Source: an uncultured bacterium
GTDB lineage: Bacteria; Patescibacteriota; Minisyncoccia; Moranbacterales; UBA2206
DNA: 64,000 nt
Assembly: GCA_903831805.1 (NCBI GenBank)
Contig: CAIKZD010000017.1
Span: forward strand, 12,358-76,357
Reading direction: 5' to 3'
Shown: positions 1 through 64,000 of the stretch, in pieces
Layout of the letters: the number at the start of each line of letters is the position of its first letter
How positions within the stretch are numbered: the first letter of the stretch is position 1
Program-made: the position numbers and the translations under genes
Notes under the pieces: model-generated
Told to the model about the DNA's origin: nothing
Databases searched by the model: none
The model's input: the letters and a program-made list of their open reading frames with translations, nothing else

Positions 1-1
1 G

Positions 2-22
2 GGTATCAAGATCGAAGGTTAA
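2..22 (+). CDS. 3' end of upstream gene, possibly ribosomal protein L11 (partial; ...GIKIEG stop)
   Basis: Frame-2 translation ends in GIKIEG then TAA. It lies directly upstream of rplA, as in the conserved rplK-rplA arrangement. Confidence 0.3.
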   Translation, partial: GIKIEG

Positions 23-74
23 TCAATTTAATTTGTGGGAGATTTATACTAATCGCTATCACCACGAAAAATAT

Positions 75-764
75 ATGAAACACGGAAAAAAGTATCGAGC
101 AGTGGCCGAAAAATTTGATAAGTATAAGATGTATTCCTTGGAAGAAGCCATCAAATTCTTGAAAGAGAACAAGGTTTCTAAATTCGATGAGTCCGTAGAA
201 GTGCACATCAAGACGAATGTTGACCCGAAGAAAACCGATCAACAATTGCGTGGCACGACTGAACTGCCACATGGCACTGGTAAGACCAAAAGAATTGTAG
301 TTATCACGACCACGCATGCGGCCGATGCCAAGGAGGCGGGGGCTGACGCGGTAGTGGGGGATGAATTTATCGAAAAAATCAAATCCGGCAAAGCTTTTGT
401 GGGAAAAGATGCTTTTGATATTTTGGTGGCTACCCCGGAAATGATGCCGAAACTGGCACCAGTGGCCAAAATCCTGGGACCGAAGGGCCTGATGCCAAAT
501 CCAAAAACCGAAACTGTCACCACCAAAATCAAAGAAACGGTCAAAGCGCTGAAAGGTGGCAAAGTGGCTTTCAAAAATGACAATGGCGCTATTGTGCATC
601 AAGTGGTCGGAAAATTGTCCTTCGATGATGCAAAATTGGTTGAAAATATCACTTCTTTTATTGCGAGCCTGGAAAAATTCAAACCGGCTAAGATGAAAGG
701 TAAATTAGTAACGAGAGTGAGTCTTTCTTCTACGATGGGTGTCGGCATGAAAATCAGCTTGTAA
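75..764 (+). CDS. rplA: 50S ribosomal protein L1
   Basis: ORF 33..764 reads MKHGKKYRAVAEKFDKYKMYSLEEAIKFLKE...TELPHGTGK, which is typical of L1. The in-frame ATG at 75 is the likely start. Confidence 0.9.
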   Translation: MKHGKKYRAVAEKFDKYKMYSLEEAIKFLKENKVSKFDESVEVHIKTNVDPKKTDQQLRGTTELPHGTGKTKRIVVITTTHAADAKEAGADAVVGDEFIEKIKSGKAFVGKDAFDILVATPEMMPKLAPVAKILGPKGLMPNPKTETVTTKIKETVKALKGGKVAFKNDNGAIVHQVVGKLSFDDAKLVENITSFIASLEKFKPAKMKGKLVTRVSLSSTMGVGMKISL

Positions 765-785
765 AATTACTTTTGGATATCGCGA

Positions 786-810
786 AAAAGCGCCGGCAGG
801 GCGCTTTTTC
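786..810 (+). terminator. rho-independent terminator after rplA
   Basis: Hairpin AGCGCC-GGCAG-GGCGCT followed by TTTTT. Confidence 0.6.
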
Positions 811-812
811 TA

Positions 813-841
813 TTGACGCTCAGGTATGTTTTTGCTATAAT
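813..841 (+). promoter_or_regulatory. sigma70-like promoter (TTGACG-17-TATAAT)
   Basis: TTGACG and TATAAT hexamers separated by 17 nt, upstream of the kinase-like gene at 865. Confidence 0.5.
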
Positions 842-864
842 CTTTGGGTGGTTAAATCTTTTTA

Positions 865-1455
865 ATGAGTTTTAAAACAATGGCAAAGAATAAAATCGTT
901 ATCGGGTTGATCGGAGAAAAAGGCGCCGGCAAAGGCACAGTTTCAGATTATTTAATTGAAAAATATGGCGCCGTGCATTATGGCACGTCCAAAATTTTGC
1001 GCCGTACCTTGGAAGACATCCATGTAAGTGTGACGCGTGACAATCTGGTGAAGCTGGCACTGGTGCTGAAAGAAGGCTATGGTCCGTCCATCATCATCGA
1101 TTCCTTGATCCAGGATATGGAAAAAGCTCAGTCGGACATCATCATCGCCGACGGCATCCGAATGCATGGGGACGTGGAACCTTTTCGCCAAAAATTCGGC
1201 CAGAACTTTTTCTTGGTGTATGTGACGGCTGATTTGAAATTGCGCTACGCGCGCACTAAAGCTAGAAAACAAAATGCCGGTGAAGGTGAAGCAACACTGG
1301 AAGAATTTTTGGAAGAAGAAGGACGGCTCACAGAAGTGTCCATCCATGAAATCGGTCGCCAAGCGGATTTCAAGATGAACAACAACGGCACAGCCGAAGA
1401 ACTGATCGCCCAGACGGAAGAGATGATGGGAAAGATCACGAATAAATACGAATAG
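865..1455 (+). CDS. P-loop nucleoside monophosphate kinase, adenylate/UMP-CMP kinase-like (possible (d)CMP/dNMP kinase)
   Basis: P-loop GLIGEKGAGKGT (the GKGT of the AK/CMK family), an NMP-binding-like ADGIR motif and LID-like arginines (YARTKARK). Lies next to dCMP deaminase and thyA. Confidence 0.5.
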   Translation: MSFKTMAKNKIVIGLIGEKGAGKGTVSDYLIEKYGAVHYGTSKILRRTLEDIHVSVTRDNLVKLALVLKEGYGPSIIIDSLIQDMEKAQSDIIIADGIRMHGDVEPFRQKFGQNFFLVYVTADLKLRYARTKARKQNAGEGEATLEEFLEEEGRLTEVSIHEIGRQADFKMNNNGTAEELIAQTEEMMGKITNKYE

Positions 1456-1484
1456 AAAACGAATATATACAAACGAATTTACGA

Positions 1485-1512
1485 ACACCTCTGAATAGGG
1501 GGTGTTTTTTTA
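1485..1512 (+). terminator. rho-independent terminator
   Basis: ACACCTC-TGAATA-GGGGGTGT followed by TTTTTTT. Confidence 0.5.
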
Positions 1513-1624
1513 TGCTGATTATGGCGAAGTATGTCAATTTTGACCAGAGGAGAGAAAGATAGTAAAATTAAGGAACCCCCTATGAAAAGAAAGGAGAGAT
1601 AATTAAAAGTTAAAAAATAAAAAA

Positions 1625-2194
1625 ATGGCCAATAAGAAAAAATTTAAGAGTACTAGGATAGGCTGGGATGAAACTTTTATGAATATGGCTACATTGCTGA
1701 CGCGAAGGGTTTCTTGCATCGTTGTGAAAACTGCCGCTGTCTATGTCGACGCTAATCACAGAGTGGTTTCTTTAGGATATAACGGTCCGGTCAAAGGCGG
1801 GTATAATTGTGACGAAGTGGGGTGTGCCAAAATAGACGGTAATCCGAAGACGGGAAAGTTGGAACGATGCCGTGGAGCACACGCGGAAATAAATGGAATA
1901 ATCAATGCAATCAATCCAAGAACATTGGAAGGCGCCACTCTTTATACTGTAAAATATCCTTGCTTTGATTGTATGAAAGCCTTGGCCAATGCGGGAATAA
2001 AAGAAATCGTTTACTACGAAAAATATTTAAGAACGCAAACCGGCGGTGAGAAGTTTGAAGAAGAGACTGAGTCTGAAGACTTGGCGAAAATGAAAAAAAT
2101 AAAAGTTAGGAAATTCAAGGGTGAAGTTCTTTGTTTGCCAGCCGAGAGTTTTGATTCTAAAGAGAATAAAAAAAGAGAAAAAGCGTGCTGTTAA
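1625..2194 (+). CDS. deoxycytidylate (dCMP) deaminase, ComEB-like
   Basis: Zinc-dependent CDA motifs HAEINGI and PCFDCMK, plus the LGYNG signature. Confidence 0.8.
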   Translation: MANKKKFKSTRIGWDETFMNMATLLTRRVSCIVVKTAAVYVDANHRVVSLGYNGPVKGGYNCDEVGCAKIDGNPKTGKLERCRGAHAEINGIINAINPRTLEGATLYTVKYPCFDCMKALANAGIKEIVYYEKYLRTQTGGEKFEEETESEDLAKMKKIKVRKFKGEVLCLPAESFDSKENKKREKACC

Positions 2195-2215
2195 TTATTT
2201 AGCTTTAAAATTTTT

Positions 2216-3205
2216 ATGTTGCAAGAAAAAAAACATCCTGAGTATCAATATTTGGAACTTTGCCAAGACATCCTGGACAATGGAACCGCGCAGACTGATC
2301 TTGGCACAGGCGTAGTGACTCATAGTCTCTTTGGTCGTCAGATCAGATTCGATCTTGCTGAGGGTTTTCCATTGCTAACTACCAAAAAAGTCTACTGGAA
2401 AGGTGTTTTGCAAGAGCTCTATTGGTTCTTGTCCGGTCAATCCAATATCAAATATCTCGTGGATAATAATGTGCATATCTGGGATGATTATCCATATAAG
2501 ATTTACCGTGAATTGATGGAAAAAAAGGAAGTACCGGAGATGACCAAGGAAGAATTTGTTGAAAAAATCGCCACGGATGATGAATTTGCCGAGCAATATG
2601 GAAAATTGAAACATATCTATGGAGAGATGTGGCGACATTGGCCGGCCAAAGATGGACGTGGAATCGATCAAGTGCAATGGATTGTGGATGAGATGAGAAA
2701 GGATCCTGATTGTCATAATGCTATTGTCAATTCCTGGAACCCGGAATTTCTTTATGCCATGGCTAAGCCGGAAGAAGCTTCACGCTTTCCAATCTGCCAC
2801 AATATGTATCAATGCAGTGTTAGCAAGGGTAGGCTTTCCTTACAGCTCTATCAGAGAAGTGCGGATATTTTCTTGGGTGTGCCGTTCAATATTGCTAGTT
2901 ATGCGTTGCTCACTATAATTTTAGCTAAAGTGACGGGTAATCAGCCAGGCGAATTCATCCATACCTTTGGAGATGTACATGTGTACGAAAAACATATTGA
3001 AGCGGTCAAAGAACAATTGGCGCGTGAGCCATTGCCGTTTTCCAAAATAACAATTTCTGATGAGGTGAAAGAGTTGGATGATTTCCGTCCGGAGCATGTC
3101 ACGTTGGAAAATTATGCCGCCCATCCGCCAATCAAAGCCGAATTGGCGCCGACCGGGGGACTTGTGACGAAGAATTGGAAAGAATTTGTGCAGAAAAAAT
3201 CATAA
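2216..3205 (+). CDS. thyA: thymidylate synthase (ThyA), long form with internal insert
   Basis: LQLYQRSADIFLGVPFNIASYALL, catalytic ICHNMYQ and WNPE motifs. 329 aa with a small-domain insert similar to the L. casei and T4 forms. Confidence 0.9.
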   Translation: MLQEKKHPEYQYLELCQDILDNGTAQTDLGTGVVTHSLFGRQIRFDLAEGFPLLTTKKVYWKGVLQELYWFLSGQSNIKYLVDNNVHIWDDYPYKIYRELMEKKEVPEMTKEEFVEKIATDDEFAEQYGKLKHIYGEMWRHWPAKDGRGIDQVQWIVDEMRKDPDCHNAIVNSWNPEFLYAMAKPEEASRFPICHNMYQCSVSKGRLSLQLYQRSADIFLGVPFNIASYALLTIILAKVTGNQPGEFIHTFGDVHVYEKHIEAVKEQLAREPLPFSKITISDEVKELDDFRPEHVTLENYAAHPPIKAELAPTGGLVTKNWKEFVQKKS

Positions 3206-3215
3206 ATATAAAACA

Positions 3216-3716
3216 ATGAAAATCATTTTGGTTATGGCTGCGACGCTCGATGGCAGGATTGCGAAATCGAGTGATCATTTTCCGGATTGGACGAGTAGGG
3301 AAGATAAGAAATTTTTCCAGCGAGTTTCCAAAGAAGCTAGGGTGGTCATTATGGGCGATAAAACCTTTGCCACTTTTCCATCTCCGTTGAAAGATAGGCT
3401 GAATGTGGTTTTTACGATGGAAGAAAATAAGCCAATGATAGAAGGAGTTAAATGGGTGAAAGGCGAGCCGGCAGATGTGATAGCCGAATTGGAAAAAATG
3501 GGATACGAAACGGCGATTTTAGGCGGCGGTGCATTTGTTAATGGAATGTTTCTGGAGAAAAAGTTAGTGGACGAAATTTATGTGACCATTGAGCCGAAAA
3601 TCTTTGGTGATGGCATATCACTTTTTAAGGGAGATTTTGACGTTAATTTGAAACTGAAAGAAATAGAGAAAATCAATGACGATGCGGTGGTGTTGAAGTA
3701 TGAGGTGGTAAAATAA
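3216..3716 (+). CDS. dihydrofolate reductase-fold protein (RibD C-terminal-like DHFR family)
   Basis: MKIILVMAATLDGRIA... and VVIMGDKTF motifs. Immediately downstream of thyA. Confidence 0.65.
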   Translation: MKIILVMAATLDGRIAKSSDHFPDWTSREDKKFFQRVSKEARVVIMGDKTFATFPSPLKDRLNVVFTMEENKPMIEGVKWVKGEPADVIAELEKMGYETAILGGGAFVNGMFLEKKLVDEIYVTIEPKIFGDGISLFKGDFDVNLKLKEIEKINDDAVVLKYEVVK

Positions 3717-3734
3717 TATTTTATTGTATAGAAT

Positions 3735-4571
3735 ATGAAAGATGTTTTATATGTACCAGGAGGATTTGATGTTTTGCATTCTGATCATAAAAAATATATA
3801 AAAAAATGTTTCAATGCAGTTTCTAAACAATTTAAAATTGATAAGGTCATAATTGGTTTGATTTCCGATAATGATCTTCAGGTCAAAGGGAAAGAAAGAC
3901 CAATATTTTCCTATGAGTGGAGAAAGGAAGATTTAATTGATTGGGCCAAAAATAACTTTAAAGATGTTGAATTTGAGGTTGAAAAATTAAATACATCTTG
4001 TTTCAAAAAATTTCCTCAAAATGATAAGATACTCAAAAGAATTATTACAATAAGTAGTGAACATAAGAATAGCCTTCCAATCAAAGAGCTTTGCGATTGG
4101 CATCCAAAAGTTTTTTTTATTAATCCGACTGGGAAGAAGCATACTTCCGATATTCCAGATAGAATAGAGAAAATGAAAAAACTATCGGGGTGTTTTATTA
4201 GAAAAGTATCCGCAATAGTAGTGAGAAGTGGAGATATAGTTAAAATAACGAAAAATGGCACAAGTAAGAAATGTCTAGAAAATAATTGTGACAAATATAA
4301 AGACCTTATTGCAAAGTATAAAAGAACAGGGAAAAAGATGCCTTCGGATGTGCCTTGCGATTTCCCTCATGCCGAGATTAGAGCATTAGGCTATTCAAAA
4401 AATGGTGACGATATGGTCATAGCTAGTTCGCCTTGTATGCAATGTGCGGAAGGGATAGTATCAAAAAAAATTAGAAGAGTAGTTTATTTTGAGGAGTATC
4501 ATGATTTTACACCAATTGTCTTTTTAAAGAAGCATGGAGTTGCATGCAGAAAGGCTGGTGTTAATAAATAA
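3735..4571 (+). CDS. fusion protein: N-terminal cytidylyltransferase-like nucleotidyltransferase (HxGH) plus C-terminal dCMP/cytidine deaminase-like zinc deaminase
   Basis: N-terminus GGFDVLHSDH...IGLISDND...YEWRKEDLI is TagD/CTP-transferase-like. C-terminus HAEIRAL...SPCMQCA carries the CDA zinc motifs. Markedly lower GC than its neighbours. Confidence 0.6.
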   Translation: MKDVLYVPGGFDVLHSDHKKYIKKCFNAVSKQFKIDKVIIGLISDNDLQVKGKERPIFSYEWRKEDLIDWAKNNFKDVEFEVEKLNTSCFKKFPQNDKILKRIITISSEHKNSLPIKELCDWHPKVFFINPTGKKHTSDIPDRIEKMKKLSGCFIRKVSAIVVRSGDIVKITKNGTSKKCLENNCDKYKDLIAKYKRTGKKMPSDVPCDFPHAEIRALGYSKNGDDMVIASSPCMQCAEGIVSKKIRRVVYFEEYHDFTPIVFLKKHGVACRKAGVNK

Positions 4572-4590
4572 TTTATTAATAAATAGTGTT

Positions 4591-5259
4591 ATGAAATACG
4601 AAGTAGAAATCAAAAGTCTTTTGCAAACTAACGAAAATGCGCAGAAGTTGCGGGATAAGTTGGCTGAACAGGGGATTGAAATAAAAAATAAGTACAAACA
4701 ACTTAATCACTATTTTCTGAACGACGGGGATTTCACTAAATTAGAAGAAGAGTTGTTACCTTTGTTTTCTGATGAGAAAAAAGAAAAACTGAAGAAAATT
4801 TTAGAAGAAGGCCAGAACCATTCTTTGAGAACTAGAGAGATGAACGGCGAGGCATTCTTTGTGATCAAAGCCTCGGTGGATGATACCACTTCGTCCAATG
4901 GAATTTTGCGCATGGAATTTGAAGAGACGGCTGGCATTTCCATGGACGCACTGAACAAGCTTTTGGAAGAGGCGGGATTTTCCTATCAAGCTAAATGGTC
5001 GCGAGAAAGAGAGGAATATGGCAAAGATGATTTCTATATCACGATCGACAAGAACGCTGGCTATGGATTTTTGTCGGAGTTTGAGATTCAGACGGAAGAC
5101 CAAGAAAAATTAGGCGAGACGAAACAGCGAATTGTGGATTTCATGGGAGATCTTGGGCTCCAAGAACTTTCTCAAGATCGTCTGGAACGGATGTTCAAGT
5201 TCTACAACGAAAACTGGCGTGAATATTACGGCACGGAGAATGTTTTTAATGTGGAGTAG
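4591..5259 (+). CDS. CYTH-domain protein (CyaB-like class IV adenylyl cyclase / triphosphatase family)
   Basis: MKYEVEIKSLL N-terminus and an acidic EFEIQTED motif typical of CYTH. The ATG at 4591 is preferred over the ORF-track start. Confidence 0.6.
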   Translation: MKYEVEIKSLLQTNENAQKLRDKLAEQGIEIKNKYKQLNHYFLNDGDFTKLEEELLPLFSDEKKEKLKKILEEGQNHSLRTREMNGEAFFVIKASVDDTTSSNGILRMEFEETAGISMDALNKLLEEAGFSYQAKWSREREEYGKDDFYITIDKNAGYGFLSEFEIQTEDQEKLGETKQRIVDFMGDLGLQELSQDRLERMFKFYNENWREYYGTENVFNVE

Positions 5260-5329
5260 CCAAATATTGCTAAATTCTGGCATATTGGCTAGAATGGTAG
5301 AGAAGAATAATAGTTAGATATATTTAGAT

Positions 5330-6895
5330 ATGGCCAAATATACACCGGTTATCGGGATGGAAGTGCATGTGGAGTTGAAGACTGCTTCGAAGATGTTTTG
5401 TGATTCCAAGAACGGGATGGGAGAGGAGCGCGAGCCGAATGTGAATATCTGTCCGGTCTGTACCGGGCAACCGGGGACTTTGCCGGTGCCAAATGTTCAA
5501 GCCATTGAATTTGTACAATTGGCCGGTTTGGCTTTGGGTTGCACTTTGCGGTTGGATTCCAAATTTGACCGCAAGAACTATTTCTATCCGGATCTGCCGA
5601 AGGGCTACCAGATTTCGCAATATGATCAACCGTTGTGCGAAAAAGGAAAGCTAAGAATTGATGGGAAAGAAATCGGCGTGACTAGAATTCATTTGGAAGA
5701 AGACACGGGGAAACTCATTCATCCGAAAGGCGTGAATTATACCTTAGTTGATTTCAATCGGGCTGGTGTGCCTCTCATGGAACTGGTGACGGAACCGGAC
5801 ATTGAGACGGGCGAAGAGGCGCGCTTGTTCTGTCAGAAGCTGCAACAGATCTGCCGCTATTTGGAAATTTCGGACGCGGATATGGAGAAAGGCCACATGC
5901 GTTGTGAAGCTAACATCTCGCTCTACAAAGAAGGGGAAGACAAATTGTCCGGCACCAAAGTGGAAGTGAAAAACATCAATAGTTTTAAATTTGTGGAAAA
6001 AGCCATTGCTTTTGAAATTGAACGTCAGACGGAACTTTTGGATAAGGGCAAAGAAATTGTGCAGGAGACGCGCGGCTGGGATGCTAATCGCGGCGAAACA
6101 GTGTCACAAAGAAAAAAGGAATCGGCCCATGACTATCGCTATTTCCCCGAGCCGGACATTCCACCGCTCAAGTTTGATGAAAATTATGTCGAAGCGCTGC
6201 GCCGGAAATTGCCGGAACTACCGGACGCTAAAATTGCTCGGTTTGAAAAGGAATATGCATTGCCGAAAAGTGACGTGGAAATTTTAACGGCCGATAAAGA
6301 AATGGCGGAATATTTTGAAGAAGTGGCGAGTGAAATAAAAGAAAAAATTTCCTGCCATGAGATTGAAGCGGCGGAAAACAAAGCCTTGAAATTGGCCGCC
6401 AACTATATCATTACCGAACTCAGGAAACATTTGTCAGAACATAATCATAGTATGGCAGACATTAAAATTACTCCGGAGAATTATGCGGAATTGGTGGGGC
6501 TAGTAGCTTGCGGGAAGATTAATTCCACCGCCGCGCAAACAGTATTAGCAGAAATGTACAAAACCGGTGGTGATCCTTCGCAGATAATTTCCGAAAAGAA
6601 TTTAGCACAAATGGACGGTGGAGATGAAATGGAGGCCATGGTGGAAAAAGTCTTGGCAGCCAATGCGGCTTCGGTGGCGGATTTCAAAGCCGGCAAAGAG
6701 AACGCGTTGAAATTTTTGATGGGACAAGTGATGTCGGCTACGCAAGGAAGAGCTAATCCTATGGCTGTTAATGAATTACTTAGAAAGAAATTATCAGGCA
6801 GTACAGATGTCAGATCCGCCTCTGGCGGAAAAGAATCGGGCGGCAAAGCCAATCCGAGCGCAGCCATGGAAATGATTAAGAAAAAAATTACATAG
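5330..6895 (+). CDS. gatB: Asp-tRNA(Asn)/Glu-tRNA(Gln) amidotransferase subunit B
   Basis: MAKYTPVIGMEVHVELKT...CPVCTGQPGTLP and a C-terminal GatB/YqeY-type domain. Confidence 0.9.
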   Translation: MAKYTPVIGMEVHVELKTASKMFCDSKNGMGEEREPNVNICPVCTGQPGTLPVPNVQAIEFVQLAGLALGCTLRLDSKFDRKNYFYPDLPKGYQISQYDQPLCEKGKLRIDGKEIGVTRIHLEEDTGKLIHPKGVNYTLVDFNRAGVPLMELVTEPDIETGEEARLFCQKLQQICRYLEISDADMEKGHMRCEANISLYKEGEDKLSGTKVEVKNINSFKFVEKAIAFEIERQTELLDKGKEIVQETRGWDANRGETVSQRKKESAHDYRYFPEPDIPPLKFDENYVEALRRKLPELPDAKIARFEKEYALPKSDVEILTADKEMAEYFEEVASEIKEKISCHEIEAAENKALKLAANYIITELRKHLSEHNHSMADIKITPENYAELVGLVACGKINSTAAQTVLAEMYKTGGDPSQIISEKNLAQMDGGDEMEAMVEKVLAANAASVADFKAGKENALKFLMGQVMSATQGRANPMAVNELLRKKLSGSTDVRSASGGKESGGKANPSAAMEMIKKKIT

Positions 6896-6900
6896 CATTA

Positions 6901-6933
6901 AAAAAGCTTTCCCATTGACGGAAAGTTTTTTTG
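6901..6933 (+). terminator. rho-independent terminator after gatB (A-run before, U-run after)
   Basis: AAAAAAGCTTTCC-CATTGAC-GGAAAGTTTTTTT. Confidence 0.7.
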
Positions 6934-7255
6934 AGATAAGGTGGGGAGAAGTTAAAAGAAAGAAGGATGAACCTTAACAAAATAGATGGAGGGAATATGT
7001 TGGAGCTCTGTGGGAACAAATATGAGGCGCAGTGTATAGGTGTAGATTTATGATCTGGGCAAGGTATGGTGGAAGGTGGTGGGGAATTATATCCATAGAG
7101 CAGATAAGAAGGAGTGCTCTATCGGAGTTGAATGATGGCATAGTAACGGCGTATCCTCGGGAACTAAAAGCACTTGTAAAAGAAAAAATAGGCAAGTTGG
7201 GAGGGGTTTTCTGTCCGACTTGTATGGCAAAATAAAAAATCAACCAAAGAGGTTA

Positions 7256-7447
7256 TGTATGCAGACTGCCAGAAATGCCTGCCATATGGGTGGCATGAAG
7301 GGACGCGAGAATGGGATGGTGAAAATTATCATCCCGCGGGATGTTGCCTGGGAGGAGGTTACCTCCCATGATTTATCTAATCTGAATGCCGGAGGTGTTA
7401 ACGCTCCCAAGGGCATGAGGATTGTAGAGATTGAACGCAAAAAGTGA
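7256..7447 (+). CDS. small hypothetical ORF (about 63 aa) in the gatB-miaA spacer
   Basis: ATG preceded by AAGAGG and followed by a strong hairpin terminator. No similarity recognised; it could instead be part of an ncRNA. Confidence 0.2.
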   Translation, partial: CMQTARNACHMGGMKGRENGMVKIIIPRDVAWEEVTSHDLSNLNAGGVNAPKGMRIVEIERKK

Positions 7448-7450
7448 GAG

Positions 7451-7495
7451 TGAGGCGGCTGGTCCAATTGGATCAGTCGCCTCGAATTATTTTCT
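7451..7495. terminator. strong hairpin, likely bidirectional terminator
   Basis: GAGGCGGCTGGTCC-AATT-GGATCAGTCGCCTC followed by AATTATTTTCT. Has U-runs on both strands; sits between a plus-strand unit and the minus-strand miaA. Confidence 0.5.
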
Positions 7496-7510
7496 AGAGT
7501 AATAAAGGCT

Positions 7511-7546
7511 GGCGAACGGTCCGCTGATTACAGCGAACAGTCCGCT
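7511..7546. repeat. 36-bp GGCGAACGGTCCGC-N8-GCGAACAGTCCGCT element (intergenic copy)
   Basis: Near-identical to 62327..62362, which lies inside atpD. Related to the palindrome at 17704..17736. Confidence 0.7.
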
Positions 7547-7567
7547 ATTTGTGATAGGCAGGCTCTT

Positions 7568-8584
7568 CTAGGATAAAAATTTTTCCACTTCTTCTTCAAT
7601 TTTTTGATAATAATCTAGCCATACGATACGCGCATCTTTTTTAAACCACGTCAGCTGCCGTTTGGCATAATCTTTTTCGGCTAGGTATATTTTTTCCAAT
7701 AAGTCTTCTTCGGAAGTAATATGCCCGCGTAAAAATTGTGGAATAAGTTTGTAGCTCAAACCGAAGCTTTCCATTTTTTTCCAGCTGAGGCCAGTAGCAT
7801 GTAGTTTTTGCACTTCGTCTATCATCCCACCGGCAAATCTTTTTTGGACATTTGACTTGATTCTTTCGTGCAAGACTTCTTTTTCTCGCGCGATGCCGAT
7901 CTGGAGGAAGTCGTGCTGCGCTTGGCGTGGGAGTTCAACTCCCATTAGGGGAGTTGAACTCCCTGTTTTTATTTTTGGCACTTTGCCTATGGCTTTGCAG
8001 ATTTCAATCGCTCGAATCAGTCGCACTGGATTTTTGGCGTCGATAGTTTTGGCACGCTCGGGGTCTAATTTTTCGAGCATAGTGAAAAGTTCTTCTGTGG
8101 TTTTGTTACGTAGCATGCTACGTAACACCGGATCAGGCGCGACTTCGGGATAACTGACATTATCGACGATGGCTTTGATCCAAAAACCGGTCCCACCGGC
8201 GATGATGGGGACTTTTCCGCGCGATAGAATTTCGGCGATAACTTTGTCGGCATATTTTTTAAATTTGGCGGCGTTATATTCAGTCTTGGGACTGACGATG
8301 TCGATGCCATAATGGGGGATTCCTTCTGAAAGAAAGACGTTGCCCCCTCTGTCCCGACGAGTACATCGGGACGTCTCCCCCGAGTACAGGGGAGAAGGAA
8401 TTGGGTCAGACTCAATTTTTCCAGTGCCGATGTCCATGCCGCGATAAATCTGGCGGGAATCCGCGCTCAAAACTTCGCCGTTAAATTTTTTGGCCAGTGA
8501 AATAGCGGCCGAAGATTTGCCACTAGCAGTCGGACCGAGGATGACGATTATTTTAGGAGAAAGCCTCTTTTTTTTAGTGCTCAT
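7568..8584 (-). CDS. miaA: tRNA dimethylallyltransferase
   Basis: IVILGPTASGKSSAAISLAKKF...SADSRQIYRGMDIGTGK. Start set to the in-frame Met before the P-loop. Confidence 0.85.
   Translation of the reverse strand: MSTKKKRLSPKIIVILGPTASGKSSAAISLAKKFNGEVLSADSRQIYRGMDIGTGKIESDPIPSPLYSGETSRCTRRDRGGNVFLSEGIPHYGIDIVSPKTEYNAAKFKKYADKVIAEILSRGKVPIIAGGTGFWIKAIVDNVSYPEVAPDPVLRSMLRNKTTEELFTMLEKLDPERAKTIDAKNPVRLIRAIEICKAIGKVPKIKTGSSTPLMGVELPRQAQHDFLQIGIAREKEVLHERIKSNVQKRFAGGMIDEVQKLHATGLSWKKMESFGLSYKLIPQFLRGHITSEEDLLEKIYLAEKDYAKRQLTWFKKDARIVWLDYYQKIEEEVEKFLS
7929..7965. repeat. perfect 15-bp inverted repeat inside the miaA CDS
   Basis: GGGAGTTCAACTCCC-ATTAG-GGGAGTTGAACTCCC, coding for ...TPLMGVELP.... 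Confidence 0.6.
8343..8394. repeat. AGTA-loop hairpin module inserted in frame in miaA
   Basis: CCCTCTGTCCCGACGAGTACATCGGGACGTCTCCCCCGAGTACAGGGGAG. Encodes the non-conserved peptide ...SGETSRCTRRDRGG.... Confidence 0.7.
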
Positions 8585-8691
8585 AAGATAGTGTAATAGT
8601 TTAGGTAAAACTAGCAAAAAAATTGATAAAGAGCAAGGAATTGTAGTCTTGACCAGGTGGCGATCTGGTTTGATTTAAAAAATATGAAATA

Positions 8692-8720
8692 TTGTACGGC
8701 ATTTTTTTAAATGCTATAAT
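8692..8720 (+). promoter_or_regulatory. sigma70-like promoter (TTGTAC-17-TATAAT)
   Basis: Hexamers with 17-nt spacing, upstream of the delta-60 repeat gene. Confidence 0.45.
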
Positions 8721-8783
8721 AATGACGTGTAAAATGTCTAACAGAAAAATATAAAAATTTAAATTAGCAAATAAAATATTGAG

Positions 8784-11700
8784 ATGAGAAGAAAATATTT
8801 TTTAAGAATAACAGTAATTATAATCGTTGTTTTTTTACTGGCAAAAGGCCATGTAGCGCACGCGGCTGATCGGTTCAGTGCTTTGACAATCGGGGGATCG
8901 AACAACGATACTATAAACTCTATTGTCCAAACCTCAGATGGCGGTTACGCGGCGGCGGGATATACAGCCAGTTATGGCGCGGGAGGCAACGATGTTTATG
9001 TTGTCAAATTCACATCTGCTGGCGCCCTGGACACGTCTTTCGGCACCGGCGGCACACTGACGCTTGGCGGAGCTGGTGATGATAGCGCAAATTCTATTGT
9101 TCAAACCTCTGAGGGTGGCTATATTGTGGCGGGATATACAAATAGCTATGGCGCGGGAAACTATGATTTATACATAATTAAACTTACTTCCGCAGGCGCC
9201 CTGGACACGTCTTTCGGCACCGGTGGCACACTGACGCTTGGCGGAGCCGGTAATGAGCAAGCGCGTTCTATTATTCAAACGACTGATGGTGGTTATGCAT
9301 TGGCGGGATATTCAGACAGTTATGGCGCTGGAAGCACAGATGTTTATATTGTTAAATTCACATCTGTTGGCGCCCTGGACACATCTTTCGGCACCAATGG
9401 AACGCGGACGGCTGGCGGAAATCTAGATGATGCGGCAACTTCTATTGTTCAAACAACTGACGGCGGTTACGCTATCGCTGGGAATACATATAGTTATGGC
9501 GCGGGAGGTAGTGATTTCTATATAATAAAATTCACATCTGTTGGCGCCCTGGACACATCTTTCGGCACCGGTGGCACACGGACGGTTGGCGGAGCCAGCA
9601 CTGATATTGCAAAGTCAATCATCCAAACAACCGATGGCGGTTACGCGGCAGCGGGATATACAAATAGCTATGGCGCGGGAGACTATGATGCTTATGTTGT
9701 CAAATTCACATCCGCTGGCGATCTGGATACATCTTTCGGCACCGGCGGCACGCGGACGATTGGCGGCACGGCCTATGATAGCGCAGCTTCCATCATTCAA
9801 ACAACTGACGGTGGCTACGCTTTTGCTGGGGATACAACCAGTTATGGTACATTGAGTAGTAATTTTTACATTGCCAAGCTTACTTCCAGTGGTGCTTTGA
9901 ACACGTCTTTCGGCACCGGTGGAACGTTGACGGTCAGTAGTTTCGGCAGTACTGGTGATAATGCAAATTCCATCATTCAAACAACTGATGGCGGCTATGC
10001 GGTGGCGGGGGATCCTGTGGTTATGCACTATAGTGATGGGTTTATTATCAAACTCGATACTGCGGGTTCTATGGGCAGCAGTTGCAGTAATGCGACTGGC
10101 TATGGCGGCGTGCTTGGTAGCGGTGGTGCAATAAATTCCGGCGGCACGCTTAGTAATGGCGGCACCCTTGGTAGCGGTGGTGGTGCAATAGGTTCCGGTG
10201 GCACAATTTCAGAGAAATGCAGTGTTTCTATTTCCCTGCCGACTGTTGCAACCGAAGAAGCTACTGATATTGCTGCTGATGCTGCTACTGCTAACGCTAA
10301 CTTGAGCGATACTGGCGGGGAAAATCCAAATCGTCTCATTCAATACGGCACCACGAGTGGCGTTTATACCAACTCTTGCGCCGCCGGCACTGGCGATGTG
10401 GGGGATTTTTCTTGCGCGATGACTAGTCTCTCTCCCAGTACGACCTATTATGTCAGGGCCGAAGCGATAAATTTCGCTGGAACATCTTATGGTACAGAGA
10501 TGAATTTCACGACCACAGACATCGCTCAGCTGGTGGCTCCTGTCGTAGATTCAGATTCCTCTAATCCATTTGATGATTGTCAGCCGAAGACTTTAAAAGC
10601 TAAAGCAGTTTCATCTTCAGAAATTAAATTGAAGTGGAAGGATAATTGCAGCGGGGAAGACGGCTATATTATTGAAAGAGAAACAGCAAAAGGAAAATTT
10701 AAAAAGATAGATTCGGTCGGCGAGAATAAGAATTCCTATACAGATAAAGGCCTACTCTCTAAAAAGAAATACACTTATAGAGTCAAGGCATATGAAGGAC
10801 ATGACAAAACTGGCCACACTAATAAATCGAGTGCCACAACTTTGGCCGTGATGACACCGACTAAGACTTCCCGGACGCATGTTTCCGAAACGACTCCAGC
10901 TTCAACTGATAATCCTAGTGAAGCAACCGTGACTACGAGTGTTGATACGCTTAATGTTCCAGGCAATAGTAATGGCGAGTCTTTATCGGTGGACAAAATT
11001 AATAAAAACCCAGAGAAAAAAGATTCTATCATAGCGCAAGAAGGGAAACTCTTGGGCGATTTTATCGAAAGTCCTGCCGGTCAAAAAACTTCCGCCGCGG
11101 TTACTGGTCTGGGTATCCTTGTGGGCGCGATTGTGGCGGCGGCGACTAGCGCTATTCCGCTCATAGCATCGTCTTCAGGTGGCGCTCCATTTGCTAGTGG
11201 ATTACCAAAACGCTTCAGTTTTTTCGGAATTATGACTCCCAGAGAAAAGAAAATAAATTGGGGCGTGGTGTTTGATATCGACACTCATCGACCGATCGCT
11301 GGCGCTTTAGTTTCTATACTTAATGCTGAGGAAAGAGTGGTTGATTCAATGACTACTAATATGGAGGGAAAATTCGGGTTCCTAGCGGCTAAAGGAGGGT
11401 ATACCTTCAGGATTTCCAAAAAAGATTACGCACTGTTCACTGAAAAGAATACGGATGATTTTTATGGAAAAATTTATGATGGAAAAATTTTCACAATTGA
11501 AAATGATGATGTAGCTGAGACTAATATCGCCATAAGGTCGACTAAAATTGATTGGCGTGAACTTTCCAAAAGAAAGTTGGCAATATACAAAATGGCGCTT
11601 TCAATTATAGGCAGGCATTCATTGTTGGTTTTATTCTACGGCTGTTTCGTCATTTCAGCCACTATATTGTACGTTTCTCCTTCAACATTTAATGCCTTCA

Positions 11701-12014
11701 CGGTGGCTGTGTATGTAGTTATAATAGCGCACAATCTGTTTTTTAAAGTGAAAAAATATGGATTGATAACCGATCAACGGGGCGAGCCACTGCCGTTTAC
11801 CATGGTCAGTATCTACGCTGGAGAACAGCATGACAGGCGCGCAGCTTTCGCGATCAGTGATATTTTGGGACGCTATTTTGTGTTGGCTAAAGATGATAAA
11901 TATCTGATGAAGATGCAGGGTCAAACGAGAGGAGGAGCATCTTTCGGAAAATCGTTTGATATTAATGTCAGGGACGGAGTCTTTAGGCGGGATGTAGTCA
12001 TTAAGGGAGAATGA
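8784..12014 (+). CDS. large secreted/membrane-anchored surface protein: about 9 delta-60-type repeats (DTSFGTGG, ~58-aa period), fibronectin-III-like domain, Gly-rich linker, C-terminal TM segments and carboxypeptidase-regulatory-like domains
   Basis: Signal peptide MRRKYFLRITVIIIVVFLLA. Periodic SFGTGGT...GGYxxAGYTxSYGAG...YxxKLTSxGALDT repeats, then KLKWKDNCSGEDGYIIERE...YTYRVKAYEG (FN3) and C-terminal hydrophobic segments. Confidence 0.7.
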   Translation: MRRKYFLRITVIIIVVFLLAKGHVAHAADRFSALTIGGSNNDTINSIVQTSDGGYAAAGYTASYGAGGNDVYVVKFTSAGALDTSFGTGGTLTLGGAGDDSANSIVQTSEGGYIVAGYTNSYGAGNYDLYIIKLTSAGALDTSFGTGGTLTLGGAGNEQARSIIQTTDGGYALAGYSDSYGAGSTDVYIVKFTSVGALDTSFGTNGTRTAGGNLDDAATSIVQTTDGGYAIAGNTYSYGAGGSDFYIIKFTSVGALDTSFGTGGTRTVGGASTDIAKSIIQTTDGGYAAAGYTNSYGAGDYDAYVVKFTSAGDLDTSFGTGGTRTIGGTAYDSAASIIQTTDGGYAFAGDTTSYGTLSSNFYIAKLTSSGALNTSFGTGGTLTVSSFGSTGDNANSIIQTTDGGYAVAGDPVVMHYSDGFIIKLDTAGSMGSSCSNATGYGGVLGSGGAINSGGTLSNGGTLGSGGGAIGSGGTISEKCSVSISLPTVATEEATDIAADAATANANLSDTGGENPNRLIQYGTTSGVYTNSCAAGTGDVGDFSCAMTSLSPSTTYYVRAEAINFAGTSYGTEMNFTTTDIAQLVAPVVDSDSSNPFDDCQPKTLKAKAVSSSEIKLKWKDNCSGEDGYIIERETAKGKFKKIDSVGENKNSYTDKGLLSKKKYTYRVKAYEGHDKTGHTNKSSATTLAVMTPTKTSRTHVSETTPASTDNPSEATVTTSVDTLNVPGNSNGESLSVDKINKNPEKKDSIIAQEGKLLGDFIESPAGQKTSAAVTGLGILVGAIVAAATSAIPLIASSSGGAPFASGLPKRFSFFGIMTPREKKINWGVVFDIDTHRPIAGALVSILNAEERVVDSMTTNMEGKFGFLAAKGGYTFRISKKDYALFTEKNTDDFYGKIYDGKIFTIENDDVAETNIAIRSTKIDWRELSKRKLAIYKMALSIIGRHSLLVLFYGCFVISATILYVSPSTFNAFTVAVYVVIIAHNLFFKVKKYGLITDQRGEPLPFTMVSIYAGEQHDRRAAFAISDILGRYFVLAKDDKYLMKMQGQTRGGASFGKSFDINVRDGVFRRDVVIKGE

Positions 12015-12025
12015 TAGATAATTAT

Positions 12026-13492
12026 TTATGCAAGTCTTCCTTCTAAATTCCAAGTATTGACGCGTGTTATCCTAACTTCAAGAAGCTTGCCAGCCAACTT
12101 TTTTTGGCTGGTTTTAATTTTTACATTTTTAAGGGTGCGTGTGTGTCCGAAATATTTACCAGCCCTACCATTGTCTACTAATACGTCAAAAGTTTTGCCG
12201 AGATATTGCTGATTGTTTTTGAGCGCCGACGCGGCTAGAATTTCATTTAAATATTTCTCGCGGCGAACTTTTTCTTCTTTTTTGATGTTATCCTTCAATT
12301 TGAACGCAGCTGTGCCTGGGCGCGGGGAGAATTGGCCAAAATATGACATATCATATTGCACTCGACGCATCACGCCGGCGGTTTTTTCCAGCTGGACTTT
12401 AGTTTCGCCGGGGAAACCGACAATGATGTCGGACGACAATGCAAAAATCTTCTCTGGTTTATTTTTAGCAAAACTATTTTTAATTTTTTCAATCAGCTGT
12501 AAATAATGCGCGCGGGTATAGTGGCGGTTCATATTTTTCAAAATTGTGTCGTCGCCCGACTGGATAGGCAAGTGTACTGCTTCGCAAACTTTTTCCAAGC
12601 TAGTGATGGTTTCAATCAGTTCAGCTGTCATATCTTTTGGGTGCGGCGTCATAAAACGGATCCAAAAATCTCCCGGAATGGCATTGATGGTTTTGAGGAG
12701 GTCAGAAAAATTCACAACATCACCCTCTCTGTCTCGAGTACGAGACATCTCTCCCGAGTACAGGAGAGATGGAAACATTTTGCCCCCTCTCCCGTACTCG
12801 GGAGAGGGCTGGGGAGAGGGCAATGGTTCGTAGCTGTTGACGTTCTGTCCAAGGAGCGTTATTTCTTTAACGCCTGATTTGATGAGCTTTTTAATTTCTT
12901 GCAAGATTTCTTCGGCCGGGCGTGAAACTTCTCGTCCGCGGGCGTAAGGCACGACGCAGTATGAGCAGAAGTTGTTGCAGCCGGTCATGATGGGGACATA
13001 AGCTTGGGCAGAGTTTGCGTATTTTGGAGTGACGGTTAAATAGCAATTGTCATTCTGAGCGGAGCATAGCGGAGTCGAAGAATCTGCTTTGTGGTGTAAC
13101 TGGCGATGATTATTAGTAGATTCTTCGACTTCGTCCGAGTACGGACTTCGCTCAGAATGACATAATAAAAAATTTTCAAGTTCTTGCATGAAGTCTTTGA
13201 TTTCACAAAACAAAGCCACCTTATTTTTCAATTTTTCCTGTATATCTTTCCGATTGGCCAGGCAGCCGGTCAGCACTATTTTTGTTTGCGGATTATTTTT
13301 CCAAAGATTATGGATCTGTCCGTACGCTCGGTCTTCAGCCATTTTTCTGACACCGCAAGTGTTGAAAATTACGATATTCGCTTTCGTAATGTCTTTGGCT
13401 GGCTGGATTTTTTGCGCTTCCAAAAACCCGGCCATCCGCTCTGAATCGCTGACATTCATCTGGCAGCCGAAGGTTTTGATGAAATATTGCAT
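12026..13492 (-). CDS. miaB: MiaB-family radical-SAM methylthiotransferase (tRNA-i6A37 methylthiotransferase-like), carrying two in-frame repeat insertions
   Basis: MQYFIKTFGCQMNVSDSE (MTTase N domain), CNNFCSYCVVPYARG radical-SAM motif and a C-terminal TRAM domain. Adjacent to miaA. Confidence 0.75.
   Translation of the reverse strand: MQYFIKTFGCQMNVSDSERMAGFLEAQKIQPAKDITKANIVIFNTCGVRKMAEDRAYGQIHNLWKNNPQTKIVLTGCLANRKDIQEKLKNKVALFCEIKDFMQELENFLLCHSERSPYSDEVEESTNNHRQLHHKADSSTPLCSAQNDNCYLTVTPKYANSAQAYVPIMTGCNNFCSYCVVPYARGREVSRPAEEILQEIKKLIKSGVKEITLLGQNVNSYEPLPSPQPSPEYGRGGKMFPSLLYSGEMSRTRDREGDVVNFSDLLKTINAIPGDFWIRFMTPHPKDMTAELIETITSLEKVCEAVHLPIQSGDDTILKNMNRHYTRAHYLQLIEKIKNSFAKNKPEKIFALSSDIIVGFPGETKVQLEKTAGVMRRVQYDMSYFGQFSPRPGTAAFKLKDNIKKEEKVRREKYLNEILAASALKNNQQYLGKTFDVLVDNGRAGKYFGHTRTLKNVKIKTSQKKLAGKLLEVRITRVNTWNLEGRLA
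12722..12830. repeat. compound AGTA/TACT-loop hairpin module in frame in the MiaB-family CDS
   Basis: GTCTCGAGTACGAGAC, TCTCTCCCGAGTACAGGAGAGA and CCCTCTCCCGTACTCGGGAGAGGG. Encodes ...EPLPSPQPSPEYGRGGKMFPSLLYSGEMSRTRDREG.... Confidence 0.7.
13048..13162. repeat. MITE-like element family 1 (TIR TGTCATTCTGAGCGGAGC...GCTCAGAATGACA), copy inside the MiaB-family CDS with the reading frame preserved
   Basis: Terminal inverted repeats match the intergenic copies. The ORF is continuous through it (...LLCHSERSPYSDEVEESTNNHRQLHHKADSSTPLCSAQNDNCY...) in the linker between the MTTase and radical-SAM domains. Confidence 0.7.
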
Positions 13493-13547
13493 GAAAACGC
13501 TGTAGAGACGCCCCAACGGGGCGTCTCTACGTTGTTAAATGTTTAAT

Positions 13548-15299
13548 TTATTTTTTTTCTTTAATTTCTTTTTTAATCTTTTCCAAAAATTCTTCAATCT
13601 TCATAGTCTCCTGATTTTCTTCCCCTCGCGTTCGCACAGATACACTATTGTCCGCAGCTTCTTTTTCGCCCATTACTAAGATGTATGGCACTTTTTGTTT
13701 GGCCGCGGTGCGTATGCGTTTGCCAAGCGATTCATCGGAGTCATCAATTTTCGCGCGAATGCCAGACGCGATGAATCGCATCTCTACTTCTTTGGCGTAA
13801 TCTTTAAACTTTTCTGAAACTGGCAGAATTACAGCTTGCACAGGGGAGAGCCATGTTGGGAAAGCGCCGGCATAGTGTTCGATGAGAATGCCCATGAAAC
13901 GTTCGAAAGAGCCCATAATAGTTCTATGAATAAGAACTGGTGTTTTAGCTTGGCCGTCCGCATCGATGTAACTGCAGTCAAATTTCAGCGGCATCTGGAA
14001 ATCCAATTGAATAGTGGCGCATTGCCAAGTGCGGCCGATGGCGTCTTTCAATTGGAAATCGATTTTGGGCCCATAGAAAGCGCCGTCTTTTTCTTTGAGA
14101 CCATAATTCTCGCCGTATAGTTCACCCAGAATTTTTTTCAAATCAATTTCGGCTTTGTCCCAAACGGCGATGTCGCCCATGAAATCATCCGGTCGAGTGG
14201 AGAGATAGGCTTTGTACTCAAGACCAAAAGGTTTATAAATCTTATCCACTAGCTTAACCACGTTCTTAATTTCTTCTTCCACCTGATCCGGGCGGATGAA
14301 AATGTGGGCGTCATCTTGAGTGAATTGCTGCACGCGGAACAGGCCCCCGAGCTGGCCGGATTTTTCGTGGCGAGTGATGAGGCCCGGTTCGGCGTAACGC
14401 AAGGGGAAGTCGCGGTATGATTTCATGGAACTGTTGTAAATCATAATCGCCCCGGGGCAATCCATCGGGCGCAAGGCAAATTGTTTGTCGCCCTCAAGAC
14501 TGGTGACAAAGTACATGTCGTCTTTATAATGATCCCAGTGGCCGGACTTTTTCCAAATGGAGACATCCAACATTGACGGGCAAAGAATGGTGTCATAAGC
14601 AAATTCTTTTTGCGCTTCCATCCAGAAATTTTTCAGCTCATTGAAAATCACAGCGCCTTTCGGATGGAAAAATGGTATTCCGGGTGCCACATCATGAAAA
14701 GAAAACAGATCCAGCTCTTTCCCAATTTTCCGATGGTCTCTTTTTTCCGCTTCTTCCAACATATGCAGATAATCTTTCAGTTCAGCTTTAGCGGCAAAGG
14801 CTACGCCATAAATTCTTTGTAACATCTTGTTTTTTTCATCGCCTTTCCAATAGGCCCCGGAAATTTTGGTCAGTTTCAATGCGTCGGACCTGATTTCACC
14901 GGTCGAATCAAGATGCGGGCCGCGGCAAAGGTCGACAAACGCCCCGGTTTTATACACAGAAACTACGCCCTCGCCGGCTTTGATGAGGTCTTCAATTATT
15001 TCGACTTTGTAATCCTGGCCGGCCCGCTGAAAATCTTCGATGGCGTTGCCGACTGTCATCTCCGCTCGTTCAAATTTATGATCGGCTTTGATTATGACTC
15101 GCATCTTTTCTTCCAAGATGGGCAGGTCTTCCGGAATGAGAGTACGCGGTAGGTCGAAGTCATAATAGAAGCCGTTTTCGATGGCCGGCCCCATGGCAAA
15201 CTTAGCTTCGGGAAACATTTCCAGGACCGCGGCGGCCAAAACATGTGCCGCGCTGTGGCGTAAGATCTCCAAATTTTCGGGCGTGGTTTTTTCTGACAT
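13548..15299 (-). CDS. thrS: threonyl-tRNA synthetase (short form lacking the N-terminal TGS domain)
   Basis: MSEKTTPENLEILRHSAAHVLAAAV..., class II motifs and a C-terminal anticodon-binding domain. Confidence 0.9.
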   Translation of the reverse strand: MSEKTTPENLEILRHSAAHVLAAAVLEMFPEAKFAMGPAIENGFYYDFDLPRTLIPEDLPILEEKMRVIIKADHKFERAEMTVGNAIEDFQRAGQDYKVEIIEDLIKAGEGVVSVYKTGAFVDLCRGPHLDSTGEIRSDALKLTKISGAYWKGDEKNKMLQRIYGVAFAAKAELKDYLHMLEEAEKRDHRKIGKELDLFSFHDVAPGIPFFHPKGAVIFNELKNFWMEAQKEFAYDTILCPSMLDVSIWKKSGHWDHYKDDMYFVTSLEGDKQFALRPMDCPGAIMIYNSSMKSYRDFPLRYAEPGLITRHEKSGQLGGLFRVQQFTQDDAHIFIRPDQVEEEIKNVVKLVDKIYKPFGLEYKAYLSTRPDDFMGDIAVWDKAEIDLKKILGELYGENYGLKEKDGAFYGPKIDFQLKDAIGRTWQCATIQLDFQMPLKFDCSYIDADGQAKTPVLIHRTIMGSFERFMGILIEHYAGAFPTWLSPVQAVILPVSEKFKDYAKEVEMRFIASGIRAKIDDSDESLGKRIRTAAKQKVPYILVMGEKEAADNSVSVRTRGEENQETMKIEEFLEKIKKEIKEKK

Positions 15300-15520
15300 A
15301 AAATTATTATTAAAAATTAAAAAAGCACCAAAATAAAATTAGAATTTCGAGGCCCGATGTTATATCGGACGGTTCCACTCGAATTCCCAAATTTATTTGG
15401 GCGCTCTTTTGACCAGATTTGTCAGGTCTTACAGAAGCTCAGCGGTTGGTAGTCGCGTCAAGGCTTCTTCTTAACAGTAGTCTAATTATACAAAAATCGG
15501 AGAAATAGTCAAATCGAGGG
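15300..15520 (-). promoter_or_regulatory. candidate thrS leader: promoter TTGACT-16-TATAAT plus a degenerate T-box element (AAUUCGAGUGGAACCG) and terminator hairpin
   Basis: On the minus strand: TTGACTATTTCTCCGATTTTTGTATAAT, a stem-I-like hairpin with an ACUACCA loop (Thr codon ACC followed by A), hairpin CCCAAAT-AA-ATTTGGG, then AATTCGAGTGGAACCGTCCGATATAACATCGGGC and a U-rich tract before the ATG. Confidence 0.4.
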
Positions 15521-15589
15521 CCTCATTTCCAATCTTGGCTTGCTTATGCTAGAATAATGGGTGGATAATCAACTTTTTAACATAAAATT

Positions 15590-16987
15590 ATGTATTGCAT
15601 CATTCTTTGCGGCGGATCCGGTACACGTCTCTGGCCGCTGTCGCGTAAAAATTTCCCCAAACAATTCTTGAAACTCTATTCGGAGTATTCTTTGTTGCAA
15701 GAAACTTTTTTGCGCATGAAAGAAGTTGTGCTGGAGAAGAACATCTATTTCGTGACTAATGAGGAAAACTATTACAATGTTTTTAACCAAATTAAAGAAA
15801 TATATCCTGAATTTTCTCAAAGCCAGATCATCAAGGAGCCAAAAAGCCTTAATACTATGCCAGCCATAATGTTGGCCTCAAAATATTTACAAGAGAAGAT
15901 CGGGATATCTGAAATGGCACCGATTATTATGGTGCCAGCTGACCATTATATCGGGAATAAAGAAGCGTATGTGTCTGTTGCTAAAAAGGCGCTTTCCCAG
16001 ATCGGGAATAATGTGGGCACGATAGGAATCAAGCCGACCATGGCGCACACCGGTTTGGGCTATATCAAAAAAGGTGAGAAGATGGGGGATTATTTCAAAG
16101 TCGATAGCTTCAAAGAAAAGCCTGACAAGAAGACCGCTCAAGAATTTTTCACTTCAGGGGATTATCTGTGGAACGGCGGGATGTATCTATTCACTGTGAA
16201 GACCTTCTCCGAAGAGATTAAAAAACATGCGCCGGAAATGGACGTCTTATTTTGTGAAAAGTACGATGTTTTTTTGGAAAATTTTGAAAAGTTGCCACCT
16301 CTTGCGATAGATGTTGTCATCTCGGAAAAATCTGACAGAATGATTACAGTGGAAGGAGATTTCGACTGGAGTGATATCGGAAGTTTTGATGTTCTGGCTG
16401 AAATAGTGCAGAGAAAAATAGACGAAAATCCAAGACATGTCTATGTGGATTCTCATAATTCTTTCGCGCTTTCCGCCAATGATGACAGACTGATAGCCAT
16501 TTCTGGCATTGATGATGTGATTGTCATAGAAAGTAATGACAGTATTTTGGTCCAGAAAATGGGAGAAAGTAATGACGGCGTGAAAAAGGTGGTTGAATAT
16601 CTGAAAAAGAATAAGCGCAAAGAATTGGAACACAATATAATGGGCTACCGGCCGTGGGGGGAGTATGAAGTGCTGGTGGATGATGATAATCATAAAGTGA
16701 AAAAAATCATTGTCTATCCCGGCGCCAAGCTTAGCTTACAATCTCACAAAAGGCGGGCGGAGCATTGGATTGTAGTGAAAGGCACGGCCAAGGTGGTGAA
16801 CGGCGAAAACCTTTTGACGCTGCATGAAAATGAAAGCACCTACATCTCAGCCCATTCCAAACATCAATTAAGCAACCCCGGCGAAACTAATTTGGAAATC
16901 ATTGAGGTGCAGACGGGAGACTACTTTGAAGAAGACGACATCTATCGTTATGAAGACGTCTATGGTCGTCCGCAGGAGATAAAATAG
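15590..16987 (+). CDS. mannose-1-phosphate guanylyltransferase / mannose-6-phosphate isomerase (bifunctional, C-terminal cupin)
   Basis: MYCIILCGGSGTRLWPLSRKNFPKQFL N-terminal NTP-transferase motif; C-terminal cupin QSHKRRAEHWIVVKGTAKV. Confidence 0.8.
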   Translation: MYCIILCGGSGTRLWPLSRKNFPKQFLKLYSEYSLLQETFLRMKEVVLEKNIYFVTNEENYYNVFNQIKEIYPEFSQSQIIKEPKSLNTMPAIMLASKYLQEKIGISEMAPIIMVPADHYIGNKEAYVSVAKKALSQIGNNVGTIGIKPTMAHTGLGYIKKGEKMGDYFKVDSFKEKPDKKTAQEFFTSGDYLWNGGMYLFTVKTFSEEIKKHAPEMDVLFCEKYDVFLENFEKLPPLAIDVVISEKSDRMITVEGDFDWSDIGSFDVLAEIVQRKIDENPRHVYVDSHNSFALSANDDRLIAISGIDDVIVIESNDSILVQKMGESNDGVKKVVEYLKKNKRKELEHNIMGYRPWGEYEVLVDDDNHKVKKIIVYPGAKLSLQSHKRRAEHWIVVKGTAKVVNGENLLTLHENESTYISAHSKHQLSNPGETNLEIIEVQTGDYFEEDDIYRYEDVYGRPQEIK

Positions 16988-17471
16988 AATCTTTCAAAAG
17001 CATAAAGCGACATTTCGGTAGTTTTTTGGGAAAATAAAAGAGGACATTATTCGGCACGCGAATAATGTCCTCAGGAGGAAAGGTACGGGCGGAAGATGCG
17101 AGGTTCCAGTTGTGGGAAGTGGAATGTCATTGTTGTTGGCGCTTTATTGTTAAAAAGCGACAACTTGTACATTCACTCAGTGTGGAATGTCTCGTCCTCT
17201 GCCAGTAGGGGAAAGTACTAATTATAAGATAGCATGGGTAACTTAAATTACCAAATGCTTAGGAGAGTTATCCACAGGGGATGGTTGACAGTGATAGAGA
17301 GACACTGGTAGAATATCATTGCAAGGTAATCGCATGCATACCTTGCAATAATAAAAAGTAATATCTGCCAAACTTTCTCACTTCATTATTTATTTTCCGC
17401 CGTCATTCAAATTTAATCTGACGGTCGGTCGTAATAATATAAAAATAGGGAGTGGCGGCGGAAAAAACAAA

Positions 17472-17696
17472 ATGCAAAATGAAAAAGAAAAGGTGCATTC
17501 GGAGATGCTCCGGGCGGGGAAGAAAACTTATTTCTTCGACGTCAAAAAAACTTCCAAAGGCGACAACTATCTGACGGTCGCCGAATCATACACTGACAAA
17601 GAAGGTAAGAAAGTGATTAACCGCCTGTTGATTTTCAAAGATCAATTTGCGGATTTTGGTAATGCTCTCTTGAGGCTCAAGGAATATTTTCAGTAA
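17472..17696 (+). CDS. PUR-alpha-like nucleic-acid-binding protein (DUF3276 family)
   Basis: EMLRAGKKTYFFDVKKTSKGDNYLTVAES...RLLIFKDQFADFGNAL matches the bacterial Pur-like repeat. Confidence 0.5.
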   Translation: MQNEKEKVHSEMLRAGKKTYFFDVKKTSKGDNYLTVAESYTDKEGKKVINRLLIFKDQFADFGNALLRLKEYFQ

Positions 17697-17703
17697 CTTC
17701 TTA

Positions 17704-17745
17704 TGAACGGACTGTCCGCAAGGAGCGGACAGTCCGCTTTTCGTC
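17704..17745 (+). terminator. palindromic GCGGACAGTCCGC-family hairpin terminator
   Basis: CGGACTGTCCGC-AAGGAG-CGGACAGTCCG followed by CTTTTCG. Confidence 0.6.
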
Positions 17746-17775
17746 TGCGTGGTGACTTTTATTCAATTAAAGAAA

Positions 17776-18168
17776 ATGAAAGTTTATAATAAAAATTTTG
17801 ATGAATGGAACGTTTTAAAAAAGGAATTACATAAAAGAAAAAATATTCCCTTCTTTCACGAGCGTGAAATATGGTGGTGCGCACTAGGTTTGAATGTAGG
17901 GTTTGAGGAAGATGGAAAAAATGATAATTTTGAGAGACCGATTTTGATTATGCGTGTGTTTAGCCATGAAGTTTTGTGGGTGTTGCCTATGACGAGCCAA
18001 GATAGAACTGGAGAATATTATCACCAGTTCAGATATCGCGGAGAAAAATATTCAATAATTATTTCCCAATTAAAACTCATAAGCAGTCGAAGATTACTCA
18101 GAAAAATTAGAAAGTTTTCTGAAAGGGATTTTCTTGAGGTGAAAAATAAGATCAAAAATCTTTTATAA
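17776..18168 (+). CDS. MazF/PemK-like endoribonuclease-fold protein (orphan toxin-like)
   Basis: EIWWCALGLNVGFEEDGK...ERPILIM...VLPMTSQ...SIIISQLKLISSRRL aligns with the MazF/EndoA pattern (DVYxADL..GSEQGGxRPVLV...ITSQ...QIRTIDKxRL). Confidence 0.5.
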   Translation: MKVYNKNFDEWNVLKKELHKRKNIPFFHEREIWWCALGLNVGFEEDGKNDNFERPILIMRVFSHEVLWVLPMTSQDRTGEYYHQFRYRGEKYSIIISQLKLISSRRLLRKIRKFSERDFLEVKNKIKNLL

Positions 18169-18293
18169 AAAAAACGATCCCCACTCTTGAGGAGCGGGGT
18201 CTCGGAGCCCGAAGGCGTTTGTAGTCCAAGTATAGCATAGCAGCTATACTTGTCAACAGTAATACGCATACTTATAAATAATATTTCAGAATT

Positions 18294-19910
18294 ATGCTCG
18301 AAGAAAATTTAAAAAAATATTTCAACTTCAATGAATTTCGCTCCGGCCAGCGGGAAGTGGTGGAGGCGATCGTTGGGGGTCGTGACACGGTGGCGCTGAT
18401 GCCGACCGGCGGCGGAAAATCATTGTGCTATCAATTGCCGGCGGTGATGCTGCCTGGGCTCACGGTTATCATTTCTCCGCTCATCGCTCTCATGAAAGAT
18501 CAGGTGGACGCGCTGGTGGTGCGCGGCATCCCGGCCACCTTTCTTAATAGCAGCATAGACGCGGTGGAAGTCGCAAGGCGCGTGACGGACATCAAAAGCG
18601 GTAAGACAAAAATCCTCTACATCGCCCCGGAACGTTTGGCGGCGCCCAGTTTTCAGCGGCTTTTTTCAGAATTCAAGATAAGTTTCTTGGCCGTGGACGA
18701 AGCGCATTGTGTTTCGCAGTGGGGCCATGATTTTCGACCGGATTATTTGCATATCAAGAAGCATATTGACGCTTTGCCCACGCGTCCGATTGTGGCCGCC
18801 TTCACCGCCACCGCCACGCCGGAAGTCAAAGCCGATATCATAACTCGCCTGGGCCTCGCGGCTCCGACTGTTTTTACGCGCGGCTTTGATCGGCCGAATT
18901 TGAAATTTTTTGTACAAAAAAACATCAAACCTAAGGAGCGGTACCTGGAAACGCTGCGAATCATAAAAAATCTGGCCGGATCAGGCATTGTCTATACACT
19001 TTCCAGAAAAGAAGCGGAGACGCTGGCAGATTTTTTGAATAAAAATAGTTTGACGGCGACGGCTTATCACGCCGGTCTGCCGAGCGACAAGCGAAGCCGG
19101 ATCCAGGAGGATTTTATGGAAAATCGTTTTAAGGTGATTGTGGCCACGGTGGCTTTTGGCATGGGGGTGGATAAAGCGGATGTGCGCTTTGTCATCCATG
19201 TTGGGATGCCGGGCAGCTTGGAAGGCTACTATCAAGAAGCCGGGCGTGCCGGGCGCGATGGCGAAGAAGCTTATTGCATTTTGCTGCATAGCAAAAAAGA
19301 CACCAATACGCATAATTTTTTTCTGAGGGGTGACCGGAAGCTCATCATGGATCAAGGCAAAAGCTGGGAGGAGGCGGGAGAAATTTTGGAGATAAAATAT
19401 CAAAAATTGGAAAAGATGCTGGCCTATGTGGCGGATGCAAAGTGTCGCCGCCGCATGATTCTTAAATATTTTGACGATCCGGAATATGCTAAAGAAAAAC
19501 AGAATTGTCGCGGATGCGATGTGTGTTTGCGCTGGAAGAAAAAAACGGAAACAGACACTATGGAAAGTGATTTTTCGCAACATGCGGCGCGTCGGCAATT
19601 GATCGGCGCCACGATCAAAGAAACCGTGCGCTTGCATGCGGAAGGCTATCGGCCTTTGCAGATTGCTAAGATGCGGTCCTTGGGCGCAAGTACGATTATG
19701 GGGCACCTCATCGATTGGTATGTGTCCGGTGGAGAGGTGAATATGGAGCAATTAATTTCTCCGGTTGAAGAAGAAAAAATTGTGGAAGTCATAAAAAGAG
19801 TCAGAACGCAAAGATTGAAACTGCTCAAGGAAGAATTACCGGAAGAGATTAGCTATGAAAAAATCAGGCTGGTATTGGCGAAAATGAAGCGCGGCGATAT
19901 TTTTGAATAA
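18294..19910 (+). CDS. recQ: ATP-dependent DNA helicase RecQ
   Basis: FNEFRSGQREVVEAIVGGRDTVALMPTGGGKSLCYQLPA, a DEAH box (VDEAHCVSQWGHDFR) and a C-terminal zinc-binding CxxC region. Confidence 0.85.
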   Translation: MLEENLKKYFNFNEFRSGQREVVEAIVGGRDTVALMPTGGGKSLCYQLPAVMLPGLTVIISPLIALMKDQVDALVVRGIPATFLNSSIDAVEVARRVTDIKSGKTKILYIAPERLAAPSFQRLFSEFKISFLAVDEAHCVSQWGHDFRPDYLHIKKHIDALPTRPIVAAFTATATPEVKADIITRLGLAAPTVFTRGFDRPNLKFFVQKNIKPKERYLETLRIIKNLAGSGIVYTLSRKEAETLADFLNKNSLTATAYHAGLPSDKRSRIQEDFMENRFKVIVATVAFGMGVDKADVRFVIHVGMPGSLEGYYQEAGRAGRDGEEAYCILLHSKKDTNTHNFFLRGDRKLIMDQGKSWEEAGEILEIKYQKLEKMLAYVADAKCRRRMILKYFDDPEYAKEKQNCRGCDVCLRWKKKTETDTMESDFSQHAARRQLIGATIKETVRLHAEGYRPLQIAKMRSLGASTIMGHLIDWYVSGGEVNMEQLISPVEEEKIVEVIKRVRTQRLKLLKEELPEEISYEKIRLVLAKMKRGDIFE

Positions 19911-19936
19911 ATACGCAATCTTTTTGTAGTAGTTTT

Positions 19937-20254
19937 ATGATTCATGTTAGCACTCCATTTGAAAACGCTGTTTATGCGGCTTGCCGGAAAATTCCCCGCG
20001 GGCGTCTTTCGACGTATGCGGAAATCGCCAGAGTTATTAAACATCCTAAGAGTGCGCGAGCGGTGGGGAATGCCCTGAACAAAAATCCTTATGCGCCGCA
20101 AGTCCCGTGTCACCGCGTGGTGCGCAGTGACGGCTCAGTAGGCGGTTTCGCAACTGGCGAAAAGAAAAAAACCGCAATCTTGCAAAAAGAGAAAATAGTC
20201 ATCCATAACGGCCGGGTAGTGAACTTTCCAGAGGTTTTTTATAAGCTTAAATAG
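19937..20254 (+). CDS. ogt: methylated-DNA-protein-cysteine methyltransferase (MGMT/Ogt) DNA-binding/catalytic domain protein
   Basis: PCHRVV active-site motif with the catalytic Cys retained. Confidence 0.7.
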   Translation: MIHVSTPFENAVYAACRKIPRGRLSTYAEIARVIKHPKSARAVGNALNKNPYAPQVPCHRVVRSDGSVGGFATGEKKKTAILQKEKIVIHNGRVVNFPEVFYKLK

Positions 20255-20313
20255 CGGTTTTTTTTGTGATATAATACAGTTACTTACGATTAACTATTAA
20301 TTTTAATAATACT

Positions 20314-20811
20314 ATGTCAAAAACGGAGGAAAACTTGGCCACAGCGTTTGCCGGGGAGTCGCAAGCTAACAGAAAATATCTGGCCTTTGCTGAAAAAGCG
20401 GAAAGTGAAGGACAAGCGGGGCTGGCTAAGCTTTTCCGTGTGGCGGCTGAGGGGGAAACGGTGCATGCCATTAACCATTTGAAAGCACTGGGCGGCGTGG
20501 CCGAAACGGCGGAAAATTTAAAGAGTGCTATTGCCGGGGAAACGTATGAAATTGAAAAGATGTATCCGGAATTTATCTCGGCCGTAGAGGCGGATGAAAC
20601 GCCAGCCAAATTGAGTTTCACCCGCGCCGAAAAAGTGGAAGAAGTGCACCAGAAACTTTTTCAAGAAGCTTTGGCTAAACTTGAAGCGGGCGAAATAGTG
20701 GCAGACGGCGACTACTATGTCTGCAGTGTCTGCGGTTTTCCATCAGCTGGAGAGGCGCCGGAAATTTGTCCGATCTGCGGCGCGCTAAAGGATAAATTCA
20801 AAGAAGTCTAA
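20314..20811 (+). CDS. rubrerythrin
   Basis: Ferritin-like diiron motifs (E..H) and a C-terminal rubredoxin-like CSVCG...CPICG. Confidence 0.85.
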   Translation: MSKTEENLATAFAGESQANRKYLAFAEKAESEGQAGLAKLFRVAAEGETVHAINHLKALGGVAETAENLKSAIAGETYEIEKMYPEFISAVEADETPAKLSFTRAEKVEEVHQKLFQEALAKLEAGEIVADGDYYVCSVCGFPSAGEAPEICPICGALKDKFKEV

Positions 20812-20835
20812 TTTTTTGCGGGGGAGAATAAAAAA

Positions 20836-21666
20836 ATGAACAATTCACTTGAATGGTATTCTAATGATCCTCATAAAAAGCCCGACTATCTAGTGGAAGA
20901 AGCAGATAGAGAGAGGCCGGAGGAATTTATAAGAAAAATACATTTCCGGGATGGCGAAGTTCCTTTGAGTAATGATTTCCCGCGGGAAATCGTGGAGCTT
21001 GTCATGAGGGATAAGGTGGTTCGAAGGGCACTTCAGGAAATCATGGAGAAGCGCGGAGAAGAGGATATTAAACACGCCGTCAGGATGGCTGGGATGGTCA
21101 TTATGGTGGCTGAAAGAATGGACCTTTCCCCGGATGATAGAGAGTTGCTAATCCGATCAGCATTAGTGCATGATGTTGGAAAAATAGGCATACCACAAGA
21201 AATTCTCGATAAACCGGGAGAACTTTCCGAGGAAGATATAAATATTGTGCATAAGCACGTAAGAATAGGCTGGAATTTTCTGAGAGAATTAGGGGATGAT
21301 AAATTGGCGGAAATCGTTGTCCGGCATCATGAGATTAATGGTTATCCGCGGAGCGGGAGAGATCAGCGGGAGATTAAAAGAGCAGATGGAAAAGAAAGGC
21401 GAGTGCCGAAGCCTGAGTACAATCGTTTGGCTAAGTTCCTATCCATATTTGACGTTTTTGATTCGCTTGGAAACCGGATTTATAATGACAAAAAAACAAT
21501 CCATGAAATTTTGGCTGAGAGACGCGATGAATTGAAAGATCTCAATTCTTCAGAAGAAAAAGTGCTAGTGTCTCTGCTTGAAGGAAGAGAAAATGATCCG
21601 GAATATATCCTGCGAAAAGAAGTGGAAAAAACTACCGAGGGCCTGTCGGCCGATGCCGCTTCTTGA
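20836..21666 (+). CDS. HD-GYP domain phosphohydrolase
   Basis: LVHDVGKIGIP and VVRHHEINGYPRSG (HHE..GYP) motifs. Confidence 0.7.
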   Translation: MNNSLEWYSNDPHKKPDYLVEEADRERPEEFIRKIHFRDGEVPLSNDFPREIVELVMRDKVVRRALQEIMEKRGEEDIKHAVRMAGMVIMVAERMDLSPDDRELLIRSALVHDVGKIGIPQEILDKPGELSEEDINIVHKHVRIGWNFLRELGDDKLAEIVVRHHEINGYPRSGRDQREIKRADGKERRVPKPEYNRLAKFLSIFDVFDSLGNRIYNDKKTIHEILAERRDELKDLNSSEEKVLVSLLEGRENDPEYILRKEVEKTTEGLSADAAS

Positions 21667-21683
21667 CAACTTTTTTCCAGGTG

Positions 21684-21712
21684 TTGCGCGATTTTCACAA
21701 AACCCCTATAAT
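21684..21712 (+). promoter_or_regulatory. sigma70-like promoter (TTGCGC-17-TATAAT) for hup
   Basis: Hexamers with 17-nt spacer, about 60 nt upstream of the HU gene. Confidence 0.5.
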
Positions 21713-21755
21713 ACACAGGTAAAAGGGGAGGGTAATTAATTTAATCAATCCCGCC

Positions 21756-22055
21756 TTGGCGGGACAAAACGAAATGGCAAAAATGACAAAGGCTCAGATC
21801 ATGAGCGCGATGGCCGAGAAAACCGGTCTAGCTAAAAAAGAAGTAGTAGCATTCATGGATGCTCTCACTGGTATGGCGTATTCAGAAGTGAAGAAGAACG
21901 GAGAATTCGTTCTACCTGGTTTTGGAAAATTGGTCAAAGTGAATCGTAAGGCTCGTATGGGCGTCAATCCTGCCACCGGAGCAAAGATCCAAATTGCTGC
22001 GAAAACTGTGGCTAAATTTCGTTTAGCGAAAGTGGCTAAAGAAGCTGTCTTATAA
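21756..22055 (+). CDS. hup: DNA-binding protein HU
   Basis: MTKAQIMSAMAEKTGLAKKEVVAFMDAL...GFGKL...RMGVNPATG. The true start is probably the Met at 21774. Confidence 0.85.
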   Translation: MAGQNEMAKMTKAQIMSAMAEKTGLAKKEVVAFMDALTGMAYSEVKKNGEFVLPGFGKLVKVNRKARMGVNPATGAKIQIAAKTVAKFRLAKVAKEAVL

Positions 22056-22080
22056 TCTTCCTTTAGGACTGAAAGTTGAA

Positions 22081-22122
22081 AAGACCCTCGCCTATAGCGG
22101 GGGTCTTTTTTTGTGATATAAT
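22081..22122 (+). terminator. rho-independent terminator fused to an extended -10 promoter (TGTGATATAAT)
   Basis: AAGACCCTCGCCTATAGCGGGGGTCTTTTTTTGTGATATAAT. The same T-run/TGTGATATAAT module occurs at about 20252..20275. Confidence 0.65.
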
Positions 22123-22171
22123 AGACTAAAGGTGTGTAGTATTAATAATATAATTTTTAACTTTAAAGAAT

Positions 22172-22969
22172 ATGGAAGAAGGCATTGCAAAAATGGAAGG
22201 TTGCGATAAGCGAAAAAAATATAGTTTCGCTCTTATTGCGCTGGGGCTGATTTTAGTGGCAGCCGTGGCGGTGGTTTCGCTGCTGCGTGAACGCCTGGTC
22301 AATCCGACACAAAATCAGATCGTGGTCTATGGGGAAGGGAAGGTGCAATATTTGCCGGACACGGCCACTGTGACTCTTGGCGTGCAAGTGAACAAGGTCA
22401 CCACTGCCGCGGACGCCTTGTCTCAAATGAATGATAAGATTAAGCGCATCACGGACGCCCTGGTGGCTCTTGGCCTGCCGACGACTGACATTAAAACCGA
22501 AAGCTACAATTTGTCACCGGCGTATGATTACAAAGATGGTGCTTCAGTAGTGGTCGGTTACAACGCCAGTCAGAATTTGGACATCAAGGCTCGCGGGGTG
22601 GATAAAAATACGGACCTGGTGAACAAAGTGGTGGCCGCAGCGGGAGACAATGGCACGAATGTGGTGCAAGGCGTCAACTATTTCCTGGATAACCCTAACG
22701 ATTTGCGACAAAAAGCCCGTATTGCGGCCATTTCAGACGCCAGGAGCAAAGCCACGGCTTTGGCTGCTGCAGCCGGCATCAAACACCTCGGCAAAGTTTT
22801 GAGTTGGTATGAAGACGCGCCAGTGACTGGTGGCGGAAATTATCCGATGGCTACGGACGCCCAAGGCTTGGGTGGCATGGCGGCGTCAAAAGCTATTAGC
22901 GCGCCGCAAATTTCTTCCGGCACGCAAGATATCGTGGTGGATATGGCAGTCAATTTTGAAACAAACTAA
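22172..22969 (+). CDS. SIMPL-domain (DUF541) membrane-anchored protein
   Basis: N-terminal TM segment; VYGEGKVQYLPDTATVTLGVQV...TESYNLSPAYDY pattern. Confidence 0.65.
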   Translation: MEEGIAKMEGCDKRKKYSFALIALGLILVAAVAVVSLLRERLVNPTQNQIVVYGEGKVQYLPDTATVTLGVQVNKVTTAADALSQMNDKIKRITDALVALGLPTTDIKTESYNLSPAYDYKDGASVVVGYNASQNLDIKARGVDKNTDLVNKVVAAAGDNGTNVVQGVNYFLDNPNDLRQKARIAAISDARSKATALAAAAGIKHLGKVLSWYEDAPVTGGGNYPMATDAQGLGGMAASKAISAPQISSGTQDIVVDMAVNFETN

Positions 22970-22980
22970 AAAAACAAAAA

Positions 22981-23184
22981 ATGGAACAAGACTTGCAAGC
23001 CAGACTGGATGCGCAGGACAAAAAACTGGCGGACATCTATGTCTCAATTGAAAAAGCCAGGAAATATTTTCTCTGGACCTTAATCATTACCATCATCACG
23101 ATTGTCTTGCCAATCGTGGCCTTGGCTTTCGTTTTGCCGTGGTTCATCAAAACTATTTCTTCGGCGTATAGCTTGGGAATGTAG
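22981..23184 (+). CDS. small membrane protein (hypothetical)
   Basis: 67 aa with a single TM segment. Confidence 0.35.
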   Translation: MEQDLQARLDAQDKKLADIYVSIEKARKYFLWTLIITIITIVLPIVALAFVLPWFIKTISSAYSLGM

Positions 23185-23194
23185 AAATTTCCTT

Positions 23195-24448
23195 CTAGTT
23201 TCTTCCGCGATCTTTCATCGCTGTTTCAATGCGCCGGACCGCGAGAGCGTAGGCGCCTAGCCGCATAGTGGTGCGGTATTTTTCTTTTTCGTGCCAGACT
23301 TCGTCAAAAGCGCGTTCCATGATTTCCTGGAGGCGTGAGCGCACTTCTTCTTTTTTCCAATAATATCCACTGGCGTTTTGCACTTGTTCGAAATAGCTGA
23401 CGACCACTCCGCCGGCGTTAGCCAGGATATCCGGAACGATAAGGATGTTTTTTTCATTGATAATTTTTTCCGCCTCCGGAGAAATTGGGCCATTGGCCAG
23501 TTCTACAATCAATTTTGTTTGGATAAAATTCACATTTTCGGCATTGATGGAATTTTCGAGAGCGGCCGGAATGAGGATATCGACTTGGTGTTCGAGGCAA
23601 TGTTTTTCGCCTTCATTGTTGGCGCCGACATAGCCGGCCACCGAGCCGGTATTTTTTTTGTGAGCAGCCACTGCTGCCACTTTAAGTCCCATATAGTTGC
23701 AAATAGTCCCGTGCGAGTCGCTGAGAACTGCTACGCGATAACCTGCCTTTTCGAGCAGTTCAGCCATAAAACTGCCGGCATTGCCAAAGCCTTGGATGGC
23801 GACGGTGGAATTTTTGGCTAAGCCTAATTTTTCGGCGGCGCGGGCCATGACATAAACTGCTCCTTGAGCGGTGGAAAATTCCCGCACTTCCGAACCGCCA
23901 AGACTAAGAGGTTTCCCGGTGATTACTCCCGGCGCGTGAGTCCCAAGCATTTTTTCATATTCATCTAGCATCCAACCCATGATGCGCGGGTCGGTGTAGA
24001 CGTCTGGTGCGGGAACATCCAGTTCTGGCCCGACAAATTTGGCCATGGCCCGCATATAGCCTCGAGAAAGTTCTTCCAGCTCGCGATCGCTCAATTTTTT
24101 CGGGTCGACTGCCACGCCGCCTTTGCCTCCGCCAAGAGGAATGTTGACCACGGCTGTCTTCCACGTCATCCAGGCCGAGAGCGCTTTCACTTCGTCGCGC
24201 GAGACGTCCGGATGGAAACGGATACCGCCTTTGAACGGCCCGCGAGCGTCATTATATTGCGAACGCCAACCGGTGAAAACTTCCATGTGTCCGTCATCCA
24301 TCTTGACGGGGATGGAAACTTCCAGAATCCTTTGCGGATGCTGGAGTTGGGCATAGATGTTTTTGTCAATCCTGAGGAGTTCGTTGACGGTGGCCAACTG
24401 CTGCAGGGCATTTGCAAAGGGGTTGTTCTTTTCCATATATTTCTTCAT
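23195..24448 (-). CDS. gdhA: NAD(P)-specific glutamate dehydrogenase
   Basis: KGGIRFHPDVSRDEVKALSAWMTWKTAVVNIPLGGGKGG (Glu/Leu/Phe/Val dehydrogenase signature). Confidence 0.9.
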   Translation of the reverse strand: MKKYMEKNNPFANALQQLATVNELLRIDKNIYAQLQHPQRILEVSIPVKMDDGHMEVFTGWRSQYNDARGPFKGGIRFHPDVSRDEVKALSAWMTWKTAVVNIPLGGGKGGVAVDPKKLSDRELEELSRGYMRAMAKFVGPELDVPAPDVYTDPRIMGWMLDEYEKMLGTHAPGVITGKPLSLGGSEVREFSTAQGAVYVMARAAEKLGLAKNSTVAIQGFGNAGSFMAELLEKAGYRVAVLSDSHGTICNYMGLKVAAVAAHKKNTGSVAGYVGANNEGEKHCLEHQVDILIPAALENSINAENVNFIQTKLIVELANGPISPEAEKIINEKNILIVPDILANAGGVVVSYFEQVQNASGYYWKKEEVRSRLQEIMERAFDEVWHEKEKYRTTMRLGAYALAVRRIETAMKDRGRN

Positions 24449-24544
24449 ATTATTTGATTATCCTTACTAATAATACAAATGAGTATTCCCGGGAAACAGT
24501 TCTTACCGAGGCGAACCTTTTTTGCTATACTAGAAAACATACAT

Positions 24545-25096
24545 ATGGAAAAAACAATCATTCTCGGCGGCCACAAGATAGCGTATACTCTCCGCAAAAA
24601 CCGACAATCCAAACATCTGCGCCTGTCAGTTTCAGCTGATGCGAGCGTGCGCGTGAGCGTGCCCATCCGCGTGAGTGAAAAAATGGCGGAAACTTTTTTG
24701 CGTGCCAAAGCCGATTGGGTCATGGACCGTCTGGCGGATTTTGCAAAAAAAACAAGCGCCTTGCCGCCGGCGACGCGCGCTGATTATTTGAAGTACAAGG
24801 AATTGGCGCGCGAGATCGCGGCCAAAAAGTTGCAGCATTTCAACGCGGAATATGGATATACCTGGCAAAAGATTTCCGTGCGGAACACCAAAACCCGTTG
24901 GGGGAGTTGTTCGGCCGCGGGAAACTTAAGTTTCAGCTACCGCATTATTTATTTACCGGCGCATTTGTGCGACTACATCGTGGTGCACGAACTCTGCCAC
25001 CTCGGCCAGTTCAATCATTCAGCGAAATTTTGGAATCTGGTGGCGCGCGCCGTGCCGGATTACAGGAAGAGGAGAAGGGAGATAAAGAAAATGTGA
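24545..25096 (+). CDS. M48-family / YgjP-like (DUF45) metal-dependent hydrolase
   Basis: WGSCS...HELCHL zincin motif. Confidence 0.7.
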   Translation: MEKTIILGGHKIAYTLRKNRQSKHLRLSVSADASVRVSVPIRVSEKMAETFLRAKADWVMDRLADFAKKTSALPPATRADYLKYKELAREIAAKKLQHFNAEYGYTWQKISVRNTKTRWGSCSAAGNLSFSYRIIYLPAHLCDYIVVHELCHLGQFNHSAKFWNLVARAVPDYRKRRREIKKM

Positions 25097-25196
25097 TTGT
25101 GTGAAGCGGTTCAACCGCTAACGGTAAAAATCTGAACCACTGATTTTCACGTGAGACCACGTGATTTCACTGAAGGAAAAATCATCATAGCAGTAT

Positions 25197-25353
25197 TGTC
25201 ATTCTGAGCGAAGCCTGTAATCAGGCGCAGTCGAAGAATCTGCTCGGTGTAACTACTAGTTTACCTATAAAGCACAAGTCTCGAGGTAACCACTGGCAGA
25301 TCCTTCGACTGCGTTCATCGCCTCATCGGCGACTCACTCCGCTCAGGATGACA
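25197..25353. repeat. MITE-like element family 1 copy (intergenic)
   Basis: TGTCATTCTGAGCGAAGC...GTCGAAGAATCTGC ... GCAGATCCTTCGACTGCG...GCTCAGGATGACA. Confidence 0.75.
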
Positions 25354-25594
25354 GCTATTTTTTGTATAATAATCTTTTATATAAGCCAAAAAACACCCCA
25401 GCCCTTTACAAAAAGGCGTTTTGGGTGTATACTACTATATTAGTGCCTTAACAATCGAATTTCATGAATTTGCCACGGCAGAAAGGGTTTTTATCTATGA
25501 AAAGAATTTTTTCTGCTGTGGCGAAATCAATAGAGATAAGACTGCTAAATAGTTTTGTTTTTAACAAAAAACATCAGAATAGAAGGAGGGGGAT

Positions 25595-25936
25595 ATGACA
25601 CAAGAAATTAGTATGGATCAATCGGAAAGATGGAGCAAAGCTTTGCTTGCAGCTGCAGATAAGTGCAGAGATAATTGGAAAGCAGCGCGCAATGAATGCT
25701 TTTCAAAAAATGCCATCGAAAATGTCACCATAGAAAAGATGGAGAATCCTTTTTTGTGGCAGCTGACCTTCACACGCTTTGATAAAGTGCGTGAAATACG
25801 TGAGGTCTTCGACGCCAAGGATCCATATTATAGAGTAGATCAATCGCGGGGGGACGCAAACTTTGAAGTCGATGCAATATCATACTTCATATATCTTGCG
25901 AACGATGTCTATCATGAAATGGATATTAATAAATGA
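25595..25936 (+). CDS. hypothetical protein (113 aa)
   Basis: Strong Shine-Dalgarno (AGAAGGAGGGGGAT-ATG); no recognisable domain; between MITE copies. Confidence 0.5.
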   Translation: MTQEISMDQSERWSKALLAAADKCRDNWKAARNECFSKNAIENVTIEKMENPFLWQLTFTRFDKVREIREVFDAKDPYYRVDQSRGDANFEVDAISYFIYLANDVYHEMDINK

Positions 25937-26026
25937 AAATCTCCCGATGAACAGTGAAATAAAAAAGCCAGCGACGGCAATATCGTCTCTGGCTTTTAAA
26001 TTTGGTTAAAGAAATGTGTCATCCTG

Positions 26027-26146
26027 AATGTAGCGAAGCGTAATGAAGGATCTGCTATGTGTAATAACTAGTTTTACGATAAATCACAAAGCTGGTTGTA
26101 CCCACTGGCAGATCCTTCGTCCGGCTAGCGCCATCCTCAGGATAAC
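26027..26146. repeat. MITE-like element family 1 copy (degenerate, intergenic)
   Basis: TGTCATCCTGAATGTAGCGAAGCG...GCAGATCCTTCGTCCGGC...CTCAGGATAAC. Confidence 0.65.
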
Positions 26147-26194
26147 GAGCTTATTTCCTAATAGTGGACATTAGAGAATGTTTTCGACGTTTGA

Positions 26195-26225
26195 TTGACA
26201 AAAAAATGTCAGTTGCTATTATAAT
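26195..26225 (+). promoter_or_regulatory. near-consensus sigma70 promoter (TTGACA-16/19-TATTAT/TATAAT)
   Basis: TTGACAAAAAAATGTCAGTTGCTATTATAAT, upstream of the hypothetical gene at 26299, which also has a strong SD (CAAGGAGG). Confidence 0.55.
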
Positions 26226-26298
26226 AAACTAGCTCCTTTTTATTTGCAGTTAACCTTTTAGAAACACTAAAAATCCACAATTATTCAAGGAGGATGTC

Positions 26299-26703
26299 AT
26301 GAATAATATTATGCAGTTTGATGAAGAAAAGATCAGAAGATTGCCAGAGATTTTTTCTGTAGCTGATTCCATCGGCTCCATCAGATGTTATGATGGTTTA
26401 AGTTCCAATTTTCCGTGCATAGTTCTGAGGATTGATACAGGAGAATTTTTTAATCCGTCTTTACTGCATGTTTTTCATCTGGTAGGTATTAATAATCATT
26501 GCATGATGGAGTTTTTCCATAATGGAAAAGTTCTGAAGGAATTGGCATATGCCAGGTTTGAACAGGAAGGAGAAAAAACAATAAATGTAGTGAATGTTTT
26601 AGTGAGGAATATTGTCAGAGAATGTGGTACTTCAGTAAATGATGTGGAAAGGAAAAATATCGCGACTGCAATCAAAAAATTGCTCGAAGATAGATTTCAA
26701 TAG
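26299..26703 (+). CDS. hypothetical protein (134 aa)
   Basis: Consensus promoter and SD; no recognisable domain. Confidence 0.5.
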   Translation: MNNIMQFDEEKIRRLPEIFSVADSIGSIRCYDGLSSNFPCIVLRIDTGEFFNPSLLHVFHLVGINNHCMMEFFHNGKVLKELAYARFEQEGEKTINVVNVLVRNIVRECGTSVNDVERKNIATAIKKLLEDRFQ

Positions 26704-26724
26704 CTCCTTTGTTTCTTTAAGTGC

Positions 26725-26768
26725 AAAAAAGGACAGGCCTGTTGTCGATACACGGTCTGTCCTTTTAA
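26725..26768. terminator. bidirectional terminator between convergent genes
   Basis: AAAAAAGGACAGGCCTGTTGTCGATACACGGTCTGTCCTTTTAAA. Confidence 0.6.
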
Positions 26769-26786
26769 ATTTCCTAAAAAATAAAT

Positions 26787-29700
26787 TTAATATTCCGTCA
26801 CATACACCTTCCCATCTCCAATAATTGTTTGGATTTTTTCGGGAAGACTGGCGACGTTTTTCACGCAATAGGGCGTTTCGATTTTTTTGCCGCCGATGTT
26901 GAGATATACTTTAGTCGAGCCGAGATCACAGCGGTCAAAAAGCGCGGAGAGTTCTTTCAGCGTGGTTTGCGAGAAGGCGGCGGGAAGAGAGATGGTGATG
27001 CGCGGTTTTGGCTCGACCGGAGAAATATTTTTTGTATCAATAGTTCTAGAATCTTCCACAGAAGATTCTTTTTTTTGAGGAATATGGGCCGGGGCGGGAA
27101 TGTGGCCGTTGGTTTTTTGGGTGTGGAGGATGCGGGTGAAGTTTTCCATTTCGGCCGGTGTGACGGCTTTCACGCTGTCGGCCAAAAGTTTGAACTCGCC
27201 GTCTTTATTGGACAGTTTGCCGGTGGCGAGGATAATGCGGTCTGCCACCCAGATCGAGCCGGTGGCTTCCAGGGTTTTCGGGAAGACCAGAATCTCCATG
27301 CGCGCATCCATATCTTCTACGGTGACAAAAGCCATCATTTTTTGGTTTTTGAGATAGATTTTTTTGATGGCTGAAATGATGCCACCGATGGAAATGTTCT
27401 GATTGACATGTTCTGGTCCCACGCTCCGAATTGGCACGGCCATTTTGGAAAAGTATTCCATATATTCTTTGACCGGATGATCACTGATATACAGACCCAA
27501 TAATTCTTTTTCCCAAGTGAGACGATCCTTTTTTTCGGCCGGGGGCACGGTGGCCAATCTGATTTCCGGCAGTTTCACTTCTTCCAAGCTGAACAAACTG
27601 CCTTGGTTGGTGCCGGTCAAGCGGTCCAGATTTTTGCTGTGAGTGATGATGTTCTCGATGGAGGCGATGATGGCGTTCCGCTCGGCGAAAAGGTCGAGGG
27701 CCCCAACTTTGGCCAGGGCTTCGATGGATTTTTTGTTCAAATCTTTGTGGCGCACCCGTTCGATGAACTGCGTGAAGCTTTGGAATTTTCCGCCCCGTTT
27801 TCTTTCGGCCACAACTTCATGGGCGATGGTGTGGCCGACATTTTTGACAGCGTTCAAGCCGAAGCGGATTTTGACCGTTTTGTTTTCGGCGTCGTTGATG
27901 ACGGAAAATTCTTCAAAACTTTCATTGATGTCGGGCGGCAAAACTTCAATGCCCATTTCGCGGCACTCCGCCACTTCGATGGCCACGCGGTCGATGTTGT
28001 CTTGGTCGGAAGTGAGGAGAGCGGCCATAAATTCGGCGGGGAAGTGGGCTTTCAAGTAAGCCGTTTGATAGCCGACCATGGCATAACAAGCCGCATGACT
28101 TCGATTAAAACCATATCCGGCGAATGGTTCGATGTAAGCGAAAACTTTTTCCGCTACGGCCCCGGAAATGTTTTGTCTGATGCAGCCGTCGATGAATTTG
28201 GTTTTTTGCTCTTGAATCAAAGCGAACACTTTTTTGCCCATGGCTTTTCTGAGCACATCCGCTTCACCAAGCGAGAAGCCGGCCAGTTGTTGGGCGATCT
28301 GCATGACTTGTTCTTGATAGACCGCTACACCATAAGTTTTTTCCAGGATCGGTTTCAATTTCGGATGGAGATATTCGATGCGCCGTTCGCCGTGTTTTCG
28401 CGCGATGAAGTCCGGGATCCAATCCATCGGGCCGGGACGATAGAGGGCTACCATAGCGATGATGTCTTCGAAGACGTTAGGCTTCAAAAGTTTCAAATAT
28501 CTTTTCATGCCGGAACTTTCCAGCTGAAAAACGCCGGTAGTGCGGGCTTCCTGCAGCAGTTTGAAAGTTTTTTTGTCATCTTCCGGAATGTCGTTCACAT
28601 CCAGTTCGATGTCTCGGATTTTTTTCACGATGCGAAGGGTATTTTGGATGATGGTGAGATTTTTCAAACCTAAAAAGTCCATCTTAAGGAGGCCAATTTT
28701 TTCGATGAAGCTGGATTTGGTGGAAGAAGAATATTGCGTCACCATGCCGGATTCTTTGCCGATAATCTTTTGTAGGGGAGTGTATTCCATGACCGGTTCT
28801 TTGGTGATGACTACGCCGCAAGCGTGCATGGAAGCATGGCGCGCCACGCCTTCCAAGCGCGCGGCCGAGTCGATCAATTTTTTGCCGTTCGGGTCGTTAG
28901 CCCGCAAGTCGGAAAATTCTTTCACGTTTTCTAGTGCTTCGGCAATGTTGGAAAACATCGGAATGAGTTTGGCGGTGTGATCGCAAAAATCATAGGGAAG
29001 ACCGAGCGCACGGCCGGCGTCCCGGATAGCGGCTCTAGCAGCCATGGTTCCGAAGGTGATGATTTGGGCCACATGATCGTCGCCATATTTTTCGCGCACA
29101 TAAGCCAACACTTCATCACGCCGGTCGTCGGCAAAATCCATATCCACATCGGGCATGGAAATTCTTTCCGGGTTGAGAAAACGTTCGAAAAGCAGATCAT
29201 ATTTGATCGGGTCAATGTTAGTGATGCCGATAAGATAACTCACGAAACTACCGGCCGCACTGCCACGTCCCGGGCCGACCACAATGCCCTGCGCGCGGGC
29301 CCAATTGACGAAATCGGCCACAATGAGAAAGTAGGAAGCGTAGCCGGTTTTCTTGATGATGTCCAGCTCATAAGCCATTCTGGTTTTATGCGTCTCCGTG
29401 ACAGCGCCAGCAAATCTTTTTTGCAAACCTTCCTCGGTCATTTGCAAAAGATAGGTTTCGGCGGTGAAACCTTCCGGCACATCATAGTGCGGCAACTGAG
29501 TCTCGCCGAGCTTAATTTCCACGTTGCATTTCGCAACCACCTCCTGGGTGTTGGCCAGGGCTTCCGGCACATCCTTGAAATGTTCGGCCATCTCTTCCGG
29601 ACTTTTGAGATAGAGTTCGAAATCCATCAGATTCATGCGATTGGTTTCCGTCACTTTGCGGTTGGTCTGGATGCACAGGAGAATATCCTGGATTTCGTTA

Positions 29701-30356
29701 TCTTCTTTTTTGACATAGTGGATATCATTAGTGGCCACGATCGGAATGCCGGTTTTTTTGGAAATTTCAATGAGCGCTTCATTGGCGATGGCTTGATTGG
29801 GAAATTTGGGATGATGCTGGATTTCTAAATAGAAATTGCCCACGCCGAAAATATCTTGATATTCCAGCGCCAGTTTTTCCGCTTTTTCCAGCCCGCTTTT
29901 CACCGCGGCGGAGGGCACTTCGCCTTCCACACAGGCGCTGAGGCCGATGAGTCCGTCGGAATATTGCCGCAACAGTTCACGGTTGATGCGCGGCTTGTAG
30001 TAGAAGCCGTCGATATGGGCAAAAGTGATGAGTTTCATCAAATTTTTATAACCAATTTCATTTTTGGCGAGGAGGATTAAATGGAAACGCGTGCGGTCTT
30101 CGGTGGTGTTGTTTTTGCTTTTATAATCACCGGCGGTGAGATACATCTCGCAACCGATGAGAGGCTTGATGCCGCGCGCTTTGGCTTTGATGAAAAATTC
30201 CACCGCGCCATATAGCACGCCGTGATCGGTGATGGCTAGGGAATCCATCCCGAGCTCTTTGGCGCGATCAAGAATGTCGTCAATCTTAGCTAGGCCGTCT
30301 AATAAAGAGTAGTGGGTGTGGACGTGGAGATGTGTAAATTTTGGAGTGGTGGACAT
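26787..30356 (-). CDS. dnaE: DNA polymerase III alpha subunit
   Basis: N-terminal PHP domain (HLHVHTHYSLLDG...ITDHG), then polymerase core, OB fold and a C-terminal extension. Confidence 0.9.
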   Translation of the reverse strand: MSTTPKFTHLHVHTHYSLLDGLAKIDDILDRAKELGMDSLAITDHGVLYGAVEFFIKAKARGIKPLIGCEMYLTAGDYKSKNNTTEDRTRFHLILLAKNEIGYKNLMKLITFAHIDGFYYKPRINRELLRQYSDGLIGLSACVEGEVPSAAVKSGLEKAEKLALEYQDIFGVGNFYLEIQHHPKFPNQAIANEALIEISKKTGIPIVATNDIHYVKKEDNEIQDILLCIQTNRKVTETNRMNLMDFELYLKSPEEMAEHFKDVPEALANTQEVVAKCNVEIKLGETQLPHYDVPEGFTAETYLLQMTEEGLQKRFAGAVTETHKTRMAYELDIIKKTGYASYFLIVADFVNWARAQGIVVGPGRGSAAGSFVSYLIGITNIDPIKYDLLFERFLNPERISMPDVDMDFADDRRDEVLAYVREKYGDDHVAQIITFGTMAARAAIRDAGRALGLPYDFCDHTAKLIPMFSNIAEALENVKEFSDLRANDPNGKKLIDSAARLEGVARHASMHACGVVITKEPVMEYTPLQKIIGKESGMVTQYSSSTKSSFIEKIGLLKMDFLGLKNLTIIQNTLRIVKKIRDIELDVNDIPEDDKKTFKLLQEARTTGVFQLESSGMKRYLKLLKPNVFEDIIAMVALYRPGPMDWIPDFIARKHGERRIEYLHPKLKPILEKTYGVAVYQEQVMQIAQQLAGFSLGEADVLRKAMGKKVFALIQEQKTKFIDGCIRQNISGAVAEKVFAYIEPFAGYGFNRSHAACYAMVGYQTAYLKAHFPAEFMAALLTSDQDNIDRVAIEVAECREMGIEVLPPDINESFEEFSVINDAENKTVKIRFGLNAVKNVGHTIAHEVVAERKRGGKFQSFTQFIERVRHKDLNKKSIEALAKVGALDLFAERNAIIASIENIITHSKNLDRLTGTNQGSLFSLEEVKLPEIRLATVPPAEKKDRLTWEKELLGLYISDHPVKEYMEYFSKMAVPIRSVGPEHVNQNISIGGIISAIKKIYLKNQKMMAFVTVEDMDARMEILVFPKTLEATGSIWVADRIILATGKLSNKDGEFKLLADSVKAVTPAEMENFTRILHTQKTNGHIPAPAHIPQKKESSVEDSRTIDTKNISPVEPKPRITISLPAAFSQTTLKELSALFDRCDLGSTKVYLNIGGKKIETPYCVKNVASLPEKIQTIIGDGKVYVTEY

Positions 30357-30376
30357 AAAAATTTAGTTTGTTTAAG

Positions 30377-30419
30377 AATTTTCAATAATCAATTTACAAT
30401 TTTCATTCAATAATCAATA
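30377..30419. repeat. 43-bp AT-rich repeat AATTTTCAATAATCAATTTACAATTTTCATTCAATAATCAAT (copy 1)
   Basis: Identical to 63628..63670; extended flanks are similar; lies in the dnaE/rnhB divergent promoter region. Confidence 0.8.
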
Positions 30420-30869
30420 TTTAATATTCAATTTCGTAATTTTTAAATTAAAAAATTTAAGACATTTATTGAAGATTGATTATTGATCATTGGAAATTGG
30501 AGACAATAAAAACTACCCCAGAGAAGTAGCTTTAAATATTACGCATGATGATACAGTATTTTCCATCTTTTTTATTATCCCCTTAATCCGGATTGCTCCA
30601 TGGATGCGGCAGGATGATTATGAATCCAGTATAGCACAGAGTGTTTTCCATAACAAAAAAGAACCTGGCTATAGTTCCAGATCTTTTTTGTTTTCTTTAA
30701 TATACAGGCCTATATTTATTTCCCGCTTATATGATAAGATGGAAACAATAAACGAAAGAACTATAAAAACACAAAGTTTATTATCTCAAAAAACCATGAA
30801 CATGTCAACCCTGTTAAATAAGTGAGTAAAAATGGGGGCTTGAAATTTTGTAGCTATTTAAATAATGTA

Positions 30870-31658
30870 ATGCCAATAATCATTATGGGGAAAAATTTAA
30901 CAGGGTCAATAGTTGAATTATTCGAGGAAGAAAGGGCTTTTTTTGCCCAAGGATATGATGCAGTTGTCGGAATTGATGAGGCGGGAAGAGGACCATTAGC
31001 CGGACCTGTCGTAGCTGCCGCTACAACAGTCCGGAATTTCCAATTTCTAATTTCCAATTTCCAAACAAATCCTAATGATCAAATTTCTAATGACAAAGAT
31101 TTTTTCAAAAAATTAAATCTCATCAAAGATTCTAAAAAACTTTCAGAGAAGCAGCGCGAGATGTTATATGATTTCATCCAAGAAAATTTCTATGTCGGAG
31201 TGGGGATTTGCGATCACTTGACCATTGATCGAATAAATATTCTGGAAGCGACGTATTTGGCGATGAAGAGCGCGGTGAGTGAACTCACGCGAATCATGAA
31301 CCATGAATCACGAATCATGAATGAAAAAAACATAATTCATAATTCAAAATTCATAATTCTGGTGGATGGCAATAAAGAAATTCCCAATCTTTCCATTGAC
31401 CAAAAAGCGATCGTGGGCGGGGATGGCTTGGTGAAATCGATTGCGGCAGCGTCCATCATTGCCAAGGTGACGCGGGATCGAATGATGAAAGAGGCACACG
31501 GAAAATATCCGCAGTATAATTTTTTGCAGCACAAAGGTTACGGCACTAAGATTCACATGGATGCGCTCAAAAAATTCGGTCCGTGCGAGATCCATCGCCG
31601 CAGTTTCCGGCCGGTGAGAGATGTGCTGGATATGTATCGCTCAACTATCAGCAATTAG
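30870..31658 (+). CDS. rnhB: ribonuclease HII with two in-frame AT-rich repeat insertions
   Basis: DAVVGIDEAGRGPLAGPVVAAA and C-terminal motifs. The start could alternatively be the Met at 30885. Confidence 0.8.
   Translation: MPIIIMGKNLTGSIVELFEEERAFFAQGYDAVVGIDEAGRGPLAGPVVAAATTVRNFQFLISNFQTNPNDQISNDKDFFKKLNLIKDSKKLSEKQREMLYDFIQENFYVGVGICDHLTIDRINILEATYLAMKSAVSELTRIMNHESRIMNEKNIIHNSKFIILVDGNKEIPNLSIDQKAIVGGDGLVKSIAAASIIAKVTRDRMMKEAHGKYPQYNFLQHKGYGTKIHMDALKKFGPCEIHRRSFRPVRDVLDMYRSTISN
31033..31098. repeat. AT-rich TTCCAATTTC/TCTAAT repeat inserted in frame in rnhB
   Basis: GGAATTTCCAATTTCTAATTTCCAATTTCCAAACAAATCC..., encoding RNFQFLISNFQTNPNDQISNDKDFF. Confidence 0.55.
31290..31359. repeat. 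AT-rich GAATCATGAA/ATAATTCA repeat inserted in frame in rnhB
   Basis: CGAATCATGAACCATGAATCACGAATCATGAATG...CATAATTCATAATTCAAAATTCATAATTC, encoding RIMNHESRIMNEKNIIHNSKFIIL. Confidence 0.55.
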
Positions 31659-31712
31659 CCAACAGCGGCCGAATGGCTTGATTTTAAGCGGTATTTGGAG
31701 TAAGCTGGAAGT

Positions 31713-33425
31713 ATGAAAGAACAAATTAAACAACTTTTGGAAAACGCTATCGTGGAGCTCAAAAACCAAGAAAAATGGCCTGATTTTGATGCATTTGAAA
31801 TCGAAGTGGATTATCCGAAAAACGAAGCTTTTGGCGATTTCACGACGAACGTGGCAATGAATCTGGGACGAAGCCTCAAAAAAAATCCGGCGGAAGTGGC
31901 CAAGGCTTTGTCATTAGTCATTGGTCAACAGTCACTAGCGAAAGATATTTTTGATAAAGTTGAAGTGGTGGCGCCGGGGTATATCAATTTCTATTTTTCC
32001 AAAAAATATTTGCAAGACAAGGTGGCGGAGATTAATGAGAAGAGAGAAAAATTCGGTGATTTTGAGAGCAAGGAAAAAGCTATGGTGGAATATTCTCAGC
32101 CGAATACGCACAAGGAATTCCATGTCGGGCATCTACGCAATGTCATTATTGGGAGCACATTGGTGGAAGTTTTAAAAAAAGCCGGACAAGTTGTGACGGC
32201 TGCCAATTATATCGGCGATACCGGCACGCATGTGGCCAAATGTTTGTGGTCGCTCGAAAAATTTTACAGCGAAAAAGATTTGGACGCAGCTGAGAACAAG
32301 GCGGAATTTTTAGGCAAAGCTTATTCCCGCGCGGCGGAGGAAATAGAAAATAATAAAGAATATGAAACAGAATTTAAAGCTTTGCAAAAAGAATTTGAAG
32401 GTGGAGATGAAAAACTCACGCGTCTATGGCAAAAAACCCGACAATGGAGTCTGGATGAATTTATGCGGATTTATGATAAGCTAGGAGTGCATTTTGATGT
32501 TTTTTTCTATGAAAGCGAGGAAGAAATTGAAGGCAAAAAAATGTTGCCAGAACTGCTTAAATCAGGCGTGATAAAAAAAAGTGAGGGAGCCATCATCGCT
32601 GACTTAGAACAATATGGTTTGGGCGTCTTGGTCTTGCAGCGCAGTGATGGGGCGGCGCTTTATGGCCTTAAGGACATTCCTTTGGCCATTAAAAAGTTTG
32701 AAGAATATCAGATAGAAAGAAGTGTGTATGTGGTGGATGTCAGACAGAGCCTCTATTTTGATCAGTTGTTTAAAATTCTTTCAGAAATCGGTTTCAAAAA
32801 AGAGATGGCGCACGTCGGTTACGATTTTGTGACGCTCAAGGATGGGGAAGGCATGTCTTCGCGTAAAGGCAATATCGTGCCGGCTAATTTTCTCATGGCA
32901 CAAGTTGAAAGCAGGGTAAGAGAGAAATTTTCCAACGCGCCGAGCCCGGAAGGCATCTCGCTGGGTGCGATAAAGTTTTTCATGCTCAAATATTCTTCTA
33001 AAAGCAAAATAGAGTTTGATATCGACGAGTCAGTGCGATTGGAAGGTTCGACGGGGCCGTATGTGCAATACGCGCATGCTCGCATCTGTAGTATCTTAGG
33101 CAAAGCGGCGGAGCAGGGTATCGACGTGGCCGGAGGAGCGGATTTAACTGAACTTGTCCACGAAAAAGAACTGATGCTGATCCGCGAATTGGATAAATTC
33201 CCACTCCTGGTGGCGGAAACGGCCAAGACTTATGAGGTGCATAAATTACCGTATTATGCCATCCGACTGGCTGATAAGTTCCATTCGTTCTATAATGACT
33301 TGAAGGTCATTGACGCGGATAATCTGGCAGTGACCAAGGCCAGACTGAAATTAATTGAAGCGGTTAAAATAGTATTGCAAGAGACATTGCGCCTCATCGG
33401 CGTTTCGGCGCCGGATAGGATGTAA
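31713..33425 (+). CDS. argS: arginyl-tRNA synthetase
   Basis: Class I HVGHLRN motif and DALR anticodon-binding domain. Confidence 0.9.
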   Translation: MKEQIKQLLENAIVELKNQEKWPDFDAFEIEVDYPKNEAFGDFTTNVAMNLGRSLKKNPAEVAKALSLVIGQQSLAKDIFDKVEVVAPGYINFYFSKKYLQDKVAEINEKREKFGDFESKEKAMVEYSQPNTHKEFHVGHLRNVIIGSTLVEVLKKAGQVVTAANYIGDTGTHVAKCLWSLEKFYSEKDLDAAENKAEFLGKAYSRAAEEIENNKEYETEFKALQKEFEGGDEKLTRLWQKTRQWSLDEFMRIYDKLGVHFDVFFYESEEEIEGKKMLPELLKSGVIKKSEGAIIADLEQYGLGVLVLQRSDGAALYGLKDIPLAIKKFEEYQIERSVYVVDVRQSLYFDQLFKILSEIGFKKEMAHVGYDFVTLKDGEGMSSRKGNIVPANFLMAQVESRVREKFSNAPSPEGISLGAIKFFMLKYSSKSKIEFDIDESVRLEGSTGPYVQYAHARICSILGKAAEQGIDVAGGADLTELVHEKELMLIRELDKFPLLVAETAKTYEVHKLPYYAIRLADKFHSFYNDLKVIDADNLAVTKARLKLIEAVKIVLQETLRLIGVSAPDRM

Positions 33426-33442
33426 ATATTAGCAAAAAAAAT

Positions 33443-34609
33443 ATGAAAATAGGCATAGACGCACGCACCATTTTAAATCCCGAGAAAGGAGAGGCTATCG
33501 GAGTCGGACATTACACATACCAGTTGATCCGCCACTTGCTGGCTATCGATAAAGAGAACGAATACGTTTTGTTTTTCGATTTTCGCGTGCGAGAAAAAGA
33601 CGTCAAGAAATTTGCACAGTCGAACGTGAAAATTAAATTCTATCCTTTTTCCGATTACAAAAAATATATGCCAGGGGCCTATAATGAAATTTTAGGGATG
33701 GCCACCTTGCTCCGTGAAAATTTGGATATTGTCCATTCGACGTCCCCGATGAGCCGCATCCCCGTGAGCTATCGCGGGAAAACCGTGGTGACAGTGCATG
33801 ATCTGGCCGTCTACAAGGTACCGGACGTTTTTCCGCAGCTGAAACGGACGAAAATCAGGACGACCACTAATTTGATGGTCAGTCACGCGGACATGATTAT
33901 CGCCGCTTCACAGTCGACCAAGAATGATATAGTGGATATTTTTGAAGCCAAGGAAGAGAAGATTAAAGTCATTTACAGCGGATTTGATAAACGGATGAGT
34001 GAAGAATCGAAAATGTCCCGGGGCGTGGTGTTGGAGAAATATGATATCGGCAAAGATAAAAAATATATCCTGTTCCTTGGAACGATCGAGCCGATCAAAA
34101 ACATCACGCGCTTGTTTGAGGCTTTCAAAAAATTTAAGGAAGACAGTATTAAAGAAAGTGGGAAATGCAATCATAAATTGGTAATGTCCGGCAAAAATGG
34201 TTGGTTGGCGCAGGAATATCGCCAGATTGCCAAGGATTTAGGCTTGGCCAAAGATGTAATTTTCACCGGTTATGTTATTGGTGATGAGTTGGTGCCGCTG
34301 TTCAAGAACGCCGATTTTTTTGTGATGCCGTCGCTCTACGAAGGATTTGGTATGACCGTGCTGGAAGCTTTTGCCACCGGCACGCCAGCCATCTTGAGCA
34401 ACGTTTCTTCCATTCCGGAGGTGGCGGGGGACGCCGCGCTTTTGGTCAATCCTTTGAAGACTGAGGAGATTGCGGAAGCCATGAAACTTTTTGCCCAAGA
34501 CGAAAACTTGAAAAACGCTTATCGTGCCAAAGGACTCGCGCAAGTGGAAAAATTCAATTGGGAAAAGTGTGCGCGCGAAACACTGGAAGTGTATAAGAGT
34601 CTGAAGTAG
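33443..34609 (+). CDS. glycosyltransferase family 4 (GT1 fold)
   Basis: [36 protein letters not shown]. Confidence 0.75.
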
Positions 34610-34617
34610 AAATTTTT

Positions 34618-34923
34618 ATGTTTGAATCAATTTCCAATGCCGAAGCGAAACAATTGATTGCGGAAAAAAAAGACAACGCAAAATTTTCCATCCTGGATGT
34701 GCGGACGCCGGAAGAATTTCAAGGTGGCGCCATAGCCGGCGCGAAAAATATCAATATCTATGAACCGGATTTTCGAGCCAAGTTAAACGCGCTGGACAAG
34801 GAAGGATCTTATCTGGTATATTGCAGGAGTGGCGCGCGTTCCAAGGCGGCAGCGAAAATTATGCAGCAACTCGATTTTTCTGAAGTGTACGAAATTGACA
34901 ATGGTTTTACGAATTTTCAATGA
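34618..34923 (+). CDS. rhodanese-domain sulfurtransferase (single domain)
   Basis: Catalytic loop YCRSGARS. Confidence 0.75.
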   Translation: MFESISNAEAKQLIAEKKDNAKFSILDVRTPEEFQGGAIAGAKNINIYEPDFRAKLNALDKEGSYLVYCRSGARSKAAAKIMQQLDFSEVYEIDNGFTNFQ

Positions 34924-34959
34924 TATAAAAGCGTTTGAGGGACTATCCATCCCGATGCT

Positions 34960-35205
34960 TTCGGAAAGAAATCCTTTTTTAAGGAGAGTAGACTCTGACG
35001 GGTTCCGCTTCAGCGGCGGATGAAGGCCCGTAATAGCCGTTTCAGAGGGTTGATTAGTTGAATAGTTTATTAGTTGATTAGGAAAGAAGCCTAATTAACC
35101 AATAAACTAAGTGACTAATTAACTAAATTAAGGTGGTACCGCGATTAAAGTCGCCCTTAAACGTAAGTTTTTGGGTGTTTTTTTATTTTTAATATACACA
35201 ATTAA
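34960..35205 (+). promoter_or_regulatory. T-box riboswitch leader of ileS
   Basis: Canonical T-box sequence AAATTAAGGTGGTACCGCG at 35126..35143, followed by hairpin CCCTTAAAC...GTTTTTGGGTGTTTTTTTATTTTT (terminator). Upstream are a stem-I-like nested hairpin and a long imperfect inverted repeat. Confidence 0.6.
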
Positions 35206-35219
35206 ACATTTAATTTATC

Positions 35220-35367
35220 CGTCATCCTGAGCGGAGTGAGCCCGCTTCAGCGGGGGAACGAAGTCGAAGGATCTACTTACATTACCTCAGGCTTATTGAT
35301 TTATAAAAAAGCCAGTGGTAACGCAAAATAGATTCTTCGACTTCGCTACGCTCCGCTCAGAATGACG
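35220..35367. repeat. MITE-like element family 1 copy, inserted between the ileS T-box terminator and the ileS start codon
   Basis: CGTCATCCTGAGCGGAGTGAGC...GTCGAAGGATCTAC ... TAGATTCTTCGACTTCGCTACGCTCCGCTCAGAATGACG. Confidence 0.75.
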
Positions 35368-35376
35368 ACTTATACT

Positions 35377-38300
35377 ATGAGTTTTAGAAAAGTAGAATCG
35401 AATCAAAAATTTCCGGAGATGGAAATGGAAGTGCTTAAATTTTGGGGGGAGAATAAAATTTTTGAGAAATCTTTAGAGAATCGCAAGGACGCTAAAGAAT
35501 ATAGTTTTTATGATGGACCGCCGTTTGCCACGGGCACGCCGCACTATGGACATATCGTGGCTAGTGTCATGAAGGATGTAGTTCCGAGATATTGGACCAT
35601 GAAGGGATATTACGTCGAGCGTAAATGGGGGTGGGATTGTCATGGGCTACCGATTGAGAATATCGTGGAAAAAGAATTAGGCTCAAAGAAAAAGAAAGAT
35701 ATTGTAGAAATGGGAGTGGAAAAATTTAATGAGCTTTGCCGCAGCAAGGTTCTGACCTATGTGGATGTGTGGGAGAAAGTTGTCAGTCGCATGGGGCGTT
35801 GGGCGGATATGAAAACCTCTTATCGGACGATGGACAAAGACTATATGGAAAGTGTATGGTGGGTTTTTAAAGAGCTTTGGGATAATGGACTAATCTATGA
35901 AGACTATCGCTCGATGCATGTTTGCCCAAGGTGTGAAACTACTTTGTCGCAATCAGAAGTTTCTGAAGGATATAAAGATATAAAAGATTTGTCAGTCATT
36001 GCAAAGTTTGAGCTGATTGATGAGCCGGGGACTTTTGTTTTAGCGTGGACGACGACACCCTGGACATTGCCGGGCAATGTGGCTTTGGCAGTGGGAGAAG
36101 AATTAGAATATGTGAAAGTGAAAGATTTATGGATTCCTCTGGATAAAGATAATATAAAGCCATTAGAAGAAGGAAAAACTCCGCCGGCAGTAGAAATGAA
36201 AGAGGAATATTATATTATTGAGAAGAATTCTTTTGAAAAATATAAAAAGATGTTTCATAACGCTGAGCCAAACGTTATAGAAGAATTTAAAGGTAAAAAT
36301 TTGATTGGCAAAAAATACGTTCCGCTTTTTGATTTTTATAGTAAAGACGAAAAATTAGCTAATCATAACAATGGTTGGAAAATTTATGCCGGTGATTTTG
36401 TGACGACCGAAGAAGGCACAGGCGTGGTGCACATAGCCCCGGCCTTTGGAGAAGATGATATGCGACTAGGGAAAGAAAATAATTTGCCCTTTGTGCAACA
36501 CGTGGCAATGGACGGCAGTTTCAAAGAAGAGTTGGGAGAACTGGCCGGACTGAACGTAAAACCGATTGAAAATCCACAAGCGACGGATGTGGAGATTATA
36601 AAATATCTAGCCAAGCATGGCACGCTCTTCCATAAAGAAAAATTTGAACATAGCTATCCGCATTGTTGGCGCTGTGACACGCCACTCATCAACTATGCGA
36701 CGAGTTCATGGTTTGTAGCTGTCACTAAAATCAAAGACAAAATGTTGGAGGTGGCCAAAAATATTAATTGGTCGCCGGCTAACATGAAAGAAGGCCGGTT
36801 CGGCAATTGGCTAGAAGGCGCGCGCGATTGGTCCATTTCCCGCCAGAGATTTTGGGCTTCTGTCATGCCGATCTGGGTGTGCGAAGAATGCGGCGAACAG
36901 AAAGTTTTTGGTAGTGTGGCGGAATTGGAAAAATTGAGCGGCGAGAAAATTGATGATTTGCACAAACACATCGTCGACAAAGTTACATTTCCTTGCGAAA
37001 AGTGTCAGAAGAAAATGAAGCGCGTGCCGGATGTACTCGACACTTGGTTTGACAGTGGCTCAATGCCATACGCTCAAAAACATTATCCGTTTGAAAATAA
37101 AGAACGCTTCGACAAAACTTTTCCCGCCAATTTCATTGCGGAAGGTGTGGATCAAACCCGGGCCTGGTTCTATTATTTGCATGTTATTGCCAGTGGCGTG
37201 AAAGAGCAAGAGGCTTTTCAGAATGTTATTGTGAATGGGATTGTTCTCGCTGAAGATGGCAAGAAGATGAGTAAGAAGCTACAAAATTATCCGGATCCAA
37301 TGGAAATGTTTGAAAAATATGGGGCGGACAGCGTGCGGCACTATCTGATGAGCTCGCCGGTGGTGGCTGCGCAAAATATGAATTTCATGGAAAGTGAGGT
37401 GGGTGAAATCACGCGAGGAATGATGCGCATGCTCTGGAATTCCTATTCATTCTTCGTGCTTTACGCGGACATCGACAAATTCGAAGCGGACAAAAACTTT
37501 GATCCAAAAAAACTGAATGGTCTTTTGGACCGCTGGATGGTTTCAGAACTACATATGCTGATTAAAGATTTCAATGGGCACATGGAAAACTATGAATTGC
37601 ATAAAGCGGCGCGCCTCTTGCCGAAGTTTATCGATAATCTTTCCAACTGGTACATTCGCCGTTCGCGTAAACGCTTTTGGAAAAGTGAAAACGATGGCGA
37701 CAAGAATGAAGCTTATCAGACTTTGTATTATGTTTTGGTAGAACTTTCCAAAGTTATGGCACCGTTCACGCCATTTATCGCGGAAGAAATTTGGAGAAAT
37801 TTGACGAGTGGCGTTTCAGAACCCCTCCGCCCCTTCGGGACACATCCCCTGAGTACAGGGGAGGGGGAAGTTGCGTCTGTGCATCTGCAAGATTTTCCGG
37901 CGGCAGATGAAAAATTGATTGATGAGAAAGTGAATAAAAATATGCAAGATCTTCGTGAAATTATAACTCTTGGCTTACAAGATCGGGCTAAAAACGGAAT
38001 TAAGGTTCGTCAGCCATTGAAAAGGGTTATTCTTGGACAAAAATACGCCGATGTTTTTAATGAAACTATTAATAAGATTGAATGGAGCAGTATTCTCATA
38101 GAAGAACTTAATGTTAAAGGCGCGGAGCTTGGAACGAAAACTGAAACAGTTATGATTGATACAGAAATCACTCCCGAACTGAAGCTTGAAGGGGCTGCGC
38201 GGGAAATCATTCGTCATATTCAACAGATGAGAAAAGATGCCGGCTACGAAGTGGATAACCGAATTGAGGTGTGGTATGATGGCTTAAAAGAGGTTTTTGA

Positions 38301-38439
38301 TAGTTTTGGAAGCTTAATCGCCAAAGAAACTTTGGCGAATAATGTTCTTTTGAAAAGCGAATCAGCGCTAGTGGCTGATTTAGAGAAAGTTTTTGAGCTG
38401 GACGGGGAGAAGGTTAGTGTTGCTATCAAAAAGAAATAA
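35377..38439 (+). CDS. ileS: isoleucyl-tRNA synthetase (long, eukaryote/archaeal-like type)
   Basis: HYGH and KMSKK class I motifs, CP1 editing domain and a C-terminal zinc region. Start moved downstream of the MITE-derived ATG. Confidence 0.9.
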   Translation: MSFRKVESNQKFPEMEMEVLKFWGENKIFEKSLENRKDAKEYSFYDGPPFATGTPHYGHIVASVMKDVVPRYWTMKGYYVERKWGWDCHGLPIENIVEKELGSKKKKDIVEMGVEKFNELCRSKVLTYVDVWEKVVSRMGRWADMKTSYRTMDKDYMESVWWVFKELWDNGLIYEDYRSMHVCPRCETTLSQSEVSEGYKDIKDLSVIAKFELIDEPGTFVLAWTTTPWTLPGNVALAVGEELEYVKVKDLWIPLDKDNIKPLEEGKTPPAVEMKEEYYIIEKNSFEKYKKMFHNAEPNVIEEFKGKNLIGKKYVPLFDFYSKDEKLANHNNGWKIYAGDFVTTEEGTGVVHIAPAFGEDDMRLGKENNLPFVQHVAMDGSFKEELGELAGLNVKPIENPQATDVEIIKYLAKHGTLFHKEKFEHSYPHCWRCDTPLINYATSSWFVAVTKIKDKMLEVAKNINWSPANMKEGRFGNWLEGARDWSISRQRFWASVMPIWVCEECGEQKVFGSVAELEKLSGEKIDDLHKHIVDKVTFPCEKCQKKMKRVPDVLDTWFDSGSMPYAQKHYPFENKERFDKTFPANFIAEGVDQTRAWFYYLHVIASGVKEQEAFQNVIVNGIVLAEDGKKMSKKLQNYPDPMEMFEKYGADSVRHYLMSSPVVAAQNMNFMESEVGEITRGMMRMLWNSYSFFVLYADIDKFEADKNFDPKKLNGLLDRWMVSELHMLIKDFNGHMENYELHKAARLLPKFIDNLSNWYIRRSRKRFWKSENDGDKNEAYQTLYYVLVELSKVMAPFTPFIAEEIWRNLTSGVSEPLRPFGTHPLSTGEGEVASVHLQDFPAADEKLIDEKVNKNMQDLREIITLGLQDRAKNGIKVRQPLKRVILGQKYADVFNETINKIEWSSILIEELNVKGAELGTKTETVMIDTEITPELKLEGAAREIIRHIQQMRKDAGYEVDNRIEVWYDGLKEVFDSFGSLIAKETLANNVLLKSESALVADLEKVFELDGEKVSVAIKKK
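37821..37868. repeat. AGTA-loop hairpin module inserted in frame in ileS
   Basis: CCCCTCCGCCCCTTCGGGACACATCCCCTGAGTACAGGGGAGGGGGAA, encoding SEPLRPFGTHPLSTGEGEV. Confidence 0.7.
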
Positions 38440-38452
38440 GGAGGACGCAACA

Positions 38453-38638
38453 TTGAAAACTCGCACGTTGTTAGTGTTTTTGGGTGGGATAATTTCTGCG
38501 GTTATTTTAGGCTGTTGCTTTGACCTAAAAGTTCTTGTAGAAATTATCGCGAGGCTGTTTGTCGCTGTTCAAATAATTTTCTTTTTTAGCGGTGTTGGCA
38601 TGGCAACCGCAGAATCTTTAAGGGGGGGAAAGGTATGA
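38453..38638 (+). CDS. small two-TM membrane protein (TTG start with strong SD overlapping the ileS stop)
   Basis: AAGGAGG 8 nt upstream of the TTG; hydrophobic 62-aa product; 4-bp overlap (ATGA) with the next ORF. Confidence 0.35.
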   Translation: MKTRTLLVFLGGIISAVILGCCFDLKVLVEIIARLFVAVQIIFFFSGVGMATAESLRGGKV

Positions 38639-38856
38639 CTAAAGAAAGAAGAAAGAAATTTTCTTTTCGGGGTTGGATTGTGGCACTCTTTTCCGGTGAA
38701 TGTCAGGTCTGCAAGAGAACCACCGGTGCCAACTTGGTCACTTGTCGGCGCAATCACCGTGATTTTATTTTCGTTTGCGATGGTTGCTCAAGAAATTTTT
38801 CTGAGCCTGTGAAGATGGAGGAGAGATCAATCCTTTGTGAAGAGGACTATTTCTAA
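38635..38856 (+). CDS. small Cys-rich zinc-ribbon-like protein (hypothetical)
   Basis: Strong SD (AAGGGGGGGAAAGG); CQVCKR...CRRNH...CDGC cysteine pattern. Confidence 0.4.
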   Translation: MTKERRKKFSFRGWIVALFSGECQVCKRTTGANLVTCRRNHRDFIFVCDGCSRNFSEPVKMEERSILCEEDYF

Positions 38857-38868
38857 ATCCGAAGGGGT

Positions 38869-38909
38869 GGGGTCGCTTTTATCAATGTGATTAGCGACCC
38901 CTGTTTTTA
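38869..38909 (+). terminator. rho-independent terminator
   Basis: GGGGTCGC-TTTTATCAATGTGATTA-GCGACCCC followed by TGTTTTTATTT. Confidence 0.75.
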
Positions 38910-39065
38910 TTTAAGAAATATAATCGAGTGTTACTTATCAAGTGAAAGGCTGAAACACTTGCGCTAGAGCGAAAAGTATGCTATAATTAGGTTGTAAGTG
39001 GCCAAAGTAGGCCAAAAAATACGGGTTTATGCCCCGTTTTTATTTTTTTACAGCTTAAAACAAAA

Positions 39066-39839
39066 ATGTCTAAACAAGCGCTAAAAACCAAATATATCGT
39101 CCATCCTATCGCTGTCGCCGTGGTTTTTGTGTTTTTGACGACGCAAGTGCAAGCCAGTGAAATTACGTCGGACAATATTATAAAATATGTAAATATGGCG
39201 CGCTCGGCGCAAGGCACAAATGAATTAGTTGTTAATGATAAGCTTAATCAGGTGGCGCAGGATAAACTGAACGATATGATTGCCAATAAGTATTTTGCAC
39301 ACACTTCACCCGCTGGCATTAATCCGTGGTATTGGTTTCAGAAGGAAGATTACAACTATCATTATGCCGGTGAGAATCTGGCCATTAATTTTAAGACAGC
39401 AGAAGGCGAACAAGCGGCTTGGATGGCCAGCCCGACCCATCGTAAAAATATCTTGGAACCTAACTATCAGGAAATCGGCGTAGCGGTTGGGACAGCGGAA
39501 ACTGACGGACAGCTTTCTATCGTTGCTGTGCAAGAATTCGGTACGACTTTTGCCGGCGTGCCGGCCGACGGGAAAAAATTTGCGCCTTTGCCAAATCCTG
39601 AGTTGATAAAAGATGCGGGTAAAACTGTTCCGCAAGTTTTGTCAGCTAAAAGTGTGGAGCCGGAACAAGCTAGTTCTTTTAGGATGGAAATAATCAATCA
39701 AGGTTTTCTAGCGGCGATGATGTTCATTATGCTTTCCCTCGCTTTTGCCGCCGCCGCCTTTTTAGCCATAGCTTTGGATAAGATTTGGGTAATTTTGGAG
39801 GATAAAAAAACCAAGAAAGAAGCTTTGTCAGCAGCTTAG
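39066..39839 (+). CDS. CAP/SCP/PR1-like (YkwD-type) secreted protein with C-terminal membrane anchor
   Basis: Signal peptide; YFAHTSPAG...HYAGENLA...AWMASPTHRKNIL; C-terminal hydrophobic tail. Confidence 0.65.
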   Translation: MSKQALKTKYIVHPIAVAVVFVFLTTQVQASEITSDNIIKYVNMARSAQGTNELVVNDKLNQVAQDKLNDMIANKYFAHTSPAGINPWYWFQKEDYNYHYAGENLAINFKTAEGEQAAWMASPTHRKNILEPNYQEIGVAVGTAETDGQLSIVAVQEFGTTFAGVPADGKKFAPLPNPELIKDAGKTVPQVLSAKSVEPEQASSFRMEIINQGFLAAMMFIMLSLAFAAAAFLAIALDKIWVILEDKKTKKEALSAA

Positions 39840-39994
39840 AAAATTTATAATCGAATTTATTTAAGTGATAAAAACCGGCCAAAAATCCGGTTTTATTGAC
39901 AAATTTTGGCGGATGTGCTTAAATGCATAATCATGGCTTGAGAGAGAGGAGAAGTTCTAAATATAGGAAAAAATGATCAAGGGAGGGGTATTGC

Positions 39995-40414
39995 ATGAAA
40001 AAGAATGTGGTCATGAAAGTTCTTTTAGCGGGTGACGAGGAGTTAAATAGGAAGTTGTTAAGGCATTTCTTGGAGCGCATAGCTCACTGTGAAATAGAAG
40101 AAGCAACGAATGGGCAAGAAGCGATTGACTTGTTACGAGGTCAAACTTTCGACCTGTTTGTAACGGACTTCGAAATGCCCATAAAAAATGGGATAGATGT
40201 CATCCTTTCTATTCTGGGAAGTGGCGTGGGAGATACTGAAATAATTGTTGTTTCAGGCAATCTTCTTAAATTCATGGACGAGCTTTCCAATAGAGCTGAA
40301 AATTACGAGGAAATTTTGGAGCGGATTTATCCATTGCCAAAGCCGCTTCCCAGACAGATATTTAATTCTATCGTCCAGAAATGTTATCGACGCATCAGTA
40401 ATGATGTAGGATAG
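39995..40414 (+). CDS. single-domain response regulator (CheY-like receiver)
   Basis: VLLAGDEE...DLFVTDFEMP (phospho-acceptor Asp) and a receiver-domain fold pattern. Confidence 0.7.
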   Translation: MKKNVVMKVLLAGDEELNRKLLRHFLERIAHCEIEEATNGQEAIDLLRGQTFDLFVTDFEMPIKNGIDVILSILGSGVGDTEIIVVSGNLLKFMDELSNRAENYEEILERIYPLPKPLPRQIFNSIVQKCYRRISNDVG

Positions 40415-40418
40415 CTTG

Positions 40419-40460
40419 GCCCAGGGAGAGAAGGTTTTTCTCCCCTGGGCTTTTATTTTT
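40419..40460 (+). terminator. rho-independent terminator
   Basis: GCCCAGGGAGAGAAGGTTTTTCTCCCCTGGGC followed by TTTTATTTTTAT. Confidence 0.7.
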
Positions 40461-40492
40461 ATATTTTTCCGATTTACGATAGAATATGAATA

Positions 40493-41245
40493 GTGCGAGT
40501 AGGGAAGTGTATAATATTTTTCAAAAAAGTGGATTATAAATATCAAGCTATTGTTTTAGGCAAATATGATGTCGCCGAAACTGATCGCATTTATGTGCTT
40601 TACACCAGGGAAGCAGGCAAGATCCGACTTCCGGCGCATGGAGTGCGAAAACCTCAGGCGAAATTGGCGGGCAATTTGGAGACGTTGGCGCACTCTGAAG
40701 TTTTTGTGGCGCGCGCGCGCGGAAAAGGCAGGATCACCGGAGTGATTCCCGTGGATTTTTTTGCTTCCATCAAAGAGAAAATTCATACCATGGAAAAAGT
40801 TTTTTGGGTTTTGGGAATTTTCGATCGTTTGGTGACGCAGGAAGAGAAGGATGAGCGCATCTTTGAATTGCTTCTTGGCTATTTGCGAGCCATTGACGCG
40901 GCCGAAGTGGAAGATGCAACCAAGACGGACATTTTCACGTACGGTTTTATTTTTAAACTGCTCCATCTTTTGGGATATGGTTTAGAAATGAGCAAATGCG
41001 TGGCTTGTGGCGCGATGCTCAAGCCCGGGGAGAATTTTTTTGAGAGCGAGCGCGGCGGCACAGTGTGCGCGGCTTGTGCGGCACGCGGAGGAAAACGGGT
41101 GAAAATCACGGACGAAGCGGTGAAATTCATCCGGCTATTTTTGGAAAACAAAATTGAAAATCTGGGCAAGATAAAGGCGGAAGAAAAAAAACTGAGCAAT
41201 CTGAAATTGGTGGCGTCAGAAGCCATCAAATGGATCGCGGGGTAG
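40493..41245 (+). CDS. recO: DNA repair protein RecO
   Basis: YQAIVLGKYDVAETDRIYVLYTREAGKI N-terminal OB fold; C-terminal zinc finger CVACG...CAACA. The true start may be the in-frame GTG at about 40529. Confidence 0.7.
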   Translation: MRVGKCIIFFKKVDYKYQAIVLGKYDVAETDRIYVLYTREAGKIRLPAHGVRKPQAKLAGNLETLAHSEVFVARARGKGRITGVIPVDFFASIKEKIHTMEKVFWVLGIFDRLVTQEEKDERIFELLLGYLRAIDAAEVEDATKTDIFTYGFIFKLLHLLGYGLEMSKCVACGAMLKPGENFFESERGGTVCAACAARGGKRVKITDEAVKFIRLFLENKIENLGKIKAEEKKLSNLKLVASEAIKWIAG

Positions 41246-41335
41246 CAGGGAAAAAAGAAGCAAGAAGCGTTTGATTATCAGCGGAAAATTAGATATAATA
41301 ATGGCAGGAAATAAAAATTCAAAAATAAAAAAAGT

Positions 41336-43243
41336 ATGTCTCTTTTCAATATCGAAGACAAACTCTATAAAAAAGATACACCGGAAAATCTTTCGCAGCA
41401 TGCGGTTAGTGAATATAATCCCAGTGCCACTGAAATGGGGAAAAATATTCCCATCAAGGAAGATTTATGGGTGAAAGATCAGGTAGGCTTGGCTAAATCG
41501 GAAAAGCGAGAAGTCGCCGCCGGGCTGGTTATATTATTAGTTATCCTGGCCATCATCCTGGTGTTAGCTATCGGTTTTTTAGTGCAGCAAGGGGCCTTTA
41601 ATAGCAAAAACGCGTTTGTTGCGATCGGTGGGGCGGAACAGGTGGAAAGTGGGCAAACAGTCACATACGAGATTGATTACAAAAATAATAATTGGATCGG
41701 GATGAAAAATGCTGCCATTAAGATTGCCTACCCGGAAGAGTTCCGTCCAGAACCGAGTGAAAATTTCAAAGAAGATAGTCGGACTTCTGGCACATACACC
41801 CTTGGCACAGTGGCTTTGCGTTCTTCCGGCAAGATTTTTTTCAGCGGCAAGGCCTACAGTCCTAAGGGCGCTTTGATTTATCTGAAGACGAGCTTAGTCT
41901 ATCAGCCAGCCTTTTTTTTCGGAAACTTTGAAACTGCGGCTCAACTTGGCGTGAATGTGATTTCCGCTCCGATTACTTTCGAAGTTGAGGGACCGCAGGA
42001 CCTGGTCAGTGGCAACGCCTTGGATTATGTCATCAACTACCGCAATGATGGCAACGAAGAGCTGGCCAATCTGCAGATCAAGGTGCAGTATCCGGAAGGT
42101 TTCAAATTTGTGTCTTCTGATCCGGCCAGTCAGGAGGGTGTGAACACTGCTTGGACAATCGGCAGCTTAAAGCCGGGCGGCTCGGGGAAGGTGGTCATCA
42201 GAGGTGAGTTAGCGGGAGGCGATGGGATAAATCGCGCGGCCAAAATTTCCATCGGCGTGGTGGATAAGGGAGAATTTGTGAGTTACAACAATGAAACTGT
42301 GGACACGCGCATTGTGGCTTCTCCATTGGCTGTGTTTCAGACAGTTAACGGAACTCAGCAGCGGAGTGCTAGCGCGGGAGAATATTTAAGCTTCAACGTG
42401 ATCTACAAAAATAATGGCAATATTGGGTTGCGCGATGTGATTGTGACGGAAAAACTAGATAGTCCTGTTTTAGATTATGCTACGTTGCAAATAAAAAATG
42501 GGAGCTTTGACGAAGCGAAGAAGCTGATTACCTGGAAAGCTCCTGATGTGCCGGCGTTTAAAAGTCTAAATCCGGGAGTCAGTGGAGAGTTTAATTTTTC
42601 CATCAAAGTGAAAGGGAATATTCCATTGGATGGCGATATTAAGAAAAATTTTGTGATTACCAGTTTGGCTGCTATTGATAGCCCGGATGTGCCAACACCC
42701 ATTTCAGCGAATAAAATAATTTCCAGTAATAAGCTGGACATGAAACTTAACAGTAAGATAATTTTGGAGACGAAAGGCTTTTATCACGATGCGCAGATTC
42801 CTAATGCCGGACCGATTCCGCCCCGGGTTGGACAGGAAACCACTTATACGTTACACTGGAAGGCCATGAATGTTTCCAATGATATAAATAATGTCACGGT
42901 CACGGCCAATATCCCGACCAATACTGTTATGACCGGCAAAATTTTCCCAGCTGATGCGCGCCTAAACTATAACGAAAGAACCAATTCTATCAGCTGGAAT
43001 ATTGGCAAGATGGATGCGGGGGAGGGTGTGTTGAACGGCGCACCGGAGGTGGCTTTCCAGGTCAGGATCAAACCCTCACCGGATCAATTCGAACAATCAG
43101 TCGGACTTTTAGGAATATCGACTTTGAATGCCAAAGATCTTTTCTCGGGTGAGAATCTGACAATCACAAATGACGCGAAAACGATCAATCTTTTCGAAGA
43201 TAAGACGCTCGTGGACGTGGGCGGGGATAGAGTTTCAAATTAA
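41336..43243 (+). CDS. membrane-anchored surface protein with repeated DUF11/CARDB-like beta-sandwich domains
   Basis: N-terminal TM anchor, then repeated YxxxxxNxGNxxLxNVxVT-type modules. Confidence 0.55.
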   Translation: MSLFNIEDKLYKKDTPENLSQHAVSEYNPSATEMGKNIPIKEDLWVKDQVGLAKSEKREVAAGLVILLVILAIILVLAIGFLVQQGAFNSKNAFVAIGGAEQVESGQTVTYEIDYKNNNWIGMKNAAIKIAYPEEFRPEPSENFKEDSRTSGTYTLGTVALRSSGKIFFSGKAYSPKGALIYLKTSLVYQPAFFFGNFETAAQLGVNVISAPITFEVEGPQDLVSGNALDYVINYRNDGNEELANLQIKVQYPEGFKFVSSDPASQEGVNTAWTIGSLKPGGSGKVVIRGELAGGDGINRAAKISIGVVDKGEFVSYNNETVDTRIVASPLAVFQTVNGTQQRSASAGEYLSFNVIYKNNGNIGLRDVIVTEKLDSPVLDYATLQIKNGSFDEAKKLITWKAPDVPAFKSLNPGVSGEFNFSIKVKGNIPLDGDIKKNFVITSLAAIDSPDVPTPISANKIISSNKLDMKLNSKIILETKGFYHDAQIPNAGPIPPRVGQETTYTLHWKAMNVSNDINNVTVTANIPTNTVMTGKIFPADARLNYNERTNSISWNIGKMDAGEGVLNGAPEVAFQVRIKPSPDQFEQSVGLLGISTLNAKDLFSGENLTITNDAKTINLFEDKTLVDVGGDRVSN

Positions 43244-43258
43244 GTCTAGTTATGGAAA

Positions 43259-44452
43259 ATGTTTAAGATATTCGAGAAAAAAAATCAAGCCAGAACTGGA
43301 ATAGTTACGACCAAAAACGGAGAAATCAAGACTCCGTTTTTTATGCCGGATGCCACGCGGGGTTTTGTGAAATTTCTCAATAATGAGGATATTGCAAGAA
43401 CGGGGATTGTACCGATGGTGGTCAACACTTATCATCTCTTTCTTAGTCCTGGGATGGAAATTGTTAAGAAAGCCGGGGGCATCCATAAGTTCATGAATTA
43501 TGATAAGCCTTTGTTGTCCGATAGCGGGGGCTATCAAGTTTTTTCTTTGATCCATAAAAGTCCTAAGATGGGGAAAATTACCGACAACGAAGTTGTTTTC
43601 CGTTCGCCGACCAGCGGAGAAAAGCATATTATTACTCCGGAAAAATCCATCCAAATCCAATTTGATTTGGGCGTGGATATGATGGTGTGCTTTGATGATC
43701 CGCCACCGAACAATTATTCCAAAGCGCGGATTGCGGCCGCGGTCGAACGGACCATTTTTTGGGCGGAGCGGTGCCTCGTTGAATATGAAAAACAAATCAA
43801 AAAAAGAAAAATTACCGCAGGCAATCGGCCGCTCATTTTCGCCGTGGTACAAGGCGGGGAATATGTGGATCTGCGCCAAAGATGTGTTGAGGGTCTGATT
43901 GAAGTGGGCAAAAAAGTGGGAAGAGATTGGGATGGTTTTGGTTTTGGTGCCCGACATGTGAATGAAAAAGGCGTTTTTTTGGAAGAAATCTTGCGGGCCA
44001 CAGCTAGTTTCATTCCTGAAAAAGCTTTGCGCTTCGCTCTCGGAGTGGGTACGCCGGAAGATATTGTCAGATGCTATTTGATGGGCTGGGATATGTTTGA
44101 TTGTGTCATACCGACGCGCGAAGGCCGGCACGGAAGAATATTTCTGCGGATTCGAGGTCAGCAACCCCTCCCCAGCCCTCCCCAACCCCTCTCCAACTCT
44201 CCCCTTAGTAAAGGGGAGAGGGAAAGACACGGCGCGGGGGGATTCTATGAAACAATCAATATGAATAATGGGAAATTTGCGGAGGATTTTTCCAAGATTG
44301 ACGCGCAATGTGATTGCGACCTATGTCGAAATCACACACGGGCTTATGTGCATCATCTTTTCAAGTCTCGCGACCCGCTCGGGATGAGACTGGCCGCAAT
44401 TCATAATTTGAGATTCTATGTGGAGCTGATGGAAGAATTAAAAACGCTATAA
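43259..44452 (+). CDS. tgt: queuine tRNA-ribosyltransferase
   Basis: TPFFMPDATRG and zinc site CDCDLCRNHTRAYVHHL. Confidence 0.9.
   Translation: MFKIFEKKNQARTGIVTTKNGEIKTPFFMPDATRGFVKFLNNEDIARTGIVPMVVNTYHLFLSPGMEIVKKAGGIHKFMNYDKPLLSDSGGYQVFSLIHKSPKMGKITDNEVVFRSPTSGEKHIITPEKSIQIQFDLGVDMMVCFDDPPPNNYSKARIAAAVERTIFWAERCLVEYEKQIKKRKITAGNRPLIFAVVQGGEYVDLRQRCVEGLIEVGKKVGRDWDGFGFGARHVNEKGVFLEEILRATASFIPEKALRFALGVGTPEDIVRCYLMGWDMFDCVIPTREGRHGRIFLRIRGQQPLPSPPQPLSNSPLSKGERERHGAGGFYETINMNNGKFAEDFSKIDAQCDCDLCRNHTRAYVHHLFKSRDPLGMRLAAIHNLRFYVELMEELKTL
44164..44226. repeat. C/T-rich palindromic module inserted in frame in tgt
   Basis: CCCCTCCCCAGCCCTCCCCAACCCCTCTCCAACTCTCCCCTTAGTAAAGGGGAGAGGG, encoding QQPLPSPPQPLSNSPLSKGERER. 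It sits immediately before the zinc-binding region. Confidence 0.65.
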
Positions 44453-44455
44453 ACT

Positions 44456-45799
44456 ATGCTAGAGCTAGATAAGAAGAAGAAGAATTCTGGAAACTTAGAA
44501 TTGCTGGCGCCGGCAGGCAATTTGGAGAAGTTAAAATACGCCATTGCCTATGGCGCGGACGCTGTCTATGCCGGCGTGCCGGATTTTTCTTTGCGGGTGC
44601 GCATTAATAATTTTACGGAAAGTACGCTGTGCGAAGCGGCGGACTATGCACATAAGCATGGAAAAAAAATTTATATTACGCTGAACATTTATGCTCATAA
44701 TTTTCATTTAGAAAAAATCACGGCGCATTTGAAATTTTTGAAAACATTATCAATTGACGGCGTGATCGTGAGCGATCCGGGCATCATCAATTTAGTGAAG
44801 AAATATCTGCCCAAGGTGGACATGCATCTGTCTACGCAGGCCAACGCTACTAATGTTGAGGCGGTGAAATTTTGGCAGCAGATCGGAGTGAAAAGAATTG
44901 TGCTGGCGCGCGAAGTGACCCTGGAAGAAATTCGCGAGATTAGGGCATCCGTGCCAAAAATGGAATTGGAATATTTTATCCACGGGGCGATGTGCATGAG
45001 TTATTCCGGGCGGTGCATCTTGTCCAAATGGATGAGTGGGAAAAGCGCGAATCTGGGGGATTGCACGCAGCCGTGCCGATGGGCGTATCGCCCAAAATTA
45101 CAAATTACAAATGACAAATGTCAAATAAATTCCAAAGTTCAAATTTCAAATTCAAAAAATAATTTAGACGAAGTATTGGCGATGAGCGTTGTAGATAATC
45201 AAGAAAAATTTGAGATGGATTTGGAAGAGGATCGACACGGGACATATTTTTTCAATAGTCGAGATTTGAACCTGGCCGCGCATATTGCCGATTTGGCAGA
45301 GGCAGGTGTGACGAGTTTCAAGATCGAAGGGCGGGCTAAGAGTGTCTATTATGTCTCAGTGGTCACGCGGGCTTATCGCAAAATTATAGCCGCTATTGGG
45401 AAAAAAAGTTTAAATTTAGTAATCAGAGCACAGCAGAAAGAACTGGACACGCTAGTGAATCGAGGCTATACCAACGGCTTTCTTTTGGGGGCGGAACCGG
45501 AGCATAATTTTTCAGGAAAATTGAGCGAGACGCCGTGGAAGTTTTCCGGCGTGGTGGAAGGCAAGAAAAAAATTGGCAAAGAAATTTTTAATATAATTTT
45601 TGCGCACAATGAAATGTATGCGCGGGACGTCATCGAGGCGGTGACACCCAAAGAAAACGTGAAAGTCAAAATTAAAAAAATCTTAAACTACAAACTTGAA
45701 AAAGTAACTGAAATCCATGGCGGACACGCCAACCGATTTTTTGTGCAGTTTGACTTGGTTTTACCGAAAGGTGTGCTTCTGCGGAGGAAAGTAAAGTAA
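44456..45799 (+). CDS. peptidase U32 family protein with in-frame AT-rich repeat insertion
   Basis: LELLAPAGNLEKLKYAIAYGADAVY...GAMCMSYSGRC. Confidence 0.8.
   Translation: MLELDKKKKNSGNLELLAPAGNLEKLKYAIAYGADAVYAGVPDFSLRVRINNFTESTLCEAADYAHKHGKKIYITLNIYAHNFHLEKITAHLKFLKTLSIDGVIVSDPGIINLVKKYLPKVDMHLSTQANATNVEAVKFWQQIGVKRIVLAREVTLEEIREIRASVPKMELEYFIHGAMCMSYSGRCILSKWMSGKSANLGDCTQPCRWAYRPKLQITNDKCQINSKVQISNSKNNLDEVLAMSVVDNQEKFEMDLEEDRHGTYFFNSRDLNLAAHIADLAEAGVTSFKIEGRAKSVYYVSVVTRAYRKIIAAIGKKSLNLVIRAQQKELDTLVNRGYTNGFLLGAEPEHNFSGKLSETPWKFSGVVEGKKKIGKEIFNIIFAHNEMYARDVIEAVTPKENVKVKIKKILNYKLEKVTEIHGGHANRFFVQFDLVLPKGVLLRRKVK
45094..45165. repeat. AT-rich CAAAT/TTCAAA repeat in frame in the U32 peptidase CDS
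   Basis: AAAATTACAAATTACAAATGACAAATGTCAAATAAATTCCAAAGTTCAAATTTCAAATTCAAAAAAT, encoding KLQITNDKCQINSKVQISNSKNN. Shares CAAATGTCAAATAAAT with the intergenic copy at 60146..60212. Confidence 0.6.
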
Positions 45800-45805
45800 C
45801 TTCTT

Positions 45806-46828
45806 TTAAGTTAAGATCCGGATCAAGGTCCGGCCGATTATTCTTTTGCCCACAGCCCAAGTGATAAAATTGAATAAAATATTTCTTACGGGCCAAAGAA
45901 TAATGACGACGACCAGCATGGCTTCGTGCAAGTATTTGTCGCGCAGAGCGGCATGAATTTTTCGGGCTTTGTGGCGCGGGTCAAGAATAGTTTTGGCGAT
46001 GTCTTCACCTGAAACTAGTGCTTGATAGATGCCTTCGCCGGTGAAACCATCGGCCAGTCCCGCCGCGTCGCCTGCGAGAAAGATGTTTCCGAATTTCCAG
46101 CCGCGATAATCGCAATTGATGAGGAAAACTTCACGGGGTACGTTTTCAAGACTGATATTTCTTTCTTTGGCCCAGGCTTCGAATTTTTTTTGGGCAATGA
46201 GAGGTGAAAAAACTTTTTGAGGATAGCCATATCCGATGGAGATGTGGTCACGGTGCGGAAATATCCAGGAATACCAAGAACTGAAAAATTTGGAATTGAG
46301 AAAAATTTCAAAATCAGGAAAGTCTCCCAGGGGAAGCTTGTATTGCACAGCCACGCCGGCCAATCTCGTTTTGATCTTGAGAAACCGGCGCACGACTGAG
46401 TTGGATCCGTCCGCGCCGATGAGAAATTCAAAGCCAATTTTTTCTTGATCATTAATGATCAGATAATCTTTTTCAATTTTGCCAACATGGGATGAGGTGC
46501 GCACAGTGACATTGTGCCCCAGTTTTTGGAGTTGCCAAGCCCCTAAATTTTTCCGGTCGATGGTGTAGAAAAAAGTTTCCCCAAAATTGATGCGCGTCCT
46601 GACGCGAGGGGAGTTGAAAAAAATTTCATTGTATTTGTAGTCAATTATACTCTCAGGCAAATTGAGATACTGGATGCTTTTCCGTGTGAGGCCGCCGGCG
46701 CAGATTTTGGGTCCGATTTCAGCGTTTTTTTCCAAAATAAGCACGCTTTTTCCCGCCTCGCCCAAAATTTTGGCGGCATTGAGTCCCGCTGGTCCCGCCC
46801 CGATGATGATGACTTCGTATTTTTCCAT
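45806..46828 (-). CDS. geranylgeranyl reductase-family FAD-dependent oxidoreductase
   Basis: MEKYEVIIIGAGPAGL...ICAGGL. The ORF-track 5' extension to 47062 runs through a MITE and is probably artefactual. Confidence 0.75.
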   Translation of the reverse strand: MEKYEVIIIGAGPAGLNAAKILGEAGKSVLILEKNAEIGPKICAGGLTRKSIQYLNLPESIIDYKYNEIFFNSPRVRTRINFGETFFYTIDRKNLGAWQLQKLGHNVTVRTSSHVGKIEKDYLIINDQEKIGFEFLIGADGSNSVVRRFLKIKTRLAGVAVQYKLPLGDFPDFEIFLNSKFFSSWYSWIFPHRDHISIGYGYPQKVFSPLIAQKKFEAWAKERNISLENVPREVFLINCDYRGWKFGNIFLAGDAAGLADGFTGEGIYQALVSGEDIAKTILDPRHKARKIHAALRDKYLHEAMLVVVIILWPVRNILFNFITWAVGKRIIGRTLIRILT

Positions 46829-46883
46829 AAGTTTGTTTATTTTATTCCAGTATAAAGGAAGGCGGGGAAAAGGCAATCTTTTT

Positions 46884-47032
46884 GTCATCCTGAGCGGAGT
46901 GAGTCGCCGATAAGGCGAGGAACGCAGTCGAAGAATCTGCTTTGTGATAATTCTTGTTTTGTGATTTATAGTAAAATTAGCAGCTACACCAGGCAGATTC
47001 TTCGACTTCGCTACGCTCCGCTCAGAATGACA
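46884..47032. repeat. MITE-like element family 1 copy (intergenic)
   Basis: TGTCATCCTGAGCGGAGTGAGTCGCC...GTCGAAGAATCTGC ... GCAGATTCTTCGACTTCGCTACGCTCCGCTCAGAATGACA. Confidence 0.8.
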
Positions 47033-47079
47033 AATCACTACATCGTTTAAGTATAGAGCCAATCTTGTTTGACTTTTTC

Positions 47080-47265
47080 AGCTTTTAGGGATAGGATAAA
47101 GATACTTCTGGGGTTTGGCTCCCGGAGGAAAATTTAAAAAGAGTCTCGACATTTAGTCGGGGAAATCAGGTGGAACCGCGGACTTGATGTAAGTGATTAA
47201 TTACTTACATCGAAGCTCGTCCTGAACATGCGATTTTTTTGTATGTTCTGGACGGGCTTTTTGTT
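47080..47265 (+). promoter_or_regulatory. T-box riboswitch leader of glyQS
   Basis: AAATCAGGTGGAACCGCGG (47163..47181) matches the T-box consensus AANNNGGGTGGNACCGCGG. A downstream hairpin TTGATGTAAGT...ACTTACATCGAAG and a U-run follow; an upstream hairpin loop contains GGC (Gly). Confidence 0.6.
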
Positions 47266-47338
47266 TCTCTCTACGAATTACGAATTGGTACGAATATACG
47301 AATTAGAAAAGATAATTTTTTAAAAATACCAAAACAAT

Positions 47339-48745
47339 ATGAGTGAAAAAAACAATAATGAACAATCCATGATGGAGAAAATGACATCGCTGTGCAAAAG
47401 GCGGGGGTTTGTTTTTCCGAGCAGTGAAATTTATGGCGGGATGCAGGCCATTTATGATTACGGTCATTATGGCACACTGCTCAAAAATAATATTCGTGAT
47501 GCGTGGCTCCGCCACATGGTGCAGTTACGCTCGGATGTCGTAGGATTGGATAGCGCCATTTTCATGCATCCGAAAACTTGGGTGGCCTCGGGACACGTGG
47601 GCGGGTTCAACGATCCGCAGGCGGATTGCAAAAAATGTAAGTCACGTTTCCGGGCCGATCATATTTTGGAAGAATTTGGTATCAACGCTGATAAAGCACC
47701 TTTGGAAGAACTAAATGCACACTTGGACAAATTGCGCGCGGAGAAAAAATTGAAATGTCCCAATTGCGGTTCGACCGATCTGACGGAAGCCAAGATTTTC
47801 TCTCTCATGGTCAAATCCAATATCGGTTCGCCAACGGACGAACTGAAAGAAGAAAATGTGGTCTATCTGCGGCCGGAAACTTGTGGCGGCATTTATTTGG
47901 AATACAAAAATACCGTCGATTCACTGCATGTGAAATTGCCATTCGGCATCGCGCAAGTCGGCAAAGCTTTCCGGAATGAAATCGTGGCGCGCCAATTCAT
48001 TTTCCGCACGCGCGAATTTGAGCAGATGGAAATGCAATATTTCTTGCATCCGAGCATGATGAAAGATAAATATGAAGATTGGAAGAAAACGCGCTGGCAA
48101 TGGTACTTAGAATACGGCATTGCCGAAAATGAAATTCGCTGGTATAAGCACGAAAAATTGGCGCATTATGCTTCGGAGGCGTTTGACGTGGAATATAATT
48201 TCAAAACTCTCGGCGGCTTCAAAGAGGTGGAAGGCGTGCATGCGCGCGGTGATTGGGATCTGTCTCAGCATGCCAAGTTTTCCGGCGTGGACCTGAGCTA
48301 TTTCGACGAAAAATCTGGCGAAAGATTCATCCCACACATCATGGAAACTTCCGTGGGTCTGAATCGTTTGGTGCTGATGTTCCTCGACCAAGCCTACCAA
48401 GAAGAAACAGTGGGCGAGGACACGCGAGTGGTTTTGAAATTAGACAAACGTCTGGCGCCGATCAAAGTAGCGATTTTGCCACTTTCCAAAAAAGAAGAAT
48501 TATCCAAGCCAGCCAGAGAAATTTATGAAAAATTACGTGAGAATTTTATGGCCGAATATGACGAAACACAATCGATTGGCAAGCGCTACCGCCGCCAAGA
48601 TGAAATCGGCACACCGTTCTGCGTGACAGTCGATTTTGAAACGCTGAATGATCAATCGGTGACCGTGCGAGAACGTGATAGCATGAAACAAGAACGGGTT
48701 AAGATAGGGAAGTTAGAAAGTTATTTGAGAGAGAATTTATCATAA
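47339..48745 (+). CDS. glyQS: glycyl-tRNA synthetase (alpha2 dimeric type)
   Basis: RRGFVFPSSEIYGGMQAIYDYGHYG, the hallmark of alpha2 GlyRS; class II motifs. Confidence 0.85.
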   Translation: MSEKNNNEQSMMEKMTSLCKRRGFVFPSSEIYGGMQAIYDYGHYGTLLKNNIRDAWLRHMVQLRSDVVGLDSAIFMHPKTWVASGHVGGFNDPQADCKKCKSRFRADHILEEFGINADKAPLEELNAHLDKLRAEKKLKCPNCGSTDLTEAKIFSLMVKSNIGSPTDELKEENVVYLRPETCGGIYLEYKNTVDSLHVKLPFGIAQVGKAFRNEIVARQFIFRTREFEQMEMQYFLHPSMMKDKYEDWKKTRWQWYLEYGIAENEIRWYKHEKLAHYASEAFDVEYNFKTLGGFKEVEGVHARGDWDLSQHAKFSGVDLSYFDEKSGERFIPHIMETSVGLNRLVLMFLDQAYQEETVGEDTRVVLKLDKRLAPIKVAILPLSKKEELSKPAREIYEKLRENFMAEYDETQSIGKRYRRQDEIGTPFCVTVDFETLNDQSVTVRERDSMKQERVKIGKLESYLRENLS

Positions 48746-48785
48746 TTCTCAAAAGATGTTTAAAGTTGCCATGAGGAGGTAAGTT

Positions 48786-49127
48786 ATGCGTTATGTCAAA
48801 CCCGGAGAAGATAGTCTGGAAGCATTGGAAGAAATGGCATGTGGTGAAGGGGCTTCTGGTGGAGTCGAGAATGATCCAAATTTGGAGCGGGAATTCCAAG
48901 ATATGGAAGACCGACCGGAAATTACAGCATCGGAGGGCGGTGCCGGGATAGTAAAACAATGCGAAAGCGGTGTTGTGGCTGCCCTCAGAACAATTAACCG
49001 TATCCTTATGCATCAAGCAGGTGATCCTGACATTCGTAGAATAAGGGACAGGTTGTCAAAGGCATATGACGATTTGCAGGAAAACCATCCGGAAATCGGC
49101 GAAGAGCTGACAAATGGCAAGGATTGA
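48786..49127 (+). CDS. acidic hypothetical protein (113 aa)
   Basis: No recognisable domain; followed by the perfect palindrome AGAGAAAGAGACGACGTCTCTTTCTCT. Confidence 0.4.
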   Translation: MRYVKPGEDSLEALEEMACGEGASGGVENDPNLEREFQDMEDRPEITASEGGAGIVKQCESGVVAALRTINRILMHQAGDPDIRRIRDRLSKAYDDLQENHPEIGEELTNGKD

Positions 49128-49203
49128 CGGGAGGCTGGAAATAGAGAAAGAGACGACGTCTCTTTCTCTATGAAATAAAAAATAATAATTTTATATAAAC
49201 TAT

Positions 49204-50154
49204 ATGAATATTCAAGAAATATACAAACTAGCCATCGAACTTGGGATAAAAAATGATTTTCGGACAAGAAAGGAAATCGCGGAATATTTGAAAGAAAAAA
49301 AAGAAGAATATGAAAATCTTCCGAAAGATGAAAAGAAATATTTTGACCAAGAAAAACTGACTAATCCTTATTCCGATTCTAGGATAAATTTTGCCGGAGG
49401 AAAAAAGGAAATTCGAAAAATAGTCGCTAGCATTGATATAACTCAGGGCGGACTTTTGATTGCCAAAGAGTTAGGGGTGGACTTGGTTTTCAATCATCAT
49501 CCGGTCGGGTTGGCTCTGGCAGGCCTCGACGATGTGATGAATTACCAAATTGATCAGATGGAAAAATTAGGCGTGCCGGTGAATGTGGCGGAAAAGCTGA
49601 TCCATAAAAGAATATCGGAAGTGGCACGGGGCATCAATCCGAGCAATCATTATGCGGTGGTGGATGCGGCCAAGGCGCTAAAAATAAATCTAATGAACGC
49701 TCATACGCCGGGAGATAACTGCGCCGCTCAGTTTGTTTCGCGAAAAATTGAAGAAGCTCAACCTAGATATGTCAAGGATATTTTAAAAATCCTTATTGAA
49801 ATTCCGGAATATCAAGAGGCGAAAAAACAAGCTAGCGGTCCAATGATTTTTTCCGGAGCGGAGAAAAATCGAACAGGGAAAATAATCGTTTCTGAATTTA
49901 CGGGCGGAACAGAAGGATCCAAAGAAATTTATCAAGTTATGGCCAACTTCGGGGTGGGGACAATCATCAGTATGCATCAAAGTGAAGAGCATCGGAAAGC
50001 GGCGGAAGCGGCGCATATCAATGTCGTGGTGGCCGGACATATATCGAGCGATTCATTGGGTATGAATTTAATTTTAGATGAACTGGAAAAGAAAGGCATG
50101 GAAGTCATCCCTTTTGGCGGATTAATAAGAATAAATCGAAATAAGAAAAAATAA
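49204..50154 (+). CDS. Nif3-family (YbgI/YqfO-like) dinuclear metal-centre protein
   Basis: DLVFNHHPVGL (HHP motif) and NAHTPGDNCAAQ match the Nif3 signatures. Confidence 0.55.
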   Translation: MNIQEIYKLAIELGIKNDFRTRKEIAEYLKEKKEEYENLPKDEKKYFDQEKLTNPYSDSRINFAGGKKEIRKIVASIDITQGGLLIAKELGVDLVFNHHPVGLALAGLDDVMNYQIDQMEKLGVPVNVAEKLIHKRISEVARGINPSNHYAVVDAAKALKINLMNAHTPGDNCAAQFVSRKIEEAQPRYVKDILKILIEIPEYQEAKKQASGPMIFSGAEKNRTGKIIVSEFTGGTEGSKEIYQVMANFGVGTIISMHQSEEHRKAAEAAHINVVVAGHISSDSLGMNLILDELEKKGMEVIPFGGLIRINRNKKK

Positions 50155-50159
50155 AATCT

Positions 50160-51428
50160 ATGAACTATAAAAAAACAACATTAAAAAATGGTTTACGCAT
50201 CATTACCGCTCCGATGAAGGGCACGCAGACGGTGACGATCGTGGCGGCGATCGGGGTGGGTAGTCGGTTTGAAACTGACAAAGAAGCAGGGCTGTCGCAT
50301 TTCATTGAACATATGTTGTTCAAAGGCACCGAGAAACGGCCGACCACGCTCGACATTGCCACGGAGATGGATGAGATCGGCGGCGATTTCAATGCGTTCA
50401 CTTCCAAAGACACGACTGCCTATTATGCCAAGGCGGACGCCCGGCACGCGCAGGTTATAATTGACATAATTTCCGACATCTATCTCAATTCCAAATTCGA
50501 AGAAGCGGAGATTAAAAAAGAAAACGGCACCATCATCCAAGAGATCAATATGTATGAAGATATGCCGATGCGCAATGTGGAAAATGTTTTTGAGCAGTTG
50601 CTTTATCCTGGTATGCCGCTCGGGCGCGACATTGCCGGCACCAAAAAAACCGTGGCATCTTTCAAGCGAAAAGATTTTCTGAACTATATCCGCCGCCACT
50701 ATATGGCCAACGACACGGTGATTTGCGTGGCTGGGAAATTGGATGAGAAAAAAGTTTTGGCGCAGCTCGAGAAAAGTTTTTCCGGCATGGAAAAAAAGAA
50801 AGACACGAAAATCGTCAAAGTGAAAGAGGTGCAGAAAACTCCAGCACTCAAGATCCAATTCAAGAAAACCGACCAGACCCATTTTGTCTTGGGGCTGCGC
50901 GCCTTGAATAGGGATCACAAGGATCGCTATGTTCTCTCTTTGCTTTCCACAATTCTGGGCGGCGGGATGTCGAGCCGGCTCTTCATCGAAGTGCGAGAGA
51001 AGCGGGGCTTGGCCTACTATGTTCGGACTGCGGTGGAAGCGTACGAGGACGCGGGGTATATCGCGACGCAAGCCGGGGTGGAACATAAAAATTTGAAATT
51101 GGCTTTGAAGACTATCCTGGAAGAATACGCGAAAATTGCCAGAGAAGAGGTGAGCGAAAAAGAACTCAAAAAAGCCAAGGACTATATCAAAGGAAAAACC
51201 GTGATGGGGATGGAGGCATCGGATGCGGTGGCTATGTTTTTCGCGGGGCAAGAAGTGGAGCGAGAAAAAATCATGACAGTAGAAGAAAAATTCAAATTTA
51301 TTGACGCGGTCACCGTGAGAGATATCTTGCGGGTGGCCAAGAATGTTTTCAAGGACGAAAAGCTCAACCTGGCGCTGATCGGACCGCATAAAGTTACGAA
51401 AGAATTAAGGGGTTTGCTTAAGCTTTAA
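50160..51428 (+). CDS. M16-family zinc peptidase (insulinase-like)
   Basis: HFIEHMLFKGT (inverted zincin HxxEH motif). Confidence 0.8.
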   Translation: MNYKKTTLKNGLRIITAPMKGTQTVTIVAAIGVGSRFETDKEAGLSHFIEHMLFKGTEKRPTTLDIATEMDEIGGDFNAFTSKDTTAYYAKADARHAQVIIDIISDIYLNSKFEEAEIKKENGTIIQEINMYEDMPMRNVENVFEQLLYPGMPLGRDIAGTKKTVASFKRKDFLNYIRRHYMANDTVICVAGKLDEKKVLAQLEKSFSGMEKKKDTKIVKVKEVQKTPALKIQFKKTDQTHFVLGLRALNRDHKDRYVLSLLSTILGGGMSSRLFIEVREKRGLAYYVRTAVEAYEDAGYIATQAGVEHKNLKLALKTILEEYAKIAREEVSEKELKKAKDYIKGKTVMGMEASDAVAMFFAGQEVEREKIMTVEEKFKFIDAVTVRDILRVAKNVFKDEKLNLALIGPHKVTKELRGLLKL

Positions 51429-51448
51429 TTAGGGCTTAGAATGAGATT

Positions 51449-52474
51449 ATGAATGAAATTAGAAAAATTGAAATTTCCACGGCCACCATTTTCAAAACTA
51501 TTTTAATCCTGTTGTCCATAGTGTTTTTGTATATGGTGCGCGATATCGTGATGCTGCTTTTCATCGCGGTCATTATTGTGGCGGCCATTGATCCGGCTGT
51601 AGATTTCATGCAAAAGAAAAGAATCCCACGGCCCATTGGAACTCTGATCATCTATATAGTTCTATTGGCCTTGATTTCTTTAGCAGTTTCATTTCTTATC
51701 CCCCCGATGACTAAACAGCTGCACGAATTCTCCGGCAATCTTAATCAATATTATGCCGGCGCGGAGAATTCTCTGAATAATTTCGGCACGCTCTTGCAAG
51801 GCCAGCATATCGACATTGGAGTGAGTCGGATGGTCAATGAAATCGGCAACGCGGTGGGCAACATTCCGCGCAGTATTTTTTCCACGACCGTGGGAGTTTT
51901 CTCGAGTGCGTTGTCATTTATCGTAGTGCTTTCCATGGCTTTCTATATGTCAGTCGAAGAGGACGGCATCAAAAAATTCATCGTTTCTCTGACGCCCGAA
52001 CCGCACAAAAAATATGCCGCCAGTCTGACTACTCGAATTGAAAGCAAGATTGGCCGTTGGATGGCCGGGCAATTGATGTTGATGATTATTATTTTCATCT
52101 TGGACTACATCGGCCTTACTTTGATTGGTATGCCGTATGCACTGGTCTTAGCCTTTTTGGCCGGAATTTTGGAAGCGGTGCCGTATGTCGGTCCGATTGC
52201 TTCGGCCATTCCCGGCATCATCATCGGCTTTCTAGTCTCTCCGGTCAAAGGCTTTCTGGCTTTCTTGGTTTATCTAGTGGCGCAACAATTTGAAACCAAT
52301 GTCATTGTGCCGCAGATTATGAAAAAAGCCTTGGGCCTAAATCCGGTCGCGACCATCTCGGCTATCCTAATCGGCTTTAAACTGGCCGGAGTGCTGGGGG
52401 CGATCATTGCTGTGCCGACTGCCACGGCAATCAGTCTTTTCATTGCAGACTTAATGGAACGAGAAGAAAAATAA
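51449..52474 (+). CDS. AI-2E family transporter (PerM/UPF0118)
   Basis: Multi-TM protein with the characteristic family pattern. Confidence 0.8.
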   Translation: MNEIRKIEISTATIFKTILILLSIVFLYMVRDIVMLLFIAVIIVAAIDPAVDFMQKKRIPRPIGTLIIYIVLLALISLAVSFLIPPMTKQLHEFSGNLNQYYAGAENSLNNFGTLLQGQHIDIGVSRMVNEIGNAVGNIPRSIFSTTVGVFSSALSFIVVLSMAFYMSVEEDGIKKFIVSLTPEPHKKYAASLTTRIESKIGRWMAGQLMLMIIIFILDYIGLTLIGMPYALVLAFLAGILEAVPYVGPIASAIPGIIIGFLVSPVKGFLAFLVYLVAQQFETNVIVPQIMKKALGLNPVATISAILIGFKLAGVLGAIIAVPTATAISLFIADLMEREEK

Positions 52475-52479
52475 TTTAT

Positions 52480-53172
52480 ATGGATACAGGCACACTCTAT
52501 ATCGTCGCGACTCCAATCGGCAATCTCAGTGACATTACCTATCGAGCGGTGGAAATCCTTAATAAGGTTGATTTGATTGTGTGCGAAGACACCAGGACCA
52601 GCCGGAAACTTTTGGATCATTATGGCATAAAAACCGCCACGATGTCTTTCTATCAAAATATTCGCAGTGGGGGAGCGAGCAAGCCGGTGCCGAAAACGGA
52701 AAGAATCATTGCAGAACTTACGAGCGGCAAAAATGTGGCACTCATTACGGACGCCGGGACGCCTGGGATTTCAGACCCGGGCAATCAATTGGTGGCGGCG
52801 GCAGTGCGCGAAGGGGTTGTGGCCATTCCAGTGCCGGGCGCTTCGTCACTTACGACTCTCATCAGTGTGGCCGGCCTTGATCTGACCCGCTTTGTCTTTT
52901 TGGGTTTTCCGCCACACAAAAAAGGCCGCGAAACTTTTTTCAAAGAAGTGACAGCTTTCAATTTTCCCGTTATCTATCTGGAATCGCCACATCGCCTGAT
53001 GAAAAATTTGGAACTGCTGAAAACTTTGGCACCAGAAAAGAATGTCATTCTGGGACGGGAGCTGACCAAGATGTTTGAAGAAATTGTGCGAGGGTCGGTT
53101 GGGGATGTGCTGGAATATTTTGAAAAAAATCCGGGAAAAGTGAAAGGGGAGATTGTGATAATTGCGTATTAA
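52480..53172 (+). CDS. rsmI: 16S rRNA (cytidine1402-2'-O)-methyltransferase
   Basis: LYIVATPIGNLSDITYRAVEIL...LIVCEDTR. Confidence 0.85.
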   Translation: MDTGTLYIVATPIGNLSDITYRAVEILNKVDLIVCEDTRTSRKLLDHYGIKTATMSFYQNIRSGGASKPVPKTERIIAELTSGKNVALITDAGTPGISDPGNQLVAAAVREGVVAIPVPGASSLTTLISVAGLDLTRFVFLGFPPHKKGRETFFKEVTAFNFPVIYLESPHRLMKNLELLKTLAPEKNVILGRELTKMFEEIVRGSVGDVLEYFEKNPGKVKGEIVIIAY

Positions 53173-53178
53173 AAAACT

Positions 53179-54600
53179 ATGAAACAGAAAAATTTTTATA
53201 TAACCACAACCCTGCCCTACGTGAACGCTGATCCGCATATTGGATTTGCCAAGGAAATTGTGGAGGCGGATGTGTTGGCGCGGTATCATCGTGAAAAAGG
53301 CGAGGAAGTGTTTTTCAATACGGGTGTTGACGAGCACGGACTTAAGATTTTGAAAAAAGCCGAGGAGTTGGGAATCGATCCACAAGTCTATTGCGATCAA
53401 AAAGCGCCGGAGTTTGATAAATTAAAATCAGCCTTGAACTTGAGTTATAACAATTTCATCCGTACGACTGATGCGCATCACATTGAAGCGGCGCAAGAAT
53501 TTTGGCGGCGGTGTGAAGAAAATGGTGATATCTACAAAAAAAATTATAGCGTGAAATATTGCGTAGGGTGCGAATTGGAAAAAACCGAGTCGGAACTGGT
53601 GGATGGTCGCTGTCCGCTCCATCCGAATGCGGAGCTGGAGCTGATCGAAGAGGAGAATTATTTTTTCAAGTTTAGCGCCTATCAAGAAAAACTTCTGGCA
53701 CTGTATGAAAAAAATCCAGAGTTTGTTCTGCCAAAGAAAAGATTCAATGAAATCAAAAGTTTTGTCGAGCGAGGACTGGAGGATTTCAGTATCTCGCGGC
53801 TCAAAAGTAAAATGTCATGGGGCATACAAGTGCCAGGGGACGAAGAACATGTGATGTATGTCTGGTTTGATGCATTGGTCAATTACATTTCCGCGCTTGG
53901 CTGGCCTGATGAAAAAGGCAATTTTGAAAAATTTTGGCCAGGTGTGCAAGTGTGCGGCAAGGATAATCTGCGCCAACAATCGGCCATGTGGCAGGCGATG
54001 CTTCTGTCGGCCAAAGTACCAAACTCCAAACAAGTTTTTGTGAATGGTTTCATTACGGTGGACGGGCAAAAAATGAGCAAGTCTATCGGTAATGTCATCT
54101 CGCCATTGGAAATGGTGGAAAAGTTTGGCGTGGACGCGACGCGTTATTTACTTTTGTCTGGAGCTAGTTTTGGTGAAGACTTCGATATCACTTGGGAAAA
54201 AATGACGGAAAAATATAACGCCGATTTGGCGAATGGGTTGGGAAATCTTTTGTCGCGAGTGATTACGTTGGCTGAAAATATTGCGCATGAGCCAAAGGTC
54301 GAACCTTTGGATTCCAAAGGTTCGACCTTTGGCGAGCTGATTGAAAAGTTGGAGTTGGGTAAGGCACTGGAACATATCTGGAAAATAATCGACGAGGATA
54401 ATAAATTTATCGGGGAGAAGAAGCCGTGGGAATTGGTGAAAAATAATCAGGCGGAATTTGAAAAGGTAATGCAGAAATTATTGGATGACTTGAGTTTGAT
54501 TTCTGAATTGCTCGTGCCTTTCATGCCAGACACTGCTGCAAAAATAAAAACAGCTCTGGAAACGAAAAAAGTTGAGCCGTTGTTCCAGAGGATAAAATAA
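53179..54600 (+). CDS. metG: methionyl-tRNA synthetase (short form)
   Basis: YITTTLPYVNADPHIGFA (HIGH-type motif) and KMSKSIGN. Confidence 0.9.
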   Translation: MKQKNFYITTTLPYVNADPHIGFAKEIVEADVLARYHREKGEEVFFNTGVDEHGLKILKKAEELGIDPQVYCDQKAPEFDKLKSALNLSYNNFIRTTDAHHIEAAQEFWRRCEENGDIYKKNYSVKYCVGCELEKTESELVDGRCPLHPNAELELIEEENYFFKFSAYQEKLLALYEKNPEFVLPKKRFNEIKSFVERGLEDFSISRLKSKMSWGIQVPGDEEHVMYVWFDALVNYISALGWPDEKGNFEKFWPGVQVCGKDNLRQQSAMWQAMLLSAKVPNSKQVFVNGFITVDGQKMSKSIGNVISPLEMVEKFGVDATRYLLLSGASFGEDFDITWEKMTEKYNADLANGLGNLLSRVITLAENIAHEPKVEPLDSKGSTFGELIEKLELGKALEHIWKIIDEDNKFIGEKKPWELVKNNQAEFEKVMQKLLDDLSLISELLVPFMPDTAAKIKTALETKKVEPLFQRIK

Positions 54601-54605
54601 AAAAA

Positions 54606-54640
54606 GTCGTTGCGTAATGTCGCGCAACGACTCGAATTGT
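54606..54640 (-). terminator. hairpin terminator (U-run on minus strand; serves the DUF4177 gene, possibly bidirectional)
   Basis: GTCGTTGCG-TAATGT-CGCGCAACGAC flanked by A-run and T-run. Confidence 0.55.
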
Positions 54641-54656
54641 ATGGTTAAGGAATATT

Positions 54657-54851
54657 TCAACCAATACCCAACCAGCTTTTTCCACTACTTGGCGCTATTA
54701 GACGCTTGAAGTAGAATGATCTTTCATGCAGGTGGCTATTGTCGAAGCCGACCAATTCCCAACCTTTTTTTCCGAGGATGTTTAGAATATCCTGAGTTCC
54801 TTCATTGGTTTTTTGTATACTTTGTACAATTTTATATTCCCATTGTTGCAT
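54657..54851 (-). CDS. DUF4177-domain protein
   Basis: MQQWEYKIV...LNILGKKGWELV, the characteristic DUF4177 pattern. Confidence 0.6.
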   Translation of the reverse strand: MQQWEYKIVQSIQKTNEGTQDILNILGKKGWELVGFDNSHLHERSFYFKRLIAPSSGKSWLGIG

Positions 54852-55010
54852 AAGATTACCTCTTAGTTGATGTTTTTTGTTAAATCGCCTTGTTTTTAAA
54901 GAATATAGTAGTATGTATTATCTGATAACATTTGTCAATCTTCATTAAATTTATATAGTGAATATTGCTTAATTTAAGGCAAAAAATGACAAAAGTAGCT
55001 TACATGCATT

Positions 55011-55148
55011 TGTCATTCTGAGCGAAGCGTAGCGAAGTCGAAGAATCTGCTTTGTGTTTCCAGTGGTTATCCTATAAGGGTAAAACTTGTGGTAATGCAA
55101 AGTAGATCCTTCGGCTGCGTCCGAGTACGGACTTCGCTCATGATGACA
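55011..55148. repeat. MITE-like element family 1 copy (intergenic)
   Basis: TGTCATTCTGAGCGAAGCGTAGCGAAGTCGAAGAATCTGC ... GATCCTTCGGCTGCGTCCGAGTACGGACTTCGCTCATGATGACA. The right arm contains the GTCCG-AGTA-CGGAC hairpin. Confidence 0.75.
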
Positions 55149-55255
55149 AGCTTACTAATGACGGGTTTTTACTAAACATTAAATCTAGTGAATTAAATAA
55201 CGAGATTGCCGCGGTCGTTTTGAGTACAAAACTCCCTCGCAATGACAGAATTTCC

Positions 55256-56143
55256 ATGATTGACACCCATGCCCACATTGATGACCACCAATTTGACGCC
55301 GACCGCGAAGAAATGATTGGACGGGCTTTTAGTAGCGGCGTGGAAAAAATCGTGACTATTGGGGCGGGGCTAGGATCGAGTGCGCGGGCGGTGGAGGTGG
55401 CTAAGAACCATGACAATATTTTTGCCGTGGTGGGGTTGCATCCGGAATATTTTATGCAGCATGGAGCGTGGAATGAAGAGCATAAGCAAAAGTTGGAAGA
55501 ACTGGCGCGCGCGGAAAAAGTGGTGGCTATCGGAGAAATTGGATTGGAATATCATTCACATGACGGAGCGCCTATAGCAGATGAACAAAAAGAGTTTCAA
55601 AAAGAAGGTTTTATCTATCAATTAGAATTAGCTAAGAAATTAAAGTTGCCAGTGGTCATCCATTGCCGTGGGGAGCGTGCGCCCGTAGGCGAGAAATATC
55701 GGGAAGTAGGCGAGGCGTATGAAGATGTGCTGGAGATTTTGGAAGATTCTTTCGGAACCCCTCCGTCCCGAGTACGAGACACCTCCCCTGAGTACAGGGG
55801 AGGGGGAGAACTCCCTTTTGTTGTTTTTCATTCTTTCGGCGGACGATTGGATTTTGCCAGGAAAGTCATGGCGCGCGAAAATATCTTTTTTTCTTTCAAT
55901 GGCAATCTGACTTATGCTAAACCGAGTGCGGAAATTTTGGAAGTGGTGAAAATGATTCCACTCGAAAAAATCATGTTGGAAACCGATTGCCCGTATCTTT
56001 CCCCTGTGCCGCACCGGGGGGAACGGAATGAGCCGGCTAATGTGGTTTATGTGCGGGATAAAATTGCAGAAATTAAAGCCATAGATAAAGAAGAAGTGGA
56101 CAAAATCACTTCCCAAAATGCGGTCAAATTTTTCCGTTTTTAG
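55256..56143 (+). CDS. tatD: TatD-family metal-dependent deoxyribonuclease/hydrolase
   Basis: MIDTHAHIDD...GLHPE...GEIGLE...HCR. Confidence 0.85.
   Translation: MIDTHAHIDDHQFDADREEMIGRAFSSGVEKIVTIGAGLGSSARAVEVAKNHDNIFAVVGLHPEYFMQHGAWNEEHKQKLEELARAEKVVAIGEIGLEYHSHDGAPIADEQKEFQKEGFIYQLELAKKLKLPVVIHCRGERAPVGEKYREVGEAYEDVLEILEDSFGTPPSRVRDTSPEYRGGGELPFVVFHSFGGRLDFARKVMARENIFFSFNGNLTYAKPSAEILEVVKMIPLEKIMLETDCPYLSPVPHRGERNEPANVVYVRDKIAEIKAIDKEEVDKITSQNAVKFFRF
55757..55810. repeat. AGTA-loop hairpin module inserted in frame in tatD
   Basis: CCCCTCCGTCCCGAGTACGAGACACCTCCCCTGAGTACAGGGGAGGGGGAG, encoding GTPPSRVRDTSPEYRGGGEL. Confidence 0.7.
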
Positions 56144-56235
56144 GGAAATTTTCCAATTATTGACTTTTTTTTCTTTTTGTTAGACAATTAGATGTACCCT
56201 GATGAGCCTGATTTGGCTGTGATAAAAATAAAATC

Positions 56236-56499
56236 ATGGAAAATGAGACGGAAAAAAACAGTGCTGAGAAAAAAGCGGATAAAAATGAAACACGAAAAAC
56301 TTTTTCCGTTATGGCCCTGGCCTGGGAATTGGGCTATCTGATTGCCATCCCATTGGTGGCGTTGACACTCGGCGGCCGCGGCCTGGATAAGAAATTGGGC
56401 ACTTCGCCACTCCTGCTTCTCATCGGCGTAGTAGCGGCCATCATCCTTTCCTCGTATATGGTGTATAAAAAAACAATTGATATAATGGACCAAAAATAA
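56236..56499 (+). CDS. AtpZ/AtpI-like small membrane protein preceding the F0 genes
   Basis: LGYLIAIPLVALTLGGRGLDKKLGTSPLLLLIGVVAAI matches the AtpZ pattern. Confidence 0.6.
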   Translation: MENETEKNSAEKKADKNETRKTFSVMALAWELGYLIAIPLVALTLGGRGLDKKLGTSPLLLLIGVVAAIILSSYMVYKKTIDIMDQK

Positions 56500-57251
56500 T
56501 GGATATTTCTCTTGTGCCGGAAACGATCTTCCATCTCGGAAGCTTTCCGTTCACCAATTCGCTTATCATGACTCTCGTCACTAGCGCCATCATCATTGGC
56601 ATTTCTTTTTTTGTCCAAAAAAACACTAAACTCATTCCGCGTGGTTTTCAGAATTTGTTCGAAGCTATCATAGAATATTTTTTCGAACTGGTGCACAGTG
56701 TAACACAGGACAAGGAAGAAACCCGCCAGTTTTTCCCGATCGTGATGACCATTTTCATTTTCATCATCATTTCCAACTGGATGGGACTTCTGCCGGGCGC
56801 TGGCACGGTGGGCTTGCATGAAGTGAAGGAGGGGAAATCAATCATAGCGCCGTTCATTCGGAGCGGTTCAGCTGATCTTAACACAACTTTGGCCTTGTCG
56901 CTCATTGCGGTTTTCACCGCCAATTTTATGGGCATTTCGGCCATCGGGCTGGTGCGTTATGGCAAAAAATTTCTGATCAATCCTTTCAAAAAACCTTATT
57001 TCATCGGCACGTTCGTGGGCGTGTTGGAACTCATCAGTGAAATGGCTAAGATCATTTCTTTTTCCTTCCGGTTGTTCGGCAATGTTTTCGCCGGTGAAGT
57101 GCTTTTGATTGTGATGCTGAACCTGGTGCCATATTTTGTCCCATTGCCGTTTTTGTTTTTGGAAGTGTTTGTCGGATTCGTGCAGGCCTTGGTTTTTTCC
57201 ATGCTCACTCTGGTTTTCCTGAAAATGGCAGTCACAGCGCACGATCACTAG
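56499..57251 (+). CDS. atpB: F0F1 ATP synthase subunit a
   Basis: NWMGLLPG...FRLFGNVFAGEVLL. Confidence 0.9.
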   Translation: MDISLVPETIFHLGSFPFTNSLIMTLVTSAIIIGISFFVQKNTKLIPRGFQNLFEAIIEYFFELVHSVTQDKEETRQFFPIVMTIFIFIIISNWMGLLPGAGTVGLHEVKEGKSIIAPFIRSGSADLNTTLALSLIAVFTANFMGISAIGLVRYGKKFLINPFKKPYFIGTFVGVLELISEMAKIISFSFRLFGNVFAGEVLLIVMLNLVPYFVPLPFLFLEVFVGFVQALVFSMLTLVFLKMAVTAHDH

Positions 57252-57325
57252 GAAGTTTATAAAGTTCATCAAGTTCATAAGGTTGGAAAGTTTGTAGCGT
57301 TGTAAGGTTAATTAATTTTTTTTAA

Positions 57326-57613
<288 letters not shown>

Positions 57614-57698
57614 GTCAGTCATCGGTCAATGGTCATCAATCCGCATAACTTTGCGGGTTGAGAACGATTAACTGAATAAATATCTTAAAGCTAATTAT

Positions 57699-58184
57699 AT
57701 GGAATTATTGAACAGTTTAGGCATCAATGGAAAACTATTACTGGCGCAGATCATCAACTTTTTAATCCTGCTTTTTGTGTTGTATAAATTCGCCTATGGC
57801 CCAGTGTTGAAAATGTTGGACGAGCGCACCAAAAAAATCGAGAAAGGCATGAAAGACGCGGAAGCTTCCGGCAAAAAACTAGAGGAGATTGCGGCGCGCG
57901 AAAAAGGCATTCTGGATGAAGCGCGTAATCAGGCCAAGGAAATCGTGAAACGTTCGGAAGACACAGCTGCGGCGCAAGCGGAAGAAATTGTGATTGTCGC
58001 CAAGGACCAAACGCAGAAAATGGTGGAAACGGCGCAGAAACAAATTGAACAAGAGAAGAATAGGATTCTGGCGGAAGCGAAATCCGAAATTGCCAATTTA
58101 GTGATGGCGGCCACGGAGAAAATTATTGGAGAGAAGTTGGATAGTGAGAAGGATAGGGAATTGATAAAGGACGCGATAAAATAG
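57699..58184 (+). CDS. atpF: F0F1 ATP synthase subunit b
   Basis: N-terminal TM segment followed by a long charged coiled coil. Confidence 0.85.
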   Translation: MELLNSLGINGKLLLAQIINFLILLFVLYKFAYGPVLKMLDERTKKIEKGMKDAEASGKKLEEIAAREKGILDEARNQAKEIVKRSEDTAAAQAEEIVIVAKDQTQKMVETAQKQIEQEKNRILAEAKSEIANLVMAATEKIIGEKLDSEKDRELIKDAIK

Positions 58185-58185
58185 C

Positions 58186-58587
58186 ATGAAAATTACAGCC
58201 GCACAATATGCCAAGTCGCTTTACGAAGTGACTCGAGAAAAAACTCAAGCGGAGATTGATGGTTTTGTGGCGAATTTTCTCAAGGTGCTCAAAAAAAACA
58301 ATCAGTTGAAGTTGGCCGGAAAGATCATGGAGAAATTTTCTGCCATTCATGACGCGAAAAATGGCATCATTAGCGCGACCGTGACGAGCGCGCGGGAGTT
58401 GGACGAAAAAAATTTGAAAGAAGTGGAAGAATTTGTGGCCAAGAAATATGAGGCGAAGAAAGTTATTTTGAAAAATATTGTGAGAAAAGATATTAAGGGT
58501 GGAATCATTTTGCAAGTGGGGGATGAGATGCTGGATGCAAGTGTGGGAAGGAAGATTGATGATTTGAGATATATTCTGAACCACTGA
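58186..58587 (+). CDS. atpH: F0F1 ATP synthase subunit delta (short OSCP)
   Basis: C-terminal GGIILQVGDEMLDASVGRKIDDL. Confidence 0.8.
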   Translation: MKITAAQYAKSLYEVTREKTQAEIDGFVANFLKVLKKNNQLKLAGKIMEKFSAIHDAKNGIISATVTSARELDEKNLKEVEEFVAKKYEAKKVILKNIVRKDIKGGIILQVGDEMLDASVGRKIDDLRYILNH

Positions 58588-58630
58588 TTAATTTAAAATT
58601 TATAATTTAAAATCGTAACAATATAATTTT

Positions 58631-60139
58631 ATGTCGAAAGATTACATCATTGAGCAGTTGAAAAAACAAATTGAAAATTTTGCGGCGGTGGCGACGACGG
58701 AGAAAGTCGGGACGGTCGTGGAAGTGGGGGACGGCGTGGCTAAGATTTCCGGCCTCTCTGACGCTATGGCTTCTGAGATGTTGGAATTTCCCGGCGGCGT
58801 GTATGGCGTGGCACTTAATCTCGAAGAGGGCGCGGTGGGCGCGATGATCCTGGGAAAATATGAAGGCATTAAGGAAGGCGATACAGTCAAGTCAACCGGT
58901 CGCATTTTGTCAGTGCCGGTGGGCGACATGATGGTCGGCCGCGTAGTGAGTCCACTCGGGGAAGCGATTGATGGCAAAGGTGAAATCACATCTGACATAT
59001 ATTACCCGGTGGAAAAAGTGGCGCCGGGCGTCATTACGCGAAAATCAGTGAGTGTGCCGGTGCAGACTGGAATCAAAGCCATTGACGCCGTCATTCCGGT
59101 CGGGCGCGGCCAGCGCGAACTTATTATTGGCGACCGCCAAACCGGCAAAACTGCGGTGGCCATTGACGCTATCATTAATCAGAAAGGCCAAAACTTGATT
59201 TGCATCTATGTGGCCATTGGACAGAAGGAATCGAAAATTTCTCGCATCGTGGCGGAGTTGGAAAAACGGGGAGCGATGGAACACACAATCGTGGTGGTGG
59301 CGGGAGCATCTGACCCGTCAGCTTTGTCATTCATTGCCCCGTATGCCGGCACAGCCATGGCGGAATATTTTATGGACAAAGGCAAAGATGTGCTCATTAT
59401 TCACGATGATCTTTCAAAACACGCTTGGGCCTATCGCCAGATTTCTTTGATCTTGCGCCGTCCACCGGGACGCGAAGCTTACCCGGGTGACATTTTCTAT
59501 TTGCATTCCCGTCTTTTGGAACGATCGGCGCGTTTGAATGATGATTTTGGCGGCGGTTCCATTACGGCTCTTCCAATCATTGAAACGCAAGCTGGCGATG
59601 TGTCCGCCTACATCCCGACCAATGTGATTTCCATTACCGATGGCCAAATTTATTTGGAAACCGATTTGTTCTATAAGGGTATTCGCCCGGCGTTGAATGT
59701 TGGGTTGTCAGTGTCTCGTGTCGGTTCCGCCGCACAAACCAAAGCCATGAAAAAAGTGGCCGGCAAACTAAGGCTTGATCTTGCACAGTTCCGCGAACTG
59801 GAAGCGTTCGCGCAATTCGGCTCAGACTTAGATGAAAACACCCGAAGACAGATTGAAAGAGGTCGAAGAACAGTGGAAATTTTGAAACAGGACCAATATG
59901 AGCCAATGCCGATGGAACAACAAGTGGCGGTGCTGTATGCTCTCACTAATGGTTTCATCGACGACGTCGAAGTGGAAAAAGTGAAAGCCTGGGAAAATGA
60001 TTTTCAGAAATATATGAAATCCGGCGGCAAGGCAGTTTTGGAACTCATCGCTGAAAAGAAAGAATTGTCGGAAGAAGTGGTGGCAAGTTTGGAAAAAGCG
60101 ATTAAGGAGTTTAAGGAAGTGTACCAAAATGGGAAGTAG
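58631..60139 (+). CDS. atpA: F0F1 ATP synthase subunit alpha
   Basis: [21 protein letters not shown]-loop and conserved alpha-subunit core. Confidence 0.95.
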
Positions 60140-60145
60140 ACGAGG

Positions 60146-60212
60146 AAATTTCAAAATCCAAATTTCAAATGTCAAATAAATATCAAATGGCTAAATGACA
60201 AATTAGAAATTA
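60146..60212. repeat. AT-rich CAAAT repeat (intergenic atpA-atpG)
   Basis: GGAAATTTCAAAATCCAAATTTCAAATGTCAAATAAATATCAAATGGCTAAATGACAAATTAG, related to the in-CDS insertion in the U32 peptidase. Confidence 0.55.
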
Positions 60213-60218
60213 TTTTTT

Positions 60219-61172
60219 ATGGCTAGCACAAAAGATATTCAAAGAAGAATAAAATCCGTCGGCAATACGCAGAAGATTACGCGGGCGATGGAGATGGTGA
60301 GCGCCGCTAAGATGCGAAAATCGGTGGCGTCGGTTTTGGCCATCCGGCCGTACGCGCACGCCGCGTGGGGAGTGCTCACGAATTTGAGCCGCGCCTTTGC
60401 GGAATATAAGACCGGACTTTTGGAAGTGCGCGAAGTGAAAAGAGTGCTGGCCATTGCGGTCACCTCGAACCGGGGACTGTGTGGAGCTTTCAATTCGCAG
60501 ATTTCCAAAAAAATCAGAGAGGAAATTTTGCACCCGGAGAGCTTGAAGATGAATCGGGTAGGCAAGAAGAGAATTGAATCTACTCAGGAGAACATTGAAA
60601 TTGATTTCATCACGATTGGCAAAAAAGGGGAGGGTGTCGTGCGACGTAATGGCAAAAATATCATCGCCTCGTTCAATGACTTATCCTATCTGCCGAAAGT
60701 GGACGATGTGCGAGTGGTGGGTAAAATGGTGATGGATGATTATCTGGCCAAAAAATATGACAAGGTGGTGATTTTCTATACCGATTATGTGTCGGCCATG
60801 AGCCAACAGGCCAAGGTCCGTCAGCTCTTGCCGATTTCGAAAATTGATTTGGAGAAGCAGATCGCCGAGATGGATGTGTTGGCCAAAGAATATGGCTTGA
60901 AGGAAGTACGTTCGGAATATAAAGTGGAACCGACGCCGAATTTGGTTTTGGAATATATTTTCCCGCGCCTGATTGAGATGCAGATCTATCACGCCATTCT
61001 GGAATCGAACGCCTCGAAAGAATCGGCCCGCATGCTAGCCATGAGAAACGCCACAGACGCGGCCGGTGAAATGAAAAACAGTCTGACATTCGTGTTCAAT
61101 CAGATCCGGCAAGGCAAGATTACGCAGGAGATTGCGGAGATTTCCGCGGGAAGAGCGGCGTTGGAGAATTAG
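60219..61172 (+). CDS. atpG: F0F1 ATP synthase subunit gamma
   Basis: MASTKDIQRRIKSVGNTQKITRAMEMVSAAKMRK. Confidence 0.9.
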   Translation: MASTKDIQRRIKSVGNTQKITRAMEMVSAAKMRKSVASVLAIRPYAHAAWGVLTNLSRAFAEYKTGLLEVREVKRVLAIAVTSNRGLCGAFNSQISKKIREEILHPESLKMNRVGKKRIESTQENIEIDFITIGKKGEGVVRRNGKNIIASFNDLSYLPKVDDVRVVGKMVMDDYLAKKYDKVVIFYTDYVSAMSQQAKVRQLLPISKIDLEKQIAEMDVLAKEYGLKEVRSEYKVEPTPNLVLEYIFPRLIEMQIYHAILESNASKESARMLAMRNATDAAGEMKNSLTFVFNQIRQGKITQEIAEISAGRAALEN

Positions 61173-61475
61173 AAGTCTGAACCACTGACCGTGCCTCGCC
61201 GGCAGGCGGGTTCGCACGTGATTATCCTGATTGCACTGATTTAAAAATACAAAATAGCAAAGTAATGTAGAGGTTTAATTTATTAAACCTTACCCGGAAA
61301 CATTTTCCGGAGACAGGCAGGTTTGATAAATCAAACCTCTACATAAAAAAGAAAGAAGTTCTTTGGAAAATTTTGGAGAAAAAAATAGAGCCCACATCAG
61401 TTATGATGCAGGCTCGGGTGAGGCAAAGAACGGGGAGGTTCAGGTCGGAGACGCTGAATTAAGCATGCTGTTGAG

Positions 61476-61805
61476 CTATACGAGTACGAAAGAATAAAAG
61501 TTGTAACGGCGGCTCGCATCATCCTCTTTTTGCAGATAGCCTCCTTGAACATCCGGGCTGGCGTCAGCGCTTAGTCCGTGTAAACCGGCTAGAAGTGTGG
61601 CTATGGAAGCGGCTGTCTTCTCGTCTTGTATTACCAATGAAGAACTGAAATTATTGAAATTGATTTCCCTCTCTTTCCATGGATAGGCCTTATGTTTAAA
61701 GCCTCCAGTGGGGTCATAACATACGAGAGTAGCATGTCCTTCAAGAAAAAATAACATTATCCTGGTTCCTTTTTTGAAAATACATCCGGGTTTTTCTCCT
61801 GACAT
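61476..61805 (-). CDS. hypothetical protein (109 aa) encoded antisense to the atp operon within the atpG-atpD insertion
   Basis: Own SD (AAGGAG) and consensus promoter; no domain recognised. Confidence 0.45.
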   Translation of the reverse strand: MSGEKPGCIFKKGTRIMLFFLEGHATLVCYDPTGGFKHKAYPWKEREINFNNFSSSLVIQDEKTAASIATLLAGLHGLSADASPDVQGGYLQKEDDASRRYNFYSFVLV

Positions 61806-61890
61806 GGTGGTCTCCTTGTTGTGCTTGTTGTAAAAGAATGTTAGAAAATGGTTTGTTGAAATGATTTCGTGGAAACACTAACAACCCCTC

Positions 61891-61920
61891 ATTATACTCC
61901 AAAACCACAAAAAAGTCAAG
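61891..61920 (-). promoter_or_regulatory. consensus sigma70 promoter (TTGACT-17-TATAAT) on the minus strand
   Basis: Minus strand reads TTGACTTTTTTGTGGTTTTGGAGTATAAT, driving the hypothetical gene 61476..61805. Confidence 0.55.
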
Positions 61921-62023
61921 CCCCGAAAAATGGCTTTGCCATCTCGGGGTGAAAGTTGAATTTTAACTGGTGAATATTAGCTTAGATAAAGCAATATTTA
62001 GTAGTTAGGGTTTAAAGAGAATT

Positions 62024-62166
62024 GTCATTCTGAGCGAAGCGAAGTCGAAGAATCTACTTTGTGTTTCCATTGGTTATGCTATAGATTGCAAAGCTAGTGG
62101 TAACGCAGGGCAGATCCTTCGACTGCGTTCCTCCGCTAGCGCGTCGTTACTTCGCTCAGGATGACA
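62024..62166. repeat. MITE-like element family 1 copy (between the minus-strand gene and atpD)
   Basis: TGTCATTCTGAGCGAAGCGAAGTCGAAGAATCTAC ... GCAGATCCTTCGACTGCG...CTTCGCTCAGGATGACA. Confidence 0.75.
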
Positions 62167-62203
62167 AAGTTGGTAAATAATCAAGTTAATAAATAATTTG
62201 TAA

Positions 62204-63627
<1,424 letters not shown>

Positions 63628-63628
<1 letters not shown>

Positions 63629-63670
63629 ATTTTCAATAATCAATTTACAATTTTCATTCAATAATCAATT
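63628..63670. repeat. 43-bp AT-rich repeat (copy 2), atpD-atpC spacer
   Basis: Identical to 30377..30419. Confidence 0.8.
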
Positions 63671-63752
63671 TTCCAATAATCAATGTCATTGAAAATTAAG
63701 TTATTGAAAATTCAATGAAAATTGAAAAATGTAAATTGAAAATTAGAGACTT

Positions 63753-64000
63753 ATGTCAAATCAATCAATTAAATTTAAGATCATCACTCCAGAGCGTACC
63801 GTTTTCGAAGCCGAGATATCTCAGGTGACTTTGCCGGTGACCGAGGGTGAGGTGACTATTTTGCCCAGTCACAGGCCATATATCGCCTCGCTTGAGCCGG
63901 GGGAAATCATTTTGAAGACGAAAAAGCAGGAAGGCGAAGAAGAAACCAGCTTGGTAGTTTCGGGCGGCTTTATCGAATTCAATGAAAATAGTTTAGTCGT
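63753..64000 (+). CDS. atpC: F0F1 ATP synthase subunit epsilon (5' portion; runs off the window end)
   Basis: MSNQSIKFKIITPERTVFEAEISQVTLPVTEGEVTILPSH. Confidence 0.8.
   Translation, partial: MSNQSIKFKIITPERTVFEAEISQVTLPVTEGEVTILPSHRPYIASLEPGEIILKTKKQEGEEETSLVVSGGFIEFNENSLV

Follow-up and report, generated by a model that had tools for sequence, protein, structure and literature searches.

A rare nucleotidyltransferase-fold and dCMP-deaminase fusion in a Moraniibacteriota thymidylate operon, with a possible role in dUMP supply

The locus considered here lies within a stretch of 64,000 nucleotides (hereafter, the window) whose host is a Moraniibacteriota (CPR) bacterium, its gatB being 80% identical to that of a Moraniibacteriota MAG. 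The features are listed in Table 1. Downstream of a P-loop kinase gene, the order is dcd-thyA-DHFR-fusion-CYTH-gatB. A terminator-like hairpin and the promoter-like site that follows it likely mark the start of an apparent operon of which dcd is the first gene. From this point to gatB, no terminator-like site was found in the consensus scan, and an Rfam scan of positions 1-9000 yielded no match. The initial annotation, made from the DNA letters alone, had noted a second deaminase beside the canonical one. This is indeed the case, as the canonical dcd, with an intact GYNG allosteric motif, and the fusion gene are found in the same operon.

Table 1 Features of the thymidylate locus, with positions in the window
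Feature	Position	Strand	Assignment and evidence
PRK08356-like (d)NMP-kinase-type P-loop kinase	865..1455	+	NCBIfam NF006226 67.8 bits; Pfam AAA_17, DNMK; upstream of operon
Terminator-like hairpin (1483-1507), then promoter-like site (1540-1568; TTGACC-17-TAAAAT)	1483..1568	+	Consensus scan only
Canonical dCMP deaminase (dcd), 189 aa	1625..2194	+	Pfam 64.6 bits; ComEB-like 81.5 bits
Thymidylate synthase ThyA, long form, 329 aa	2216..3205	+	Pfam 325 bits; NCBIfam 360 bits
DHFR / RibD_C-type reductase, 166 aa from ATG 3216	3216..3716	+	Pfam RibD_C, DHFR_1; gene callers: 166 aa
Fusion gene, 278 aa	3735..4571	+	Cytidylyltransferase-like N-domain and DCTD-type zinc deaminase C-domain
Fusion N-domain, residues 1-148	3735..4178	+	Rossmann-type CCT/TagD/ECT-class nucleotidyltransferase fold
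Fusion C-domain, residues 149-278	4179..4568	+	dCMP-deaminase fold
CYTH (triphosphate-tunnel) gene, 222 aa, true start 4591	4591..5259	+	Pfam CYTH 40.2 bits vs threshold 23.2; gene callers: 222 aa
gatB	5330..6895	+	Pfam; conserved right flank of the slot

The fusion joins a dCMP-deaminase-class C-domain to an N-domain with a nucleotidyltransferase fold. This architecture, already claimed in the initial annotation, is confirmed by Pfam, profile and fold matches for both halves. Nucleotidyltransferase models do match the N-domain, which passes the Pfam gathering threshold for PF01467 and is similar to the class in profile and fold; its best NCBIfam matches are archaeal PPAT and RfaE-II. In an AF2 single-chain model, both domains are packed as one unit (pTM 0.83). 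The low GC content that had been claimed for the gene is borne out as well, since its GC3 is the lowest among the 53 ORFs of the window.

The motifs of the N-domain are FDVLHSDH (with H15 and H18), K51-G-x-x-R55-P56, W62-R63, D66 and H136-T137-S138-D139. Both His of the HxGH motif are kept and the Gly is replaced by Asp (HSDH); across the family, this third position is D, N or S in most members and G in a few, with both His invariant. Of RTEGISTS, the Arg-Thr-Glu part is absent and the STSD(I) part is matched by HTSD(I), and the KG lysine of ECT and CCT has its counterpart in K51. Compared with CCT, ECT and TagD (GCT) of PF01467, the fusion thus has HxDH or HxNH in place of HxGH and an RTEGISTS motif shrunk to xGxHTSD, lacks the RYVDEV dimer motif, presents no evident phospho-alcohol acceptor and no assignable acceptor-binding residues, and carries an attached deaminase. 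From the alignment and the established catalytic residues of CCT/TagD, we take H15, H18, the Lys, the Arg and the T-S pair to correspond to the phosphate-contacting residues of these enzymes. The replacement of the HxGH Gly, in the window and in most members, makes nucleotidyl-transfer competence uncertain.

In the C-domain, the zinc motifs HAE (H212-A-E214) and PCxxC (P233-C234-M-Q-C237) are intact, C153 and C208 are found at Cys-rich structural-site positions, and the domain ends in a RRVVYFEEY tail. Its closest matches are the true dCMP deaminases (S-TIM5, T4, human and S. mutans), and not CDA, TadA or APOBEC. In comparison with the dCMP deaminases of the DCTD, ComEB, T4 Cd and S-TIM5 type (EC 3.5.4.12), the fusion adds the N-terminal cytidylyltransferase-fold domain of ~148 aa and is without the G(Y/W)N(A/G) motif, defined as the allosteric motif for dCTP/dTTP (PMC12088426). 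This position reads TKNG in the window, SKNG in P0002, G(Y/F)SG in the P0007 clade and GYNG in a phage clade.

The CYTH gene that adjoins the fusion is of normal base composition and carries the ExExK motif as YEVEIK (residues 3-8 of the 222-aa form). It shares this motif, and a score above the Pfam threshold, with the CyaB class IV adenylate cyclase, ThTPase and PH1819, and its nearest PDB sequences are CyaB-type CYTH proteins (2aca, 3n0y, 2fjt and 2een). It nonetheless differs from CyaB, as it scores 37.3 bits with the NCBIfam CyaB equivalog TIGR00318, under the cut-off of 57.95, and as the 222-aa form has its own C-terminal tail, conserved in the homologs of L043 and of phage L104. CYTH genes of this subfamily adjoin fusions from three clades, with a phage fusion among them (the L100 lineage and phage L104 are included), and the CYTH-fusion link that had been proposed is therefore real. 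We also considered CYTH to be a mere native neighbour of gatB, unrelated to the fusion, and rejected this on the gene order of phage L104, which is CYTH-fusion-ThyA...DHFR.

The fusion family is real but rare and uncharacterised, with only 18 word-indexed homologs out of 5.8 billion proteins and about 45-55 fusion clusters in an exhaustive HMMER search. It is found in CPR bacteria and is patchily common to probable DPANN archaea and phages, where the archaeal and phage labels were taken from neighbouring genes, not from taxonomy records; some members are encoded in large phage genomes. The search scope should be considered when referring to these numbers: the metagenome and viral scans used a 9-sequence alignment, while genome contigs were searched via GatB. 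With that alignment, the scan of viral contigs returned only ordinary single-domain deaminases (L097-L099). A tblastn search of the INPHARED cultured phages matched the deaminase half alone and no full-length fusion, a BFVD fold search gave single-domain matches only, and no solved or BFVD structure pairs an N-terminal cytidylyltransferase fold with a dCMP-deaminase fold. In the literature on this fusion, CPR thymidylate clusters and S-TIM5, nothing relevant was found. The residues invariant across the family are F11, D12, H15, H18, K51, R55, P56, W62, R63, D66 and T137 in the N-domain, and H212, A213, E214, P233 and C234 in the C-domain. HAE is kept in 48 of 56 members, as is PCxxC. Some members have lost the zinc motifs and kept those of the N-domain, which argues that the N-domain is of value in itself.

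In 13 gene contexts of family members, the repeated neighbour is a window-type CYTH or a dUTPase, with ThyA or ThyX nearby; six of these contexts (L002, L004, L005, L006, L091 and L092) have no thymidylate gene nearby. The L100 lineage presents the order dcd-thyA-HD-DHFR-fusion-CYTH, and phages L088 and L105 present dNMP kinase/PolA...fusion-dUTPase-ThyX. In the archaeal P0009, dUTPase/DCD and RNR adjoin the fusion, and the order in L001 is kinase, SHMT, CT, HIT, fusion, dcd. Every informative context belongs to dTMP/dUMP metabolism (ThyA/ThyX, DHFR, dUTPase, dNMP kinase, SHMT, RNR), either in what looks like a housekeeping operon or in a phage module for nucleotide metabolism, and no defence island was found among them. 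It should be noted that phage modules often place dUTPase beside deaminase and thymidylate synthase genes whatever the mechanism, so that dUTPase adjacency in itself is weak evidence.

The fusion is mobile within an otherwise conserved operon. In 80 Patescibacteria relatives found via gatB, the fusion N-domain is absent from the syntenic slot, which is occupied by Tmk, dUTPase and/or MazG; MazG and dUTPase there fill the same genomic slot as the fusion does in the window. One close relative does have a fusion in the slot, which is only 40% identical to that of the window and belongs to a different deep clade, compared with 86-91% for the flanking genes (L1 89% and DHFR 86%). DHFR, the conserved left flank of this variable slot, is 82-86% identical in L008 and L100, and the upstream kinase is 91-93% identical in relatives. 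Between the window gene and the syntenic allele, DNA similarity is lost over the central ~630 nt; L001 aligns over the whole gene. Bootstrap support for the clade split is 100/100 and 98/100, from a fast distance method in which a few distances were saturated. In L090, the fusion again has the lowest GC3. An allele of 40% identity and a different clade in a conserved slot points to xenologous replacement of the fusion between close relatives. The foreign composition and horizontal acquisition suggested in the initial annotation are thus upheld, with mobility beyond what had been claimed, and the universal conservation in relatives that would speak for a core gene was not seen. The locus can serve as a clean case of xenologous allele replacement within a conserved operon. 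The gene is identical and fixed across 17 contigs, and in three other same-species contigs the DNA is identical across the locus, which is uninformative for selection.

Taken with these contexts, we consider it fairly probable that the fusion serves thymidylate supply, and not defence or modification. More specifically, with about even confidence, we propose from the sequences that the fusion and CYTH may make up an accessory module for dUMP supply, exchanged horizontally and inserted into the thymidylate operon, acting at or responding to the triphosphate level. The fusion and a canonical dcd occur together at three bacterial loci, and this speaks for a non-redundant role. In the proposed mechanism, the enzyme would operate at, or respond to, the triphosphate level, and the N-domain, which probably engages (d)CTP, would hold it by the phosphates; this grip could serve as a handle on the substrate, or the (d)CTP could be cleaved to dCMP. 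Cytosine would then be converted to uracil through deamination by the C-domain, the adjoining triphosphatase (CYTH in the window, dUTPase elsewhere in the family) would strip the remaining phosphates, and the dUMP produced would be passed to ThyA, in parallel to the canonical dCMP deaminase. A dUTPase-like triphosphatase function has been proposed for CYTH and MazG in phages (PMC7824862). Whether dCMP or dCTP is the substrate, and whether the N-domain is catalytic, is read from gene neighbourhood and residue conservation only, and that the fusion takes dCTP as input is a tentative suggestion, to which we give somewhat less than even confidence.

Enzymes of the DCTD fold that act on dCTP are not without precedent, namely CDADC1, the PBCV-1 bi-DCD and the XP-12 5m-dCTP deaminase, which have, as their additional element, either a further deaminase domain that is inactive or local Lys/Arg residues (PMC12088426). 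In the fusion, by comparison, the extra element is a nucleotidyltransferase fold, and its dCTP activity is putative. Zinc-independent dCTP to dUMP enzymes share the proposed net chemistry and pathway position, while their folds are unrelated, and the equivalence would be positional and functional only. The widest form of the proposal is that the family represents an unrecognised dCTP to dUMP route, in which a recruited cytidylyltransferase fold holds or cleaves the triphosphate next to a CYTH or dUTPase partner, and which phages of CPR and DPANN cells carry, with repeated swaps into the thymidylate operons of the hosts; this we regard as speculative and, as a whole, rather unlikely.

The alternative that survives best is that the fusion is an ordinary dCMP deaminase isozyme, with the N-domain a non-catalytic (d)CTP/dTTP sensor, standing in for the inter-subunit allosteric site of DCTD enzymes that was lost, and with CYTH unrelated. 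We consider this possible, if doubtful. The affinity of the C-domain to the true dCMP deaminases (S-TIM5, T4, human, S. mutans) agrees with it, as do the degenerate allosteric motifs TKNG of the window clade and GYSG of the P0007 clade, and the second-domain fusion of CDADC1 has been proposed to make canonical allostery obsolete (PMC12088426). The phage clade, however, has the N-domain and yet keeps GYNG. Similarly, the replaced HxGH Gly could mean binding without catalysis, but both His, the Lys and the Arg are invariant or nearly so, beyond the usual need of binding alone, and retention of the N-domain motifs where HAE and PCxxC are lost would be odd for a purely regulatory domain. Moreover, it is not obvious what an operon with a canonical dCMP deaminase would gain from a second one that differed only in its regulation, and the repeated CYTH or dUTPase adjacency is left unexplained.

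It is improbable that the functions of the two domains are unrelated and that the N-domain is a true transferase of cytidylyl or adenylyl groups to small molecules (RfaE-II-, TagD- or PPAT-like), joined to the deaminase by mere fusion. Standalone RfaE-domain-II-like CT genes do occur in or beside the thymidylate cluster (L001, L009, L013, L017 and L038), which makes fusion of neighbouring genes plausible, and the top NCBIfam matches named above fall in the same classes. Nonetheless, these standalone CTs are weak on profile A2 (1e-6 to 8e-11, as opposed to 1e-30 to 1e-50 for the fusions) and are unlike the N-domain in its HxDH/HxNH and HTSD signature. The fusion, in addition, has stayed intact in genomes of three kinds and across some 45-55 divergent clusters, is kept by phages with minimal nucleotide modules and is modelled as a packed two-domain unit.

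The initial annotation had also raised a defence system, in which the fusion would be an anti-phage effector that depletes dCTP/dCMP on infection. The known anti-phage dCTP deaminases, DCD and AvcD, were reportedly described by Tal et al. and Hsueh et al. in 2022. They resemble the fusion in having two domains, a nucleotide-binding one at the N-terminus and a deaminase of the DCTD fold after it, and the N-domain of the fusion would be the counterpart of their kinase-like domain; the foreign composition, the allele turnover between close relatives, reminiscent of defence genes, and the second deaminase in the locus can be read in the same way. Their N-domain, however, is P-loop kinase-like and the proteins are about 430-630 aa, whereas the fusion has no kinase domain and is found in a housekeeping or phage-metabolism context, with no defence neighbours. 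PADLOC PDLC02373 gives only 14.9 bits over residues 231-256, that is, the shared PCxxC stretch, and this match alone, outside any defence island, does not support the candidate; NCBIfam antiphage_deaminase (NF041025) gives 19.9 bits against a cut-off of 400, over residues 222-257 only. As many members are phage-encoded within dUTPase/ThyX/ThyA modules, and as the gene is fixed in the 17 contigs, we hold a defence role to be very improbable.

Least probable of all is a part in nucleotide or DNA hypermodification, in which the deaminase would supply a dUMP-type precursor of modified thymidines and the N-domain would activate a group or transfer it to a cytidine or uridine nucleotide: members are present in large phage genomes, dCMP deaminases feed the 5-hmdU pathways of some phages (PMC12686479) and a nucleotidyltransferase fold could in principle form an activated intermediate. 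However, the genes beside family members are ThyA/ThyX, DHFR and dUTPase of the standard kind, and the dTMP cluster that forms the host operon is widely conserved. No hydroxymethylase-type Thy homolog, glycosyltransferase, aminoacyl-transferase or other modification enzyme adjoins any member examined, and the modification role raised in the initial annotation is not supported.

A rare, conserved two-domain deaminase in thymidylate clusters and phage modules is a testable candidate for alternative dUMP supply, in one gene family that ties together phages, CPR bacteria and archaea. Nucleotide metabolism is minimal in CPR bacteria and DPANN archaea, where the balancing of dCTP and dTTP is poorly understood. 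Should the dCTP to dUMP route be true, it would be a new enzyme mechanism, and the module would be a marker of phage-host and bacterial-archaeal gene flow in the ultra-small CPR/DPANN lineages; CYTH, if the dUMP-supply role is true, would gain a defined metabolic partner. CYTH is likewise found apart from the fusion. In L043, a window-type CYTH adjoins thyA in a cluster without the fusion, and a shorter CYTH form is found upstream of gatB in L018, L023 and L025. A strict substitution of CYTH for dUTPase/MazG upstream of gatB does not hold, as L018 has both.

The gene that follows DHFR in the thymidylate cluster joins a cytidylyltransferase-like (CT) N-terminal domain to a DCTD-type zinc deaminase, as the initial annotation had read it. 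Pfam recognizes both halves, with scores that are marginal when a single sequence is considered: residues 7-84 reach 28.4 bits against CTP_transf_like (cut-off 21), and residues 153-252 reach 26.6 bits against dCMP_cyt_deam_1 (cut-off 25). A profile built from 17 homologs of the N-domain matched human ethanolamine-phosphate cytidylyltransferase (ECT) at 4e-10 and, more weakly, archaeal PPAT, CCT and TagD, the last aligning end to end, and the AF2 model obtained with the family alignment as input was confident (pLDDT 86.5, pTM 0.83). No entry containing both halves was found in the PDB or BFVD, the full-length fusion is absent from the cultured phages in INPHARED, and a CT domain joined to a DCTD fold was likewise not found in the literature searched.

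In the first 19 sequences, the invariant or near-invariant N-domain residues are F11, D12, H15 and H18 (FDxLHxxH), K51, R55 and P56 (KGxxRP), W62, R63 and D66, and H136, T137 and S138 (HTSD); those of the C-domain are S151, C153, C208, H212, A213, E214, P233 and C234. From the ECT/CCT alignment and the enzymology of those proteins, we equate these N-domain residues with both histidines of HxGH, the catalytic lysine, the conserved ER arginine and the ...STSD portion of RTEGISTS. Most family members have D, N or S in place of the HxGH glycine. HAE and PCxxC are each kept in 48 of 56 fusion-length members, and one or both are lost in P0018, P0022, P0024, P0037 and P0054, proteins that retain the N-domain FDxLHxxH and HTSx, which suggests that this domain has a function independent of deamination. 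The fusion probably acts in the thymidylate pathway, as other DCTD-family deaminases do, but the window protein lacks one of their defining features, the allosteric motif G(Y/W)N(A/G) (PMC12088426). The corresponding position reads TKNG in the window fusion, G(Y/F)SG in the clade of family member P0007, and GYNG both in the phage clade and in the canonical dCMP deaminase of the window. P0001, a protein from a JGI sample that is 99% identical to the window fusion, is without four residues (PSDV) at window residues 200-205; this is a 12-nt in-frame indel polymorphism in a low-confidence loop that links the structural-zinc cysteines to HAE.

Only 18 homologs, all of 239-285 aa with both domains covered, came out of a word-indexed search across 5.8 billion proteins. 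When the N-domain profile was run exhaustively with HMMER against 1.84 billion representatives, 58 clusters had E<=1e-10, of which about 45 are as long as the fusion; weaker matches are standalone cytidylyltransferase-like proteins of 135-165 aa. The fusion contexts fall into three kinds of genome, bacterial, archaeal or archaeal-like, and phage, the archaeal and phage labels being assigned from neighboring genes. The CT-dCD fusions are best filed as a rare, phage-associated, uncharacterized family with members in bacteria, archaea and phages. Near the fusions of phages L088 and L105, LAGLIDADG and HNH homing endonuclease genes interrupt or follow PolA, which in L105 consists of a 482-aa and a 208-aa part on either side of a LAGLIDADG ORF. 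P0011, P0012, P0021 and P0046 (also P0008), neighbors in the tree, contain 5-7% Trp, are depleted of Gly and carry W at family-consensus G positions (e.g., IPWWFDVLH); these are likely code-25 genes (TGA = Gly; Gracilibacteria/Absconditabacteria or phages) called under code 4.

Features of the window and of the loci compared with it
Feature	Coordinates	Strand	Description
Window, fusion gene	3735-4571	+	278 aa; Pfam CTP_transf_like + dCMP_cyt_deam_1
Window, canonical dCMP deaminase (dcd)	1625-2194		upstream of fusion; Pfam
Window, ThyA	2216-3205		upstream of fusion; Pfam
Window, DHFR/RibD_C reductase			upstream of fusion; Pfam
Window, gatB			downstream of fusion; Pfam
Window, gene order (bacterial)			dcd-thyA-DHFR-fusion-CYTH-gatB
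L100/L090 lineage (bacterial)			secE-nusG-rplK-rplA...kinase-dcd-thyA-HD-DHFR-fusion-CYTH
L001 (bacterial)			PcrA-DnaQ, PRK08356-like kinase, SHMT, RfaE-II-like CT, HIT, fusion, dcd
P0009 (archaeal-type)			adjoins Rpb5/Rpb2(4,5)/Rpb1 operon, dUTPase/DCD gene, RNR
P0005 (archaeal-type)			TrmB, DUF357, FKBP26 nearby
L091 (archaeal-type)			CDC48_N + 94-nt tRNA-Ile
L088/L089 and L105 (phage)			PolA with homing endonucleases, dNMP kinase, fusion-dUTPase-ThyX
L105, PolA and endonuclease region	2106-5283		
L088, PolA and endonuclease region	1069-4576		
L104 (phage)			Mu-type portal, RuvC; HD...CYTH-fusion-ThyA...DHFR
L004-L006 (phage)			large contigs, small unannotated ORFs; phrog_1735 at 1e-227, endolysin
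L008 slot	8980-9927		Tmk + MazG-like, read from sequence by analogy with Pfam-verified L013 genes
L013 slot	8500-9883		Tmk + dUTPase + MazG
L017 slot	8855-9963		Tmk + dUTPase
L018 slot	9317-9859		short CYTH
L023 slot	9306-9986		short CYTH
L025 slot	9454-9993		short CYTH
L013, standalone RfaE-II-like	4831-5376		
L017, standalone RfaE-II-like	6933-7520	-	
L009, standalone RfaE-II-like	3988-4578	-	
L038, standalone RfaE-II-like	4370-4981		
L001, standalone RfaE-II-like	6671-7210		

Pfam also bears out the remaining gene assignments, namely that the fusion is a second deaminase beside a canonical one and is directly followed by a CYTH gene (40.2 bits). This gene most likely starts at 4591 (MKYEVEIK, with the ExExK motif), in agreement with public gene calls of 222 aa. 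GatB is 80% identical to that of a Candidatus Moraniibacteriota MAG, and its next ~40 matches are all from Patescibacteria, where the common order is rplA - P-loop kinase - dCMP deaminase - thyA - DHFR - variable slot - gatB - miaA(-). Consensus matches place a terminator-like hairpin 3' of the kinase gene and a promoter-like site 5' of dcd, and the consensus scan found no terminator-like site from dcd through CYTH up to gatB. As 17 public contigs, drawn from several studies, all encode the exact 278-aa protein in an identical arrangement, three of them being DNA-identical across the locus, the species carries the fusion as an intact, fixed gene. On one same-species contig of 61.5 kb with the identical fusion, a gene for a 333-aa RVT_1 reverse transcriptase lies directly upstream of secE-nusG-rplK-rplA, outside the window. 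The P-loop kinase (865-1455) and the canonical dCMP deaminase resemble, respectively, the N- and C-halves of anti-phage dCTP deaminase models (NF041025, 35.7 and 57 bits; PADLOC dCTPase, 39.6 and 61.1 bits; all far under cut-offs), and this Patescibacteria-wide pair looks like a two-gene housekeeping counterpart of the fused defence enzyme.

The low GC content reported earlier is real: the fusion has a GC of 0.317 and a GC3 of 0.244, the lowest among 53 long window ORFs (mean 0.476, SD 0.078), whereas CYTH is compositionally normal (GC3 0.467). The horizontal acquisition proposed on this basis gains support from the nearest relative recovered, the L100 lineage, in which L1, kinase and DHFR are 89%, 91% and 86% identical to those of the window and the first 20 CYTH residues agree at 19 positions, while the same-slot fusion is only 40% identical. 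At the DNA level, ~77% similarity spans DHFR and the 5'-most ~60 nt of the fusion and returns at its last ~145 nt, running on into CYTH; across the central ~630 nt no similarity is detectable between the two. The window fusion aligns over its full length with that of L001 (67.5% DNA, 58% aa), whose flanks are unrelated. In a neighbor-joining tree built on simple distances, the window protein groups with P0002 to the exclusion of P0007 (100/100 bootstraps), and P0007 with the archaeal-context P0009, without the window protein (98/100). P0007 is 50-56% identical to P0004, P0009, P0019 and L092, and 38% to the window protein. In L090, the fusion again has the lowest GC3 (0.278, against 0.38-0.47 in its neighbors), and contigs of phage members have 27-32% GC. 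Taken together, the identity, DNA-alignment, bootstrap and GC3 results show a fusion replaced by a xenolog inside a conserved slot, with a low-GC mobile pool as the apparent donor.

The slot itself, the DHFR-gatB interval, is in Patescibacteria a variable cassette site holding differing sets of Tmk, dUTPase, MazG or CYTH. Of 82 loci, 26 have dUTPase, nine MazG and five CYTH; Tmk, dUTPase and MazG are all absent from the 64-kb window. The fusion N-domain was found within 10 kb of gatB in none of 80 Patescibacteria relatives, and a profile re-check agreed. The entire thymidylate cluster appears mosaic: dcd and thyA of the window (1625-3205) are 61% and 51% identical to those of L100 (7366-8905) and 38% and 44% to those of L008 (6588-8474), far below the 82-93% of kinase, DHFR and L1 across these close relatives, and the long-form ThyA is nearer to a Staskawiczbacteria MAG (L027, 70%) and to L043 (64%). 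The locus also records gene flow among phages, CPR bacteria and archaea inside a core operon. Standalone genes resembling RfaE domain II cytidylyl/adenylyltransferases lie in or beside the thymidylate cluster of several relatives, scoring 109-113 bits, short of the equivalog cut-off (181.5); they could represent either a split counterpart of the fusion N-domain or its source.

Gene neighborhoods argue for a role of the fusion in dUMP/dTMP supply. Thymidylate or folate genes lie a few genes away in seven of 13 independent contexts, and a triphosphatase gene directly adjoins the fusion in six, being CYTH in three separate clades (window, L100 lineage, phage L104) and dUTPase in L088, L105 and P0009. 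The L104 and window CYTH proteins, 33-35% identical over ~210 aa with the ExExK start and a C-terminal tail in common, belong to one subfamily, which in L043 adjoins thyA in the absence of a fusion. In a jumbo-phage survey, CYTH and MazG triphosphatases were proposed to act like dUTPase (PMC7824862). We tentatively suggest that the N-domain would engage (d)CTP through its phosphates, with the fusion acting at the triphosphate level, because three bacterial genomes have a canonical dcd in the cluster with the fusion, the window fusion has lost the allosteric motif, the residues aligned to CT phosphate contacts are invariant, N-domain motifs outlast dead deaminase sites in some members and the corresponding slot of relatives is occupied by MazG or dUTPase. 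In one version, dCTP would be converted to dUTP, with CYTH or dUTPase acting next; in the other, dCTP would yield dCMP and PPi, followed by deamination. DCTD folds active on dCTP have precedents in CDADC1, PBCV-1 and XP-12 (PMC12088426). The mechanism is open to simple enzymology.

That the N-domain is instead purely a regulatory sensor is somewhat less likely than this mechanism. The initial annotation had raised defence or nucleotide modification as candidate roles. A defence enzyme is very improbable: the PADLOC match (14.9 bits) and that of the NCBIfam anti-phage deaminase model (19.9 bits) are limited to the common PCxxC stretch, the fusion has no kinase domain and does not lie in a defence island, and phages encode many of the members, inside metabolic modules. 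Hypermodification is scarcely credible, since no modification enzyme neighbors any member examined.

Other window ORFs are also low in GC. The second strongly low-GC ORF, 17749-18168 (GC 0.314), is probably a further mobile element, its product being a PemK/MazF-like toxin (34.3 bits); 26299-26703 (GC 0.343) and 30490-30825 (GC 0.327) have no Pfam match. The 1076-aa product of 8784-12014, with a signal-like N-terminus, fn3 and CarboxypepD_reg domains, C-terminal hydrophobic segments and tandem DUF5122 beta-propeller repeats (units GGYA.AGYT.SYGAG..D.Y..KFTS.GALDTSFGTGGT), is probably a cell-surface protein.

Follow-up and report, generated by a model that had tools for sequence, protein, structure and literature searches.

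According to passages in PMC10969869 and PMC3733652, Rickettsia palindromic elements (RPEs; Ogata et al. 2000, 2002) are palindromic repeats lying in frame within Rickettsia genes. In-frame insertions of REP type have also been described outside Rickettsia, in Opitutus terrae and Thauera (PMC3733652), and the GTAG- and CGTC-tagged REPs of Di Nocera et al. 2013 include intragenic ones (PMC3733652). REPINs are extragenic and reportedly inherited vertically (PMC3116915, PMC3337134).

We analysed a 64-kb stretch of DNA (hereafter the window) from a tiny, Moranbacteria-like member of the CPR/Patescibacteria, in which an initial annotation had described hairpin segments with an AGTA loop inside five housekeeping genes and likened them to RPEs. 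The phenomenon is less exotic than that annotation presented it, in-frame REP insertions outside Rickettsia being already known from Opitutus terrae and Thauera (PMC3733652). In our reading, held at about 80% probability, each segment is a copy of a small non-autonomous repeat of the REP/RPE type that forms hairpins and is tolerated in permissive loops.

Hairpin units in five housekeeping genes

Six stem-GAGTAC-stem units were found in the window, two in miaB and one each in miaA, ileS, tgt and tatD. The Pfam matches of the host proteins (IPPT; UPF0004, Radical_SAM and TRAM; tRNA-synt_1 and Anticodon_1; TGT; TatD_DNase) agreed with the gene names given at the outset. The genes, units and hairpins are as follows:

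7568..8617, minus strand: host gene miaA (tRNA isopentenyltransferase; Pfam IPPT, E = 6e-59)
8343..8399, plus strand: two-hairpin unit, antisense to miaA, GTCCCGACG-AGTA-CATCGGGAC, then TCTCCCCCG-AGTA-CAGGGGAGA; encoded peptide IPSPLYSGETSRCTRRDRGG
8351-8372 and 8374-8395: miaA hairpins, perfect or near-perfect stem-AGTA-stem
12026..13516, minus strand: host miaB-type methylthiotransferase gene (Pfam UPF0004, Radical_SAM, TRAM)
12721..12775, plus strand: two-hairpin unit, antisense to miaB, TGTCTCG-AGTA-CGAGACA, then CATCTCTCCCG-AGTA-CAGGAGAGATG
12730-12747 and 12746-12771: miaB hairpins, perfect or near-perfect stem-AGTA-stem
12782..12823, minus strand: canonical unit, reverse, CCCTCTCCCC-AG-CCCTCTCCCG-AGTA-CGGGAGAGGG
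12785-12808: miaB reverse hairpin, TACT loop
35362..38439, plus strand: host gene ileS (Pfam tRNA-synt_1, E = 4e-137, and Anticodon_1)
37820..37869, plus strand: ileS unit, sense, intact second hairpin CATCCCCTG-AGTA-CAGGGGAGG; encoded peptide EPLRPFGTHPLSTGEGEV
37843-37864: ileS hairpin, perfect or near-perfect stem-AGTA-stem
43259..44452, plus strand: host gene tgt (Pfam TGT, E = 5e-109)
44163..44226, plus strand: variant of the canonical type, three C-rich 10-11-mers, then CTCTCCCCTT-AGTA-AAGGGGAGAG; encoded peptide QPLPSPPQPLSNSPLSKGERER
44197-44220: tgt hairpin, TTAGTAAA variant
55220..56143, plus strand: host gene tatD (Pfam TatD_DNase, E = 5e-74), its true start likely the ATG at 55256
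55757..55810, plus strand: tatD two-hairpin unit, sense, net +54 nt; encoded peptide TPPSRVRDTSPEYRGGGE
55780-55805: tatD hairpin, perfect or near-perfect stem-AGTA-stem
about 55765-55780: second tatD hairpin, one mismatch

The copies lie where the initial annotation had placed them, with the sequences it described. The 24-nt pattern YCYCCYGAGTACAGGRGAGRNGGA matched the window 6 times at no more than 3 mismatches, compared with 0.00 matches expected from 100 shuffles, and a repeat search grouped four copies as one 50-nt family, D7. Perfect hairpins with a stem of at least 8 bp numbered 45 in the window and 2-8 in shuffles. The building block is the stem-GAGTAC-stem hairpin; the AGTA loop is present as first described, but the conserved loop is wider, G-AGTA-C. 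The description as perfect hairpin units likewise suits most sites but not ileS, where the first hairpin is degenerate and has no AGTA hairpin, nor tgt, which has a single hairpin. The canonical unit reads CCCCTCACCCC-AA-CCCTCTCCCC-TGAGTACA-GGGGAGAGGG, and the CPR form carries an extra hairpin, TGTC(n)-GAGTAC-(n')GACA, within the 5' arm. The element has inverted ends, CCCTCTC...GAGAGGG, which also serve as hairpin arms, and its tail is (C)AA.

Within miaB, the reverse unit and its neighbour form a REPIN-like inverted doublet with a 21-bp stem. DNA folding of this two-unit insert gave z = -6.2 on one strand and -8.3 on the other, relative to shuffles. The remaining units gave z from -2.1 to -3.8, except that the ileS unit did not differ significantly from shuffles (z = -1.1).

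At 13043-13162, the miaB gene also contains, in frame, a long-hairpin repeat of 120 nt that is unrelated to the units. This family-2 repeat carries the same loop module as a side hairpin, and AGTA hairpins outside the units occur as follows:

13133..13146, plus strand: GTCCG-AGTA-CGGAC side hairpin on the family-2 repeat
55119-55132: second copy of the GTCCG-AGTA-CGGAC module
55217-55232: third AGTA hairpin outside the units

The inserts are extra sequence and keep the reading frame

Comparison with solved structures showed that the inserts are additional sequence in all five enzymes. MiaA has ~24 aa more than structure 3d3q. The two miaB units jointly add ~32 aa, and residues 231-262 face 3 aa in MiaB structure 7mjv. 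The ileS insert comprises ~21 aa compared with 1 aa in IleRS structure 8c8v, and Tgt residues 296-331 face 4 aa in the Z. mobilis TGT. The inserts are also extra relative to close relatives of TatD, MiaB and Tgt, in whose alignments they are missing as the initial annotation anticipated, and, for IleRS, relative to 50%-cluster representatives, most of which have 23-29 aa in a segment of 43 aa in the window protein. The Tgt insert loop is hypervariable, ranging from 26 to 68 aa among 120 Moranbacteria homologues. The TatD protein (P0001, 295 aa) was compared with relatives of 276-278 aa and 72-82% identity, all missing the insert. Aligning the filled tatD site with an empty one (L124/P0006) at the DNA level showed a possible GAAC target-site duplication; none was visible in the filled versus empty DNA alignment at miaB, where the site at 12721..12775 is empty in L152/P0123 and holds one unit in L153/P0122.

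Assemblers can be misled by hairpins and repeats, and the segments might accordingly be chimeric joins produced in sequencing or assembly. We regard such an artefact as extremely improbable. The flanks are collinear with orthologues, and identical Tgt, TatD and MiaB proteins with their inserts recur on at least 13-18 contigs from ENA, JGI, Logan and NCBI and from different samples: TatD on 13 contigs, and Tgt and MiaB, unchanged in sequence, on no fewer than 17-18 contigs of independent assemblies, with at least 18 for Tgt. This recurrence shows that the inserts are not an assembly chimera, a possibility that had been raised at the outset.

All five host ORFs run through the elements, as first reported, and remain in frame across all six units. 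The insertion sites gain a net length divisible by three, no stop codon interrupts the frame in use, and the flanking Pfam or PDB matches lie in one frame across the insert in 5/5 genes; with random lengths, the chance of keeping the frame in all five is (1/3)^5 = 0.004. The window's copies use three reading frames and both orientations, so that the loop in mRNA sense is GAGUAC in ileS, tgt and tatD and GUACUC in miaA and miaB. Inside ORFs lie 6/6 CPR copies in the window and 12/17 metagenomic ones, the latter within long ORFs, none of which is interrupted. L126 has an internal +1-nt indel that is compensated further along. In the AlphaFold model of TatD, pLDDT falls below 50 only at residues 172-183, which correspond to the insert, while the rest is confident. 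The frame kept in five genes, the uninterrupted ORFs, the use of both orientations, the compensated indel and the disordered TatD loop suggest that the insert-encoded residues are probably made as part of the protein. The inserts are most likely floppy surface loops added without breaking the genes.

A very different reading is that the hairpins are intervening sequences, excised from the mRNA or hopped by the ribosome, so that the mature protein lacks the insert. Ribosome hopping is exemplified by T4 gene 60 and the mitochondrial 'byp' elements, and CPR bacteria are said to have odd insertions in their rRNA genes (reportedly described by Brown et al. in 2015). Perfect covarying stems, with conservation at the coding level, indicate a constraint on nucleic acid that would suit this reading, and sequence alone gives no direct proof of translation. 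We nevertheless consider it very unlikely: a single frame without a stop in 5/5 genes (chance 0.004 from length alone) is needless for excision or bypass, internal indels are compensated so that the frame is kept, and a specific RNA signal is implausible for an element found both sense and antisense to the mRNA. The element is, moreover, mostly intergenic in other phyla, and matches no Rfam family even when E <= 1 is allowed.

The DNA hairpin, not the peptide, is constrained

Among 17 CPR copies, the GAGTAC loop was invariant (17/17), and 88% of stem cells were paired compared with 54% in shuffles. The stem covariation score of these copies was 0.83 versus 0.22, a value reached in 0/500 shuffles, and slid controls gave a maximum of 0.18. 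In orthologous pairs, the elements were 82-95% identical and the flanking coding sequence 72-84%. These results show that the constraint acts on the DNA hairpin, while the peptide is not conserved.

The MiaA site gives an example. Relative L141 carries the same DNA at this site in a different reading frame; the two copies share 86% DNA identity with no gaps, and shifts of +1 nt and -1 nt in the flanks result in unrelated peptides, which argues for a DNA element and against a conserved protein loop. The initial annotation had stated that the peptides correspond to no conserved region of these enzyme families. Homologous peptides at the same position, which it had named as a refuting case, do occur in orthologues, but patchily and in Moranbacteria only; at MiaA the orthologues share the DNA in different frames. 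The biased composition of the peptides, and the variable length of loops in many protein families, might suggest ordinary low-complexity protein loops that converged on a Pro/Gly/Ser-rich composition and are not repeated DNA. This is scarcely credible here: the similarity lies in the DNA, across frames and strands, the same 50-nt unit is also intergenic, and the hairpin symmetry has no protein-level explanation. With the MiaA frame switch added to the cross-frame similarity and the intergenic copies, we regard it as refuted for practical purposes.

A further alternative is that the host keeps the hairpins as functional DNA or RNA structures within genes, possibly after arrival by insertion. 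Candidate functions would include ribosome pausing, mRNA stability and the binding of a conserved protein that recognises the GAGTAC loop. The invariant loop, the compensatory stem changes across lineages, the greater conservation of orthologous copies than of the flanking coding sequence and the core conserved across phyla all fit this alternative, as does the MiaB site, occupied across lineages with 55-77% protein identity. We judge it unlikely overall, because the element is missing in close relatives at every site examined, the host genes share no regulatory logic beyond housekeeping, and recent insertion from a pool of active copies also explains intact stems. In other lineages the same permissive loops are filled by this or by unrelated repeat families, which indicates tolerance and not a specific function.

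Occupancy of the MiaB site is patchy and always in one frame, and a single old insertion followed by losses fits it as well as repeated insertion does. If the insertion is old, something must have kept the stems paired, for example selection or gene conversion, and this is not supplied by a model that is purely selfish and neutral.

Related units in other genomes and phyla

Additional copies elsewhere, which the initial annotation had expected, were found in other CPR genomes, in unrelated genes and in intergenic DNA. A cross-phylum scan of genome contigs yielded at least 117 stretches, with one Humisphaera MAG dominating them. Among the matches listed, units were 85-95% identical over ~40 nt, including ~18 nt outside the search pattern, and were abundant in Planctomycetota and also present in Betaproteobacteria. 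The miaB reverse unit is 89% identical to the Planctomycete consensus, and the tgt unit aligns to the cross-phylum consensus with 92% identity across 38 nt and two gaps of 2 nt each. Judged by these matches, the repeat family is not lineage-specific; the host is indeed of a different lineage from Rickettsia, as first claimed, but the family extends to Planctomycetota and Betaproteobacteria.

The units of these two groups lie mostly between genes, often as inverted doublets. In high-G+C genomes, 48/106 copies had no open frame across them compared with 75/545 control positions, and an inverted partner lay within 220 nt of 80/122 copies. Doublets also occur in L063 and L079, while most intragenic CPR copies are single units. 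Many Humisphaera copies have CGTC, GGTC or TGTC on the 5' side, 12 nt from the stem.

Taken together, the segments are read as insertions because they are extra relative to structures, relatives, the 120 Tgt homologues and the IleRS representatives, and as repeated DNA because of the six pattern matches against none, family D7 and the copies in unrelated genes, intergenic DNA and other phyla. The RPE-like colonisation of coding DNA proposed initially is thus upheld by the extra sequence, the disordered TatD loop and the copies elsewhere.

Possible mode of spread and significance

Under the insertion reading, an enzyme provided in trans would spread the element by copy-and-paste, and may recognise the hairpin in its folded, single-stranded form. 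Our preferred guess, a tentative one, is a protein of HUH or RAYT-like type at work at the replication fork. Each insert would become a short, disordered surface loop rich in Pro, Gly, Ser and Glu that the enzyme tolerates, and purifying selection would then discard insertions that break a frame or a fold. GAGTAC hairpins in the CPR loci lie on the G-rich strand in 50 cases and on the C-rich strand in 10; within the window the G-rich strand is favoured 8 to 1, despite the minus-strand miaA and miaB. HUH single-stranded-DNA transposition targets the lagging strand (PMC6006769), and the bias, which fits such targeting, hints at a single-stranded-DNA mechanism. No transposase (including Y1_Tnp), RAYT or integrase was found by Pfam among ~45 ORFs of the window, which also has no IS elements, and tblastn with E. 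coli RayT as single query against 1.16 Mb of partial-genome sequence gave a best E of 1.1.

A bolder and rather doubtful idea is that the GAGTAC loop is the recognition module of a cross-phylum hairpin machinery operating in CPR essential genes, the units being a record of DNA exchange between CPR bacteria and their hosts or neighbours. Such machinery could be an HUH-like enzyme mobilising single-stranded DNA, or a processing or binding factor, and would write, maintain or read hairpins within essential genes of gene-dense CPR genomes. If so, the near-identical units of CPR, Planctomycetota and Betaproteobacteria would reflect direct DNA exchange of episymbiotic CPR bacteria with hosts or neighbours.

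CPR/Patescibacteria serve as models of streamlining, yet within 64 kb repeat-derived loops are present in at least five essential genes, and colonisation of these loops has recurred across Moranbacteria. The genes hit serve tRNA modification, aminoacylation and nuclease functions. With almost no intergenic space available, selfish or structural DNA may persist hidden in the coding sequence of streamlined genomes. Differences in length or 'domain' content between CPR orthologues are often repeat insertions, and peptides such as SPEYRGGG and PLSTGEGE would be read-through of DNA hairpins and not motifs. The inserts offer a natural replicated experiment on enzyme loops tolerating 15-35 extra residues, and a source of new disordered segments. 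CPR, Planctomycetota and Betaproteobacteria have a ~40-nt unit in common at 85-95% identity, and one may ask by what route such tiny non-autonomous elements travel between phyla.

Comparison with known systems

Small dispersed repeats of Nostoc (reportedly described by Elhai et al. in 2008) and mitochondrial GC clusters, double-hairpin elements and 'byp' elements (reportedly by Paquin et al. in 2000 and Lang et al. in 2014) are hairpin modules of 20-55 nt with compensatory stem changes and nested insertions, some within coding regions. They belong to other lineages, and no sequence relation to the window element has been shown. A 'byp' element interrupts the frame and is bypassed by the ribosome, whereas the window element keeps the frame; assignment as a translational bypass element was rejected, the ORFs being continuous and in frame across all six units. 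Rfam gave 0 matches to the elements at the gathering score and none overlapping them at E <= 1; a self-splicing intron or known structured RNA was rejected, there being no curated match. DDE-type MITEs are marked by terminal inverted repeats, target-site duplication and a parent IS sharing their ends; of these, the window element shows inverted ends that double as hairpin arms and a possible duplication at tatD but none at miaB, with no IS in the window.

Like the tagged REPs (PMC3733652), the window element is a short, high-copy stem-loop (20-40 nt in those REPs) with subfamilies distinguished by complementary stem changes. Both form frequent inverted dimers, occur in several phyla including Planctomycetes and are sometimes intragenic, where REP dimers encode 20-30 aa; CGTC REPs, too, have no dedicated transposase (PMC3733652). 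Unlike them, the window element lacks an unpaired GTAG tag and has its conserved tetranucleotide in the loop, with C/TGTC at the foot of hairpin 1 paired with GACA; tagged REPs have a short CCA-like tail, and the tail here is (C)AA. Its CPR copies are mostly intragenic (12/17, and 6/6 in the window), which is the exception among REPs, and GAGTAC is absent from the supplementary tables of PMC3733652.

With REPINs and their RAYT (PMC3116915, PMC3337134), the element shares a non-autonomous nature, a strand bias compatible with single-stranded-DNA chemistry, and inverted doublets forming long hairpins, as in 80/122 high-G+C copies and the 21-bp miaB stem (z of -6 to -8). It differs in that no cognate RAYT (Y1/HUH transposase) gene, which REPs flank in those systems, was found in the window or the 1.16 Mb searched, CPR copies are mostly single units, and the family crosses phyla, whereas REPINs are reportedly vertical and extragenic.

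RPEs share several features with the element: both are multi-copy palindromic repeats that lie in frame in housekeeping genes unrelated to one another, do not disrupt them, and belong to a bacterium with a small genome; both are compatible with the host protein fold, also intergenic, and with no transposase known. The window units measure 40-57 nt compared with the ~100-150 nt that the cited passages give for RPE-1; they are defined by a GAGTAC loop that never varies, on stems that covary freely. Each RPE, in the same passages, encodes a conserved peptide, whereas the window element is read in several frames and its peptide is not conserved. Length, peptide and host, rather than direct sequence comparison, set it apart from RPE-1 to RPE-10; its host belongs to the CPR/Patescibacteria, and members of its family also occur in Planctomycetota and Betaproteobacteria. 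The event is of the known Rickettsia/REP kind, and what is new is the repeat family and the bacterial group.

AGTA hairpins in five housekeeping genes

Scanning the window for complementary arms around an AGTA or TACT loop, we found the hairpin units at all five sites where the initial annotation had described them:

8351-8372 and 8374-8395: AGTA hairpins in miaA
12730-12747 and 12746-12771: AGTA hairpins in miaB
12785-12808: AGTA-family hairpin in miaB, reverse orientation
37843-37864: AGTA hairpin in ileS
44197-44220: AGTA hairpin in tgt
55780-55805: AGTA hairpin in tatD

The 24-nt pattern YCYCCYGAGTACAGGRGAGRNGGA matched six times in the window at three mismatches or fewer (0 expected), and a repeat search of the window placed four AGTA-unit copies in one 50-nt family, D7. 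Pfam assigned the host genes as the annotation had named them (IPPT; UPF0004, Radical_SAM and TRAM; class-I tRNA synthetase with Anticodon_1; TGT; TatD_DNase), and each ORF was indeed open through its element. The exact host proteins, inserts included, were found on 13-18 or more contigs of independent assemblies, which excludes an assembly artefact. Judged from homologue names, the window belongs to a CPR bacterium near Moranbacteria/Parcubacteria. Folded as single-stranded DNA, the miaB composite reached z = -6.2 and -8.3 on its two strands, and four other units gave z from -2.1 to -3.8; the fold of the degenerate ileS unit was not significant.

No tRNA or tmRNA was found in the window, and Rfam, at gathering score and at E <= 1, gave no match on the AGTA elements. 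Its weak T-box leader-like matches lay elsewhere, upstream of ileS (34966-35161; 42.7 bits, E = 4.5e-6) and of glyS (47129-47224; E = 0.02), both below the gathering score. The likeness of the hairpin CGAGTACGAGAC to the 23S sarcin-ricin loop sequence was rejected as a coincidence because that arm varies freely in other copies. The window also holds a 24-nt perfect palindrome in miaA (TGTTACGTAGCATGCTACGTAACA, 8104-8127), a MazF/PemK-type toxin ORF (17749-18168, E = 3e-8) amid an otherwise housekeeping stretch, and an ORF at 8784-12014 with six tandem 174-nt (58-aa) repeats at 8919-10013; its 1076-aa DUF5122 / fn3 / CarboxypepD_reg product is probably a surface protein.

The segments are insertions in protein loops

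Comparison with solved homologous structures and with relatives showed that the AGTA segments are extra, in agreement with their reading as insertions:

Tgt: window residues 296-331, versus 4 residues in Z. mobilis TGT
TatD: window residues 151-201, versus about 20 in the homologue
MiaB: window residues 231-262, versus 3 in the homologue
MiaA: window residues 72-97, versus 2 in the homologue
IleRS: about 21 residues in the window, versus 1 in the homologue

TatD relatives of 72-82% identity have 276-278 aa and lack the insert; at the DNA level the empty site reads ...TTTCCGGAACTCAATTTC... and the filled one ...TTCGGAAC[50 nt]GAACTCCC..., a net gain of 54 nt with GAAC as a possible target-site duplication. 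In the TatD AlphaFold model (mean pLDDT 89.9), the sole segment below 50, residues 172-183, is the insert, which sits between a barrel helix and a barrel strand. The MiaB loop NVNSY|NF is empty in five homologues (P0123, P0126, P0140, P0176 and P0183); a sister lineage (P0122) has one unit there and the window has two, with no target-site duplication visible. In 120 Moranbacteria homologues of Tgt, GRHG and NINNGKF are separated by 26 to 68 aa; at this site another repeat, rich in A+T, is found in the nearest relatives (76% identity), and a shorter form of the window's G-rich unit in homologue P0255. For IleRS the window has a segment of 43 aa, and most 50%-cluster representatives have 23-29 aa. 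The MetRS ORF (53179-54600) also contains a hairpin of 43 nt (54291-54333) whose 20-bp stem is perfect, with a similar peptide in the related locus L127; it was rejected as a length insertion, since there is no length difference from orthologues.

Conservation resides in the DNA, not in the peptide

The unit is read in two sense frames in the window (HPLSTGEGE in ileS, TSPEYRGGGE in tatD) and in an antisense frame in miaA and miaB (SPLYSGE(T/M)SR). A relative, L141, has a unit at the window's MiaA site, where the DNA is 86% identical in a gap-free alignment; the encoded peptides are unrelated (SLSPVLRGDVPMYSSGQRG against PSPLYSGETSRCTRRDRGG) because a difference of one base more upstream and one less downstream shifts the frame. 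When metagenomes were scanned for two-hairpin units, 23 loci were found, 17 of them low-G+C CPR-type units; 12 of these 17 lie inside long ORFs, including a LeuRS site common to L128 and L150 and a gene common to L140 and L147, and five are intergenic.

Taking the loop as anchor, we then aligned 17 CPR copies and compared their covariation with shuffles and slid controls. GAGTAC was invariant, and the arms varied freely yet remained complementary: 88% of the stem cells were paired (54% in shuffles), and 46 cells versus 18 were altered on both sides. The covariation score was 0.83 against 0.22, a value reached by none of 500 shuffles, and slid controls did not exceed 0.18. The GAGTAC loop also occurs on entirely A+T-rich stems in another compared locus (L016), and an unrelated long repeat of the window carries it on a side hairpin. 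Between orthologous pairs the element was 82-95% identical and the flanking coding DNA 72-84%, the element being at least as conserved. These results show that what is conserved in the AGTA units is DNA.

Several repeat families share the same loops

Permissive loops are common to several repeat families. A perfect 15-bp-stem hairpin, GGGAGTTCAACTCCC-ATTAG-GGGAGTTGAACTCCC, lies in the window miaA (7929-7963; encoding SSTPLMGVEL), and the same family fills the TatD insertion site in the relative L127 (P0004), indicating that different repeat families hit the same loop. The MiaB and Tgt loops of other lineages hold A+T-rich repeats (NFQFPISNFQ, GELKIKNKKLKI). One A+T-rich repeat of the window, AATTTCCAATTTC..., gives KLQITNDKCQINSKVQISNSKNN and NFQFLISNFQTNPNDQISNDKDF when read in frame, and peptides like these fill the Tgt, TatD and MiaB loops in many other Moranbacteria. 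Its copies, and those of family-2, a 120-160-nt MITE-like long hairpin, are as follows:

45095-45165 and 31035-31105: AATTTCCAATTTC... repeat, in frame in the Peptidase_U32 and RNase HII ORFs
30377-30484, 60146-60216 and 63628-63744: further copies of the AATTTCCAATTTC... repeat
13043-13162, 25192-25353, 26037-26131, 35197-35366, 46878-47035, 55006-55148 and 62013-62133: family-2

The family-2 arms are TTGTCATTCTGAGCGRAGC / GCTCAGAATGACAA (outer) and GTCGAAGAATCTGC / GCAGATTCTTCGAC (inner), with RNA fold energies of -55 to -85 kcal/mol. At 13043-13162 the 120-nt copy adds 40 aa (CHSERS...AQNDNC) in frame to the MiaB linker, and the sister lineage L153 lacks it; a further copy separates the ileS T-box from the ATG. 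The MetRS-TatD interval (54600-55256, about 650 nt) contains one family-2 repeat plus AGTA hairpins at 55119-55132 and 55217-55232, and the genes abut or overlap in the relatives L125 and L127; this intergenic space is enlarged by repeats. Two ORFs of other Moranbacteria each carry several different repeat-derived inserts: a PEP-utilising-enzyme-like ORF (L058, 5492-7999) and an Fpg/MutM-like ORF (L082, 4793-5812, minus strand), for example CHSELDSESR plus SSSPVLGRGVRGEG, and NFQFPISNFQINSKSK plus HPHPNSLPSTGERDG. On a neighbour-joining tree of MiaB the AGTA unit was patchy and always in the same frame, which fits old insertions with later losses and replacements, or equally repeated hits.

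Translation and mobility

The AGTA inserts are in frame, lie in loops, occur in both orientations relative to the mRNA and are stop-free in the frame used; their net length is a multiple of three in five of five genes (chance 0.004). They are probably translated, giving disordered loops in the proteins. Excision from the mRNA or bypass by the ribosome would not require the frame to be kept, and a specific RNA signal for either could not work in both orientations, making this alternative to translation very improbable.

Pfam identified no transposase, RAYT or integrase among about 45 window ORFs, and tblastn with E. coli RayT found no homologue in 1.16 Mb of compared DNA. In CPR loci, 50 GAGTAC hairpins lay on the G-rich strand and 10 on the C-rich strand. 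The ratio in the window was 8 to 1 although miaA and miaB are encoded on the opposite strand, indicating that orientation follows the replication strand rather than the gene. Targeting of the lagging-strand template is expected of single-stranded-DNA (HUH-type) elements (PMC6006769), and the CPR strand bias is a hint of such mobility.

Distribution across phyla

A scan of genome contigs gave at least 117 stretches with the unit. The matches listed were mostly from Planctomycetota (a Humisphaera MAG, Tepidisphaeraceae, Phycisphaerales, Gemmataceae, Planctomycetaceae, Anatilimnocola), and also included Methylibium, Piscinibacter, one further proteobacterium and three other CPR genomes. The initial annotation had described a distinct sequence family in a lineage other than Rickettsia; the family is not restricted to this lineage and spans phyla. 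Identity to the consensus common to the phyla, CCCCTCACCCC-AA-CCCTCTCCCC-TGAGTACA-GGGGAGAGGG, is 85-93% for CPR units, among them miaB unit 2 and the tgt unit, and it extends over the 5' part, which was absent from the search pattern.

Among the matches listed from high-G+C genomes, no open frame crossed 48 of 106 copies, versus 75 of 545 control positions, and about two thirds (80/122) had an inverted partner within 220 nt; no strand-orientation bias was seen in these genomes (28 against 32). The unit thus behaves there like an extragenic REP or a doublet of REPIN type. In the Humisphaera sp. SMAG_U5824 loci (L007-L123), a longer element (about 100 nt; GCG.GTCGCGATATGGCGCGGTTCGCAAGTCGA.GCGTTCGTCCCCTCACCCC...) has the canonical unit as its 3' part and is present in at least 80 stretches of this planctomycete MAG. 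A scan of 2.9 million viral contigs gave no copies, and so no sign of a phage vector at the scan's stringency.

Comparison with known palindromic repeats

Our literature search found no paper linking CPR/Patescibacteria with REP, MITE or palindromic elements and none with the AGTA-unit core sequence; neither GAGTAC nor the insert peptides are present in the supplements of Di Nocera et al. (2013). In-frame palindromic repeats are a hallmark of Rickettsia RPEs (PMC10969869), and our results support the RPE-like reading of the units as hairpin DNA in frame within coding sequence; the AGTA family differs from RPEs in size and has no conserved peptide. The occurrence of such a phenomenon in a non-Rickettsia host holds, but it is less exotic than first proposed, since intragenic REPs were already known beyond Rickettsia (PMC3733652). 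Di Nocera et al. (PMC3733652) found REPs with GTAG or CGTC tags in eight phyla, where inverted dimers are frequent; these REPs form large repeat clusters in Thauera and are sometimes intragenic, encoding 20-30 aa, with intragenic copies most numerous in Opitutus terrae and R. conorii, and the CGTC type has no transposase. The AGTA family works like RPEs and these tagged REPs, but it lacks or only doubtfully shares the defining tags of the REPs: no unpaired GTAG or CGTC was seen, and its conserved motif is in the loop. The paradigm of in-frame palindromic repeats is already known; what is new and testable here is how densely the insertions occur in a streamlined CPR genome, that certain loops are recurrent hot spots, and that the family is shared across phyla.

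What the first reader, a model, noticed from the sequence alone, without database searches (positions are those of the whole stretch)
13048..62166. A ~115-157-bp MITE-like palindromic element family (TIR TGTCATYCTGAGCGRAG...GTCGAAGAATCTGC), 7 copies in 64 kb, one in frame inside a CDS
Seven copies were found: 13048-13162, 25197-25353, 26027-26146, 35220-35367, 46884-47032, 55011-55148 and 62024-62166. They share about 40-55-bp terminal inverted repeats, with the left end TGTCATYCTGAGCG[GA]AG[CT]G...GTCGAAG[AG]ATCT[GA]C and the right end its reverse complement, around a variable 30-60-bp core. This is the architecture of a non-autonomous MITE or nested hairpin element. No transposase is present in the window. 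Six copies sit in intergenic leaders, including one between the ileS T-box terminator and the ileS start codon. One upstream of the geranylgeranyl-reductase gene creates a spurious 5' ORF extension. One flanks the insertion in the atp operon. Copy 13048-13162 lies inside the MiaB-family CDS with the frame preserved, encoding CHSERSPYSDEVEESTNNHRQLHHKADSSTPLCSAQNDNCY in the inter-domain linker. Two copies embed the GTCCG-AGTA-CGGAC hairpin of the other repeat family, which suggests modular recombination between repeat families.
Basis: seen in the sequence. Interest (0 to 1): 0.75.

Follow-up and report, generated by a model that had tools for sequence, protein, structure and literature searches.

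The report
Paired hairpin repeats of the Ssn class
The seven "MITE-like" palindromes are real, but each is a pair of small DNA hairpin repeats of a known class (CGTC-tagged REPs, also called Ssn-related motifs), which in other bacteria bracket the gene for a tiny nuclease that cuts single-stranded DNA; here a new variant is scattered through a Moranbacteria (CPR) chromosome, once in frame inside an essential gene.

Summary
In detail: seven copies, with 13 end-motif hits against 0.34 expected. They are identical in at least five independent assemblies, so they are not artefacts.

The "terminal inverted repeats" are two separately pairing hairpin modules: YGTC tag, ATYCT stem, tandem G·A, variable loop, AGRAT, CT tail. 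The tags point outward.

- Across 119 genome loci from many phyla plus the window, 218 of 239 modules keep a perfect 5-bp internal stem in at least 12 covarying versions.
- In 41 of 46 heterodimers the compensation lies within a module, not between the arms.
- No target-site duplication was found in 54 dimers. No transposase or GIY-YIG gene is in the window.
- The same modules bracket about 100-aa GIY-YIG (Ssn-like) genes in 45 of 68 metagenome loci and in two genome loci.
- Copies c1, c6 and c7 are absent from the orthologous sites of the closest relative.

Closest known kinds are CGTC-tagged REP head-to-head dimers (Di Nocera 2013) and SRM/NTS–Ssn (Chenal 2025). The published SRM pattern and the 4–5-nt loop rule are not met, so I call this a new variant of a known kind. 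The mode of spread and the presence of a cognate Ssn in this genome remain untested.

The parts
13048..13162 (+). c1: head-to-head dimer inside the miaB CDS (the gene is on the minus strand), read in frame. A-module 13048-13084 (+), short spacer, B-type module 13119-13162 (-) with a GTCC-GAGTAC-GGAC loop hairpin. Both stems are ATTCT/AGAAT.
   Evidence: Absent from MiaB of the closest relative (L216). The encoded peptide is modelled as a disordered loop.
25197..25353 (+). c2: heterodimer. A-module 25197-25240 (ATTCT/AGAAT) and B-module 25299-25353 (-) (ATCCT/AGGAT, loop hairpin GTCGCC-GATGA-GGCGAC). It lies downstream of a YgjP-like gene and upstream of an ORFan of 113 aa.
   Evidence: The closest copy is L084 of a Moraniibacteriota MAG, at 85% identity.
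26017..26146 (+). c3: degenerate dimer. The left module 26017-26052 is intact (ATCCT/AGGAT). The right arm, about 26108-26146, is decayed (GTTATCC...). It lies between two ORFans.
35220..35367 (-). c4: heterodimer in inverted orientation. B-module 35220-35273 (+) and A-module 35331-35367 (-). It lies between the T-box-like terminator and the ileS start. The ATG at 35362 lies inside the module, and the next in-frame ATG is at 35377.
46883..47032 (-). c5: heterodimer in inverted orientation. B-module about 46883-46937 (+, one C·A mismatch in its stem) and A-module 46996-47032 (-). It lies in the divergent region between the FAD-dependent (geranylgeranyl-type) reductase gene and an aminoacyl-tRNA synthetase gene, and it causes a spurious 78-codon ORF extension.
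   Evidence: The closest copy is L084, at 89% identity.
55011..55148 (+). c6: heterodimer. A-module 55011-55047 and B-module 55105-55148 (-) (one stem mismatch, GTCC-GAGTAC-GGAC loop hairpin). It lies in a 655-bp metG-tatD insert.
   Evidence: The whole segment 54601-55255 is absent from relative L214, where metG and tatD overlap.
55204..55246 (-). Solitary module of a second subtype: GTC-ATTGC-GAGG...-GCAAT-C, with the apical hairpin GTTTT-GTACTC-AAAAC.
   Evidence: It is the only isolated module that folds well as ssDNA (-9.2 kcal/mol, z -2.4).
62023..62166 (+). c7: heterodimer. A-module 62023-62054 and B-module about 62113-62166 (-). It sits at the right edge of the 1-kb insert between atpG and atpD.
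   Evidence: Relative L214 has a 41-bp atpG-atpD spacer. A 5-nt GCGAA slippage in the A-module loop is the only difference between two assemblies over 14.8 kb.

Best explanation
Each element is a head-to-head dimer (tags outward) of two small DNA hairpin modules around a 30-60-bp spacer. The modules belong to the CGTC-tagged REP / Ssn-related-motif class.

A module reads YGTC, then ATYCT, then GAG, a loop of 5 to about 30 nt, then CGA, AGRAT and CT. That is a 5-bp Watson-Crick stem, a tandem G·A/A·G, one further pair, and a short tail. The window copies are oriented heterodimers. The A-module has an ATTCT stem and a plain loop. The B-module has an ATCCT stem and an extra hairpin in its loop.

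Inferred mechanism: when the DNA is single-stranded (replication, repair or DNA uptake), each module folds and is bound by a roughly 100-aa single-domain GIY-YIG nuclease of the Ssn family, encoded elsewhere in the genome. That enzyme nicks the strand a few nucleotides 5' of the tag. In a dimer this places the cuts just outside both ends.

The same module pair brackets ssn genes in other bacteria as units of about 420 bp. The window copies are therefore ORF-less counterparts of those units. They are gained and lost as whole dimers without target duplication.

Shown here: the anatomy, the covariation within modules, the linkage to ssn genes, the empty sites in a relative, and the tolerance of an in-frame copy.

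Inferred only: that a cognate Ssn exists in this genome, that it cuts these modules, and how the copies spread.
For: Anatomy and orientation.

Module-internal stem: 218 of 239 modules have all five Watson-Crick pairs, in at least 12 stem versions, against 133±4 when partners are shuffled. There is only one G·T pair.

Of 56 dimers, 46 are heterodimers. In 41 of those, both modules are internally perfect, so compensation is within the module and not between the arms.

Module stems are 83-93% identical between window copies, while spacers and loops are 57-59% identical.

ssn linkage:
- L009 and L061 have the module pair with extended inverted repeats round a GIY-YIG ORF.
- In 80 metagenome loci retrieved by protein similarity alone, modules occur at 0.51 per locus in the 100 bp upstream (+) and 0.45 per locus in the 100 bp downstream (-), against about 0.02-0.04 in other bins.
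- Inward-facing heads lie on both sides in 45 of 68 loci, and the exact window-type head in 26 of 68.
- Ssn homologues occur in CPR genomes, one of them with an adjacent module.

Literature:
- SsnA binds NTS hairpins only as ssDNA and cuts upstream; NTS-ssnA-NTS is the typical layout (PMC11893778).
- CGTC REPs have a CGTC/TGTC tag, 8-9-bp stems that start with A-T and T-A pairs, a 3-nt tail, mostly head-to-head dimers with 20-100-bp spacers, and intragenic copies (PMC3733652).

Gain and loss: c1, c6 and c7 are absent at orthologous sites of MAG GCA_023261605.1. That MAG carries a copy of the same family elsewhere (L084).

No target-site duplication. Identical copies in independent assemblies.
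Against: No GIY-YIG ORF is in the window or in the 10 kb to its right. The rest of the genome could not be read.

The published degenerate SRM pattern gives 0 hits in the window and fails even on minimal relatives of this module.

The window loops (11-30 nt) exceed the 4-5 nt that defines CGTC REPs.

Isolated window modules do not fold better than shuffled sequence as ssDNA in ViennaRNA. The hairpin therefore rests on covariation, and a 5-bp stem closing a long loop would need a protein or the G·A pairs to hold.

The empty sites lack larger blocks (655 and 1003 bp) that include ORFans, so an insertion of the dimer alone is not shown.

No Ssn has been tested on this module subtype. A GIY-YIG hydrolase has no known strand-transfer activity, so the route of spread is unknown.
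Confidence: 0.72

Rival explanations
1. Classical non-autonomous MITE. The copies would be deletion derivatives of an insertion sequence, moved in trans by its DDE transposase, which recognises the terminal inverted repeats.
For: There are long inverted ends, a short variable core, multiple dispersed copies and presence/absence differences between relatives.
Against: There is no target-site duplication in 54 dimers at k = 2-8 and offsets 0-8. No transposase is in the window. None lies between arm pairs 1-5 kb apart in other loci.

The arms are usually not each other's complement at the stem positions, yet each is self-complementary.

The only protein recurrently bracketed by the modules is a GIY-YIG nuclease of about 100 aa.
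Confidence: 0.05
2. RNA-level elements. The palindromes would act mainly in transcripts, as terminators, attenuators, RNase targets or mRNA stabilisers, and would be kept for that reason, as proposed for many REPs and Correia elements.
For: c4 lies in the ileS leader between a T-box-like terminator and the start codon, so it must be transcribed. Whole copies fold to -55 to -77 kcal/mol as RNA. Di Nocera et al. argue that many REPs work as RNA.
Against: Module stems are almost purely Watson-Crick, with one G·T in 239 modules, so the pairing holds on both strands as expected for DNA.

The copies occur in both orientations relative to flanking genes, in divergent promoter regions and inside a CDS.

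No Rfam family matches, only chance microRNA-hairpin hits.

Selection preserves the weak module hairpin rather than the strong inter-arm hairpin.
Confidence: 0.12
3. REPIN/BIME-type doublets mobilised by a REP-associated Y1 tyrosine transposase (RAYT) or an IS200/IS605 TnpA.
For: The doublet architecture and the lack of target duplication match REPINs. A close relative carries an IS200-like Y1_Tnp gene at exactly the metG-tatD junction where the window has c6. Di Nocera et al. left open that RAYTs might move CGTC REPs.
Against: The tag is T/CGTC (53 of 54 dimers), not GTAG. No Y1 gene is in the window. The L212 locus with Y1_Tnp has no module at all. The recurrent neighbour of the modules is a GIY-YIG gene, not a Y1 gene.
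Confidence: 0.06
4. Assembly or binning artefact: collapsed or chimeric repeats.
For: Some short-read contigs end inside a copy. L122 stops inside c6.
Against: Identical sequence, including c5, c6 and c7, appears in independent assemblies from ENA, JGI and Logan samples. The copies differ from one another by 16-37%. c1 keeps an essential gene in frame.
Confidence: 0.01

Closest known systems
CGTC-tagged REPs (Di Nocera, De Gregorio and Rocco 2013, BMC Genomics 14:522; includes Neisseria dRS3 and Rickettsia RPE-4/RPE-6)
   Same: Unpaired CGTC/TGTC tag at one end. Stem of about 8 positions that starts with A-T and T-A pairs. Short unpaired tail. Mostly head-to-head dimers (tags outside) with 20-100-bp, partly conserved and structured spacers. 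Heterodimers occur. Copies occur inside genes and are read in frame. No transposase is associated.
   Different: Two of the eight stem positions are a tandem G·A. The window loops are 11-30 nt, often with a nested hairpin, instead of 4-5 nt. The tail is CTR rather than CCA. The host is a CPR (Moranbacteria) genome, and the variant is common in Acidobacteriota and Clostridia, which are not among the five phyla listed in 2013.
NTS/SRM - SsnA system (Chenal et al. 2025, Nat Commun 16:2388)
   Same: GTCAT head, palindromic stem and ATC(Y) after the stem, the positions shown to matter for cutting and binding. The motif is oriented. Inward-facing copies bracket a GIY-YIG gene of about 95-105 aa. Hundreds of ORF-less copies occur elsewhere in genomes.
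   Different: The published search pattern HGTCWYN(0-2)YYVSBRHN(0-5)WNVSBRGN(0-2)RNCYNB does not match this module. NTS are rarely in genes (2%), whereas one of seven dimers here is. No ssn gene was seen in the available sequence. Cleavage of this subtype and any role in transformation are untested.
REPIN / BIME with RAYT (Y1 transposase)
   Same: Doublets of inverted imperfect hairpins form a larger hairpin, disperse as whole doublets, make no target duplication, and have a single-copy cognate gene flanked by the same repeats.
   Different: The tag is GTAG rather than CGTC. The cognate enzyme is an HUH/Y1 transposase with a covalent intermediate, not a GIY-YIG hydrolase.
Rickettsia palindromic elements (RPE)
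   Same: Palindromic repeats inserted in frame into housekeeping genes, adding a surface loop without destroying the protein. RPE-4 and RPE-6 are CGTC REPs according to Di Nocera et al..
   Different: Different host lineage and module sequence. Here the insertion is a full dimer of 115 bp in an inter-domain linker that carries different repeat insertions in different Moranbacteria.
IS-derived bacterial MITEs (for example Correia elements)
   Same: Size, inverted ends, dispersal, and effects on neighbouring ORF calls.
   Different: No target-site duplication, no transposase relative, and ends that are self-folding modules rather than mutual complements.

Membership tests
CGTC-tagged REP superfamily (Di Nocera 2013) | Unpaired terminal CGTC tag (TGTC or CCTC allowed) | tested here: met
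   The base before GTC is T in 41, C in 12 and G in 1 of 54 dimers. Window copies have TGTC, and c4 has CGTC.
CGTC-tagged REP superfamily (Di Nocera 2013) | Stem of 8-9 bp that starts with complementary A-T and T-A pairs | tested here: inconclusive
   AT...AT is present. There are 5 covarying Watson-Crick pairs, then G·A/A·G, then one further pair that covaries in the examples read by eye (G-C, C-G or A-T; not counted). That makes 8 positions, of which 2 are non-canonical. The family consensus sequences are in figures that are not held as text.
CGTC-tagged REP superfamily (Di Nocera 2013) | Loop of 4-5 nt | tested here: not met
   Window loops are 11-30 nt, some with a nested hairpin. Minimal 25-nt relatives elsewhere do have 5-nt loops.
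CGTC-tagged REP superfamily (Di Nocera 2013) | Predominantly head-to-head dimers (tags outside) with 20-100-bp spacers; intragenic copies occur | tested here: met
   All 7 window copies are head-to-head dimers with 30-60-bp spacers. c1 is intragenic and in frame.
SRM/NTS-Ssn system (Chenal 2025) | Match to the published degenerate SRM search pattern | tested here: not met
   There are 0 hits in the window. The NTS controls match. Five minimal relatives of the module do not.
SRM/NTS-Ssn system (Chenal 2025) | Oriented hairpin with a conserved GTC(A/T)Y head 5' of the palindrome and a conserved C just 3' of it | tested here: met
   The layout is GTCAT, stem..., stem, C in 14 of 15 window modules (the right arm of c3 reads GTTAT) and in 239 modules overall.
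SRM/NTS-Ssn system (Chenal 2025) | The motif flanks ssn (single-domain GIY-YIG, about 94 aa) genes on both sides | tested here: met
   This holds in other genomes: L009 and L061, and 45 of 68 metagenome loci with heads on both sides, against a background of 0.1-0.3 per kb.
SRM/NTS-Ssn system (Chenal 2025) | An ssn gene is present in the same genome as the repeats | not testable with these tools
   There is none in the 64-kb window or in the next 10 kb. Ssn homologues do exist in other CPR genomes.
SRM/NTS-Ssn system (Chenal 2025) | ssDNA-specific binding and cleavage upstream of the motif | not testable with these tools
   This needs biochemistry.
IS-derived MITE | Target-site duplication flanking the element | tested here: not met
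   There is no excess of flanking direct repeats at k = 2-8 and offsets 0-8 in 54 dimers.
IS-derived MITE | A cognate autonomous IS with the same ends and a transposase | tested here: not met
   ORFs between arm pairs 1-5 kb apart are unrelated housekeeping genes. There is no transposase domain among about 50 window ORFs.
REPIN/RAYT | GTAG tag and a flanked Y1 transposase gene | tested here: not met
   The tag is YGTC. The only Y1_Tnp seen (L212) has no module nearby.

The most novel reading that the evidence does not exclude
The module-ssn-module units (about 420 bp) and their ORF-less dimers would together form a pan-bacterial family of selfish elements that move through single-stranded DNA and rely on a GIY-YIG nuclease rather than a transposase. 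This would be a mobility class not yet demonstrated. The tandem-G·A, long-loop subtype described here would be a major branch that the published SRM motif misses, reaching even the reduced genomes of CPR bacteria and inserting in frame into essential genes.
Probability: 0.3. Interest if true: 0.8.

Novelty: new variant of a known kind. Interest (0 to 1): 0.5.

Why it matters
The finding links a conspicuous repeat of a Moranbacteria genome to a class of ssDNA hairpin motifs whose cognate nuclease was characterised only in 2025. It shows that the published motif definition misses a subtype found in many phyla.

It gives a clean sequence-level argument that the selected structure is the small module hairpin and not the long palindrome: covariation lies within modules, and heterodimers are mismatched between their arms.

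It documents gain and loss at orthologous sites, and an in-frame copy in MiaB.

For annotation, it explains spurious ORF extensions, odd "CHSERS...AQND" peptides and contig breaks in CPR bins.

For Ssn biology and ssDNA-tool development, it points to a new set of nuclease and target pairs, and to ORF-less dimers as evidence bearing on whether these units are mobile.

Tried and rejected
- Rfam: no family at gathering thresholds in the whole window. Only chance microRNA-like hits on c4 at relaxed thresholds.
- Full-text search for the end motif: only unrelated primer sequences.
- Hammerhead-like reading of GTC...CUGAGCG...CGAAG: rejected by eye, because the CUGANGA and GAAA core positions do not fit.
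- Transposase between distant arm pairs (1.1-4.9 kb) in other loci: unrelated housekeeping ORFs.
- Ssn remnants in dimer spacers by tblastn: none.
- Ssn, Y1 or DDE genes in the window: none.
- Walking along the source contig: the 10 kb to the right holds atpC, nuo-like genes and leuS.
- Strain-level empty sites: all assemblies of this population are identical except for a 5-nt slippage.
- ssDNA folding of single modules: not more stable than shuffles, so thermodynamics does not support the module hairpin on its own.
- A 7-bp direct repeat (AGCTTAC) near c6 is offset on one side and has no counterpart at other copies.
- Supplementary tables of the Ssn paper are not held.
- The heterodimer rule is not universal: 31 of 52 ssn-bearing units have the same stem on both sides.

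Full report
**1. Observation**

The seven copies are present. The outer motif TGTCATYCTGAGCGRAG has 13 matches at up to 3 mismatches, against 0.34 expected. The inner motif GTCGAAGRATCTRC has 13 matches against 1.1 expected. No shuffle reached either count.

Refined coordinates are 13048-13162, 25197-25353, 26017-26146, 35220-35367, 46883-47032, 55011-55148 and 62023-62166. Each copy folds into one long hairpin, with z-scores of -7.4 to -11.6.

The window is a housekeeping stretch of chromosome. It holds rplA, thyA, gatB, miaA, miaB, thrS, recQ, dnaE, argS, ileS, tgt, metG, tatD and the atp operon. No transposase or GIY-YIG domain is found. The closest proteins are from Candidatus Moranbacteria/Moraniibacteriota, a CPR lineage.

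The same DNA, including c5, c6 and c7, is found in independent assemblies from several samples. Collapse artefacts are therefore excluded.

**2.

- c1 is read in frame and gives the quoted peptide. It lies between the UPF0004 and radical-SAM domains. AlphaFold models residues 122-157 as a coil with pLDDT below 50, flanked by confident domains.
- The reductase ORF extension through c5 is mechanical. Gene callers give 340 aa.
- A T-box-like leader lies at 34966-35161. It scores 42.7 bits, below Rfam's cut-off of 93, with E = 4e-8 in the local search. It contains GGTGGTACCGCG and a terminator, and it precedes c4.
- c7 lies in a 1-kb insert between atpG and atpD.

**3. The unit is a module, not a TIR**

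I scanned species-representative genomes with GTCATYCTGAGCGRAG-N(3-33)-GTCGAAGRATCT. These come from Acidobacteriota, Clostridia, Bacteroidota, Fibrobacter, Chloroflexi, Planctomycetes, Verrucomicrobia, Proteobacteria, Actinobacteria and CPR, and include cultured isolates.

The conserved entity in those loci is a module of 25-60 nt. It reads YGTC, ATYCT, GAG, loop, CGA, AGRAT, CT. It occurs alone, in same-strand arrays, or most often as inverted pairs 56-200 bp long.

Within a module, ATYCT pairs with AGRAT. Of 239 modules, 218 have all five Watson-Crick pairs, in at least 12 stem versions: ATCCT, ATTCT, ATCCC, ATTCC, ATGTT, ATTTC, ACCCT, ATGTC, ATCTT, ATGCC, ATGCT and ACCCC. Shuffling the partners gives 133±4. 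Only one G·T pair occurs. This is what one expects if the pairing matters in DNA on both strands.

The stem continues with a tandem G·A/A·G and one more pair. In the examples I read by eye that pair varies between G-C, C-G and A-T, but I did not count this.

**4. A discriminating test**

Once c4 and c5 are reverse-complemented, the copies align much better: 74% mean column identity instead of 64%. They then prove to be oriented heterodimers. The A-module has an ATTCT/AGAAT stem and a plain loop. The B-module has an ATCCT/AGGAT stem and an extra hairpin in its loop.

Each module is internally perfect, but the two arms are mismatched at exactly those positions. Across 56 dimers, 46 are heterodimers, and in 41 of those both modules are internally perfect. 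Selection therefore keeps the small module hairpins and not the long palindrome.

Module stems are 83-93% identical among window copies. Spacers and loops are 57-59% identical.

One caveat applies. Isolated window modules do not fold better than shuffled sequence as ssDNA in ViennaRNA. The hairpin therefore rests on covariation, and it probably needs a protein or the G·A pairs for stability.

**5. What the module goes with**

Two genome loci, L009 (a gammaproteobacterial MAG) and L061 (Korobacteraceae), carry the same module pair with extended inverted repeats. In both, the pair surrounds an ORF of about 100 aa in place of the short spacer. Both ORFs are single-domain GIY-YIG proteins, and they are 54% identical to each other.

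I then retrieved 80 metagenome loci by protein similarity alone.

- Modules occur at 0.51 per locus in the 100 bp upstream (+ orientation) and at 0.45 per locus in the 100 bp downstream (- orientation). Other bins hold about 0.02-0.04 per locus.
- Inward-facing heads lie on both sides in 45 of 68 loci.
- The exact window-type head GTCATYCTGAGCG (up to 1 mismatch) lies on both sides in 26 of 68 loci.
- The background is 0.1-0.3 heads per kb.
- The median unit length is about 424 bp.

Homologues occur in CPR genomes (Magasanikbacteria, Roizmanbacteria and Patescibacteria). One of them has a module directly downstream of the gene.

**6. Comparison with what is known**

Chenal et al. 2025 (PMC11893778) showed four things:

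- The Neisseria NTS (CGTCATTCCCGCGMAVGCGGGAATCYRG) and related "Ssn-related motifs" flank ssnA, a 94-aa GIY-YIG gene.
- SsnA binds the hairpin only as ssDNA.
- SsnA cuts a few nucleotides upstream.
- The three bases before the palindrome and the C after it are critical.

They noted that the NTS-ssnA-NTS layout is IS-like, but they did not show mobility.

Di Nocera et al. 2013 (PMC3733652) defined CGTC-tagged REPs. These have a CGTC or TGTC tag, 8-9-bp stems that start with A-T and T-A pairs, 4-5-nt loops and a 3-nt tail. They occur mostly as head-to-head dimers (tags outside) with 20-100-bp spacers. Intragenic copies are known. The class equals dRS3 in Neisseria and RPE-4/RPE-6 in Rickettsia, and it has "no dedicated transposase".

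The window elements have this anatomy and work the same way on paper, but two defining features fail. The published SRM pattern gives no hit in the window and fails even on minimal relatives. The window loops are 11-30 nt. I therefore file the elements as a new variant of this kind, not as a plain member.

**7. Mobility**

No target-site duplication exists at any k (2-8) or offset (0-8) in 54 dimers. That argues against a DDE-type MITE.

The closest available relative is MAG GCA_023261605.1, with AtpG 93% identical and about 80% nucleotide identity. It has the following at the orthologous sites:

- metG and tatD overlap. Window 54601-55255 is missing, which removes c6, the solitary module and a DUF4177 ORF.
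- A 41-bp atpG-atpD spacer. Window 61173-62174 is missing, which removes an ORFan and c7.
- A 413-aa MiaB that lacks c1.

The same MAG carries a family member elsewhere (L084), which is the closest relative of c2 and c5. None of the syntenic loci L212-L216 holds the head motif.

Two limits apply. The missing blocks are larger than the dimers. The MiaB linker is hypervariable among Moranbacteria and carries different module-like inserts in different lineages. Gain and loss are therefore shown, but a clean single-dimer insertion is not.

Copies differ by 16-37%, and four of the seven have their nearest relative in another genome. This is an old family and not a recent burst.

**8. Mechanism proposed**

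Shown: the module anatomy, the covariation, the linkage to ssn genes, the absence of target duplication, the gain and loss, and the tolerated in-frame copy.

Inferred: a genome-encoded Ssn binds each module on ssDNA and nicks 5' of the tag, just outside both ends of a dimer. The dimers would then be ORF-less counterparts of ssn units.

Unknown: how the copies spread, since a GIY-YIG hydrolase has no known strand-transfer step, and whether this genome still encodes the enzyme.

**9. Rivals**

- RNA-level function may be a secondary effect, especially for c4 in the ileS leader. The Watson-Crick-only covariation, the mixed orientations and the CDS copy argue against it as the primary constraint.
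- Mobilisation by a RAYT or Y1 transposase is disfavoured by the tag and by the neighbours actually found. Even so, a relative has an IS200-like gene at the same metG-tatD junction.

**10. Verdict**

The elements are a new variant (tandem-G·A stem, long loop, heterodimeric) of a known kind, seen here in a CPR genome.

Noticed in passing
window 8351-8395, 12730-12808, 37845-37862, 55782-55803, 62338-62351; also 13133-13146, 55119-55132, 55217-55232: A second hairpin family has variable, self-complementary stems and a constant GAGTAC loop. It lies inside the CDSs of miaA, miaB, ileS, tatD and atpD (the miaB and miaA copies add in-frame insert peptides; the others were not translated), and it also forms the apical hairpin of three SRM modules. 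Ten hairpins have GAGTAC on the + strand and one has GTACTC, against 0.3 expected. This holds whatever the gene's strand, so the bias follows the replication strand (GC skew is positive throughout) and not transcription. That suggests an ssDNA-level element.
   Followed up: partly
window 30377-30484, 31035-31105, 45095-45165, 60146-60216, 63628-63744: A third repeat family is AT-rich (AAATTTCAAAT / AATTTTCAATAAT). Three copies are intergenic. Two are read in frame inside the RNase HII and peptidase U32 CDSs (...KLQITNDKCQINSKVQISN...). Similar IENWKLKI peptides fill the MiaB linker of other Moranbacteria.
   Followed up: partly
window 54601-55255 and 61173-62174; L212 3767-4870 and 11083-11433; L215 1205-1892; L214 4147 and 9955-9995: The metG-tatD and atpG-atpD junctions are insertion hot spots. 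The window carries ORFans plus SRM dimers. One relative carries an IS200-like Y1_Tnp gene plus a 23S-rRNA-IVP gene at the first junction and a DUF559 endonuclease gene at the second. Another relative has a 70-aa ORFan. A third has both sites empty.
   Followed up: partly
window 61265-61344: A single doublet of GTAG-tagged hairpins (GTAG-AGGTTTAAT..ATTAAACCT ... AGGTTTGAT..ATCAAACCT-CTAC) lies at the left side of the atpG-atpD insert. It has REPIN-like anatomy but is the only copy in the window.
   Followed up: partly
window 62024-62054 versus L204 9798-9833: The only difference between two assemblies over 14.8 kb is a 5-nt GCGAA unit in the loop of the c7 A-module: (GCGAA)2 versus (GCGAA)3. 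This indicates slippage in the module loop.
   Followed up: yes
window 34966-35161: A T-box-like ileS leader scores 42.7 bits, far below Rfam's gathering score of 93, although it covers the full model and has the T-box sequence and a terminator. CPR T-boxes may be missed at curated thresholds.
   Followed up: partly
L049, L018 4799-5348, L034, L133 836-1064, L128 1314-1848: There are same-strand tandem arrays of modules, with periods of about 160-260 bp or tightly packed, in Acidobacteriota, Clostridia and metagenome contigs. They recall the NTS clusters of Neisseria.
   Followed up: no
window 8784-12014: A 1076-aa secreted-type protein (DUF5122 beta-propeller repeats encoded by five 174-bp tandem DNA repeats, fn3, CarboxypepD_reg) lies on the opposite strand between miaB and miaA. 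These two genes are adjacent and overlapping in the closest relative.
   Followed up: no
window 12720-12830 (MiaB residues about 225-265): A second in-frame insert in MiaB (PLPSPQPSPEYGRGG...SGEMSRTRDREGD) is built from GAGTAC hairpins. It is present, partial or absent among Moranbacteria orthologues and is modelled as disordered.
   Followed up: partly
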